NCBI GenBank assembly: GCA_032718475.1
Contig: JAUCBJ010008070.1
Location: forward strand, 27,932 to 91,931
Direction of reading: 5' to 3'
DNA: 64,000 nt
Source of the DNA: Nemertoderma westbladi
Lineage: Eukaryota; Animalia; Xenacoelomorpha
Shown: in pieces, positions 1 to 64,000 of the stretch
Numbering within the stretch: the stretch's first letter is position 1
How the letters are laid out: every line of letters starts with the position of its first letter
Made by a program: the position numbers and the translations under genes
Notes under the pieces: generated by a model
Database searches by the model: none
What the model saw: only the letters and a program-made list of their open reading frames with translations
What the model was told of the DNA's origin: nothing

Positions 1-165
1 AAAATATGCCTTTCACAGTACACATACGGAGGAAATAGGTCTTAGATCCTCTAAAAACACCGATACAGCAATAATACGGTCTCTTACACTTATTAAATCA
101 ACTACAGAGTATTTTAATGTAAAAGATAATAAAAATAACGGGGCAATTCAGCAAAGGCTTTTACA
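1..165 (-). repeat. 3' LTR of the BEL element (partial)
   Basis: 165-nt direct repeat of 11246-11410; similarity ends exactly at TTTTACA. Confidence 0.9.
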
Positions 166-2149
166 CCGCTCCCAGAAAATGGGATTTTCAGTCTATAAAA
201 TATAAAAATCACAGTTTCTAAAACATAACGATACTCTAAACAGTTAGTCTTTCTTACGCAGACGGCGTTTACGCAGTTTTTTGAGGCTAGCAAGAGTCTT
301 TTTCTCTTTGGGGGGAGCCACTTTACTAGGAGGGCCATAACTCCTGGGTGAAGGGTGCAATATGATTGCATCAGAAGGTGTAGGATTGTGGTCGAGGTAT
401 CTGCCGTTTCGATATGCTTCTCCTCGAGCTGATTTTCCTCCGCTCGTAGCTGGATACGTTCATCCAAAAACTCTCGCAGAGAATAGGATCGTCCAAGTTC
501 GATAACTTCTTAGAGATTCTGGATTTCCCAATTGAATTGAGATAAGGCCAATTCGTTTATCGATTGGACTCACTGGTATAACTTACGTTTATCTGAACAA
601 ACGCAGGTTTCCTTTTTGATCTTTATAAAATAGCGTTTAACTCGTTTCGTACAACGCTCTCCTTCACCGTGATGAGGGGTTGTATCGCGTTAAACGTGGA
701 CGACCATACGGTTGGATAGTGATATTAGGTGTCCGCGTCACAATCTGGCTAGGTAAGATGGGCGGCTAGCTAGAAATCACTGCCGGAGTGTTACCGATTA
801 ATTGTTAGGGTAGCACTAGATCTTTGAACAGTGAATACAGTCCGCGAGGATCCGCGACACCACCAAGATCGCAGGTCTGAGGTCCAACTAAGGAATGAGG
901 AGGTTTGACCGAGTATTCCGGGACTCTGATCGTAGGTTTACTCCAGGATCGTTCGAGCCGAGTGAGCATAGGTGATACGTCAACAAGTTTCGGTTTACGT
1001 GGATGTTTATGTCTTTCCGTTTATTAGTTGGGTCTAGGGCATTTATCGTAATAATACCAAAGACGCACGTCTGATGGGGTAAACGCGGGCGATATTTATT
1101 TGTTGTTACAATGCTTCTATCAAGAATTCCAAATATACGTTGGAGTCACCGCGTCCATTTGTTTCTTAAGTGTCTTTTCTTTCGAGTCGATTTCGAATAG
1201 AATTTTCGCATTCGAATTTCCGTTTATGGTTCCGACTCCGCTGGGCAGGATATATAGTCGACATAGTCCGTATTGTGTAAATCGATAGGATGACAAGACC
1301 ATCTTCTATCAACTCCGTCATATCTGCTATATATGAGTTTATCCACATTATAATGAGTTTATATTTAGGCGAGCGGGCGTCGCTGCCTACCCCAATCAAC
1401 CCCGGACAGTACGAGATACTCAGCGCCGATGTGTCGTCGCCGCTGTACTTTCGCCAACGACGTAGCCGCACAACGACAACGACAACCGACACAAGTCACT
1501 CGACTGTCCGTCCCAAAGACTTAGATGTACTTCAGGTTTTCCTTGGAGAGTTAGGTTACTTTTACGATTGCGACTAGCTACTGTAAACACACCTTAGCAG
1601 TAACATTCACCTATAAACTCACAAATACCACACACACAACTTGTCACAAATTACACACATTCGGGCCATTTGTCCGTTAGTCAATGCCTTCCAGAATGTC
1701 ACTGTAATATTATGTATCCTTGGATACTATCAGTGCACTATTTATTCCCTATGCTATTCAATGGGACAAGCTTTCTATTGTTCTTTTAACTCAATTCTAA
1801 TTCTAGCGTGGTTGTTGCTATGGTGACATTATGCAAAGCTAGCGGTAGAATTAGGGTGATTCCAATGCATACAGATCTGGGATGTTATTTAATAGTAATT
1901 CTTTAATAGTCAATGTCCTGTTTATACATGACTTTACGAATTTTATCGGCTATTAACTATGTTTGGGAAACTTTCACACACTCATACGCATGATAAGATA
2001 AATCTCCGCTCCCTTGATCTATTAATTAATGGAATTTTGGGAACTTTATAAATTGCGTAAAAATGGCAATTTATTAAATTCATTAAAAGGCATGAATTTA
2101 AATTGATTCCCTGAAATTTTATTATTTGATAATTAAATGGACATATTTG

Positions 2150-2460
2150 GATTCCAGAACATGTCTGGGGACACAAGATCCTTAATTCTATGACAATTGT
2201 CTTTTTAAGAATATCGGTAAATACTACGATATCTTAATTGACTAGAATTATTGAAGGATCTGAATTTTACAGATTTTGATTGATTAGATTTTGCAAATAT
2301 TAATTAATTAATATTTGAGATGGGCACCGATTTATTCCAGAACTTGTCTGGGGACGTTAACCACTGATTCTAGAATTTGTCTTTCAAGTATATCGGTGGG
2401 TGCCGCGATATCTTAATCGACTAGAATTACAGATGGTCAAAGGGTTTAACAGATTTATTT
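2150..2460. repeat. Degenerate ~130-bp direct duplication in the BEL 3' internal region
   Basis: ATTCCAGAAC(A/T)TGTCTGGGGAC...TATCGGT...CGATATCTTAAT(T/C)GACTAGAATTA at ~2150-2280 and ~2335-2460. Confidence 0.7.
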
Positions 2461-2973
2461 TGCGTTATACGCTACTGTTAAAGGGGACATCACGCTACTA
2501 TATGTATTATTTAATATACGGTATGAGAGCAATATCGCACGAAGCAATGTCAGTGTGAAGAGGCAAGTCGTTTCCAAGGTCTACCCAGAGCTTGGTTTAA
2601 CCGAGACACGAGGATCTGAACTTTGCATTCCTAATACTCTGCCTACCAATAATACTTAAATATAGTAGTGGCTTTATTGTACTTTAATAAGTACGGACAT
2701 TTCATCTTACTGTAGTTACGTATTTATAATAGAATACGAGCAGTAAGGAAAGAGAAAAATAATTATTTCTCGCCGTCGCACTAAATATAATATAAGTAAT
2801 CGCGTACGTAATAAACACGAATATATTGCACTATTCTACAAAATAATCGCTAAATAATATTCTACTAAATTAAATAAAACGATTATAATAAAATTACATA
2901 GTAATACATACATAAATATAAAAATAATAAAATAATATAAAATAATAGAGTCACACACCCACTCCATATGTTT

Positions 2974-5900
2974 TTAAGTTATGGAGTCCCTAGATGTTTG
3001 AAGGATTAGGGAGGTGGTCGTGGGATGAGAATCTTGCCTTCCACAGTTTCCGGAGAGTCCTCCATTCCCTTCCGGTAAACACAAACGACCGACTGGGTGA
3101 TTGAGTCGCTGCATCCTGAATACAATTCCAGGTTTCCTCTTCGTCCTGGAATAGTGACGATAGAAACATCGCTCAAAGTATATGACGGCGTCACAAAGCC
3201 GATTCCAGGAGCTATAGTGGTCCGTCGCTCTCTGCAGGAGAGGTGAGAGTCCCTGCGAGACGTCTGATGTTCCAGAGCTCCAATCGCTCTCTCTGATCTT
3301 CATGAAGGATCCACTCGCGGAGGGGAGGCCCAGATCCACGGCGTCGTCCCTGGCAACATGTAATACCGACAGATCTATCCCGGGTTCAAATAACTCCGAT
3401 CCACACGTCCGGGTTTCAGGTTCGACTTTCTCCGCTCCCTTGGCTGGTATAATCTCAGTCGGAGTAAGATGGGGAGGCCATTCATTCTCCTTACTCAGGA
3501 AGTCGGGTTCACCTAATCGGTCTGTAGTATCTGTCAGTTCTTGAGGAGTTGCTCCTCTGGAAGCGATGTCAATTGGATTAAACTTCTTGGGGCAATATCT
3601 CCATTGATCTACATTGGAGCTAAGATTGTCATTATCTGCGGAGTGTGGTGTTCCCTCAGTTGGGTCGTCTCCCTCACTAGTATCATCTTCCCATTCACTC
3701 ACCTGGCAGACGCGATCTTGAAGCAGTCTTTCCCTGAGCGTTCTACGGGAAGGTCCAGTAAGGTACCAACCTACTCTAGTTCTTACCGCATAGGTCTGTA
3801 ATGGCTGCGGTTGAGCAGGTCGTTTCTCTAATGTCTCCAGCGCCTCATGCGCGTTTTGGCCGATGAGTATTTGCACTCCAGGATAATCAGTCTGGAATCG
3901 AGGTATGTTAAGATGTTGTATGCTCTCATCCTCGTCCCAATTATAAAGATCTGCTTGAGTAGTAGCGAAGTTCTTTATAGCCACCATTTTCACTGACCTT
4001 ATGCTGTGTTCTCCTAGTTCGTCTTGTGGGGTGGACAACGCGCCTACATAATAATCAGCTGTTATTGTAGATTTCCAAACTTGCATAATGCCAGACATGT
4101 TGAGCTTAGTTTGGAACTTGGGCTGTCCAGCAAATATATCTTCGGCTAGCTCTTTATCGATGAATGTTCCTGTGCTACCGGAGTCCAGGAGGGCGTTCAC
4201 TATATAGCTCTTCTGAGGTCCGTGGACCCGTAACTGGACTACAGGAAATTCTCGGATTCCTATATTGGAAGTTGGCGCTTTCCAAGATGGTTGTTGATCG
4301 GAAGTAGTTAAGGTAAGGTCGCTGTCTGTGTCTTTCTCATACACGAGTGCTCGATACACTGCGGTGGTGTTTATTAGGTAACAGGATTCGTTTTGGTCGG
4401 AGAACTCGTCCGTATAGAATCCTTCCATCTCAGATTGATCAGTGTCGTTCACATCACTGAATTGGACATGTAGTTCGGACTCACTTACCTGACTCGGGCT
4501 GTTTCGTTCGAATTCCGTGTGCAACAAGATATGATGTTTTGCGCCGCACTTTGCACACCTTGCGTCGGAGTTACAGGTTCGCCGTTGGTGTCCTCGTCTG
4601 AGGCAATTATAACACAACCGCTTATCCCACATGACTTCACGTCTATCCTTTAGTGATTTCCTCAGGAATTTATCACACGCATTTAAACGGTGGGGCCCGT
4701 CGCACAGCACGCATTTCGGCTTGATGTTACTTACTTTAACCTGTGCTATGTGGTGCACACTTGTTCTTTCCTCGGGCTTTCTCACCTGAATTCTTTTAGG
4801 AGACGTAGGAAGGGTTTTTTGTACCGGTTCCCTTCTGTCATTGGGTCGAGACTCGGATTTACTTACCTGATCTTTAGGCATTTTATTGACATAGTAAGAT
4901 CTGTCAGTGTCTTTCCCACTGTCCTCTCCTTGAGAAGTTTGGCTTTCACCGTCGTCGGTATAACATACTGGTGTTACCCTTCTCCTAGAAACGGGTTTCT
5001 CACTTACCTTGTTTTCCAATGTCTTCTCTCTGGACTGCCTTAGGAGCTGTAATTTCACTTCTCCATCTAAGAATGACATGAGATCAGCCATGGTAGGGTC
5101 TCGTCGTTGTTGTTCCATCATATATAACACCTTCTTGTCCCAGCGTGTACCTACTCCACCCTTGGGCAAAGTAGATGCTAAGGCTCTTACAACCATAGAA
5201 TTCTGGTATTCATGAGACTTACCTAACCAATCTAGTTGTCTACAGATCTCCTGAATTTCATCGGAAAACTCGATAATTCCGCTACTAATAAACTTTCGGG
5301 GCGCTACTAACTTTGCATACAAGTACCCAGCGATATTATTCCTATTACCATACCTGATGTTTAGTGTATCCCAAACTTGTCTTAATCCGTCTGGATGTCC
5401 AATAAACTTTAACGCCATTAACTTGGGAGATCCTTCCAAGCACTCGATGAGGTATCTAAGTTTTTCTCCATTAGATAGTACAGAGTTCTGTATGTTATCT
5501 TTATAATATTCATTAAAAGGTAACCATTTCATCTCATCTCCATTGAACTTGACGATCTCTCCAACCTTTACCGCTTGCCTGGCTTCGGTTCTAGCCATTT
5601 GACGCGTAAAACTTTCTTGGGCCATCGTGCTATTTAATATCGAGTTATCGGTATATAAATTTCTCGGATTATGATCAGTTCTATAGGGAATATCATTATC
5701 AACAGGTCTATAATTACCCTTAATAGGGTTCACTATAGGAGTTTCTACTTCGCTAGCAGTGTATATGCGTGTAGGCTCCACACCTTGCGCATGCAATACT
5801 TCAGACCTAACAGGTTGACACATTGTTACAGAGGGTGGTGGTATACCCTTTTGGGTATTTACTAATTTATCGCGTTCAAGCGCGATACTTTGCTGCACTT

Positions 5901-7947
5901 CTTGCAACTCTAGCCTACTTTCCCTTACTGTGCCCTTGAATTGCAGGACAGTCTCCTGCATCTGCCTGAGCAGGATATCCATCCCCCGCCGTCTCTCGTC
6001 TACCCAATCAACCGCCGAAACGGGATCCGCCAACGTCGTAGCGGGCGGACGAGGGACAACGGGCGACAAATTTGGAATATTTCGCTCGGGGTCCAGGACC
6101 TGAACTGTCTCTTGGGCAGTTCTGCGGGGCACAGGTAGCTTAGTGCTATGCAGAGGGAATTTAGAGGTAGTTTCAGGGAGCACATGTGTGTCTATCACCG
6201 AAGGGGTGATTTCAAGAACAGGCCTAATTATTTCAGGCTCATCTACTATAGTAGGGAGTCTTTCTATTTTAATTATTTGGTCTGTGGGCTCTGTACTACC
6301 TACTTTGGTGTTATTTAGTTGCCTTCTAACAGCTGGAGGCAAATCAGGCAATTTCTGCCGGTGGAATGTTCTTTTACGTCTGCTTAGGCGAGATCGATTT
6401 CCTCCGCCTTCGGTGTCGGTGGTATCGCCTTCCTCAGATGATGTATACCCCTGTCTCTTGGGAGTAGATCGACTCATCATCTGCATATTGCTCGCTGTTA
6501 GCTGTTTATTGAAGTTGTCTTGCCTCTCTTGAAGATTTTCCAACTCTAGTTGGGTTGCCTCTTCAGATGCCCTCCGTTCTGCTTCTGCCACTGCCTCTGC
6601 CGCCTTTCTTTCCGCTTCGGCCGCTGCCATTGCCGCCTTTCTTTCTGCTTCTGCCGCTTTTGCCTCTGCCGCTGCCTCTGCCGCTGCCGCTTTTGCCTCT
6701 GCCGCTGCCTCTGCCGCTGCCGCTTTTGTTTCTGCTTCTGCAGCTGCCACTGCTGCTGCTACTGTCGCTGCCTTTCTGTCTTCTATACGTTTTTTCTTTA
6801 CTTGTTCTTCTTTGACTCTTGTCAGGCGGAGTTGTTCATCGAATTTAGCTTGGTTCGCCGCTAACCTATCCACATCAATTGCATCCAACACACGCTGGGC
6901 TCCTTCACTATTAGGGCTAAGCCCATCTAGTCTTCTCCGCAACTCTTCATCACCTACGAAACGCTGATAGTCTGACAGATAGATGTCAATGGCATCCCTC
7001 TTATGCGGTTTCTCTGCCGTCGCTTCACTTTCCACTTGGGAAAAAGTAGCGTCTGTTGATTCTCCATGGGTTGAGCGCTCCTCCAACTGAGCTTTCCACT
7101 GAGCTGCTCCTTGAACCTGGCGACTCACCCGTTGAAACCAAGTCTTTACGGCAACTTGCAACGACGTGTCTTGCCTTCTTTTAGAAGCCTCCTCAAAGGC
7201 GGATAAGATTAGCCTAATCCGCAGAACTCTTTCTCTAACTTGATAAAGCAGCGATCCCTGCTCTTGAGGTCCTTGAGGTTGTTGAAAAAGTTGCTTTTCT
7301 ATTCGCTCCATAGAGCTGAAGAATCCCTGTGCGTATCCGGCTGCGGACCTCTTCCACACAGCTGGATCGATGGTTTCCTTGGCTACTCCCATCCGGTGTA
7401 TGTCTTCCCAGGCAGCTTCTGATAAATCAAACGGGAGTCCGGGTCCGGGGAAGTTCCATTGCGACTCGACAATAGACTTCAGTTCTTCACTAGTGTATCC
7501 CGCGTAGCTATCTCTAGTTGACCGTTGACTTCTCGCCCAATCGATCTGGTGTTCTTCCACCGCGATCAATAACCCAGCGAGCACGGCTGCAGGAAGGATG
7601 AGAAGGGGATCCGTATAAACCGCATCCGTCATCTCTGCTCCGCTCTCGGGTGTCAGCTCTACAGTATCCTCACTACTGGAGCTGCTGGGCCGCTGAGGAA
7701 TAAGTTCTTGACTAGTGGGTTGTTGCTGTTCCGCTGCCTTTTGGTCCCGCTTGACCTGAGCTCGAGTGCCTATGATAGACCTACGATGTTGGACCAGCCT
7801 AGGTTCTGTTATTACTACTGGAGGGATGACCTTCCTCACAGTGGGAGGTGAACTGGATTTACGACCAGACGGTTGTACGTCTCTATCTGAGTCGCAGATA
7901 GTTACATCTAATAAACTGTCTGACAGGTTCTGCTTAGTATCAGACAT
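2974..7947 (-). CDS. BEL/Pao Gag-protease polyprotein, RT/RNase H core and integrase missing
   Basis: Gag core KFNGDEMKWLPF...LSNGEKLRYLIECLEG. Three BEL-type zinc knuckles (CVLCDGPHRLNAC, CYNCLRRGHQRRTC, CAKCGAKHHILLH). Protease ALLDSGS and VRTRVGWYLTG. Then directly QWRYCPKKFNPIDIASRG (RNase H C-terminal motif) and YSSWNRL. No YxDD or integrase motifs seen. Confidence 0.88.
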   Translation of the reverse strand: MSDTKQNLSDSLLDVTICDSDRDVQPSGRKSSSPPTVRKVIPPVVITEPRLVQHRRSIIGTRAQVKRDQKAAEQQQPTSQELIPQRPSSSSSEDTVELTPESGAEMTDAVYTDPLLILPAAVLAGLLIAVEEHQIDWARSQRSTRDSYAGYTSEELKSIVESQWNFPGPGLPFDLSEAAWEDIHRMGVAKETIDPAVWKRSAAGYAQGFFSSMERIEKQLFQQPQGPQEQGSLLYQVRERVLRIRLILSAFEEASKRRQDTSLQVAVKTWFQRVSRQVQGAAQWKAQLEERSTHGESTDATFSQVESEATAEKPHKRDAIDIYLSDYQRFVGDEELRRRLDGLSPNSEGAQRVLDAIDVDRLAANQAKFDEQLRLTRVKEEQVKKKRIEDRKAATVAAAVAAAEAETKAAAAEAAAEAKAAAAEAAAEAKAAEAERKAAMAAAEAERKAAEAVAEAERRASEEATQLELENLQERQDNFNKQLTASNMQMMSRSTPKRQGYTSSEEGDTTDTEGGGNRSRLSRRKRTFHRQKLPDLPPAVRRQLNNTKVGSTEPTDQIIKIERLPTIVDEPEIIRPVLEITPSVIDTHVLPETTSKFPLHSTKLPVPRRTAQETVQVLDPERNIPNLSPVVPRPPATTLADPVSAVDWVDERRRGMDILLRQMQETVLQFKGTVRESRLELQEVQQSIALERDKLVNTQKGIPPPSVTMCQPVRSEVLHAQGVEPTRIYTASEVETPIVNPIKGNYRPVDNDIPYRTDHNPRNLYTDNSILNSTMAQESFTRQMARTEARQAVKVGEIVKFNGDEMKWLPFNEYYKDNIQNSVLSNGEKLRYLIECLEGSPKLMALKFIGHPDGLRQVWDTLNIRYGNRNNIAGYLYAKLVAPRKFISSGIIEFSDEIQEICRQLDWLGKSHEYQNSMVVRALASTLPKGGVGTRWDKKVLYMMEQQRRDPTMADLMSFLDGEVKLQLLRQSREKTLENKVSEKPVSRRRVTPVCYTDDGESQTSQGEDSGKDTDRSYYVNKMPKDQVSKSESRPNDRREPVQKTLPTSPKRIQVRKPEERTSVHHIAQVKVSNIKPKCVLCDGPHRLNACDKFLRKSLKDRREVMWDKRLCYNCLRRGHQRRTCNSDARCAKCGAKHHILLHTEFERNSPSQVSESELHVQFSDVNDTDQSEMEGFYTDEFSDQNESCYLINTTAVYRALVYEKDTDSDLTLTTSDQQPSWKAPTSNIGIREFPVVQLRVHGPQKSYIVNALLDSGSTGTFIDKELAEDIFAGQPKFQTKLNMSGIMQVWKSTITADYYVGALSTPQDELGEHSIRSVKMVAIKNFATTQADLYNWDEDESIQHLNIPRFQTDYPGVQILIGQNAHEALETLEKRPAQPQPLQTYAVRTRVGWYLTGPSRRTLRERLLQDRVCQVSEWEDDTSEGDDPTEGTPHSADNDNLSSNVDQWRYCPKKFNPIDIASRGATPQELTDTTDRLGEPDFLSKENEWPPHLTPTEIIPAKGAEKVEPETRTCGSELFEPGIDLSVLHVARDDAVDLGLPSASGSFMKIRESDWSSGTSDVSQGLSPLLQRATDHYSSWNRLCDAVIYFERCFYRHYSRTKRKPGIVFRMQRLNHPVGRLCLPEGNGGLSGNCGRQDSHPTTTSLILQTSRDSIT

Positions 7948-9279
7948 GACTAGGTATGTACAGTTGAATGCCTACTGCTATATTACAGTCTAAGCAAGTC
8001 TAGTAATTCAGTATGAACTGCTAGCCTAGTAATTAATTACCGTTACTGCTACTCAGTGTAGCGTGATATATATAGAATATATTAGAATACCGGTATACTT
8101 ATAGTATATATAACTATATAAGTATTATTACAGACTAGGTTTATCACAGAATACTGGTATAATTTTAGCACAAATATATATAAATATATAATAGGCCTAT
8201 CGGAAATACCGGTATACAGCTTACAGTTTGTAGGATATATAATTCTGAAATAGAATTAATTACAAGTACTGGTATAATTTCAGCCTAGATTTATAGAAGT
8301 AAAGATAATAGGCCTATCGTAAATACCGGTATATCAATTATTTCAAATAATTGAATTTCTGTTACTTTAGGGTTACTTGGTTACTTTACTTACTTTATTA
8401 CCGTTATTTGAGCAGTAATCCAACTTATATTGAGACCTAATGGTTGTATGGTAGGCCTACAATTTATAAATCGTTAGATTTGATTTATAATATATATATA
8501 CCCGTTTTAATGGGTTTTGTCAATGTTTGAAATAAATGTTATTATTTCTGGGGAGTAATCACTACACAAAGCGGTGCGCTTTCAGTGAAGTGTTACGTAC
8601 AGGACACTAAAACAAATAATACTAATTTACCTAAGTTACTTAATACTACAAATTACGTACAATTTGGGTTGAGATTACAATCTCTAAATAAACACAAAAT
8701 TTTACAAAAACACAAATACGAATTTTTTAGGGTAATTTTACAAGAAGTCTACAAACCAGCCTAACAAAGGGTTAGAAAACTGGTTATTACACGGACAAGG
8801 TACTACGGTATTTGAAATAATAAGTAGTAGTAAATACACTGCGTTGTCTAGATAGGAAAATACCACCGCCTGACGACCTATAGCCGTATCGCTATAGGTT
8901 CTACGTTATGTATCACGGAGTGTTCCTACCTAGAAGTTAATAGAGCTAATCGAATGTGCCTATCAACCACTTTACAACACAAATATAATGTCTACAATAA
9001 TTACTTCGGAAAGTACTGTACACTAAACCCTAAATTAGGTACGAGTACTTGTATAACAAATAATCAGTAGTTAAATATACTTGAACAGCTAAAAGAACCA
9101 CGGCATCTGCTGGAGTGACCGATGCACAAAATCACCAGTCTTTACCTACGCCGAGCAGCCCGTGTAGTACCGGGGTTAATTTAACTATAGCGGTATGTAT
9201 AACAAACACAATTACTGTAGGAACAAACTTGGGGACTTGAATGTTGCGAATAATCGCATAAACTCTGAATAATAAATAT

Positions 9280-9842
9280 TACGCTACGCGTACAAACTAC
9301 TCAAACAAAATACAGACCGAACACTGACAGACTACTATCAAGCCTAAACAAACTACGGTATATGCAGACTCCGAAATGATTAGGGAGTATGCGCTCTAAC
9401 CCAGTAGTGCGACTTATTCTTTAGTTGGGGGTTTACCTTACAGCGTTGCTGCCCCTACTTCCTAACCGTACTTAATCGGACAGATGATCTACACACGCGG
9501 CAATCCGTTCAGACCTAATAACAGCCAGACAACTATCCAGCCTACAAATTATCTAAGTAAAATTATACGCTACCCGTACAGACTTACACAAACAAAGTAC
9601 AGACCAAACGATGGCAGACTACTCTCAAGCCTAAATAAACTATAGGACATGCAGACTCCGAAATGATTAGGGAGTAGGCCTATGCGCTCTAACCCAGTAG
9701 TGCGACTTATTCTTTAGTTGGGGGTTTACCTTACAGCGTTGCTGCCCCTACTTCCTAATCGTACTTAATCGGACAGGTGATCTACACACACTGTAATCCG
9801 TTCAGACTTAACAGCAATCAGACAACAGCTCAGCCTACAAAT
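9280..9842. repeat. ~290-bp tandem duplication in the BEL 5' leader
   Basis: ATGCAGACTCCGAAATGATTAGGGAGTA...TTAGTTGGGGGTTTACCTTACAGCGTTGCTGCCCCTACTTCCTAA present at ~9362-9465 and ~9649-9758, with flanks also homologous. Confidence 0.85.
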
Positions 9843-10212
9843 CGTCTGTACAATCTGATCAGGTTTACACGCCTTCTGTTCAATACTGGCTTACAAATAA
9901 ATAAAACTTGACAGAAATAAGTAAAATCTCAATAGAAAATCAGGGCGGCCGTTCCCTGATTAAGTACTAAGACCTACCGGTATATAATTATCAAAATCGA
10001 ATAATACTGCTGTACCTGTACTGCTGTAGGTACCGGTCCGGGTGGTTAGGTAGTCAGGCCTACTGGTACCGGTTCTGGCAATTGGGCCTACTGACCTACA
10101 GATGTACCGGTTGACCGGTACTTTCAACTTTATTGCTTACTGCAACAAAGAAGCTATATCCTTTAATGTTCGCGCTTTCAGACCTTTGGCAGTTTAACCC
10201 ACCAAATTAAGA

Positions 10213-11410
10213 TGTCTTCTAGATATTAAATCAGTTTTTAGTCTATGACACGTATTTGATTCACTACACTAGTCGAAACCAATCCGTGCGCGACCATTCA
10301 CCCGCTGGATATTCCCGGGAGATTGGGTTCGACGGTTTAATTTTGTTGCTATGTAAGCCTAATGTATTATTCGACTGACAGTATTATATAATCTCTGACA
10401 ATATTATTTACCTTCGGGAATATTAACAGTTCCTTTAGGACGTGGCGCTTTAACTATATAAACAGAGTTATGACTTAAACTACTCACAACGATATGGCTT
10501 AATTATAATTCACATATATGGCGCATTCTTTAGGAATTGCTTCTTTAACAGACTCACTCATACACAATGCTGCACAATACTGCACACTAATCTGCCAATC
10601 TTCACTGATTTTAGTCACATATAAAAGGAACACAGGCTGACTCATGTAGGGTCTATCAAATAACATTGGATTCACTTCAAACCACTTCAACATAAGTCAC
10701 AATCGTTTATCTGTAACCCTTCTCTCCTTACCTTCGGTATATCAAGAACATTGGGTTTCGGGGTTGTTTATCGTTATTCCAAATATAATAATTCATCAAC
10801 CATATTATGAAGAACTGACCGCAAATAGCAGTATAAAACAACAACTGAACACTGATTGTTACGAGTTTGCAATGTTTCAGCAGTCAGGATGTATGATCAG
10901 TTAGCAGTAGTCTTTAGGTATGTTAAATTGCAGTTAAAGGATATATGCCCTTTATAATTAAACCTACTAGTGTACGACTAAAACAGTAAAGCACAAAATA
11001 CTTCCAAGCCGTTCTTTCTTTGGCTCAAGACTGAATGTAAACACTGCACATAGGCATTGCGTCATTTCTCGGAAATTTTCTGTACAAGGAGCCACAAAAA
11101 CGCTCTCATTGGCTGACTGAACTGAGAGACGCCGTAGAACAAAGGAAATCAACACGTATGAATGTCAGCTGTTAACCGTAGTCATAGTAACTACTGTTCA
11201 AGAGTAGCTATCACCCCTTTGCGTCACGAATTGCCATAGAATCATAAAATATGCCTTTCACAGTACACATACGGAGGAAATAGGTCTTAGATCCTCTAAA
11301 AACACCGATACAGCAATAATACGGTCTCTTACACTTATTAAATCAACTACAGAGTATTTTAATGTAAAAGATAATAAAAATAACGGGGCAATTCAGCAAA
11401 GGCTTTTACA
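10213..11410 (-). repeat. 5' LTR of the BEL element (right end certain, left end tentative)
   Basis: Right end fixed by the match to 1-165. Left end is a candidate only: minus-strand ...GACA-TCTTAATT-TGGTGGG. Minus-strand TATAAA near 10951-10956. Confidence 0.5.
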
Positions 11411-11920
11411 TAGGTATTGGTTGGACTGTAGAAACATATAACTGTTGCCTTGGGATTCCCATCAAATGTTGCGATCATAACCCTGGAATTTATAGATTCG
11501 ATGTTGTTTTGTGTCTTAAGTGCAAATGCTTAGCAGAATTCCTACTCCACCAATTGATGCATTGGCCGAGTTTCTTACTGCTGAGCTTGTTACTAACGTC
11601 CATCCATTTCCAATGTCATTGTACTTCATGGCAGTGTCTTCATGACAAATGCGATGTTCTTGGATGCAGATGATGTCGATGTTATATTCCATTGCCAGAG
11701 CGACCATGTCACCCTGTTTGCTATGTGCTTTCAGTGTGCGTGCGTTCATTGTAGCAGTCTTTAGTGTCTTTTTACATTTCAACAGGTTGGTTCTTCTTTC
11801 TTCTCTGTTTTCTGTTCCAGTAGCCAATTTATAGACCAGAGCCTGGTGTACCACTGAGGGACGCGGTCCTTGTTGACACGGGTGACGACCGAGCCGGGAC
11901 TGAGACGACCTTTCCCTTAA
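11411..11920 (-). mobile_element. RTE-type LINE 5' part (AP endonuclease), frameshifted, interrupted by the BEL element
   Basis: TATMNARTL...IDIICIQEHR...GGVGILLS, then in another frame IESINSRVMIATFDGNPKATVICFYSPTN running into the LTR boundary at 11410. Confidence 0.85.
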
Positions 11921-12043
11921 TGTTTTAAATTAAATTTAGTTTTTAACTAAATTTAACTAAACAAATATTTGGTGCATGTGATCATCTTGCGCCCATAACT
12001 CATTTTGACACAAACTTATATATGTTTAGCAATATGTGCTTCA

Positions 12044-15000
12044 TTTTGTATTACTGTCATTGTCATTAGGCCCTCGGTACTACACTGGCTGTAGCAGCAT
12101 TTAGTATTACTGTTATTAGGCCCTCGGTACTACACTGACCGTAGCAGCATTTTGTATTACTGTTATTAGGCCCTCGGTACTACACTGACTGTAGCAGGAT
12201 TTTGTATTACTGTTATTAGGCCCTCGGTACTACAACACTGGCCGTAGCAGCATTTAGTATTGCTGTTATTAGGCCCTCGATACTACACTCTAGCCGTAGC
12301 AGCATTTTGTGTAACTGTTATTAGGCCCTCGGTACTACACTGGTTGTAGCAGCATTTTGTATTACTGTTATTAGGCCCTCGGTACTACACTGGTTGTAGC
12401 AGCATTTTGTATTACTGTTATTAGGCCCTCGGTACTTCACTGGCTGTAGCAGCATTTTGTATTACTGTTATTAGGCCCTCGGACTACAACACTGGCCGTA
12501 GCAGCATTTAGTATTGCTGTTATTAGGCCCTCGGTACTACAACACTGGCCGTAGCAGCATTTTGTACTGTATTACTGCTGTACTGTTATTAGGCCCTCCG
12601 GTACTACACTGGCCGTAGCAGCATTTTGTATTACTGTTATTAGGCCCTCGGTACTACACTGACAGTAGCAGCATTTTGTATTACTGTTATTAGGCCCTCG
12701 GTACTACACTGACCGTAGCAGCATTTTGTATTACTGTTATTAGGCCCTCGGCACTACACTGACCGTAGCAGCATTTTGTATTACTGTTATTAGGCCCTCG
12801 GTACTAAAACATTGGCCGTAGCAGCATTTGGTATTACTGTTATTTAGGCCCTCGGTACTACACTGGTTGTAGCAGCATTTTGTATTACTGTTATTAGGCC
12901 CTCGGTACTACACTGGTTGTAGCAGCATTTTGTATTACTGTTATTAGGCCCTCGGTACTTCACTGGCTGTAGCAGCATTTTGTATTACTGTTATTAGGCC
13001 CTCGGTTCTACACTGGCCGTAGCAGCATTTAGTATTACTGTTATTAGGCCCTCGGTACTTCACTGGCTGTAGCAGCATTTTGTATTACTGTTATTAGGCC
13101 CGCGGTACTACACTGGCCGTAGCAGCATTTTGTATTACTGTTATTAGGCCCTCGGTACTACAACACTGGCCGTAGCAGCATTTAGTATTACTGTTATTAG
13201 GCCCTCGGTACTACAACACTGGCCGTAGCAGCATTTAGTATTACTGTTATTAGGCCCTCGGTACTACAACACTGGCCGTAGCAGCATTTTGTATTACTGT
13301 TATTAGGCCCTCGGTACTACAAGACTGGCCGTAGCAGCATTTAGTATTACTGTTATTAGCCCCTCGGTACTTCACTGGCTGTAGCAGCATTTTGTATTAC
13401 TGTTATTAGGCCCTCGGACTACAACACTGGCCGTAGCAGCATTTAGTATTGCTGTTATTAGGCCCTCGGTACTACAACACTGGCCGTAGCAGCATTTTGT
13501 ACTGTATTACTGCTGTACTGTTATTAGGCCCTCCGGTACTACACTGGCCGTAGCAGCATTTTGTATTACTGTTATTAGGCCCTCGGTACTACACTGACAG
13601 TAGCAGCATTTTGTATTACTGTTATTAGGCCCTCGGTACTACACTGACCGTAGCAGCATTTTGTATTACTGTTATTAGGCCCTCGGCACTACACTGACCG
13701 TAGCAGCATTTTGTATTACTGTTATTAGGCCCTCGGTACTAAAACATTGGCCGTAGCAGCATTTGGTATTACTGTTATTTAGGCCCTCGGTACTACAACA
13801 CTGGCCGTAGCAGCATTTTGTATTACTGTTATTAGGCCCTCGGTACTACACTGACCGTAGCAGCATTTTGTATTACTGTTATTAGGCCCTCGGTACTAAA
13901 ACACTGGCCGTAGCAGCATTTGGTATTACTGTTTTTTAGGCCCTCGGTACTACAACACTGGCCGTAGCAGCATTTGGTATTACTGTTATTTAGGCCCTCG
14001 GTACTACAACACTGGCTGTAGCAGCATTTGGTATTACTGTTATTAGGCCATCGGTACTACAACCCTGGCCAGAGCAGCATTTTGTATTACTGTTATTAGG
14101 CCCTCGGACTACAACACTGGCCGTAGCAGCATTTAGTATTACTGTTATTTAGGCCCTCGGTACTACAACACTGGCCGTAGCAGCATTTTGTATTACTGTT
14201 ATTAGGCCATCGGTACTACAACACTGGCCGTAGCAGCATTTTGTATTACTGTTATTAGGCCCTCGGTACTACACTGGCTGTAGCAGCATTTTGTATTACT
14301 GTTATTACGTCCTTGGTACTACACTGACCGTAGCAGCATTTTGTATTACTGTTATTAGGCCCTCGGTACTACACTGGCCGTAGCAGCATTTTGTATTACT
14401 GTTATTAGGCCCTCGGTACTACACTGACCGTAGCAGCATTTTGTATTACTGTTATTAGGCCCTCGGTACTACAACACTGACCGTAGCAGCATTTTGTATT
14501 ACTGTTATTAGGCCCTCGGTACTACACTGACTGTAGCAGCATTTTGTATTACTGTTATTAGGCCCTCGGTACTACAACACTGGCCGTATCAGCATTTGGT
14601 ATTACTGTTATTTAGGCCGTCGGTACTACAACACTGGCCGTAGCAGCATTTTGTATTACTGTTATTAGGTCCTCGGTACTACAACACTGGCCAGAGCAGC
14701 ATTTTGTATTACTGTTATTAGGCCCTCGGTACTACAACACTGGCCGTGGCAGCATTTTGTATTACTTTTATTAGGCACTCGGTACAACAACACTGGCCGT
14801 AGCAGCATTTTGTATTACTGTTATTAGGCCCTCGGTACGTTACTACACTGGCCGTAGCAGCATTTTGTACTGTATTACTGCTGTACTGTTATTAGGCCCT
14901 CCGGTACTACACTGACCGTAGCAGCATTTTGTATTACTGTTATTAAGCCCTCGGTACTACACTGGCCGTAGCAGCATTTTGTATTACTGTTATTAGGCCC

Positions 15001-15081
15001 TCGGTACTACACTGACCGTAGCAGCATTTTGTATTACTGTTATTAGGCTCTCGGTACTACACTGGCCGTAGCAGCATTTTG
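12044..15081. repeat. 50/53-bp satellite (TTTTGTATTACTGTTATTAGGCCCTCGGTACTACACTGGCCGTAGCAGCA), ~60 units
   Basis: Period 50 (AGCATTTTGT at 12301 and 12351); +AAC variants; a rare variant unit recurs at ~12565, ~13500 and ~14868. Confidence 0.97.
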
Positions 15082-15191
15082 GTACAAATTTTAACATAAC
15101 TTTACAAAACAAGTTGAATTTTGTAACCGTAACATATGGGGACCCAATTTAAGTCAATAAAACACATCGATCCTGGAGACGGTTACTGGAA

Positions 15192-15204
15192 GTTGCCCAG
15201 CAAC
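15192..15204. promoter_or_regulatory. RFX X-box GTTGCCCAGCAAC
   Basis: Exact fit to the X-box consensus GTNRCC(N0-3)RGYAAC, ~330 nt upstream of the putative start codon. Confidence 0.65.
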
Positions 15205-15534
15205 CATTCACACAATAACAATGAAATTGTTATTCTACTAGCACTAGCTAAATTATCAGCTGATTAGATGTTGGCAATAATATATCAATCTAAGGTATAT
15301 TTAATCTTTAATTGAGTCGTGTAATTAAATAATTATTATCTTGTTAATTTTATGCGGTAAGTTAGAACAGTTTTCGTATTAATTAAAATAATATCATCTA
15401 CCAGCTGGAGTTTGCGAGAAGCGAATGATATTTTGGGAAACGATATGGTTTTTAAGTAGTTTACTGTTGTTGATGTCTGTCTGACCAATATATATAGGCC
15501 TATGAGTTAAGTGTTTATTCTTCCATCATCAACT

Positions 15535-15586
15535 ATGGAGGCGGAATTAAGTGTGGAGCCATTACCTAGAAAAACATTAATTCACG
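15535..15586 (+). CDS. LRP2BP: LRP2-binding protein-like, first coding exon (MEAELSVEPLPRKTLIH, phase 1)
   Basis: ATG at 15535; donor G|GTAAGT at 15587; resembles the recalled LRP2BP N-terminus (MKLTSEKLP); phase fits the exon at 21714. Confidence 0.7.
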
Positions 15587-15656
15587 GTAAGTATTCGGTA
15601 ACAGTATTTCCCATCAAATAAGTTAAGCATTTATTCACTAAAATATATATGTTTAG

Positions 15657-15874
15657 ATACTTTGATTATAAAGAGACTGCAATCGGTAGTTAGGTGATAT
15701 GTCGATGTCCCGCAGATATTGTTTTATATATAGTACCACCTCGCATTGATGGATGGGCCTTTATCTGCTGGAAAGGCAGTATGGTTGTCATCAATAAAAC
15801 GACTGATGCCAATCTGGCATGATTGCGAATTTTACAGAATCCCCCTTTCCTCTCTACTGGAGACAAGTCAAAGG
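15657..15874 (+). CDS. LRP2BP: Candidate micro-exons 15657-15685, 15734-15778 and 15838-15874
   Basis: Each is flanked by AG/GT. Phases chain 1-0-0-1 without stops (DTLIIKRLQS / YHLALMDGPLSAGKA / NPPFLSTGDKSK). No homology support visible, and direct splicing 15586 to 21714 is also in frame. Confidence 0.35.
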
Positions 15875-18800
15875 GTAACCCGAATGCTCCTCTCTACCTG
15901 AGTCAACCCGAAGGCTCATCTCTACAGAAGGCAACCCGAAGGCTCCTCTCTACCAGAGGCAACCCGAAGGCTCATATCTACTGGAGGCAACCCGAAGGCT
16001 CCTCTCTAAAGAAGGCAACCCGAAGGCTCCTCTCTACTGAAGGTAACCCGAAGGCTCCTCTCTACAGAAGGCAACCTAAGGCTCCTCTACTGGAGGCAAC
16101 CCGAAGGCTCCTCAACAGGAAGCAACCCGAAGGCTCTTCTCAAGAGGAAGCAACCCGAAGGATCCTCTCTACCGGAGGCAACCTGAAGGCTCTTCTCAAC
16201 AGGAAGCAACCCGAAGGCTCCTCTCTACTGGAGACAACCCGAAGGCTCCTCTCTACAGGAGGCAACCCGAAGGCTCCTGTCTAGAGGAGGCAACCCAATG
16301 GATCCTCTCTACAGGAGGCGACCCGATGGCTCCTCTCTACTGGAGGCAACCCGAAAGCTCCTCTTTACCGAGGCAACCCGAAGGATCCTCTCTGCAGGAG
16401 GCAACCCGAAGGCTCCTGTCTAGAGGAGGCAACCCAAAGTTTAATTTCTACCGGATTTAACCCGAAGACTCCTCTCTACTGGAGGCAACCCGAAGGCTCG
16501 TCTCTACAGGAGGCAACCTGAAAGCTCCTCTCTACTGGAGGCAACCTGAAGGCTCCTCTCTACAGGAGACAAACACGAAGGCTCCTGTCTACAGGAGGCA
16601 ACCCGAAGGCTCCTCTCTACTGGAGGCAACACGAAAGCTCCTCTCTACAGGAGGCAAACCTGAGGGTTCATTTCTACCGGATGCAACCTAAAGACTCCTC
16701 TCTACTGGAGGCAAACCGAAGGCTCCTCCATACAGGAGGCAACCCGAAGGCTCCTCTCTACCGGCTAGGCAGCCCGAAGGCTCCTCTCTACCGGAGGCAG
16801 CCCGAAGGCTCCTCTCTACCGGAGGCAACCTGAAGGCTCTTCTCTACCGGAGGCAGCCCGAAGGCTCCTCTCTACCGGAGGCAACCCGAAGGCTCATCTC
16901 TACCGGGGGCAACCCGAAGGCTCCTCTCGTTTCGAGGTAACCCGAATGCTCCTCTCTACCGGAGGCAACCCGAAGGCTCCTCTCTACCGGAGGCACCCGA
17001 CTCTCTACAGGATGCAACACGAAGGCTCCTCTCTACCAGAGGCAACCCGAAGGCTCCTCTCTACCGGAGGCAACCCGAAGGCTCCTCTGTACTGGAGGCA
17101 ACCCGAAGGCTCCTCTCTACCGGATGCAACCCGAAGGCTCCTCTCTTTTCGAGGTAACCCGAAGGCTCCTCTCTACTGGAGGCAACCAAAAGGCTCCTCT
17201 CTACTGGAGGCAACCCGAAGGCTCCTCTCTACTGGAGGCAACCCGAAGGCTCCTTTCTACCAGAGGCAGCCCGAAGGCTCCTCTCTACTGGAGGCAACCC
17301 GAAGGCTCCTCTCTACAGGAGGCAGCCCGAAGGCTCCTCTCTACCGGAGGCAACCCGAAGGCTCATCTCTACCGGGGGCAACCCGAAGGCTCCTCTCGTT
17401 TCGAGGTAACCCGAATGATCCTCTCTACCGGAGGCACCCGACTCTCTACAAGATGCAACACGAAGGCTCCTCTCTACCAGAGGCAACCCGAAGGCTCCTC
17501 TCTACTGGAGGCAACCCAAAGGCTCCTCTCTACTGGAGGCAACCCGAAGGCTCCTCTCTACTGGAGGCAACCCGAAGGCTCCTCTCTTTTCGAGGTAACC
17601 CGAAGGCTCCTCTCTACTGGAGCAACCCGAAGGCTCCTCTCTACTGGAGGCAACCCGAAGGTTCCTCTCTACCGGATGCAACCCGAAGGCTCCTCTCCTT
17701 TCGAGGTAACACGAAGGCTCCTCTCTACTGGAGGCAACCCGAAGGCTCCTCTCTACTGGAGGCAACCGGAAGGCTGCTCTCTATAGGAGGCAATCCGACG
17801 GCTCCTCTCTATAGGAGGCAACCCGACGGCTCCTCTCTATATGAGGCAACCCGAAGGCTCTTCTCTACCGGAGTCAACCCGGAGGCTCCTCTCTATCGGG
17901 GGTTACCCGAAGGCTCCTTTCTAAATGAGGCAACCCGAAGGCTCCTCTCTACTGGAGGCAACCCGAAGGCTCCTCTCTGTAGGAGGCTTCCTGAAGGCTC
18001 CTCTCTATATGTGGCAACCCGGAGGCTCCTCTCTACCGGAGGCAACCTGAAGGCTCCTCTCTACAGAAGGCAACCCGGAAGCTCTTCTCTACCGGAGGCA
18101 ACCCGGAGGCTCCTCTCTACTGGAGGCAACCCGGAGGCTCCTCTCTACTGGAGGCAACCCGGAGGCTCCTCTCTACAGAAGGCAACCCGGAAGCTCTTCT
18201 ATACCGGAGGCAACCCGGAGGCTCCTCTCTACTGGAGGCAACCCGGAGGCTCCTCTCTACTGGAGGCAACCCGAAGGCTCTTCTCTACCGGAGGCAACCC
18301 AGAGGCTCCTCTCTACTGGAGACAACCCGGAGGCTCCTCTCTACTGGAGGCAACCCGAAGGCTCCTCTCTACTGGAGGCAACACGAAAGCTCCTCTCTAC
18401 AGGAGGCAAACCTGAGGGTTCATTTCTACCGGATGCAACCTAAAGACTCCTCTCTACTGGAGGCAAACCGAAGGCTCCTCCATACAGGAGGCAACCCGAA
18501 GGCTCCTCTCTACCGGCTAGGCAGCCCGAAGGCTCCTCTCTACCGGAGGCAGCCCGAAGGCTCCTCTCTACCGGAGGCAACCTGAAGGCTCTTCTCTACC
18601 GGAGGCAGCCCGAAGGCTCCTCTCTACCGGAGGCAACCCGAAGGCTCATCTCTACCGGGGGCAACCCGAAGGCTCCTCTCGTTTCGAGGTAACCCGAATG
18701 CTCCTCTCTACCGGAGGCAACCCGAAGGCTCCTCTCTACCGGAGGCACCCGACTCTCTACAGGATGCAACACGAAGGCTCCTCTCTACCAGAGGCAACCC

Positions 18801-21630
18801 GAAGGCTCCTCTCTACCGGAGGCAACCCGAAGGCTCCTCTGTACTGGAGGCAACCCGAAGGCTCCTCTCTACCGGATGCAACCCGAAGGCTCCTCTCTTT
18901 TCGAGGTAACCCGAAGGCTCCTCTCTACTGGAGGCAACCAAAAGGCTCCTCTCTACTGGAGGCAACCCGAAGGCTCCTCTCTACTGGAGGCAACCCGAAG
19001 GCTCCTTTCTACCAGAGGCAGCCCGAAGGCTCCTCTCTACTGGAGGCAACCCGAAGGCTCCTCTCTACAGGAGGCAGCCCGAAGGCTCCTCTCTACCGGA
19101 GGCAACCCGAAGGCTCATCTCTACCGGGGGCAACCCGAAGGCTCCTCTCGTTTCGAGGTAACCCGAATGATCCTCTCTACCGGAGGCACCCGACTCTCTA
19201 CAAGATGCAACACGAAGGCTCCTCTCTACCAGAGGCAACCCGAAGGCTCCTCTCTACTGGAGGCAACCCAAAGGCTCCTCTCTACTGGAGGCAACCCGAA
19301 GGCTCCTCTCTACTGGAGGCAACCCGAAGGCTCCTCTCTTTTCGAGGTAACCCGAAGGCTCCTCTCTACTGGAGCAACCCGAAGGCTCCTCTCTACTGGA
19401 GGCAACCCGAAGGTTCCTCTCTACCGGATGCAACCCGAAGGCTCCTCTCCTTTCGAGGTAACACGAAGGCTCCTCTCTACTGGAGGCAACCCGAAGGCTC
19501 CTCTCTACTGGAGGCAACCGGAAGGCTGCTCTCTATAGGAGGCAATCCGACGGCTCCTCTCTATAGGAGGCAACCCGACGGCTCCTCTCTATATGAGGCA
19601 ACCCGAAGGCTCTTCTCTACCGGAGTCAACCCGGAGGCTCCTCTCTATCGGGGGTTACCCGAAGGCTCCTTTCTAAATGAGGCAACCCGAAGGCTCCTCT
19701 CTACTGGAGGCAACCCGAAGGCTCCTCTCTGTAGGAGGCTTCCTGAAGGCTCCTCTCTATATGTGGCAACCCGGAGGCTCCTCTCTACCGGAGGCAACCT
19801 GAAGGCTCCTCTCTACAGAAGGCAACCCGGAAGCTCTTCTCTACCGGAGGCAACCCGGAGGCTCCTCTCTACTGGAGGCAACCCGGAGGCTCCTCTCTAC
19901 TGGAGGCAACCCGGAGGCTCCTCTCTACAGAAGGCAACCCGGAAGCTCTTCTATACCGGAGGCAACCCGGAGGCTCCTCTCTACTGGAGGCAACCCGGAG
20001 GCTCCTCTCTACTGGAGGCAACCCGAAGGCTCTTCTCTACCGGAGGCAACCCAGAGGCTCCTCTCTACTGGAGACAACCCGGAGGCTCCTCTCTACTGGA
20101 GGCAACCCGAAGGCTCCTCTCTACAGAAGGCAACCCGAAGGCTCCCCTCTACCGGAGGCAACCCGAAGGCTCCTCTCTACTGGTGGCAACCCCAAGGCTC
20201 CTCTCTACCGGAAGCAACCCGAAGGCTCCTTTCTAAATGTGGCAACCCGAAGGCTCCTCTCTACAGGAGGCAACCCGAAGGCTCCTCTCTACTGGAGGCA
20301 ACCCGAAGGCTCCTCTCTACCGGAGGCAACCCGTAGGCTCCTCTCTACTGGAGGCAACCCAAAGGCTCCTCTATACTGGTGGTAACCCAAAGTATCCTCT
20401 CTATCGGAAGCAACCCGAAGGCTCCTCTCTACTGGAGGCAACCCGAAGGCTCCTCTCTATAGGAGGCAACCCGAAGGCTCCTCTCTACCGGAAGGAACAC
20501 AAAGGCTCCTCACTACCGGAGGCAACCCAAAGGCTCCTCTCTACCGGTGGCAACCCAAAGGCTCCTCTCTATAGGAGGCAACCCGAAGGCTCCTCACTAC
20601 CGGAGGCAACCCGAAGGCTCCTCACTACCGGAGGCAACCCAAAGGCTCCTCTCTACCGGTGGCAACCCAAAGGCTCCTCTCTACTGGAGGCAACACGAAT
20701 GCTCCTCTCTACTGGAGGCAACCCGAAGGCTCATCTCTACTGGAGGCAACCCGAAGGCTCCTCTGTACAGGAGGCAACCCGAAGGCTCCTCTCTACCGGA
20801 GGCACCCGACTCTCTACAGGATGCAACACGAAGGCTCCTCTCTACCAGAGGCAACCCGAAGGCTCCTCTCTACCGGAGGCAACCCGAAGGCTCCTCTGTA
20901 CTGGAGGCAACCCGAAGGCTCCTCTCTACCGGATGCAACCCGAAGGCTCCTCTCTTTTCGATGTAACCCGAAGGCACATCTCTACTGGAGGCAACCCATA
21001 GGCTCCTCTCTACTGGAGGCAACCCGAAGGCTCCTCTCTACTGGAGGCAACCCGAAGGCTCCTCTCTTTTCGAGGTAACCCGAAGGGTCCTCTCTACTGG
21101 AGGCAACCCGAATGCTCCTCTCTACTGGAGGCAACCCGAAGGCTCATCTCTACTGGAGGCAACCAGAAGGCTCCTCTCTACCGGAGGCAACCGGTAGGCT
21201 ACTCTCTACTGGAGGCAACCCAAAGGCTCCTCTCTACCGGTGGCAACCCAAAGGCTCCTCTCTACTGGAGGCAACACGAATGCTCCTCTCTACTGGAGGC
21301 AACCCGAAGGCTCATCTCTACTGGAGGCAACCCGAAGGCTCCTCTCTACAGGAGGCAACCCGAAGGCTCCTCTCTACCGGAGGCAACCCCAAGGCTCCAC
21401 TCTACCGGAGGCAACCCGAAGGCTCCTCTCTACTGGAGGCAACCCGAAGGCTCCTCTACTGGAGGCAACCCGAAGGCTCCTCTCTACAGGAGGCAACCCG
21501 AAGGCTCCTCTCTACTGGAGGCAACCCGAAGGGTCCTCTCTACAGGAGGCAACCCGAAGGCTCCTCTCTACTGGAGGCAACCCGAAGGCTTCTCTCTACT
21601 GGAGGCCATTCGAAGGATCCTCTCTACCGG
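15850..21630 (+). repeat. 28-bp intronic satellite (GGAGGCAACCCGAAGGCTCCTCTCTACT), ~205 units
   Basis: Clear 28-bp period; includes a 1752-bp near-exact tandem block (identical 220-aa ORFs at 17124 and 18876). Confidence 0.97.
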
Positions 21631-21713
21631 AGGAAACCCATTTATTTTCTTTAAATACGTAATTAAATTAAAATTGTTATTTACTATATAACTATATGTT
21701 TATTTAATCCTAG

Positions 21714-21856
21714 ACGAAATAAACAAAGAATATGACCTCACTGCAAGAACATTGGATCCAGATTCACTGGAAAGAATTGAACATAAAATTCTAGAAAAGA
21801 TTGAAGGAGGGGATGAATATGCGAAGTTTCAACTTGGTCAACTATTTTTCGAACAG
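21714..21856 (+). CDS. LRP2BP: LRP2BP-like exon (DEINKEYD...EKIEGGDEYAKFQLGQLFFEQ)
   Basis: Acceptor CCTAG|, donor CAG|GTAATT; matches recalled LRP2BP [21 protein letters not shown]. Confidence 0.88.
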
Positions 21857-22040
21857 GTAATTTTCGAACATTTGAACAGTATCTATCTTTCATTAGTATC
21901 TATCTTCTCGGAGAAAATCAAAACAACAAGAAAGAAAATGTAATATAACTTACAAAAAACCTTCATGAAACACTTTCTCTCGCTACTGGCTAATAAACTC
22001 GCTTCTCGCTAAATTCCACTTGCTACTCGAAGCTTTATAA

Positions 22041-22244
<204 letters not shown>

Positions 22245-22671
22245 TAGGAACACATAAAGACCCGGTTAGTATTAGCAGTGCCACGGATTAGGAACACATG
22301 AAGACCCGGTTAGTAGTAGCAGTACCACGGATTAGGAACACATGAAGACCCGGTTAGTAGTAGCAGTACCACGGATTAGGAACACATAAAGACCCGGTTA
22401 GTATTAGCAGTGCCACAGATTAGGAACACATAAAGACCCGGTTAGTAGTAGCAGTACCACGGATTAGGAACACATGAAGACCCGGTTAGTAGTAGCAGTT
22501 CCACGGATTAGGAACACATAAAGACCCGGTTAGTATTAGCAGTGCCACGGATTAGGAACACATAAAGACCCGGTTAGTATTAGCAGTGCCACGGATTAGG
22601 AACACATAAAGACCCAGTTAGTAGTAGCAGTACTACGGATTAGTAACACATGAAGAACCACTTAGTGAAAT

Positions 22672-23529
22672 ACAGTCGAGGAAATCCTGCCAAGTACCTA
22701 ACTGATCTAGACTTTGCTGATGACTTAGGAGTACTCTCAGAATCATTAGAGGGAGCCCAGCGGCTCCTCAGCTCATTAGAACATGCTGCTTCTAGTGTTG
22801 GTCTTTTTATTAACTCCAGAAAGACCAAAATTCTGACAGTTAACTTTGAAAGTCCTCAGCAAGTCTCTGATCGGATGAGCATAAGCTCAAAGGATGGTAT
22901 GCTTGAGCATGTGGATGACTTCTGTTACCTGGGATCATGGATCCGGAAGTCAGGTGAGGACCTTCGAATACGTAAGGGAAAGGCATGGGCAGCCTTGAAT
23001 AGGCTTTCCAGGATTTGGAAGTCACCTAGAATTAATCGGAAACTTAAGGTCCGATTATTTAGAGCAGCAGTAGTTCCAGTACTCCTCTACGGGAGTCCAT
23101 GCTGGGCTCTAACTGCTGAGGACACCAAATCTCTGGATGGCACATTCACAAGAATGCTACGCCGGGTACATTGTGTCAAGTACAATGTAAACATCTCCAA
23201 CCAGACACTATATAACATTGGAGGTGTCTCATTGGTTCCCCCAAGCTTGACACTAGAACAAAATCGGCTCCGCTTTGCAGGACATTGCTTTCGCCGTGAG
23301 GACCAGCCAGTGCATAATCTTGTACTTTGGCAGCCTCATGGAGTGAATAAGCATGGTGGACAACCCATGACTTTCTTGAGACGCATCTTAAAGGACACTG
23401 GCCTTGAAGATGCGGATGATCTAGCAAATGTCATGGGTGATAGGGAGTTGTGGCGGTGCGATTTTGTCGATAAGCCGGCACAGCATTCTTAAAAATGCAG
23501 CTGCAATGCAGCATGCCGATCCTAGTAGT
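22672..23529 (+). mobile_element. 5'-truncated RTE/RTE-X-type LINE (RT C-terminal half) with 12-bp TSD
   Basis: TDLDFADDL, GLFINSRKTKIL, FCYLGS, RLRFAGHCFR motifs; stop at 23490-23492; short TAG-repeat tail; TSD ACTTAGTGAAAT at 22660-22671 and 23530-23541. Confidence 0.9.
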
Positions 23530-23535
23530 ACTTAG

Positions 23536-23764
23536 TGAAATGATTGTCTGGTTTAAGATCTTGCATATCGGTATTATATTTGAACTCAGTTCATAAGATA
23601 TATAAGAGTACATATACTACTGTACTACCGAAGCACTACTGCACTCAAATACCCCAACACCAGTATCTCGCTATCCCCAAGCCTAATACAGTCCTCCTAG
23701 GCCCAACCTCAAGGGGCGAGCCATATGAATTGGTGAGTCTCCTCCTTATCACCTAATTCCATCA
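23536..23764 (-). repeat. Gypsy 3' LTR (229 bp)
   Basis: Direct repeat of 29096-29322; preceded on the minus strand by the PPT. Confidence 0.95.
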
Positions 23765-24871
23765 TCCCCCCATTAAGATCGATTGGTCCTTATCAGATTG
23801 GAATCTAACGGTTTTAGTACGTGTTCGAGTTCCTTGTCTCAAGGCTGATTTGGGTGTTTCCGTAGGAGTTTCATCCTTTGTCTCTATGGAATCACTGGAG
23901 CTTGGATATGGTCGCAGGAAGCGACGATTACGCCATAAGACTTTCCCGGATGGTAATTTTACGTGGTAATCTCTACTCATCTTTCCCCTTTCAAAAATAA
24001 TCCCCTTCATTGTCCATCTCTTAGAAACGGGATCCTGTATGAGTACGTGTGTTCCAGGTTCAAGCGGTTTTAATGTGTGTGCGGATCTGTCGTAATATTC
24101 TTTCTGTTTATTTGCCTTTATAAAGTCAGTATCTGCGGCCATCGTCAGCCAATTGGCAGAGAATGTTGAGTAATGAGCTGGAACTCGTGAACGCAACGGA
24201 TGTCCATACAGTATGATAGCGGGAGAATGTCCATCGATGTGTGGGGTATTTCTTAATTCTAAAAGGCCATGAAGGAATGAATCCGTATGTAAGTTTCCGC
24301 CATCTGTTTTTGCAACCAAATTTTTTAATATGCGGACATTGACTTCAGCGTGTCCGTTGGATTGGGCATATGTTGGAGATGATGGTATCCATTCTACTCC
24401 CCAAGTTTTAAGGAAATCTGAAAATATCTTGGAACTGTATTGGGGTCCTCCATCTGAGCGGAGTCGAACTGGTACTCCCATTTGGACGAAATAACCTTTG
24501 ATTTCTTTCAAAACCTGTTGGGAGGTTGGAGTATAATTCCAATGAGATATGAATGGAAATCCTGAGTAGCGGTCTACATAGACTAAGTAAGTGTGTGTTC
24601 CAAGTGAGAATAGGTCTGTTGAAACAGATTCGAATATGCGTGTTGGCATAGGATCGCTTATTAGCGGTTCCTTAGGGTTGCTTGGCAACCGAAGTTGACA
24701 CTTATCACATGATTGTATAGCCATTGTGAGGTCGTTCGTTATACCCAGCCAGTACACACACTGTCTGGCGCGCATTTTCGTCCTTTCAATACCCTGATGT
24801 GAGTCATGGAGTCTATTGATAACATTTTTGCGTAGGTCAAAGGGTATCACTAGACAGCACCCGAACAACAC
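23762..24871 (-). pseudogene. Gypsy integrase (frameshifted from RNase H)
   Basis: HDSHQG...CDKC zinc finger; STDLF, RSDGGPQY, SNGHAE (DDE); WRNRRFL. Confidence 0.92.
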
Positions 24872-25940
24872 AAGACCGTTGTCAATTTGTCAAAAATTTT
24901 GACAAATTGGCAATTTGCGTGAGGCCCCTCAAAGCCTGTCTCAATTGATTTTATTAGTAATTGATAATTATAGTCTAATTTAGCCGCGACTTTTATGTCT
25001 TCTATTACAGGATCAGGGAAATGGTGAGTTTCACCTGAATTCGTTCCTGCTATCATTATTGTAACGGCATTCAGTATAATATTAGCGGTCATGTACCCAG
25101 TCGTGTTGTTAGTTTCAGTTTCGGGGTCATCGACCGGTGCTCTGGATAAGGCATCAGGTATTTTATTATCTGAACCTTTCCGCCATTTAACAACAAAATT
25201 GTAGCTGCTGAGCTTCATTTTGTGATTGAGTAAGCGCACATTATCTATTGTGTCTAATGTTTGTTTGTTGTAAATGGACACTAAAGGACTGTGATCGGTA
25301 ATTACTGTATACAATGCTAGGCCAGTAAGATAGATGCGACACTTCTGAGTTGCCCAGAGTATTGCAAGGGACTCTAGCTCTACCATCGCATATCTAGACT
25401 CCGCGTCTGATATAAAACGCGAGCCACATTGAATTAGTTTAAAACATTCGTCTTGTTTCTGTAACAAGGCATATCCTAGGCCACCTTTATGTGCCGCATC
25501 TACTTCTAAAACAATTTCGGCCTTGGGGTCAAAATTGGATAAAATTGGCGTAGATGATAAAGCAATTTTCATATTGTCAAATGCTTTCTGGTGGTTTGGT
25601 GTCCACAAAAATTGATTTTTTGTTTTCAGTATATCTCTCAAAGGACTAGCTATTAAACTTATTTCGGCCGAAAAGTGGCCCAACTGTTGTACTAAACCCA
25701 TAAAGGATCGAAGTTCGGTTCTATTGGTAGGTGTAGGGAATTGACTAATCCCTTTTACCTTCACTGGGTCTGCTTTTATTCCCTCTTGCGACACTATATA
25801 ACCTGCAAAATTCATTTCACTTTGGGCGAATTTGAGTTTTTTTTGGTTTATAGTGATATTATATTTCATGCAACGTTCTAAAACGTTACAAACATTTCGG
25901 ACGTGGTCCTGAAAGTTTACATTATAAATTATAATATTGG
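24850..25940 (-). pseudogene. Gypsy RT C-terminus and RNase H
   Basis: FAGYIVS, ELRSFMGL, EVDAA, YAMVELE, TDHSPL, DALSR; starts just after where the YxDD motif should be. Confidence 0.9.
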
Positions 25941-28900
25941 TTATTGGCTATAACCATAGGATGGCACCACTCGGTAGGTTTATCGCCTGCTGGTTTGATA
26001 ATGTTCCATTTAATTAAATTATCTATTTCAGCTTTTACTTGGTCTCGCTGTGCAAATGGAATAGGGCGTGCTCCGTGCACTGCGTACGGTATTGCGTCCT
26101 TTTTAAGGTATATTGTCATAGGCTTACCTACATCTGTACCGGACATTTGTTTCAGTTCAGTATTATTGAAAAATACGTCTGAATATATGTCCGAGAGTTT
26201 ATTATGAACTCTCTCAATTTCGCATTTGTTGGGAGAAATAGGCAATTGGTTAATCCATTTTTCTCTTGCGTCATGTTTAAAAGTTTCACTTACGTTTAAT
26301 TTAACGTCGTCAAGTGATCGAATTATTTCCTTCTTTTGGTTAATATTCGATCCAACTTGATCATTGGGGACAGAGGTATTGGTAACATGTATAGGTAAGT
26401 TACACTGGCAAAAGGCAGCTGCATTGGCAAAAAGTGGCGGTGGGTTCGGAAAATGTTTAGAAACTATATCTAATGCCTTACAAACAGATAGTGATAAATA
26501 TAAACGCGGAATGCCGTCACATATTTTCACACTTTCTATTACAGACCGACCACTAATTTTGAGACAGACCTTTATCTGGCCCAATTGTTTAATATCTTTA
26601 CCATTTATACTGACTAACCGTTCTATAGACGGTTCCTGGAGGTCTGTTTCGTTTAAATTTAATGACCTCAAGAATGTCATGTTTGCAACTGTGCGTTGGG
26701 ACCCGGTATCAGGTACTGCCTGACTATAACCAAATAATTTATCCGTTTCGGGATGGCATATCCCTACGGAAATGAGTGGCGGGTCCTCGAAATCGACCGG
26801 CGCTACTCGAACAGCTGCTTGTTCTACAGCTCCTAGGGATTTATTACGACATACGTTAGCGAAATGGTTAAGTTTATGGCACACACTACACTTTTCCCCT
26901 TTCGCTGGACACCTTTTAAAGTTAGTATGACTATATCCACATTTGGTACAAGGTTTCTTATCCTGATTTCCGGAATTCCGTTCCGGAGATGGAGACCGGT
27001 TTCTCCCGGCGCTCGTAGATCTTCTGGAAAAATATTTATTTTTCCGATATTGATTCGAAGAGGATCCTGACTTTGAAGTCGCTCCCGCCAAACTAGTGTT
27101 CTTGAAGGACCGTGGGCCAGGACTTTCTTAACTTTGTCCTTGTATATTCGCGCCGCTTCTTCGGTCCGACAAAATTTAATAGTCGCCTCATGGTTTAAAG
27201 GCGGTGATTTCGCCAGGAGATCCTGTCTGATTTCGTCGTTTTGAATTCCAACGGTGATCAATGTCGACATCCATTCGTCGTCTCCCATCTCTTGTAACGC
27301 TGCAGTGTTGGCCAATTCGCTCAAACGAGTATAAAAGTTGTCGAACTTTTCCATCTCGTGTTGTCGGCACAACGTAAGTTCCAATCTGTCGAGGGCTATA
27401 TTCTGTTTTTCGCGCAGATATATTTCCAAGTTGTTTAGGACTTCAACAAGTGGTTAGGGATGTGGTTTGGGGAATCCGTACGACATATTCGAGTTTCGAT
27501 AAGAATGCCGGCGAACAGTATCCGAAAAATGTAGATACCTGCTCGTCTCTCGGCTGTCGGGATAGTTGAACAACTTTCGCGTAGTTATTCCAGGTCTTTC
27601 TCCATCTCTGGAACATCGTTATATCGACATCTTCTTCGAGATTGGGAGGTCGGTTTACGGGTGCTCGAGGTGCATTGTCCGTTTTACTTGGTGCTGGTGG
27701 GAATTAGATTAGTTGCAGGGGTTAAGAAACGAGACCACATAACGCCAACCTTACATGCACTTCACTGGTTACCTGTATGTCGCCGAATAGAATACAAAAT
27801 TGCATTGATAACGTATAAATGTCTACACGGTATGGCACCTGATTATTTGACGAAACGGCTGACCCCATACGCTCCTACTAGAAACTTACGGTCCAGTGAG
27901 CTAGAGTTGCTCCAACCCTCGCACTATAGACTTACCCACTATGGCAAGAGGGCATTCTCCGTCGCTGCTCCCACCATATGGAACTCACTGCCTGTGGAAC
28001 TCCGACAAACCGTTACAATCAGAGCATTTAAGAAAAAGTTAAAAACGCATTATTTTAAATTGGAATATAACAATGATTAATTTTTTATACGCAATGCATT
28101 TTTTAAACTCAATATTCAATTTACTTCCAGTTTTATCACATACGTCGAATTTGTTTTAGATAACTCCACCAGCGTTCTTTTTCAATCACCCTTCGCATTC
28201 ATTAGTTTCAACTCGGCCAGCCCTTATGTTTGTTCTTAACCCAGATCTTGTCCGTTTTTTAATTAACGCATATTTTTTAATTCATTGATTGCTTTAAGTT
28301 GAAGCGCCTAGAATATATAGCCCATAGAATTACAGCATCTTGAATAGTATCGCCAATAACATTTTAACTTCAATTGATCGTTTTTAATCATGTTTTTAAG
28401 TTACAACCCATGTTTTTAGCTAACTGTTTAACGTAATTTAGTATTTAGTATATTTGGTCTGTATATTGTGGTTGTATTGTGCAGTTCTGTTGTACCAAGC
28501 GCCTTGATCTACTGCACTTTTGTAAAGGCGCTATATAAATCATTATTATTATTATATTATTATTATTATTATAATCCTCCGGTACCGGAAGCAGTCGTCC
28601 TACTTCCTTCATTCATAGATCTACAGTCTTCCTGGTTTTGTGCAATCACCATCTTGACGTCAGACTTTATTTGTAATAATTCGGTAGTGCATTGGTCATA
28701 ATGGGTATACTCGTCAGTGAGATCCAACTGAGTTCCATCCATCGCCATTAATGATTCACCAAGATGGTCATATGCAACTTCCAGTTTTAAGAGCTGTTTT
28801 TCCAGGTCGTTAACCAACAGAGGGTGGCGATTTACCGGATCGATGCGGTTTAAATCGCGAATACTTGATATACACAAATTTACGGCCCGAGTGAAACTTC

Positions 28901-28967
28901 CCTTGAAACCACCGAGTTTCCGCTTTAGGTGTTTCATCCCCTCGAGGTCCATAATTGAATTCCTCAC
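25922..28967 (-). pseudogene. Gypsy gag-protease and RT N-terminus, frameshifted and interrupted by L2
   Basis: Gag pieces 28967-28569, ~27703-27450 and 27429-27100. Knuckles CTKCGYSH...C and CSVCHKLNHFANVC. Protease PDTGS. RT start PTEWCHPMVI. Confidence 0.88.
27706..28570 (+). mobile_element. 5'-truncated L2-clade LINE 3' end inserted in Gypsy gag
   Basis: RDHITPTLHALHWLP...YKCLHGMAPDYL...RAFSVAAPTIWNSLP; 3' end AAGGCGCTATATAAAT followed by an (ATT)n tail. Confidence 0.9.
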
Positions 28968-29095
28968 AGTTGTTCCTTCCCTATTGCAGTATTGGATTTA
29001 CTGTTTGGTCGGTTATCGTTTCTGGTGGGTTTGTAGGTATCGGTACTGGTATGTTATCCTGGAACGACCGAACTGCTACCCTACTCGCAGCGCCA

Positions 29096-29322
29096 TGAAA
29101 TGATTGTCTGGTTTAAGATCTTGCATATCGGTATTATATTTGAACTCAGTTCATAAGATATAAGAGTACATATACTACTGTACTACCGAAGCACTACTGC
29201 ACTCAAATACCCCAACACCAGTATCTCGCTATCCCCAAGCCTAATACAGTCCTCCTAGGCCCAACCTCAAGGGGCGAGCCATATGAATTGGTGAGTCTCC
29301 TCCTTATCACCTAATTCCATCA
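29096..29322 (-). repeat. Gypsy 5' LTR (227 bp)
   Basis: Direct repeat of 23536-23764; PBS adjacent at ~29079-29095. Confidence 0.95.
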
Positions 29323-32300
29323 GTTAGTAGTAGCAGTACCACGGATTAGGAACACATGAAGACCCGGTTAGTAGTAGCAGTACCACTGATTAGGAACACA
29401 TGAAGACCCGGTTAGTAGTAGCAGTACCATGGATTAGGAACACATGAAAACCCGGTTAGTAGTAGCAGTACCATGGATTAGGAACACATGAAGACCCGGT
29501 TAGTACTGTAGTAGCAGTACCACGGATTAGGAACACATGAAGACCCGGTTAGTAGTAGCAGTACCACGGATTAGGAACACATAAAGACCCGGTTAGTAGT
29601 AGCAGTACCATTGATTAGGAACACATGAAGACCCGGTTAGTAGTAGCAGTACCACTGATTAGGAACACATGAAGACCCGTTTAGTAGTAGCAGTACCACG
29701 GATTAGGAACACATGAAGAACCGGTTAGTAGTAGCAGTACCACTGATTAGGAACACATGAAGACCCGTTTAGTAGTAGCAGTACCACGGATTAGGAACAC
29801 ATGAAGAACCGGTTAGTAGTAGCAGTACCACGGATTAGGAACACATGAAGACCCGGTTAGTAGTAGCAGTACCACGGATTAGGAACACATGAAGACCCGG
29901 TTAGTAGTAGCAGTACCACGGATTAGGAACACATGAAGACCCGGTTAGTAGTAACAGTACCACGGATTAGGAACACATAAAGACCCGATTAGTAGTAACA
30001 GTACCACGGATTAGGAACACATGAAGACCCGATTAGTAGTAGCAGTACCACGGATTAGGAACACATGAAGACCCGATTAGTAGTAGCAGTACCACGGATT
30101 AGGAACACATGAAGACCCGGTTAGTAGTAGCAGTACCTCGGATTAGGAACACATGAAGACCCGGTTAGTAGTAGCAGTACCACGAATTAGGAACACATAA
30201 AGACCCGATTAGTAGTAGCAGTACCACGGATTAGGAACACATGAAGACCCGGTTAGTAGTAGCAGTACCACGAATTAGGAACACATGAAGACCCGATTAG
30301 TAGTAGCAGTACCTCGGATTAGGAACACATGAAGACCCGGTTAGTAGTAGCAGTACCACTGATTAGGAACACATGAAGACCCGATTAGTAGTAGCAGTAC
30401 CACTGATTAGGAACACATGAAGACCCGTTTAGTAGTAGCAGTACCACGGATTAGGAACACATGAAGACCCGATTAGTAGTAGCAGTACCACGGATTAGGA
30501 ACACACGAAGACCCGGTTAGTAGTAGCAGTACCACGGATTAGGAACACATGAAGACCCGGTTAGTAGTAGCAGTACCACTGATTAGGAACACATGAAGAA
30601 CCGGTTAGTAGTAGCAGTACCACTGATTAGGAACACATAAAGACCCGGTTAGTAGTAGCAGTACCACGGATTAGGAACACATGAAGAACCGGTTAGTAGT
30701 AGCAGTACCACGGATTAGGAACACATGAAGACCCGGTTAGTAGTAGCAGTACCACTGATTAGGAACACATGAAGACCCGTTTAGTAGTAGCAGTACCACG
30801 GATTAGGAACACATGAAGACCCGATTAGTAGTAGCAGTACCTCGGATTAGGAACACATGAAGACCCGGTTAGTAGTAGCAGTACCTCGGATTAGGAACAC
30901 ATGAAGACCCGGTTAGTAGTAGCAGTACCACGGATTAGGAACACATGAAGACCCGGTTAGTAGTAGCAGTACCACTGATTAGGAACACATGAAGACCCGT
31001 TTAGTAGTAGCAGTACCACTGATTAGGAACACATGAAGACCCGTTTAGTAGTAGCAGTACCACGGATTAGGAACACATGAAGACCCGATTAGTAGTAGCA
31101 GTACCTCGGATTAGGAACACATGAAGACCCGGTTAGTAGTAGCAGTACCACGGATTAGGAACACATGAAGACCCGGTTAGTAGTAGCAGTACCACGAATT
31201 AGGAACACATGAAGACCCGGTTAGTAGTAGCAGTACCACGAATTAGGAACACATGAAGACCCGATTAGTAGTAGCAGTACCTCGGATTAGGAACACATGA
31301 AGACCCGGTTAGTAGTAGCAGTACCACTGATTAGGAACACATGAAGACCCGATTAGTAGTAGCAGTACCACTGATTAGGAACACATGAAGACCCGTTTAG
31401 TAGTAGCAGTACCACGGATTAGGAACACATGAAGACCCGATTAGTAGTAGCAGTACCACGGATTAGGAACACACGAAGACCCGGTTAGTAGTAGCAGTAC
31501 CACGGATTAGGAACACATGAAGACCCGGTTAGTAGTAGCAGTACCACTGATTAGGAACACATGAAGAACCGGTTAGTAGTAGCAGTACCACTGATTAGGA
31601 ACACATGAAGAACCGGTTAGTAGTAGCAGTACCACTGATTAGGAACACATAAAGACCCGGTTAGTAGTAGCAGTACCACGGATTAGGAACACATGAAGAA
31701 CCGGTTAGTAGTAGCAGTACCACGGATTAGGAACACATGAAGACCCGGTTAGTAGTAGCAGTACCACTGATTAGGAACACATGAAGACCCGTTTAGTAGT
31801 AGCAGTACCACGGATTAGGAACACATGAAGACCCGATTAGTAGTAGCAGTACCTCGGATTAGGAACACATGAAGACCCGGTTAGTAGTAGCAGTACCTCG
31901 GATTAGGAACACATGAAGACCCGGTTAGTAGTAGCAGTACCACGGATTAGGAACACATGAAGACCCGATTAGTAGTAGCAGTACCTCGGATTAGGAACAC
32001 ATGAAGACCCGGTTAGTAGTAGCAGTACCTCGGATTAGGAACACATGAAGACCCGGTTAGTAGTAGCAGTACCACGGATTAGGAACACATGAAGACCCGG
32101 TTAGTAGTAGCAGTACCACGGATTAGGAACACATGAAGACCCGATTAGTAGTAGCAGTACCTCGGATTAGGAACACATGAAGACCCGGTTAGTAGTAGCA
32201 GTACCTCGGATTAGGAACACATGAAGACCCGGTTAGTAGTAGCAGTACCACGGATTAGGAACACATGAAGACCCGATTAGTAGTAGCAGTACCACGGATT

Positions 32301-35300
32301 AGGAACACACAAAGACCCGGTTAGTAGTAGCAGTACCATTGATTAGGAACACACGAAGACCCGGTTAGTAGTAGCAGTACCATGGATTAGGAACACATGA
32401 AGACCCGATTAGTAGTAGCAGTACCACTGATTAGGAACACATGAAGAACCGGTTAGTAGTAGCAGTACCACTGATTAGGAACACATGAAGAACCGGTTAG
32501 TAGTAGCAGTACCACTGATTAGGAACACATGAAGAACCGGTTAGTAGTAGCAGTACCACTGATTAGGAACACATGAAGACCCGGTTAGTAGTAGCAGTAC
32601 CACTGATTAGGAACACATGAAGAACCGGTTAGTAGTAGCAGTACCACTGATTAGGAACACATGAAGAACCGGTTAGTAGTAGCAGTACCACTGATTAGGA
32701 ACACATGAAGAACCGGTTAGTAGTAGCAGTACCACTGATTAGGAACACATGAAGAACCGGTTAGTAGTAGCAGTACCACTGATTAGGAACACATAAAGAC
32801 CCGGTTAGTAGTAGCAGTACCACGGATTAGGAACACATGAAGAACCGGTTAGTAGTAGCAGTACCACGGATTAGGAACACATGAAGACCCGGTTAGTAGT
32901 AGCAGTACCACTGATTAGGAACACATGAAGACCCGTTTAGTAGTAGCAGTACCACGGATTAGGAACACATGAAGACCCGATTAGTAGTAGCAGTACCTCG
33001 GATTAGGAACACATGAAGACCCGGTTAGTAGTAGCAGTACCTCGGATTAGGAACACATGAAGACCCGGTTAGTAGTAGCAGTACCACGGATTAGGAACAC
33101 ATGAAGACCCGATTAGTAGTAGCAGTACCTCGGATTAGGAACACATGAAGACCCGGTTAGTAGTAGCAGTACCTCGGATTAGGAACACATGAAGACCCGG
33201 TTAGTAGTAGCAGTACCACGGATTAGGAACACATGAAGACCCGGTTAGTAGTAGCAGTACCACGGATTAGGAACACATGAAGACCCGATTAGTAGTAGCA
33301 GTACCTCGGATTAGGAACACATGAAGACCCGGTTAGTAGTAGCAGTACCTCGGATTAGGAACACATGAAGACCCGGTTAGTAGTAGCAGTACCACGGATT
33401 AGGAACACATGAAGACCCGATTAGTAGTAGCAGTACCACGGATTAGGAACACACAAAGACCCGGTTAGTAGTAGCAGTACCATTGATTAGGAACACACGA
33501 AGACCCGGTTAGTAGTAGCAGTACCATGGATTAGGAACACATGAAGACCCGATTAGTAGTAGCAGTACCACTGATTAGGAACACATGAAGAACCGGTTAG
33601 TAGTAGCAGTACCACTGATTAGGAACACATGAAGACCCGTTTAGTAGTAGCAGTACCACGGATTAGGAACACATGAAGACCCGGTTAGTAGTAGCAGTAC
33701 CACGGATTAGGAACACATGAAGAACCGGTTAGTAGTAGCAGTACCACTGATTAGGAACACATGAAGACCCGTTTAGTAGTAGCAGTACCACGGATTAGGA
33801 ACACATGAAGACCCGGTTAGTAGTAGCAGTACCACGGATTAGGAACACATGAAGACCCGTTTAGTAGTAGCAGTACCACTGATTAGGAACACATGAAGAC
33901 CCGGTTAGTAGTAGCAGTACCACGGATTAGGAACACATGAAGAACCGGTTAGTAGTAGCAGTACCACTGATTAGGAACACATGAAGACCCGTTTAGTAGT
34001 AGCAGTACCATGGATTAGGAACACATGAAGACCCGATTAGTAGTAGCAGTACCACTGATTAGGAACACATGAAGAACCGGTTAGTAGTAGCAGTACCACT
34101 GATTAGGAACACATGAAGACCCGTTTAGTAGTAGCAGTACCACGGATTAGGAACACATGAAGACCCGGTTAGTAGTAGCAGTACCACGGATTAGGAACAC
34201 ATGAAGACCCGTTTAGTAGTAGCAGTACCACTGATTAGGAACACATGAAGACCCGTTTAGTAGTAGCAGTACCACGGATTAGGAACACATGAAGACCCGG
34301 TTAGTAGTAGCAGTACCACGGATTAGGAACACATGAAGACCCGGTTAGTAGTAGCAGTACCACGGATTAGGAACACATGAAGAACCGGTTAGTAGTAGCA
34401 GTACCACTGATTAGGAACACATGAAGAACCGGTTAGTAGTAGCAGTACCACTGATTAGGAACACATGAAGACCCGTTTAGTAGTAGCAGTACCACGGATT
34501 AGGAACACATGAAGAACCGGTTAGTAGTAGCAGTACCACTGATTAGGAACACATGAAGACCCGTTTAGTAGTAGCAGTACCACGGATTAGGAACACATGA
34601 AGACCCGGTTAGTAGTAGCAGTACCACGGATTAGGAACACACGAAGACCCGGTTAGTAGTAGCAGTACCACTGATTAGGAACACATGAAGACCCGGTTAG
34701 TAGTAGCAGTACCATTGATTAGGAACACATGAAGACCCGGTTAGTAGTAGCAGTACCATGGATTAGGAACACATGAAGACCCGATTAGTAGTAGCAGTAC
34801 CACTGATTAGGAACACATGAAGAACCGGTTAGTAGTAGCAGTACCACTGATTAGGAACACATGAAGACCCGTTTAGTAGTAGCAGTACCACTGATTAGGA
34901 ACACATAAAGACCCGGTTAGTAGTAGCAGTACCACGGATTAGGAACACATGAAGAACCGGTTAGTAGTAGCAGTACCACGGATTAGGAACACATGAAGAC
35001 CCGGTTAGTAGTAGCAGTACCACTGATTAGGAACACATGAAGACCCGTTTAGTAGTAGCAGTACCACGGATTAGGAACACATGAAGACCCGATTAGTAGT
35101 AGCAGTACCTCGGATTAGGAACACATGAAGACCCGGTTAGTAGTAGCAGTACCTCGGATTAGGAACACATGAAGACCCGGTTAGTAGTAGCAGTACCACG
35201 AATTAGGAACACATAAAGACCCGATTAGTAGTAGCAGTACCTCGGATTAGGAACACATGAAGACCCGGTTAGTAGTAGCAGTACCACGGATTAGGAACAC

Positions 35301-38300
35301 ATGAAGAACCGGTTAGTAGTAGCAGTACCACGGATTAGGAACACACGAAGACCCGGTTAGTAGTAGCAGTACCACGAATTAGGAACACATAAAGACCCGG
35401 TTAGTAGTATCAGTGCCACGGATTAGGAACACATGAAGAACCGGTTAGTAGTAGCAGTACCACTGATTAGGAACACATGAAGACCCGATTAGTAGTAGCA
35501 GTACCACTGATTAGGAACACATGAAGACCCGTTTAGTAGTAGCAGTACCACGAATTAGGAACACATAAAGACCCGGTTAGTAGTAGCAGTACCACTGATT
35601 AGGAACACATGCAGACCCGGTTAGTAGTAGCAGTGCCACGGATTAGGAACACACGAAGACCCGGTTAGTAGTAGCAGTACCACGAATTAGGAACACATAA
35701 AGACCCGGTTAGTAGTATCAGTGCCACGGATTAGGAACACATGAAGACCCGGTTAGTAGTAGCAGTACCACGGATTAGGAACACATAAAGACCCGGTTAG
35801 TAGTATCAGTGCCACGAATTAGGAACACATAAAGACCCGGTTAGTAGTATCAGTGCCACGGATTAGGAACACATAAAGACCCGGTTAGTAGTATCAGTGC
35901 CACGGATTAGGAACACATGAAGACCCGGTTAGTAGTAGCAGTACCACGGATTAGGAACACACGAAGACCCGGTTAGTAGTAGCAGTACCACGAATTAGGA
36001 ACACATAAAGACCCGGTTAGTAGTATCAGTGCCACGGATTAGGAACACATGAAGAACCGGTTAGTAGTAGCAGTACCACGAATTAGGAACACATAAAGAC
36101 CCGGTTAGTAGTATCAGTGCCACGGATTAGGAACACATGAAGAACCGGTTAGTAGTAGCAGTACCACTGATTAGGAACACATAAAGACCCGGTTAGTAGT
36201 AGCAGTACCACGAATTAGGAACACATAAAGACCCGGTTAGTAGTATCAGTGCCACGGATTAGGAACACACGAAGACCCGGTTAGTAGTAGCAGTACCACG
36301 AATTAGGAACACATAAAGACCCGGTTAGTAGTATCAGTGCCACGGATTAGGAACACATGAAGAACCGGTTAGTAGTAGCAGTACCACTGATTAGGAACAC
36401 ATAAAGACCCGGTTAGTAGTATCAGTGCCACGAATTAGGAACACATAAAGACCCGGTTAGTAGTATCAGTGCCACGGATTAGGAACACACGAAGACCCGG
36501 TTAGTAGTAGCAGTACCACGAATTAGGAACACATAAAGACCCGGTTAGTAGTATCAGTGCCACGGATTAGGAACACATGAAGAACCGGTTAGTAGTAGCA
36601 GTACCACTGATTAGGAACACATAAAGACCCGGTTAGTAGTAGCAGTACCACGAATTAGGAACACATGAAGACCCGGTTAGTAGTAGCAGTACCACGAATT
36701 AGGAACACATAAAGACCCGGTTAGTAGTAGCAGTACCACGGAATAGGAACACATAAAGACCCGGTTAGTAGTATCAGTGCCACGGATTAGGAACACACGA
36801 AGACCCGGTTAGTAGTAGCAGTACCACGAATTAGGAACACATAAAGACCCGGTTAGTAGTATCAGTGCCACGGATTAGGAACACATGAAGACCCGGTTAG
36901 TAGTAGCAGTACCACGGATTAGGAACACACGAAGACCCGGTTAGTAGTAGCAGTACCACGAATTAGGAACACATAAAGACCCGGTTAGTAGTATCAGTGC
37001 CACGGATTAGGAACACATGAAGAACCGGTTAGTAGTAGCAGTACCACTGATTAGGAACACATAAAGACCCGGTTAGTAGTAGCAGTACCACGAATTAGGA
37101 ACACATGAAGACCCGGTTAGTAGTAGCAGTACCACGAATTAGGAACACATAAAGACCCGGTTAGTAGTAGCAGTACCACGGATTAGGAACACATAAAGAC
37201 CCGGTTAGTAGTAGCAGTACCACGGATTAGGAACACATAAAGACCCGGTTAGTAGTAGCAGTACCACGAATTAGGAACACATAAAGACCCGGTTAGTAGT
37301 ATCAGTGCCACGGATTAGGAACACATGAAGAACCGGTTAGTAGTAGCAGTACCACTGATTAGGAACACATAAAGACCCGGTTAGTAGTAGCAGTACCACG
37401 AATTAGGAACACATGAAGACCCGGTTAGTAGTAGCAGTACCACGAATTAGGAACACATAAAGACCCGGTTAGTAGTAGCAGTACCACAGATTAGGAACAC
37501 ATGAAGAACCGGTTAGTAGTAGCAGTGCCACGGATTAGGAACACATGAAGAACCGGTTAGTAGTAGCAGTACCACGGATTAGGAACACATAAAGACCCAG
37601 TTAGTAGTAGCAGTGCCACGGATTAGGAACACATGAAGAACCGGTTAGTAGTAGCAGTACCACGGATTAGGAACACATAAAGACCCGGTTAGTAGTAGCA
37701 GTACCACTGATTAGGAACACATAAAGACCCGGTTAGTAGTAGCAGTACCACGAATTAGGAACACATGAAGACCCGGTTAGTAGTAGCAGTACCACGAATT
37801 AGGAACACATGAAGACCCGGTTAGTAGTAGCAGTGCCACGAATTAGGAACACATGAAGACCCGGTTAGTAGTAGCAGTACCACGGATTAGGAACACATGA
37901 AGAACCGGTTAGTAGTAGCAGTACCACTGATTAGGAACACATGAAGACCCGATTAGTAGTAGCAGTACCACTGATTAGGAACACATAAAGACCCGGTTAG
38001 TAGTAGCAGTACCACGGATTAGGAACACATGAAGACCCGGTTAGTAGTAACAGTACCACGGATTAGGAACACATAAAGACCCGATTAGTAGTAACAGTAC
38101 CACGGATTAGGAACACATGAAGACCCGATTAGTAGTAGCAGTACCACGGATTAGGAACACATGAAGACCCGATTAGTAGTAGCAGTACCACGGATTAGGA
38201 ACACATGAAGACCCGGTTAGTAGTAACAGTACCACGGATTAGGAACACATAAAGACCCGATTAGTAGTAACAGTACCACGGATTAGGAACACATAAAGAC

Positions 38301-39318
38301 CCGATTAGTAGTAGCAGTACCACTGATTAGGAACACATGAAGACCCGATTAGTAGTAGCAGTACCACGGATTAGGAACACATGAAGACCCGGTTAGTAGT
38401 AGCAGTACCATTGATTAGGAACACATAAAGACCCGGTTAGTAGTAGCAGTACCATTGATTAGGAACACATGAAGACCCGGTTAGTAGTAGCAGTACCACG
38501 AATTAGGAACACATGAAGACCCGATTAGTAGTAGCAGTACCACGAATTAGGAACACATGAAGACCCGGTTAGTAGTAGCAGTGCCACGGATTAGGAACAC
38601 ATGAAGAACCGGTTAGTAGTAGCAGTACCACGGATTAGGAACACACAAAGACCCGGATAGTAGTAGCAGTACCATGGATTAGGAACACATGAAGACCCGG
38701 TTAGTAGTAGCAGTACCACGGATTAGGAACACATAAAGACCCGGTTAGTAGTAGCAGTACCACGGATTAGGAACACATAAAGACCCGGTTAGTAGTAGCA
38801 GTACCACAGATTAGGAACACATGAAGAACCGGTTAGTAGTAGCAGTGCCACGGATTAGGAACACATGAAGAACCGGTTAGTAGTAGCAGTACCACGGATT
38901 AGGAACACATAAAGACCCGGTTAGTAGTAGCAGTACCTCGGATTAGGAACACATGAAGACCCGGTTAGTAGTAACAGTACCACTGATTAGGAACACATGA
39001 AGACCCGATTAGTAGTAGCAGTACCACGGATTAGGAACACATAAAGACCCGGTTAGTAGTAGCAGTACCACAGATTAGGAACACATGAAGAACCGGTTAG
39101 TAGTAGCAGTGCCACGGATTAGGAACACATGAAGAACCGGTTAGTAGTAACAGTGCCACGGATTAGGAACACATGTAGAACCGGTTAGTAGTAGCAGTAC
39201 CACGGATTAGGAACACATAAAGACCCGGTTAGTAGTAGCAGTACCACAGATTAGGAACACATGAAGAACCGGTTAGTAGTAGCAGTGCCACGGATTAGGA
39301 ACCCATGAAGAACCGGTT

Positions 39319-42300
39319 AGTACCACGGTATTAAACAGCTTTACTATACAGTACCACGTTATTAAACAGCTTCACTATACAGTACGCGATTATTAAACAG
39401 CTTCACTATACAGTGCCACGTTATTAAACAGCTTCACTATACAGTAATACGTGATTAATCAGCTTCACTATACAGTACCACGTGATCAAACAGGTTCACT
39501 ATACAGTACCACGTTATTAAACAGCTTCACTCTACAGTACCACGTTATTAAACAGCTTCACTATACAGTACCACGTTATTAAACAGCTTCACTCTACAGT
39601 GCCACGTTATTAAACAGCTTCACTATACAGTACCACGTTATTAAACAGCTTCACTCTACAGTGCCACGTTATTAAACAGCTTCACTATACAGTACCACGT
39701 GATTAAACAGCTTCACTATACAGTATCACGTTATTAAACAGCTTCACTATACAGTACCACGTTATTAAACAGCTTCACTCTACAGTACCACGTTATTAAA
39801 CAGCTTCACTATACAGTACCACGTTATTAAACAGCTTCACTCTACAGTACCACGTTATTAAACAGCTTCACTATACAGTAATAAGTGATTAAACGGCTTC
39901 ACTATACACAGTACCACGTTATTAAACAGCTTCACTATACAGTACCACGGTATTAAACAGCTTCACTATACAGTACTACGTGATTAAACAGCTTCACTAT
40001 ACAGTGCCACGTTATTAAACAGCTTCACTATACAATAATACGCGATTAAACAGCTTCACTATACAATAATACGTGATTAAACGGCTTCACTATACACAGT
40101 ACCACGTTATTAAACAGCTTCACTATACAGTACCACGTGATTAAACAGTTTCACTATACAGTACCACGGTATTAAACAGCTTTACTATACAGTGCCACGG
40201 TATTAAACAGCTTCACTATACAGTAATACGTGATTAAACAGCTTCACTATACAGTACCACGTTATTAAACAGCTTCACTATACAGTACCACGGTATTAAA
40301 CAGCTTCACTATACAGTACCACGGTATTAAACAGCTTCACTATACAGTACCACGTTATTAAACAGCTTCACTCTACAGTGCCACGTTATTAAACAGCTTC
40401 ACTATACACAGTACCACGTTATTAAACAGCTTCACTATACAGTACCACGGTATTAAACAGCTTCACTATACAGTAATACGTGATTAAACAGCTTCACTAT
40501 ACAGTACCACGGTCTTAAACAGCTTCACTATACAGTACCACGGTATTAAACAGCTTCACTATACAGTACCACGGTATTAAACAGCTTCACTATACAGTAC
40601 CACGTTATTAAACAGCTTCACTCTACAGTGCCACGTTATTAAACAGCTTCACTATACAGTAATACGTGATTAAACAGCTTCACTATACAGTACCACGGTA
40701 TTAAACAGCTTCACTATACAGTGCCACGTTATTAAACAGCTTCACTATACAGTAATACGTGATTAAACAGCTTCACTATACAGTACCACGGTATTAAACA
40801 GCTTCACTATACAGTACCACGTTATTAAACAGCTTCACTCTACAGTGCCACGTTATTAAACAGCTTTACTATACAGTAATACGTGATTAAACAGCTTCAC
40901 TTTACAGTGCCACGTTATTAAACAGCTTCACTATACAGTAATACGTGATTAAACAGCTTCACTATACAGTACCACGGTATTAAACAGCTTCACTATACAG
41001 TACCACGTTATTAAACAGCTTCACTATACAGTACCACGTTATTAAACAGCTTCACTATACAGTACCACGGTATTAAACAGCTTCACTATACAGTACCACG
41101 GTATTAAACAGCTTCACTATACAGTACCACGGTCTTAAACAGCTTCACTATACAGTGCCACGTTATTAAACAGCTTCACTATACAGTAATACGTGATTAA
41201 ACAGCTTCACTATACAGTACCACGGTATTAAACTACTTCACTATACAGTACCACGTTATTAAACAGCTTCACTATACAGTACCACGTTATTAAACAGCTT
41301 CACTATACAGTACCACGTTATTAAACAGCTTCACTATGCAGTACCACGGTATTAAACAGCTTCACTATACAGTACCACTGTATTAAACAGCTTCACTATA
41401 CAGTACCACGGTATTAAACAGCTTCACTATACAGTACGACGGTCTTAAACAGCTTCACTATACAGTGCCACGTTATTAAACAGCTTCGCTATACAGTAAT
41501 ACGTGATTAAACAGCTTCACTATACAGTACCACGGTATTAAACAGCTTCACTATACAGTACCACGGTATTAAACAGCTTCACTATACAGTACCACGGTCT
41601 TAAACAGCTTCACTATACAGTACCACGTTATTAAACAGCTTCACTATACAGTACCACGTTATTAAACAGCTTCACTATGCAGTACCACGGTATTAAACAG
41701 CTTCACTATACAGTACCACTGTATTAAACAGCTTCACTATACAGTACCACGGTATTAAACAGCTTCACTATACAGTACGACGGTCTTAAACAGCTTCACT
41801 ATACAGTACCACGTTATTAAACAGCTTCACTATACAGTAATACGTGATTAAACAGCTTCACTATACAGTACCACGGTATTAAACAGCGTCACTATACAGT
41901 ACCACGGTATTAAACAGCTTCACTATACAGTACCACGGTATTAAACAGCTTCACTATACAGTACCACGGTCTTAAACAGCTTCACTATACAGTACCACGG
42001 TCTTAAACAGCTTCACTATACAGTGCCACGTTATTAAACAGCTTCACTATACAGTAATACGTGATTAAACAGCTTCACTATACAGTAATACGTGATTAAA
42101 CAGCTTCACTATACAGTGCCACGGTATTAAACACCTTCACTATACAGTGCCACGTTATTAAACAGCTTCACTATACAGTAATACGTGATTGAACAGCTTC
42201 ACTATACAGTACCACGGTATTAAACAGCTTCACTATACAGTACCACGGTATTAAACAGCTTCACTATACAGTACCACGGTCTTAAACAGCTTCACTATAC

Positions 42301-45300
42301 AGTGCCACGTTATTAAAAAGCTTCACTATACAGTAATACGTGATTAAACAGCTTCACTATACAGTACCACGGTATTAAACAGCTCCACTATACAGTACCA
42401 CGGTATTAAACAGCTTCACTATACAGTACCATGGTATTAAACAGCTTCACTATACAGTACCACGGTATTAAACAGCTTCACTATACAGTACCACGTTATT
42501 AAACAGCTTCACTATAGAGTAATACGTGATTAAACAGCTTCACTATACAGTACCACGTGATTAAACAGCTTCACTATACAGTACCACGTTATCAAACAGC
42601 TTCACTATACAGTACCACGTTATTAAACAGCTTCACTATACAGTGCCACGTTATTAAACAGCTTCACTATACAGTAATACGTGATTAAACAGCTTCACTA
42701 TACAGTACCACGTGATCAAACAGGTTCACTATACAGTACCACGTGATCAAACAGGTTCACTATTCTACAGTACCACGTGATTAAACAGCTTCACTATACA
42801 GTACCACGGTATTAAACAGCTTTACTATACAGTGCCACGTTATTAAACAGCTTCACTATACAGTAATACGTGATTAAACAGCTTCACTATACAGTACCAC
42901 GTGATCAAACAGGTTCACTATACAGTACCACGTGATCAAACAGGTTCACTATTCTACAGTACCACGTGATTAAACAGCTTCACTATACAGTACCACGGTA
43001 TTAAACAGCTTTACTATACAGTGCCACGTTATTAAACAGCTTCACTATACAGTAATACGTGATTAAACAGCTTTACTATACAGTACCACGTTATCAAACA
43101 GATTCACTATACAGTACCACGTTATCAAACAGATTCACTATACAGTAATACGTGATTAAACAGCTTCACTATACAGTACCACGGTATTAAACTGCTTCAC
43201 TATACAGTACCACGTTATCAAACAGATTCACTATACAGTACCACGTTATCAAACAGATTCACTATACAGTAATACGTGATTAAACAGCTTCACTATACAG
43301 TACCACGTTATTAAACAGCTTCACTATACAGTACCACGTTATTAAACAGCTTCACTATACAGTAATACGTGATTAAACAGCTTCACTATACAGTACCACG
43401 TGATCAAACAGGTTCACTATACAGTACCACGTGATCAAACAGGTTCACTATTCTACAGTACCACGTGATTAAACAGCTTCACTATACAGTACCACGGTAT
43501 TAAACAGCTTTACTATACAGTGCCACGTTATTAAACAGCTTCACTATACAGTAATACGTGATTAAACAGCTTCACTATACAGTACCACGTGATCAAACAG
43601 GTTCACTATACAGTACCACGTGATCAAACAGGTTCACTATTCTACAGTACCACGTGATTAAACAGCTTCACTATACAGTACCACGGTATTAAACAGCTTT
43701 ACTATACAGTGCCACGTTATTAAACAGCTTCACTATACAGTAATACGTGATTAAACAGCTTTACTATACAGTACCACGTTATCAAACAGATTCACTATAC
43801 AGTACCACGTTATCAAACAGATTCACTATACAGTAATACGTGATTAAACAGCTTCACTATACAGTACCACGGTATTAAACTGCTTCACTATACAGTACCA
43901 CGTTATCAAACAGATTCACTATACAGTACCACGTTATCAAACAGATTCACTATACAGTAATACGTGATTAAACAGCTTCACTATACAGTACCACGTTATT
44001 AAACAGCTTCACTATACAGTACCACGGTATTAAACAGCTTCACTATACAGTACGACGGTCTTAAACAGCTTCACTATACAGTGCCACGTTATTAAACAGC
44101 TTCGCTATACAGTAATACGTGATTAAACAGCTTCACTATACAGTACCACGGTATTAAACAGCTTCACTATACAGTACCACGGTATTAAACAGCTTCACTA
44201 TACAGTACCACGGTCTTAAACAGCTTCACTATACAGTGCCACGTTATTAAAAAGCTTCACTATACAGTAATACGTGATTAAACAGCTTCACTATACAGTA
44301 CCACGGTATTAAACAGCTTCACTATACAGTACCACGGTATTAAACAGCTTCACTATACAGTACCATGGTATTAAACAGCTTCACTATACAGTACCACGGT
44401 CTTAAACAGCTTCACTATACAGTGCCATGTTATTAAACAGCTTCACTATACAGTAATACGTGATTAAACAGCTTCACTATACAGTAATACGTGATTAAAC
44501 AGCTTCACTATACAGTGCCACGGTATTAAACACCTTCACTATACAGTGCCACGTTATTAAACAGCTTCTCTATACAGTAATACGTGATTAAACAGCTTCA
44601 CTATACAGTACCACGGTATTAAACAGCTTCACTATACAGTACCACGGTATTAAACAGCTTCACTATACAGTACCACGGTCTTAAACAGCTTCACTATACA
44701 GTGCCACGTTATTAAAAAGCTTCACTATACAGTAATACGTGATTAAACAGCTTCACTATACAGTACCACGGTATTAAACAGCTTCACTATACAGTACCAC
44801 GGTATTAAACAGCTTCACTATACAGTACCATGGTATTAAACAGCTTCACTATACAGTACCACGGTCTTAAACAGCTTCACTATACAGTGCCACGTTATTA
44901 TACAGCTTCACTATACAGTAATACGTGATTAAACAGCTTCACTATACAGTACCACGGTATTAAACAGCTTCACTATACAGTACCACGGTATTAAACAGCT
45001 TTACTATACAGTACCACGGTCTTAAACAGCTTCACTATACAGTGCCACGTTATTAAACAGCTTCACTATACAGTACCACGTTATTAAATAGCTTCACTAT
45101 ACAGTAATACGTGATTAAACAGCTTCACTATACAGCAATACGTGATTAAACAGCTTCACTATACAGTACCACGTGATTAAACAGCTTCACTATACAGTAA
45201 TACGTGATTAAACAGCTTCACTATACAGTACCACGTGATTAAACAGCTTCACTATACAGTACCACGGTATTAAACAGCTTCACTATACAGTACCACGTGA

Positions 45301-48300
45301 TTAAACAGCTTCACTATACAGTAATACGTGATTAAACAGCTTCACTATACAGTACCACGTGATTAAACAGCTTCACTATACAGTACCACGGTATTAAACA
45401 GCTTCACTATACAGTACCACGTGATTAAACAGCTTCACTATACAGTAATACGTGATTAAACAGCTTCACTATACAGTAATACGTGATTAAACAGCTTCAC
45501 TATACAGTACCACGGTATTAAACAGCTTCACTATACAGTACCACGTGATTAAACAGCTTCACTATACAGTAATACGTGATTAAACAGCTTCACTATACAG
45601 TACCACGTGATTAAACAGCTTCACTATACAGTACCACGGTATTAAACAGCTTCACTATACAGTACCACGTGATTAAACAGCTTCACTATACAGTAATACG
45701 TGATTAAACAGCTTCACTATACAGTACCACGTGATTAAACAGCTTCACTATACAGTAATACGTGATTAAACAGCTTCACTATACAGTACCACGTGATTAA
45801 ACAGCTTCACTATACAGTACCACGGTATTAAACAGCTTCACTATACAGTACCACGTGATTAAACAGCTTCACTATACAGTAATACGTGATTAAACAGCTT
45901 CACTATACAGTACCACGTGATTAAACAGCTTCACTATACAGTACCACGTGATTAAACAGCTTCACTATACAGTGCCACGTTATTAAACAGCTTCACTATA
46001 CAGTACCACGTTATTAAACAGCTTCACTATACAGTACCACGTGATTAAACAGCTTCACTATACAGTAATACGTGATTAAACAGCTTCACTATACAGTAAT
46101 ACGTGATTAAACAGCTTCACTATACAGTAATACGTGATTAAACAGCTTCAATATACAGTACCACGTGATTAAACAGCTTCACTATACAGTAATACGTGAT
46201 TAAACAGCTTCACTATACAGTACCACGTGATTAAACAGCTTCACTATACAGTACCACGGTATTAAACAGCTTCACTATACAGTACCACGTGATTAAACAG
46301 CTTCACTATACAGTAATACGTGATTAAACAGCTTCACTATACAGTACCACGTGATTAAACAGCTTCACTATACAGTACCACGTGATTAAACAGCTTCACT
46401 ATACAGTGCCACGTTATTAAACAGCTTCACTATACAGTACCACGTTATTAAACAGCTTCACTATACAGTACCACGTGATTAAACAGCTTCACTATACAGT
46501 AATACGTGATTAAACAGCTTCACTATACAGTAATACGTGATTAAACAGCTTCACTATACAGTAATACGTGATTAAACAGCTTCACTATACAGTACCACGG
46601 TATTAAACAGCTTCACTATACAGTACCACGTGATTAAACAGCTTCACTATACAGTAATACGTGATTAAACAGCTTCACTATACAGTACCACGTGATTAAA
46701 CAGCTTCACTATACAGTACCACGGTATTAAACAGCTTCACTATACAGTACCACGTGATTAAACAGCTTCACTATACAGTAATACGTGATTAAACAGCTTC
46801 ACTATACAGTACCACGTGATTAAACAGCTTCACTATACAGTAATACGTGATTAAACAGCTTCACTATACAGTACCACGTGATTAAACAGCTTCACTATAC
46901 AGTACCACGGTATTAAACAGCTTCACTATACAGTACCACGTGATTAAACAGCTTCACTATACAGTAATACGTGATTAAACAGCTTCACTATACAGTACCA
47001 CGTGATTAAACAGCTTCACTATACAGTACCACGTGATTAAACAGCTTCACTATACAGTGCCACGTTATTAAACAGCTTCACTATACAGTACCACGTTATT
47101 AAATAGCTTCACTATACAGTAATACGTGATTAAACAGCTTCACTATACAGCAATACGTGATTAAACAGCTTCACTATACAGTACCACGTGATTAAACAGC
47201 TTCACTATACAGTACCACGGTATTAAACAGCTTCACTATACAGTACCACGTGATTAAACAGCTTCACTATACAGTAATACGTGATTAAACAGCTTCACTA
47301 TACAGTACCACGTGATTAAACAGCTTCACTATACAGTACCACGGTATTAAACAGCTTCACTATACAGTACCACGTGATTAAACAGCTTCACTATACAGTA
47401 ATACGTGATTAAACAGCTTCACTATACAGTAATACGTGATTAAACAGCTTCACTATACAGTACCACGGTATTAAACTGCTTCACTATACAGTACCACGTT
47501 ATCAAACAGATTCACTATACAGTACCACGTTATCAAACAGATTCACTATACAGTAATACGTGATTAAACAGCTTCACTATACAGTACCACGTTATTAAAC
47601 AGCTTCACTATACAGTACCACGTTATTAAACAGCTTCACTATACAGTAGTACGTGATTAAACAGCTTCACTATACAGTAATACGTGATTAAACAGTTTCA
47701 CTATACAGTACCACGGTATTAAACAGCTTCACTATACAGTACCACGTTATTAAACAGCTTCACTATACAGTAATACGTGATTAAACAGCTTCACTATACA
47801 GTACCACGTGATTAAACAGCTTCACTATACAGTACCACGTTATCAAACAGCTTCACTATACAGTACCACGTTATTAAACAGCTTCACTATACAGTGCCAC
47901 GTTATTAAACAGCTTCACTATACAGTAATACGTGATTAAACAGCTTCACTATACAGTACCACGTGATCAAACAGGTTTACTATACAGTACCACGTGATCA
48001 AACAGGTTCACTATTCTACAGTACCACGTGATTAAACAGCTTCACTATACAGTACCACGGTATTAAACAGCTTTACTATACAGTGCCACGTTATTAAACA
48101 GCTTCACTATACAGTAATATGTGATTAAACAGCTTCACTATACAGTACCACGTGATCAAACAGGTTCACTATACAGTACCACGTGATCAAACAGGTTCAC
48201 TATTCTACAGTACCACGTGATTAAACAGCTTCACTATACAGTACCACGGTATTAAACAGCTTTACTATACAGTGCCACGTTATTAAACAGCTTCACTATA

Positions 48301-50330
48301 CAGTAATACGTGATTAAACAGCTTTACTATACAGTACCACGTTATCAAACAGATCCACTATACAGTACCACGTTATCAAACAGATTCACTATACAGTAAT
48401 ACGTGATTAAACAGCTTCACTATACAGTACCACGGTATTAAACTGCTTCACTATACAGTACCACGTTATCAAACAGATTCACTATACAGTACCACGTTAT
48501 CAAACAGATTCACTATACAGTAATACGTGATTAAACAGCTTCACTATACAGTACCACGTTATTAAACAGCTTTACTATACAGTGCACGTTATTAAACAGC
48601 TTCACTATACAGTAATACGTGATTAAACAGCTTCACTATACAGTACCACGTGATCAAACAGGTTCACTATACAGTACCACGTGATCAAACAGGTTCACTA
48701 TTCTACAGTACCACGTGATTAAACAGCTTCACTATACAGTACCACGGTATTAAACAGCTTTACTATACAGTGCCACGTTATTAAACAGCTTCACTATACA
48801 GTAATACGTGATTAAACAGCTTCACTATACAGTACCACGTGATCAAACAGGTTCACTATACAGTACCACGTGATCAAACAGGTTCACTATTCTACAGTAC
48901 CACGTGATTAAACAGCTTCACTATACAGTACCACGGTATTAAACAGCTTTACTATACAGTGCCACGTTTTTAAACAGCTTCACTATACAGTAATACGTGA
49001 TTAAACAGCTTTACTATACAGTACCACGTTATCAAACAGATTCACTATACAGTACCACGTTATCAAACAGATTCACTATACAGTAATACGTGATTAAACA
49101 GCTTCACTATACAGTACCACGGTATTAAACTGATTCACTATACAGTACCACGTTATCAAACAGATTCACTATACAGTACCACGTTATCAAACAGATTCAC
49201 TATACAGTAATACGTGATTAAACAGCTTCACTATACAGTACCACGTTATTAAACAGCTTCACTATACAGTACCACGGTATTAAACAGCTTTACTATACAG
49301 TACCACGTTATCAAACAGCTTCACTATACAGTAATACGTGATTAAACAGCTTCACTATACAGTACCACGTTATTAAACAGCTTCACTATACAGTAATACG
49401 TGATTAAACAGCTTCACTATACAGTACCACGTGATTAAACAGCTTCACTATACAGTAATACGTGATTAAACAGCTTCACTATACAGTACCACGTGATTAA
49501 ACAGCTTCACTATACAGTAATACGTGATTAAACAGCTTCACTATACAGTACCACGTTATTAAACAGCTTCACTATACAGTAATACGTGATTAAACAGCTT
49601 CACTATACAGTACCACGTGATTAAACAGCTTCACTATACAGTAATACGTGATTAAACAGCTTCACTATACAGTACCACGTGATTAAACAGCTTCACTATA
49701 CAGTAATACGTGATTAAACAGCTTCACTATACAGTACCACGTTATTAAACAGCTTTACTATACAGTACCACGTTATCAAACAGCTTCACTATACAGTAAT
49801 ACGTGATTAAACAGCTTCACTATACAGTACCACGTTATTAAACAGCTTCACTATACAGTACCACGGTATTAAACAGCTTCACTATACAGTACCACGTTAT
49901 TAAACAGCTTCACTATACAGTACCACGTTATTAAACAGCTTCACTATACAGTACCACGGTATTAAACAGCTTCACTATACAGTACCACGGTATTAAACAG
50001 CTTCACTATACAGTACCACGTTATTAAACAGCTTCACTATACAGTAATACGTGATTAAACAGCTTCACTATACAGTACCACGTGATTAAACAGCTTCACT
50101 ATACAGTAATACGTGATTAAACAGCTTCACTATACAGTACCACGTGATTAAACAGCTTCACTATACAGTAATACGTGATTAAACAGCTTCACTATACAGT
50201 ACCACGTTATTAAACAGCTTTACTATACAGTACCACGTTATCAAACAGCTTCACTATACAGTAATACGTGATTAAACAGCTTCACTATACAGTACCACGT
50301 GATTAAACAGCTTCACTATACAGTCCCACG
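39319..50330 (+). repeat. 31-bp intronic satellite (ACAGTACCACGTTATTAAACAGCTTCACTAT), ~355 units
   Basis: Period 31; joins the 44-bp array seamlessly through shared AGTACCACGG; the variant TATTCTACAG marks higher-order blocks. Confidence 0.97.
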
Positions 50331-50417
50331 TAACTTATTTGCTGCAGCAAGTAGGGCAGTTATTTTCTTCGTTATTAATTTTATTTTATTATTTTTACTG
50401 TTCATTATATCTTATAG

Positions 50418-50523
50418 CAACGTGGAGTTGAATTAATGATATCTCTTGCGGAGGAGCCAAGCACGGAAGGAACACATCTACGTCATTGCGCCCAGTATAA
50501 TACGGGACTAGCTTACTTTCAAG
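50418..50523 (+). CDS. LRP2BP: LRP2BP-like exon (QRGVELMISLAEEP...HLRHCAQYNTGLAYFQ)
   Basis: TTATAG| acceptor in phase 0, fitting 22220; resembles recalled EKGVDYMKKI...HLKFAAAYNLGRAYYE; donor AAG|GTTGCT. Confidence 0.87.
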
Positions 50524-50658
50524 GTTGCTATTGTTTATCGCATTCTTTCATAGGCAATTACAAAACTATATATATTTTTAATCTGCTAAGTGTCCGTGGG
50601 GACCGTTACAGTGCCCGTTCAGTTTACCGTCATTGTAAATGTTTTGAATTTCTTTTAG

Positions 50659-50896
50659 AGACTGGCGTAAAACAATCAGATGAAGAAGCAGAGAGATGGT
50701 GGATTTTAGCTGCTGATGATGGCTCGCCAGAAGGTTCACTGAAGGCCCAGACTGCCCTTGGTCTTTTCTACTCCAGACCTGATACTATGGATTTTAAGCA
50801 ATCCTTTTTCTGGCATAATGAGGGTTGTGGTAACGGGAGTTTAGAGTCACAAGGGGCAATTGGAGCTCTATATTATTATGGGAAAGGTTGTACTAG
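50659..50896 (+). CDS. LRP2BP: LRP2BP-like exon, Sel1 repeats (TGVKQSDEEAERWWILAADDG...FFWHNEGCGNGSLESQGAIG...GKGCT)
   Basis: Strong match to recalled [20 protein letters not shown] and [26 protein letters not shown]| acceptor; TAG|GTATGT donor, phase 2. Confidence 0.93.
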
Positions 50897-53800
50897 GTAT
50901 GTAGGAGGGAAGGGATGTACCAGGTAGGTGGTGGGGAAGGGATGTACCAGGTATGTAGGAGGGAAGGGAGGTACCAGGTAGGTGGTGGGGAAGTGGTGGG
51001 GAAGGGATGTACCAGGTATGTAGGAGGGAATGGAGGTACCAGGTAGGTGGTGGGGAAGTGGTGGGGAAGGGATGTACCAGGTATGTAGGAGGGAAGGGAT
51101 GTACCATGTAGGTGGTGGGGAAGTGGTGGGGAAGGGATGTACCAGGTATGTAGGGGGGGGGGAGGGATGTACCAGGTAAGTGGTGGGGAAGGGATGTACC
51201 AGGTATGTAGGGGGGGGGGGATGTACCAGGTAAGTGGTGGGGAAGGGATGTACCAGGTATGTAGGAGGGAACGGATGCACCAGGTATGTAGGAGGGAAGG
51301 GATGTACAAGGTAGGTGGTGGGGAAGAGATGTACCATAGGTATGTAGGAGGGAAGGGATGTACCAGGTATGTAGGAGGGAAGGGATGTACCAGGTATGTA
51401 GGAGGGAAGGGATGTACCAGGTATGTAGGAGGGAAGGGATGTACCAGGTAGGTGGTGGGGAAGGGATGTACCAGGTATGTAGGAGGGAAGGGATGTACCA
51501 GGTATTTAGGAGGGAAGGGATGTACCAGGTATGTAGGAGGGAAGGGATGTACCAGGTATGTAGGAGGGAAGGGATGTACCAGGTATTTAGGAGGGAAGGG
51601 ATGTACCAGGTATGTAGGAGGGAAGGGATGTACCAGGTATGTAGGAGGGAAGGGATGTACCAGGTAGGTGGTGGGGAAGGGATGTACCAGGTATGTAGGA
51701 GGGAAGGGATGTACCAGGTAAGTAGGAGGGAAGGGATGTACCAGGTATGTAGGAGGGAAGGGATGTACAAGGTAGGTGGTGGGGAAGGGATGTACCAGGT
51801 ATGTAGGAGGGAAGGGATGTACCAGGTAGGTGTGCAAGGGAAGGGATGTACCAGGTAAGTAGGAGGGAAGGGATGTACCAGGTATGTAGGAGGGAAGGGA
51901 TGTACAAGGTAGGTGGTGGGGAAGGGATGTACCAGGTATGTAGGAGGGAACGGATGTACCAGGTATGTAGGAGGGAACGGATGTACCAGGTATGTAGGAG
52001 GGAAGGGATGTACCAGGTAGGTGGTGGGGAAGGGATGTACCAGGTATGTAGGAGGGAACGGATGTACCAGGTATGTAGGAGGGAAGGGATGTACCAGGTA
52101 TGTAGGAGGGAAGGGTTGTACCAGGTATGTAGGAGGGAACGGATGTACCAGGTATGTAGGAGGGAACGGATGTACCAGGTATGTAGGAGGGAAGGGATGT
52201 ACCAGGTAGGTGGTGGGGAAGGGATGTACCAGGTATGTAGGAGGGAAGGGATGTACCAGGTAGGTGGTGGGGAAGGGATGTACCAGGTATGTAGGAGGTT
52301 AGGGATGTACCAGGTAGGTGGTGGGGAAGGGATGTACCAGGTATGTAGGAGGGAAGGGATGTACCAGGTAGATGGTGGGGAAGGGATGTACCAGGTAGGT
52401 GGTGGGGAAGAGATGTACCATAGGTATGTAGGAGGGAAGGGATGTACCATGTAGGTGGTGGGGAAGAGATGTACCATAGGTATGTAGGAGGGAAGGGATG
52501 TACCAGGTGTGTATGAGGGAACGGATGTACCAGGTATGTAGGAGGGAAGGGATGTACAAGGTAGGTGGTGGGGAAGGGATGTACCAGGTAGGTGGTGGGG
52601 AAGAGATGTACCATAGGTATGTAGGAGGGAAGGGATGTACCAGGTATGTAGGAGGGAAGGGATGTACCAGGTATGTAGGAAGGAAGGGATGTACCAGGTA
52701 TGTAGGAGGGTAGGGATGTACCAGGTATTTAGGAGGGAAGGGATGTACCAGGTATGTAGGAGGGAAGGGATGTACCAGGTATGTAGGAGGGAAGGGATGT
52801 ACCAGGTAGGTGGTGGGGAAGGGATGTACCAGGTATGTAGGAGGGAAGGGATGTACCAGGTAAGTAGGAGGGAAGGGATGTACCAGGTAGGTGGTGGGGA
52901 AGGGATGTACCAGGTATGTAGGAGGTTAGGGATGTACCAGGTAGGTGGTGGGGAAGGGATGTACCAGGTATGTAGGAGGGAAGGGATGTACCAGGTAAGT
53001 AGGAGGGAAGGGATGTACCAGGTATGTAGGAGGGAAGGGATGTACCAGGTAGGTGGTGGGGAAGGGATGTACCAGGTATGTAGGAGGTTAGGGATGTACC
53101 AGGTAGGTGGTGGGGAAGGGATGTACCAGGTATGTAGGAGGGAAGGGGTGTACCAGGTAAGTAGGAGGGAAGGGATGTACCAGGTAAGTAGGAGGGAAGG
53201 GATGTACCAGGTATGTAGGAGGGAAGGGATGTACCAGGTAGGTGGTGGGGAAGGGATGTACCAGGTATGTAGGAGGTTAGGGATGTACCAGGTAGGTGGT
53301 GGGGAAGGGATGTACCAGGTAGGTGGTGGGGAAGGGATGTACCAGGTATGTAGGAGGTTAGGGATGTACCAGGTAGGTGGTGGGGAAGGGATGTACCAGG
53401 TATGTAGGAGGGAAGGGATGTACCAGGTAAGTAGGAGGGAAGGGATGTACCAGGTATGTAGGAGGGAAGGGATGTACAAGGTAGGTGGTGGGGAAGGGAT
53501 GTACCAGGTATGTAGGAGGGAAGGGATGTACCAGGTAGGTGTGCAAGGGAAGGGATGTACCAGGTAAGTAGGAGGGAAGGGATGTACCAGGTATGTAAGA
53601 GGGAAGGGATGTACAAGGTAGGTGGTGGGGAAGGGATGTACCAGGTATGTAGGAGGGAACGGATGTACCAGGTATGTAGGAGGGAACGGATGTACCAGGT
53701 ATGTAGGAGGGAAGGGATGTACCAGGTAGGTGGTGGGGAAGGGATGTACCAGGTATGTAGGAGGGAACGGATGTACCAGGTATGTAGGAGGGAAGGGATG

Positions 53801-56800
53801 TACCAGGTATGTAGGAGGGAAGGGTTGTACCAGGTATGTAGGAGGGAACGGATGTACCAGGTATGTAGGAGGGAACGGATGTACCAGGTATGTAGGAGGG
53901 AAGGGATGTACCAGGTAGGTGGTGGGGAAGGGATGTACCAGGTATGTAGGAGGGAAGGGATGTACCAGGTAGGTGGTGGGGAAGGGATGTACCAGGTATG
54001 TAGGAGGTTAGGGATGTACCAGGTAGGTGGTGGGGAAGGGATGTACCAGGTATGTAGGAGGGAAGGGATGTACCAGGTAGATGGTGGGGAAGGGATGTAC
54101 CAGGTAGGTGGTGGGGAAGAGATGTACCATAGGTATGTAGGAGGGAAGGGATGTACCAGGTAGGTGGTGGGGAAGAGATGTACCATAGGTATGTAGGAGG
54201 GAAGGGATGTACCAGGTGTGTATGAGGGAACGGATGTACCAGGTAAGTAGGAGGGAAGGGATGTACCAGGTATGTAGGAGGGAAGGGATGTACAAGGTAG
54301 GTGGTGGGGAAGGGATGTACCAGGTAGGTGGTGGGGAAGAGATGTACCATAGGTATGTAGGAGGGAAGGGATGTACCAGGTATGTAGGAGGGAAGGGATG
54401 TACCAGGTATGTAGGAAGGAAGGGATGTACCAGGTATGTAGGAGGGAAGGGATGTACCAGGTATTTAGGAGGGAAGGGATGTACCAGGTATGTAGGAGGG
54501 AAGGGATGTACCAGGTATGTAGGAGGGAAGGGATGTACCAGGTAGGTGGTGGGGAAGGGATGTACCAGGTATGTAGGAGGTTAGGGATGTACCAGGTAGG
54601 TGGTGGGGAAGGGATGTACCAGGTATGTAGGAGGGAAGGGATGTACCAGGTAAGTAGGAGGGAAGGGATGTACCAGGTAGGTGGTGGGGAAGGGATGTAC
54701 CAGGTATGTAGGAGGTTAGGGATGTACCAGGTAGGTGGTGGGGAAGGGATGTACCAGGTATGTAGGAGGGAAGGGATGTACCAGGTAAGTAGGAGGGAAG
54801 GGATGTACCAGGTATGTAGGAGGGAAGGGATGTACCAGGTAGGTGGTGGGGAAGGGATGTACCAGGTATGTAGGAGGTTAGGGATGTACCAGGTAGGTGG
54901 TGGGGAAGGGATGTACCAGGTATGTAGGAGGGAAGGGGTGTACCAGGTAAGTAGGAGGGAAGGGATGTACCAGGTATGTAGGAGGGAAGGGATGTACCAG
55001 GTAAGTAGGAGGGAAGGGATGTACCAGGTATGTAGGAGGGAAGGGATGTACCAGGTAGGTGGTGGGGAAGGGATGTACCAGGTATGTAGGAGGTTAGGGA
55101 TGTACCATGTAGGTGGTGGGGAAGGGATGTACCAGGTATGTAGGAGGGAAGGGATGTACCAGGTATGTAGGAGGGAAGGGATGTACCAGGTAAGTAGGAG
55201 GGAAGGGATGTACCAGGTAGGTGGTGGGGAAGGGATGTACCAGGTATGTAGGAGGTTAGGGATGTACCAGGTAGGTGGTGGGGAAGGGATGTACCAGGTA
55301 TGTAGGAGGGAAGGGATGTACCAGGTAAGTAGGAGGGAAGGGATGTACCAGGTATGTAGGAGGGAAGGGATGTACCAGGTAGGTGGTGGGGAAGGGATGT
55401 ACCAGGTATGTAGGAGGGAAGGGATGTACCAGGTAAGTAGGAGGGAAGGGATGTACCAGGTAGATGGTGGGGAAAGGATGTACCAGGTAGGTGGTGGGGA
55501 AGAGATGTACCATAGGTATGTAGGAGGGAAGGGATGTACCAGGTAGGTGGTGGGGAAGAGATGTACCATAGGTATGTAGGAGGGAAGGGATGTACCAGGT
55601 GTGTATGAGGGAACGGATGTACCAGGTATGTAGGAGGGAAGGGATGTACAAGGTAGGTGGTGGGGAAGGGATGTACCAGGTAGGTGGTGGGGAAGAGATG
55701 TACCATAGGTATGTAGGAGGGAAGGGATGTACCAGGTATGTAGGAGGGAAGGGATGTACCAGGTATGTAGGAAGGAAGGGATGTACCAGGTATGTAGGAG
55801 GGAAGGGATGTACCAGGTATTTAGGAGGGAAGGGATGTACCAGGTATGTAGGAGGGAAGGGATGTACCAGGTATGTAGGAGGGAAGGGATGTACCAGGTA
55901 GGTGGTGGGGAAGGGATGTACCAGGTATGTAGGAGGTTAGGGATGTACCAGGTAGGTGGTGGGGAAGGGATGTACCAGGTATGTAGGAGGGAAGGGATGT
56001 ACCAGGTAAGTAGGAGGGAAGGGATGTACCAGGTAGGTGGTGGGGAAGGGATGTACCAGGTATGTAGGAGGTTAGGGATGTACCAGGTAGGTGGTGGGGA
56101 AGGGATGTACCAGGTATGTAGGAGGGAAGGGATGTACCAGGTAAGTAGGAGGGAAGGGATGTACCAGGTATGTAGGAGGGAAGGGATGTACCAGGTAGGT
56201 GGTGGGGAAGGGATGTACCAGGTATGTAGGAGGGAAGGGATGTACCAGGTAAGTAGGAGGGAAGGGATGTACCAGGTAGGTGGTGGGGAAGGGATGTACC
56301 AGGTAGGTGGTGGGGAAGGGATGTACCAGGTATGTAGGAGGGAAGGGGTGTACCAGGTAAGTAGGAGGGAATGGATGTACCAGGTATGTAGGAGGGAAGG
56401 GATGTACCAGGTAAGTAGGAGGGAAGGGATGTACCAGGTATGTAGGAGGGAAGGGATGTACCAGGTAGGTGGTGGGGAAGGGATGTACCAGGTATGTAGG
56501 AGGTTAGGGATGTACCAGGTAGGTGGTGGGGAAGGGATGTACCAGGTATGTAGGAGGGAAGGGATGTACCAGGTATGTAGGAGGGAAGGGATGTACCAGG
56601 TAAGTAGGAGGGAAGGGATGTACCAGGTAGGTGGTGGGGAAAGGATGTACCAGGTATGTAGGAGGTTAGGGATGTACCAGGTAGGTGGTGGGGAAGGGAT
56701 GTACCAGGTATGTAGGAGGGAAGGGATGTACCAGGTAAGTAGGAGGGAAGGGATGTACCAGGTATGTAGGAGGGAAGGGATGTACCAGGTAGGTGGTGGG

Positions 56801-58220
56801 GAAGGGATGTACCAGGTATGTAGGAGGGAAGGGATGTACCAGGTAAGTAGGAGGGAAGGGATGTACCAGGTAGGTGGTGGGGAAGGGATGTACCAGGTAG
56901 GTGTAGGGAAGGGATGTACCAGGTATGTAGGAGGGAAGGGATGTACCAGGTATGTAGGAGGGAAGGGATGTACCAGGTATTTAGGAGGGAAGGGATGTAC
57001 CAGGTATGTAGGAGGGAAGGGATGTACCAGGTATGTAGGAGGGAAGGGATGTACCAGGTAAGTAGGAGGGAAGGGATGTACCAGGTATGTAGGAGGGAAG
57101 GGATGTACCAGGTAGGTGGTGGGGAAGGGATGTACCAGGTATGTAGGAGGGAAGGGATGTACCAGGTAAATAGGAGGGAAGGGATGTACCAGGTAGGTGG
57201 TGGGGAAGGGATGTACCAGGTAGGTGTAGGGAAGGGATGTACCAGGTATGTAGGAGGGAAGGGATGTACCAGGTATGTAGGAGGGAAGGGATGTACCAGG
57301 TATTTAGGAGGGAAGGGATGTACCAGGTATGTAGGAGGGAAGGGATGTACCAGGTATGTAGGAGGGAAGGGATGTACCAGGTATGTAGGAGGGAAGGGAT
57401 GTACCAGGTATGTAGGAGGGAAGGGATGTACCAGGTAGGTGGTGGGGAAGGGATGTACCAGGTATGTAGGAGGTTAGGGATGTACCAGGTAGGTGGTGGG
57501 GAAGGGATGTACCAGGTATGTAGGAGGGAAGGGATGTACCAGGTAAGTAGGAGGGAAGGGATGTACCAGGTAGGTGGTGGGGAAGGGATGTACCAGGTAT
57601 GTAGGAGGTTAGGGATGTACCAGGTAGGTGGTGGGGAAGGGATGTACCAGGTATGTAGGAGGGAAGGGATGTACCAGGTAAGTAGGAGGGAAGGGATGTA
57701 CCAGGTATGTAGGAGGGAAGGGATGTACCAGGTAGGTGGTGGGGAAGGGATGTACCAGGTATGTAGGAGGGAAGGGATGTACCAGGTAAATAGGAGGGAA
57801 GGGATGTACCAGGTAGGTGGTGGGGAAGGGATGTACCAGGTAGGTGTAGGGAAGGGATGTACCAGGTATGTAGGAGGGAAGGGATGTACCAGGTATGTAG
57901 GAGGGAAGGGATGTACCAGGTATTTAGGAGGGAAGGGATGTACCAGGTATGTAGGAGGGAAGGGATGTACCAGGTATGTAGGAGGGAAGGGATGTACCAG
58001 GTATGTAGGAGGGAAGGGATGTACCAGGTATGTAGGAGGGAAGGGATGTACCAGGTATGTAGGAGGGAAGGGATGTACCAGGTGTAGGAGGGAAGGGATA
58101 TACCAGGTATGTAGGAGGGAAGGGATGTACCAGGTATGTAGGAGGGAAGGGATGTACCAGGTATGTAGGAGGGAAGGGATGTACCAGGTAGGTGGTGGGG
58201 AAGGGATGTACCAGGTAGGT
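50880..58220 (+). repeat. 27-bp G-rich exon/donor-derived satellite (GGGAAGGGATGTACCAG|GTATGTAGGA and variants), ~270 units
   Basis: First unit is exon end GGGAAAGGTTGTACTAG plus donor GTATGTAGGA; variants GTAGGTGGTG and GTAAGTAGGA. Confidence 0.97.
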
Positions 58221-58249
58221 ACCTAATAAATCTCTATATTTTTATTTAG

Positions 58250-58378
58250 GAATGAGAAATATGCTTATGAGTGTTGGAAAGAAGCCGCGGAGCGTGGTAA
58301 TGTATTTGCAATGGGTTGCCTAGTGATGTATTATTATCACCGAAAATTATATAATAGAGCTGCCCAATTAGCCGCATA
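58250..58378 (+). CDS. LRP2BP: LRP2BP-like exon ([42 protein letters not shown])
   Basis: TTTTATTTAG| acceptor in phase 2; matches recalled [22 protein letters not shown]; donor TA|GTAAGT. The C-terminal exon(s) are not found in the window. Confidence 0.92.
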
Positions 58379-59248
58379 GTAAGTATTATAACAGACACGC
58401 TCCATTACATATTTCTAGTATAATACGTTTATCAGTCTCCATTTTGCTTACTAAGCTCCGAATGCACCATTCTGTCGAATAAGCTACTGACTTTCGGCGC
58501 ATCACTGTGTAGTGTAAAGCACTTTCTGTTTGAAGTACAGTTTGTTCTCGTTTAAGAGATGCTAATTAAATCCGCTGGGGGTGTAAGCCCAGATGAATAA
58601 TAAAAGATAATGTTAATGGTTCAACAGAAGGCACTTTATGGGGCCGAACCGAACCGAACCGAAGCATGGCCAACTTCGGGCCGAACCGAACCGAATCCGA
58701 ACCGAAGTTCAGAAAGTTAGCAAGTTATGGTCATAAATTCGTATTTACGTCATTATACTGGCTGACTGGCAGTGGCAGAATGGTACCTATTTTGTCTACG
58801 GACTTGCGAGAAAGCTATGATTAATTAAAAAAATAAATACTACAAAATAAAATGGCAATATTTACATTACTGTACATTACTAACCTAAACTACTGTATAC
58901 TTACTGTATGCATGTACTTACTGTATGCACCACATTTTCACCCGTAGTAAGCCGTACAGTAGTGACTTCAAATGTAGAAAACCTCACTAAAAGTACAGGT
59001 AGTCTTTGTAATACTATTTATATGAGGTACCGGTAGTAGGTATATTTGGTATTATGTATCAAAGTTATGATTAATTAACAAATAGGTACTACAAAGTAAA
59101 ACAGCAATATTTAGCCTAACTAAGCCTAAGTAATTTAGCCTAAGTAATTAAACTACTGTATAATTAAGCTAATTTTGAAACTACCCAAGTAACCTGGAAA
59201 CAATTAAAAAAATAATGCCATTTAAATGGAAGTTCAGTCCAAAATTAA

Positions 59249-61882
59249 AGGTGTAAACGTTAAGCAGACAGTGGTGCAGACACCTGGTGCGGCCAGTGGT
59301 GCAGGCACTGGTGCAGACAGTGGTGCAGCGTGCAGACAGTGGTGCAGACACTGGTGCAGACAGTGGTGCAGACACTGGTGTAGACAGTGGTGCAGACAGT
59401 GGTGCAGACACATAAATTGTAAGCAGCAATGTCTCCAAGGAATGAGGTTTAAGCGACAGTGTTTGATTGTTTATACATAACCTACTTTATACAGAGTATG
59501 TTTAATTTGTTTACCTTTACTGGAGCCACTGCTTATTAATGTATAATAAAACGAGCTAATTAAGTTATTGTCTCATGCTGGGGATATACATTCACTAACT
59601 ACAGTAAGGTCTCAGGAATTCTTAGCCCGCGAGTATTCTTAGCCTGCGAGTATTCTTGGCTCAGGTATTCTTAGCCCGCAAAACAATAACGTTTATTGTT
59701 TTGGTTCCCCCAATACTCCTCTTAAACCTGCTCCTTTACTAACCTGCTCGCCCCTTTACTGTCTGCACCACTGTCTGCACCACTGTCTGCAATACTGTCT
59801 GCACCAGTGTCTGCACCACTGTCTGCACCACTGTCTGCACCAGTGTCTGCACCACTGTCTGCACCAGTGTCTGCACTACTGTATGCACCAGTGTCTGCAC
59901 CACTGTCTGCACCCCACTGTCTGCACCAGTGTCTGCACCACTGTCTGTACCAGTGTCTGCACCACTGTCTGCACCAGGTGTCTGTACCACTGTCTGCTCC
60001 ACTGTCTGCACCAGTGTCTGCACCACTGTCTGCACCAATGTGTGAACCACTGTCTGCACCAGTGTCTACACCACTGTCTGCACCACTGTCTGCACCACTC
60101 TCTGCACCAGTGTCTGCACCACTGTCTGCACCACTGTCTGCACCAGTGTCTGCACCACTGTTTGCACCAGTGTCTGCATCACTGTCTGCACCAGTGTCTG
60201 CACCACTGTCTGCACCAGGTGTCTGTACCACTGTCTGCTCCACTGTCTGCACCAGTGTCTGCACCACTGTCTGCACCAGTGTCTGCACCACTGTCTGCAC
60301 CAGTGTCTGCACCACTGTCTGCACCACTGTCTGCACCACTGTCTGCACCACTGTCTGAACCAGTGTCTGCACCACTGTCTGCACCAGTGTCTGCACCACT
60401 GTCTGCACCACTGTCTGCACCACTGTCTGCACCACTGTCTGCACCAATGTCTGAACCAGTGTCTGCACCACTGTCTGCACCACTGTCTGCACCAGTGTCT
60501 GCGCCAGTGTCTGCACCACTGTCTGCACCATTGTCTGCACCAGTGTCTGCACCACTGTCTGCACCAGTGTCTGCACCACTGTCTGCACCAGGTGTCTGCA
60601 CCACTGTCTGCACCAGGTGTCTGCACCACTGTCTGCACCAGTGTCTGCACCACTGTCAGCACCAGTGTCTGCACCACTGTCTGCACCAGTGTCTTCACCA
60701 CTGTCTGCGCCAGTGTCTGCACCACTGTATGCACCAGTGTCTGCACCACTGTCTGCACCAATGTCTGCACCACTGTCATGCACCACTGTCTGCACCAGTG
60801 TCGTGCACCACTGTCTGCACCACGTGTCTGCACCACTGTCTGCACCACTGTCTGCACCACTGTCTGCACCACTGTCTGCACCAGTGTCTGCACCACTGTC
60901 TGCACCAGTGTCTGCACCAGTGTCTGCACCAGTGTCTGTACCACTGTCTGCTCCACTGTCTGCACCAGTGTCTGCACCACTGTCTGCACCAGTGTCTGAA
61001 CCACAGTCTGCACCAGTGTCTGCACCACTGTCTGCACCACTGTCTGCACCACTCTCTGCACCAGTGTCTGCACCAGTGTCTGCACCACTGTCTGCACCAG
61101 TGTCTGCACCAGTGTCTGCACCAGTGTCTGCACCACTGTCTGCACCACTGTCTGCACCACTGTCTGCACCAGTGTCTGTACCACTGTCTGCTCCACTGTC
61201 TGCACCAGTGTCTGCACCACTGTCTGCACCAGTGTCTGCACCACTGTCTGCACCAGTGTCTGCACCACTGTCTGCACCACTGTCTGCACCACTGTCTGCA
61301 CCACTGTCTGCACCAGTGTCTGCACACACCAGTCTGCACCAGTGTCTGCACCACTGTCTGCACCACTGTCTGCACCACTGTCTGCACCACTGTCTGCACC
61401 AATGTCTGCACCAGTGTCTGCTACCACTATCTGCACCAGTGTCTGCACCAGCTGTCTGCACCAGTGTCTGCACCACTGTCTGCACCACTGTCTGCACCAG
61501 TGTCTGCACCACTGTCTGCACCAGTGTCTGCACCACTGTCTGCACCAGTGTCTGCACCACTCTCTGCACCAGTGTCTGCACCACTGTCTGCACCAGTGTC
61601 TGCACCACTGTCTGCACCAGTGTCTGCACCACTGTCTGCACCATTGTCTGCACCACTGTCTGCACCACTGTCTGCACCAGTGTCTGCACCACTGTCTGCA
61701 CCACTGTCTGCACCACTGTCTGCACCACTGTCTACACCACTGTCTGCACCACTGTCTGCACCAGTGTCTGCACCACTGTCTGCACCAGTGTCTGCACCAG
61801 TCTCTGCACCACTGTCTGCACCACTGTCTGCACCACTGTCTGCTCCACTGTCTGCACCAGTGTCTGCTTAACGTTCACACTC
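59249..61882. mobile_element. Foldback/MULE-like element with minisatellite inverted arms and 9-bp TSD
   Basis: Ends AGGTGTAAACGTTAAGCAGACA and TGTCTGCTTAACGTTCACACTC are inverted; CAAAATTAA flanks both sides (59240-59248, 61883-61891); arms are a 12-bp repeat in opposite orientations. Confidence 0.8.
59757..61867. repeat. 12-bp minisatellite (ACCA(C/G)TGTCTGC), ~175 units; short inverted copy at ~59264-59410
   Basis: Direct reading; explains the APLS/CRQW/VQTV ORFs. Confidence 0.95.
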
Positions 61883-62140
61883 CAAAATTAATTAGTACAA
61901 CGATGGACAGATTGATTAGTCTTACTGTCTTCTGGACTTAGCTCAATCAGTCAATGTAATACTTGGAACATTTAGCAAAGTTTGCTCCGGGCTTCTGCAG
62001 TATCAATTGCAGAAGCCGAACCGAACCGAAATTGCCAAACTTCGGCCCGAACCGAACCGAACCGAAGCCGAAGCTTCTGTTGAGCCCTAGCCAGTAAGTT
62101 ACTAACACACCACCGTTCCCCCAATTCCCACAGATTTCGT

Positions 62141-62418
62141 GGCCCATGTGAAGAATACCAGACTTTCTGCCGTTATATTTCACTTTGCAGTTACCCCATG
62201 TGAAGAATACCAGGTTTTCACCAAAAACACAGGTTACAGAAGGGCTGAATCTAACCAAAACAATAAACGAATTAGTATATGTACAGGTTATAAGACAGAA
62301 ATAAGCGCTATAAAACACTTAATAAAGATAAATTAACAAAAATAAAAAATCTTCATATATAAAATTCCAATAAAAAGTCGACCGAAAAGTTGAAATCCTG
62401 GTATTCTTCACATGGGCG
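62141..62418. mobile_element. 278-bp MITE with ~27-bp TIRs and 8-bp TSD (possibly Merlin-like)
   Basis: GGCCCATGTGAAGAATACCAGACTTTC versus GAAATCCTGGTATTCTTCACATGGGCG; TSD GATTTCGT at 62133-62140 and 62419-62426; internal extra TIR copy at ~62195. Confidence 0.85.
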
Positions 62419-62426
62419 GATTTCGT

Positions 62427-63570
62427 AAACTGCTAACGCCAATTTACCTCGGTATAGTCCTAATAGTTTTTAAACTTTGAGGTGCCGGCAAATACATTAT
62501 TGTACTAACTATTTTACACATCAATGTCGTAGCGTAGCAACCAGATAGGGGGCGTCTCTCCATCATATTGGATAGTGTGTTAGTTTTGAATATTTCTAGA
62601 CACCAGATTTCCCAAAGTGCTAACCCCACTTTATAATTATTGTGGAGAAATCTATATGATAAATTTATTTCTATTTATTTCTGAAATGGATTTACTTGGA
62701 ACTTTGACGGGGGTGGGGGAGGGGGGGGGGGGGGGGGGGGCAATGAGGAATGGTCCGCGGCGTACGGCGTTACGGCAGATATCACTTAGGCCGCGACGAT
62801 TTTACTACAGTATCGCTCACAAGTCCTATTACTGAATTAGAATAATTTTTTTTATAAGTTATCAAATGTGAAACTCTAACCATAATAATATATATAACTA
62901 TAATAATATTTATAACTATAAAAAATTATATATAACATTTTTTCATGATTCCATTATTGGATTTTGTATTTGATTGGAATATTTTGCGACCGCAGAAATC
63001 ATATAAAGTCCTAACTAACTCCAGACATTTTATTGTTAATAATAAAAGCATTGCCTTACTTTATGTTGTCTGTTTTACAAAACATTGGAAAGTGTGTTTG
63101 TATTGAATATTTGGCGATGGCAGAAATTATAAAGTGCTAACTCGACGAGATTGTTACGTCTCATAAAAAGCAATCAATTAGTTCATCATGACTGCCATCA
63201 TTTTCATACTAGGTTAGCACTACAGTATATTCAATTTACTTTTAAAATATTATACTACAGTACTAACATTTACACAGTGCAGTTAGCTCTATATTAACTT
63301 TACTATCAAAATGTTATACTGCTAACATTTACACACAAAGTTAGCACTACATAAGATTCAGCCGATATAGTGATACACATATGAGACGCTAGGGGTTTGC
63401 AAAAACTTTAAAGTGCTAACAACCAAACTGAAAGCAAATTTGGACCAATCATGGCTTTAGAATTCATTTGGCAGGTTTGGTTAGCACTTTAAGTTAGCAC
63501 TTTAAAAAAGTTAGCACTTTAGCCTAAAAAGCTGCTGTGTAGTTAGACCTTTAGGGGTTCTACAAACAGA
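62427..63570. mobile_element. Probable decayed DNA element with dispersed AAAGTGCTAAC / GTTAGCACT motifs
   Basis: Forward motif near 62615, 63131 and 63410; reverse motif near 63213, 63340 and 63480-63520; lies between an orphan 38-bp unit (62094-62120) and the 38-bp array. Confidence 0.4.
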
Positions 63571-64000
63571 CTTTGTTGTGTAGTAAGTTACTAACACACC
63601 ACCGTTCCCTTTGTTGTGTAGTAAGTTATGAACACACCACCGTTCCCTTTGTTGTGTAGTAAGTTACTAACACACCACCGTTCCCTTAGTTGTGGAGTAA
63701 GTTACTAACACACCACCGTTCCCTTTGTTGTGTAGTAAGTTACTAACACACCACCGTTCCCTTTGTTGTGTAGTAAGTTACTAACACACCACCGTTCCCT
63801 TTGTTGTGTAGTAAGTTACTAACACACCACCGTTCCCTTTGTTGTGTAGTAAGTTACTAACACACCACCGTTCCCTTTGTTGTGTAGTAAGTTACTAACA
63901 CACCACCGTTCCCTTAGTTGTGTAGTAAGTTACTAACACACCACCGTTCCCTTTGTTGTGTAGTAAGTTACTAACACACCGCCGTTCCCTTTGTTGTGTA
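63571..64000 (+). repeat. 38-bp satellite (CTTTGTTGTGTAGTAAGTTACTAACACACCACCGTTCC), runs off the window end
   Basis: Period 38 (63571, 63609); ~11 units visible; partial orphan copy at 62094-62120. Confidence 0.95.

Follow-up and report, generated by a model that had tools for sequence, protein, structure and literature searches.

Tandem arrays copied from exon ends and donor sites in introns of a predicted LRP2BP orthologue of Nemertoderma westbladi

How does a gene keep a readable message when most of its span consists of tandem repeats, some of which carry its own splice donors in hundreds of copies? This question is raised by a window of 64,000 nucleotides from Nemertoderma westbladi (assembly GCA_032718475.1, contig JAUCBJ010008070.1, positions 27,932 to 91,931, forward strand), 63% of which is tandem array. 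Judged by its predicted protein, the gene in the window is an orthologue of LRP2BP, of which six coding exons are seen (15535-58378; Table 1), in agreement with the LRP2BP-like gene named in the first-pass annotation: the exon-5 query matches named LRP2BP proteins (E 1e-32 to 1e-22, 57-75% identity) and the 260-aa spliced product can be aligned over its full length, with 46-58% identity to full-length matches. Sel1 on single exons remains under the Pfam cut-off. The reading frame is intact across the six exons, and arrays make up 34,623 bases of the 42,844-base gene span. The inflated introns, described earlier as successive, in fact alternate: introns 1, 3 and 5 are large (up to 28,197 nt), whereas introns 2 and 4 measure 250 and 135 nt. 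These data support the view that a compact gene, of ~1.8 kb for the six exons by rough reconstruction, has grown to 42.8 kb mainly via locally born arrays. Of the earlier estimate of more than 48 kb, the growth by arrays and the 42.8 kb hold; the remainder needs the last exons, which probably lie beyond the window as they are absent among the tblastn matches listed. The unique 3' tails left after the arrays are as short as claimed (about 74-83, 87 and 29 nt in introns 1, 3 and 5), but the picture of a near-total loss of unique intron sequence omits ~250 nt kept after the donor of intron 1 as well as the transposon insert and the donor-less array in intron 3.

Table 1. Features of the gene span in order of position (a slash precedes the donor GT)
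Feature	Position	Strand	Remarks
Coding exon 1, ATG to phase-1 donor	15535..15586	+	Open spliced frame; 3' end directly precedes exon 2 in X3 contig
28-bp array, ~207 units	15838..21639	+	Inside intron 1, 250 nt past donor; not donor-seeded
Coding exon 2	21714..21856	+	Spliced frame, protein alignment, X3 contig
Coding exon 3	22107..22220	+	Last 30 nt are first 44-bp unit; authentic donor CCG/GTTAGT; frame, alignment, X3 contig
44-bp donor-spanning array, first block, ~10 units	22191..22656	+	Tandem-array analysis
Transposon insert splitting 44-bp array, 6.66 kb LINE and LTR	22661..29322		Pfam RVT_1, RT_RNaseH, rve
5'-truncated LINE RT fragment	about 22662-23520	+	Within insert
Gypsy-like LTR element	LTRs 23536-23764 and 29096-29322	ORFs on -	Within insert
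44-bp donor-spanning array, main block, ~226 units	29323..39320	+	176 intact CCG/GTTAGT copies over both blocks
31-bp array, ~354 units, without donor	39319..50331	+	11 kb, intron 3; first 11-20 nt common with 44-bp unit
Coding exon 4	50418..50523	+	Frame, alignment, X3 contig
Coding exon 5 (Sel1 repeats)	50659..50896	+	Last 17 nt are first 27-bp unit; authentic donor TAG/GTATGT; X3 contig
27-bp donor-spanning array, ~270 units	50880..58221	+	248 CAG/GT copies, 29 of these CAG/GTAAGT
Coding exon 6	58250..58378	+	5' end confirmed by RNA contig; 3' end predicted by frame and GTAAGT

Where do the arrays come from? Two of them begin, as had been reported, inside an exon, at 22191 in the exon ending at 22220 and at 50880 in the exon ending at 50896, and their units span the donor. 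The 44-bp unit (~237 units in total) combines 30 nt of exon 3' end with the GT donor and intron start, 14 nt of intron altogether; the 27-bp unit has 17 nt of exon and 10 nt of intron. The exon-derived parts of both units encode conserved LRP2BP residues, which identifies the exon as source of the arrays. When exon-edge copies are called by the threshold of the chicken stuttering study (BLAST length at least 20, at least 42.1 bits), exon 3 has 177 matches in intron 3 and the other five exons have none in the adjacent intron; exon 5 stays below the threshold because its copied part has only 17 nt, with 3 differences. With loops of up to 12 nt allowed, the 27-bp array shows no four-run G3 quadruplex motif. 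The 28-bp array had been assigned the same origin, at a candidate donor at 15875. This donor is not used: an exon at 15838-15874 would have 37 nt and disrupt the frame, and the spliced contig of run X3 joins 15586 straight to 21714. The segment is thus a skipped AG..GT pseudo-exon containing the first degenerate 28-bp unit, and the array is intra-intronic; only about 11 of its ~207 units hold GAG/GTAAC, and its unit scores at background level against donors 1, 2, 4 and 6. A donor origin of the 31- and 50-bp units was likewise rejected by background scores against these four donors, the 50-bp unit having one weak match in the region of donor 3 (p 0.025 before correction), and none was shown for the 12-bp array in the window. 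The match of the 44-bp unit to donor 1 (p 0.005-0.01) is taken as chance, as no array lies at donor 1. The arrays are not all mutually unrelated, as had been stated, since 10-12-mers are common to the 31-bp and 44-bp units; the 31-bp array may have budded from a terminal 44-bp unit, as an alternative to an origin by microhomology.

Which donor does the spliceosome take? In the 1461-nt spliced contig of run X3, 22220 is followed directly by 50418 and 50896 by 58250, exactly the junctions for which an RNA check had been proposed, so that at both arrays the first donor is used, as predicted. This evidence is one contig, in a data type that drops rare isoforms, from an independent run labelled 'DNA?' with no library or tissue record, the spliced nature of which is seen from the contig. 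In intron 5, 233 sites outscore the authentic donor on a crude U1-match score. The second 27-bp donor, at 50924, is stronger, in frame and stop-free, and decay therefore cannot account for its non-use. The first donor would be chosen through co-transcriptional exon definition or by oriented scanning as in F7 (see below). Nonsense-mediated decay would act as a back-up, because all downstream donors but one would bring in a stop (stops at 22245 and 50925).

We think it probable that the 44-bp and 27-bp arrays were born at the locus as minisatellites copying exon end and donor, that short tandem duplication of the ordinary kind in small introns started them, and that they survived since the spliceosome takes the first donor. 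Directly observed are 1) the exon origin of the units; 2) use of the first donor, in one contig; 3) the presence of the arrays in DNA runs; 4) neighbouring 28-, 31-, 50- and 12-bp arrays without donor in the same window, which favor ordinary growth; and 5) exact internal blocks of 437-1779 nt, the 1779-nt block recurring at lag 1752 in the 28-bp array. Short direct repeats would have been the sites of seeding, through slippage or repair. The 44-bp unit joins the TACGACGG-ATTA of exon 3 to the intronic TACCACGGTATTA, and the bounds of the 31-bp array, CAGTACCACG and CAGTCCCACG, could have served as such repeats. Growth would have proceeded via unequal exchange or replication slippage in blocks of 0.2-2 kb. 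A selective filter would then purge exonic seeds and those at branch point or acceptor and tolerate intra-intron or donor-spanning ones; with introns of 50-400 nt, this filter alone would leave 16-26% of the tolerated seeds donor-spanning. In the 44-bp array the donor G is lost in 58 of 236 copies, giving no sign of donor upkeep. Against ordinary growth count the retention of GT in 99-100% of 269 27-bp units and the position of both boundary arrays at donors and none at an acceptor.

This position could alternatively reflect mutation coupled to transcription or splicing (for example through polymerase pausing, R-loops or U1-bound nascent RNA at 5' splice sites), with a preference for seeding duplications at donors in this genome, close to the recurring donor-focused process of the first-pass annotation. 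Such a process would explain arrays at two of six donors and zero of five acceptors, and a weak third case exists at exon 6. This case is a 38-bp array whose unit contains GTAAGT and is weakly similar to the donor of exon 6, with a score of 23 that 18 of 2288 overlapping tiles reach (p about 0.025 before correction, in a set of some 190 comparisons); if derived from it, three donors would have arrays, a point against ordinary growth. We nevertheless regard donor-directed seeding as unlikely. Donor seeding does not apply to the 28- and 31-bp arrays of the same introns or to the 50- and 12-bp arrays in the vicinity; the donor/acceptor asymmetry is predicted by selection alone; and the available text of the lancelet and chicken papers reports both boundaries (PMC3087553; PMC3902484; PMC12954441). 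Moreover, a donor is spanned by two of the four arrays in introns 1-5, which lies within a rough random-seeding null (P for at least two of four 0.12-0.27) that uses guessed short ancestral intron lengths and one gene and is compatible with a real genome-wide donor bias. If such a bias were true, it would link a splicing signal with the mutation of DNA, a connection that the literature cited does not show.

Distinctly less probable is that the arrays were selectively kept as regulatory elements of a probably ciliary gene, delaying transcription or acting as a sink for U1 or splicing factors as in Drosophila Y-loop genes. An X-box-like motif (RFX consensus) at 15192-15204 and the near-invariant GT of the 27-bp copies could be read in this way. 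The special expression programme described for gigantic fly introns in the available text of PMC6508621 also fits. However, a quarter of the 44-bp copies have no donor, the array harbors a LINE and a recent LTR element (0 substitutions and one 2-nt indel between its two LTRs), units vary between introns, introns have 6-28 kb and not megabases, and the near-invariance follows from recent block expansion. That the arrays are largely assembly artefacts, or landed parts of dispersed satellite families, is very unlikely: although no read spans them, runs X1 and X2 may be the assembly source, and the summed depth of contigs reaches no more than about 20-40% of that in a window-based simulation (which exceeds it 2.5-5 times and is a rough bound only), the units match conserved exon sequence, 44-bp contigs are found in X1, X2 and X4, and the depth leaves no space for a large dispersed family. 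Best-matching single X2 contigs imply 57-60 copies versus 89-91 in the window for the 27-bp unit, and 45 versus 55 and 29 versus 35 for the 44-bp unit (X2 word depth over window count 0.64-0.84 in the four best-matched contigs, lower in three others). In X2 a filter leaves 50335-50878 uncovered, and runs X6 and X7, from other organisms, have no contig matching the window; neither fact bears on the question. Read depth supports real, single-locus arrays.

Locally born minisatellites read past by the spliceosome have relatives in several animals. The gigantic introns of Drosophila Y-linked genes, to which the locus had been likened, consist of simple-sequence satellites. The likeness holds for repeat-dominated introns in an intact expressed gene, as described in the available text for kl-3 and kl-5 (PMC6508621; PMC11207136), but it is loose: fly introns reach hundreds of kilobases to megabases and belong to a spermatocyte-specific programme, the largest intron here is far smaller, and in that text no exon-junction origin is evident, unlike here. 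In the literature covered by our search, no report of repeats in LRP2BP introns was found and none of hundreds of donor copies; larger published cases may exist.

Seeding from splice junctions, believed undescribed in the first-pass annotation, has precedents in what is available of three sets of papers. In exon stuttering on chicken dot chromosomes (PMC12954441), every tandem expansion is strictly local, stays within one intron and has a unit peculiar to it. Some of these expansions, in 236 introns of 115 genes, copy exon edge and splice site; spans reach 23.6 kb, and 1-44 exon copies (median 4) were detected. Here as there, local arrays fill introns between intact exons, some derive from exon edges, as the copies of exon 3 in its adjacent intron, and the coding sequence is preserved; PHF8 intron 18 even combines an exon-derived with an intron-only cluster like our intron 3. 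The ~237 and ~270 copies are about 5-6 times the chicken maximum, and length polymorphism, demonstrated in chicken, is hinted at here. Stuttering is linked to GC-rich dot chromosomes without interspersed repeats, and this GC-rich, repeat-poor association is described in birds and gerbils, whereas the window is AT-rich outside the arrays (GC 0.31-0.50) and contains LINE, Gypsy-like and BEL-like elements (Pfam). The arrays behave like stuttering outside the avian setting and make a need of intron stuttering for GC-rich DNA less plausible. A bolder version, with exon stuttering throughout the genome and independent of GC content, 5' splice sites as genuine mutational seeds and a spliceosome that keeps to the first donor in the face of about 250 others of equal or greater strength, spaced 27 nt apart, is unlikely; if true, it would break the proposed link with GC-rich chromosomes and be the most extreme test that nature offers of first-come donor choice.

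A second precedent is given by the lancelet mirage minisatellites of Adh3, troponin C, globins and PGBD5 (PMC3087553; PMC3902484), exon-intron boundary repeats with 2-7 units of 10-160 bp that, according to the available text, apparently leave splicing undisturbed and exclude edge units from homogenisation. They too occur in an invertebrate, span boundaries and can be present more than once per gene (two exons in PGBD5), but they lie at donors and acceptors, in contrast to hundreds of units over 7-10 kb at donors only. In the human F7 gene the first unit of a 37-bp VNTR in intron 7 covers the exon-intron junction, and mutagenesis demonstrated that the most upstream of its identical donors alone is used (PMC1557585, available text). 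The first unit lies over the boundary also in the 44-bp and 27-bp arrays, not in the 28-bp and 31-bp arrays, and one X3 contig contains a normal mRNA made with the most upstream donor. F7 has 5-9 donors versus 176-248 here, where many copies beat the authentic site on U1 match. The locus is thus an example from nature of a first donor that prevails despite 233 copies with a better match, among them one in frame, stop-free and only 27 nt away. It extends a published repeat type to far higher copy number and to an AT-rich, transposon-rich animal genome: the exon-end repeats described here are a large example of a type known from chickens, lancelets and humans.

Two of three tandem arrays that the first-pass annotation had described as seeded at donors of an LRP2BP-like gene do stem from splice junctions, splicing from the first donor is seen, and the third array does not lie at a donor. 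The gene is an LRP2BP orthologue on the + strand. With exon 5 as query 25 proteins out of 285 candidates were retrieved, and the top matches are named LRP2-binding proteins of fish, molluscs, hemichordates, annelids and echinoderms (E values 1e-32 to 1e-22). The six exons joined at GT-AG give an open frame of 260 amino acids, which aligns from its N-terminus with 15 of these homologues and is 46-58% identical to full-length matches, no close relative being found among the matches. Since the tblastn matches listed leave some 75-85 residues at the C-terminus of the homologues without a counterpart in the window, the gene probably extends beyond position 64000. The frame of exon 6 runs into TAG TAA (58376-58381) unless a GTAAGT donor at 58379 is used. 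Upstream of the ATG lies a palindrome (15192-15204), which we take to be X-box-like from the RFX consensus and which is in keeping with a ciliary gene.

Features of the window in window coordinates, with array extents and unit counts from TRF
Feature	Position	Strand	Description
BEL/Pao-like LTR element	1-11410	-	1665-aa frame with DUF1759
50-bp array	12061-15081 (TRF) or 12040-15081		~58 units, 450 nt upstream of ATG, 935-nt higher-order repeat
LRP2BP exon 1	15535-15586	+	GT-AG spliced open frame
28-bp array	15877-21639		207 units
LRP2BP exon 2	21714-21856	+	GT-AG spliced open frame
LRP2BP exon 3	22107-22220	+	GT-AG spliced open frame
44-bp array	22191-22656 and 29323-39322		11 + 227 units
31-bp array	39319-50331		354 units
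LRP2BP exon 4	50418-50523	+	GT-AG spliced open frame
LRP2BP exon 5	50659-50896	+	GT-AG spliced open frame
27-bp array	50880-58221		~270 units
LRP2BP exon 6	58250-58378	+	open frame; 3' end putative
Transposon-like element	58612-62091		imperfect inverted ends; 12-bp minisatellite inside
12-bp array	59264-59410 and 59758-61867	both orientations	inside transposon-like element
38-bp array	63571-64000		unit with GTAAGT then TACTAAC

Eight sequencing runs were listed, of which three contain the stretch and none is recorded as RNA. Run X3, of a separate sample and study and labelled 'DNA?', yields one 1461-nt contig (depth 311) of exons only, in which introns 2 and 4 are skipped at GT..AG and exon 1 is joined straight to exon 2. 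Its loose ends carry exon 1 sequence upstream of 21714, link exon 3 (22220) with exon 4 (50418) from both sides, and run on from exon 5 into exon 6, bearing out the proposed junctions 22220-50418 and 50896-58250. About 230 nt precede the ATG and about 450 nt follow exon 6. A second LRP2BP-like contig of this run (1269 nt, depth 147) differs at 16 of 88 nt over 50805-50892 and is a paralogue or comes from another organism in the sample.

The arrays make up 40,387 of the 64,000 window bases; between the ATG and the end of exon 6, a span of 42,844 bases, their share is 34,623. Inflated introns alternate rather than follow one another, as had been claimed, since introns 2 and 4 are short. The 44-bp unit comprises 30 nt from the 3' end of exon 3 and 14 intronic nt, and differs from the exon at one position; the 27-bp unit comprises 17 nt from the 3' end of exon 5 and 10 intronic nt, with three differences. 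Because the exon-derived parts encode residues conserved across animals, exons 3 and 5 gave rise to the arrays and not the reverse. At the BLAST threshold of the chicken exon-stuttering screen, 177 copies of exon 3 are found in intron 3, and none of the other five exons reaches that threshold. In exon 5 all three differences (50885, 50888, 50894) are synonymous third positions, and the exon's bases occur there in 0-2 of 269 copies; by chance this has a probability of 0.013 for random changes and, by hand estimate, of about 0.05 for an exon under purifying selection. The 27-bp array may preserve an older state of exon 5.

The 28-bp array had been assigned to a donor at 15875. The preceding stretch (15838-15874) has AG before and GT after it but is 37 nt long and breaks the frame, and its omission restores the open frame; as it is skipped, the array lies within intron 1 and begins 250 nt into it. 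Against donors 1, 2, 4 and 6 the 28-bp unit gave background scores, and intron 1 holds no site as high as donor 1 in U1 score. No connection of the 50-bp array to any donor of the gene was found.

How could the arrays have arisen? Contrary to the claim that they share no sequence, the 31-bp array, which is the gene's longest and has no donor, has 10-12-mers in common with the 44-bp array; it starts at the TACCACGGTATTA site, and its other end lies at a near-copy of its initial 10 nt. The 44-bp unit appears to have formed by joining TACGACGG-ATTA of exon 3 to TACCACGGTATTA, the sequence after the last donor copy at 39321, which would account for its one difference from the exon. The two arrays could then stem from adjacent segments of a single ~140-nt intron, the 44-bp array spanning the donor and the 31-bp array lying clear of it. 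Alternatively, the 31-bp unit may have budded from a terminal 44-bp unit. Exact internal repeats of 437 nt (50-bp array), 1779 nt (28-bp), 967 nt (44-bp), 693 nt (31-bp) and 619 nt (27-bp) indicate later growth in blocks.

A genome-wide bias of seeding towards donors would fit with no array being seen at an acceptor, with the GTAAGT of the 38-bp unit and its faint likeness to donor 6, and with the almost invariant GT of the 27-bp copies, whereas 58 of 236 copies of the 44-bp unit have lost the donor G. The window, however, gives no need for the donor-directed process that had been proposed: under a rough null with guessed ancestral intron sizes, in which seeds in exons and over an intron's last 30 nt are purged and others tolerated, 16-26% of surviving seeds span a donor, and at least two of four arrays across a donor has P = 0.12-0.27 for this one gene. 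A single 38-bp copy (62093-62120) lies 1.5 kb upstream of its array, beside a transposon-like end. The transposon-like element at 58612-62091 resembles a hAT-type non-autonomous transposon.

The arrays are genuine, of the order assembled and outside any large dispersed family, as single-contig copy numbers indicate. The best-matched contigs of run X2 hold 60 and 57 copies of the 27-bp unit versus 91 and 89 in the window, and 45 and 29 copies of the 44-bp unit versus 55 and 35; three others hold 24, 17 and 13 versus 46, 54 and 37 in the best candidates, with uncertain assignment. Against single-copy depths of 27 (X1) and 25.9 (X2), unit depths sum to 21,675 (X1) and 10,584 (X2) for the 44-bp unit and 4,339 (X2) for the 27-bp unit, sums that are not copy numbers; a simulation based on the 31-mers of the window gives depths 2.5-5 times the observed ones, and array depth in the runs speaks against a large dispersed family. 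The assembly may derive from X1 and X2, and no read crosses an array, so that the exact lengths are provisional.

After its tenth unit the 44-bp array of intron 3 is interrupted by a fragment of a LINE and by a Gypsy-like LTR element. The LTRs differ by 0 substitutions and one 2-nt indel, indicating a recent insertion that the array predates. A loose end in run X1 (22260) reads from a 44-bp unit straight into a variant LTR start with no LINE between them, which suggests another haplotype or a second insertion. A low-depth X4 contig over 21645-21954 shows 7 substitutions and 7 gaps across 311 nt, most of them within intron 2, and is probably a second haplotype; 21957-22042 in that intron is a short dispersed repeat. 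In the BEL/Pao-like element positions 1-165 are identical to 11246-11410.

The X3 junctions show splicing from the first donor at the 44-bp array and at the 27-bp array alike, in one contig of one run, contigs dropping rare forms. Intron 3 offers 176 intact CCG/GTTAGT copies, and intron 5 offers 248 CAG/GT copies, 29 of them CAG/GTAAGT; by a crude score of U1 match, intron 5 has 260 sites at least as strong as the authentic TAG/GTATGT, 233 of them stronger. Any downstream 44-bp donor would include a stop at 22245, and intron 5 donors after the second a stop at 50925. The second donor (50924) would add nine residues in frame without a stop and is yet unused in the contig, so that decay alone is insufficient and a positional rule is needed. 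Such a rule has a precedent in human F7, where a 37-bp VNTR in intron 7 carries 5-9 donors and mutagenesis found the first alone to be used (PMC1557585).

Repeats of this kind, which the first-pass annotation did not recognise as described, are published for chicken and lancelet as well as for F7. Lancelet 'mirages' span boundaries in several genes with splicing undisturbed (PMC3087553, PMC3902484). The chicken survey describes intron-confined expansions on dot chromosomes, with exon-edge copies including the splice site in 236 introns, 1-44 copies per case and spans of up to 23,555 bp; PHF8 intron 18, with one exon-derived and one intron-only cluster, has the layout of LRP2BP intron 3 (PMC12954441). 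There the expansions are linked to GC-rich DNA and the mechanism is left open (PMC12954441). The LRP2BP arrays belong to this published type and are distinguished by copy number and by their AT-rich setting.
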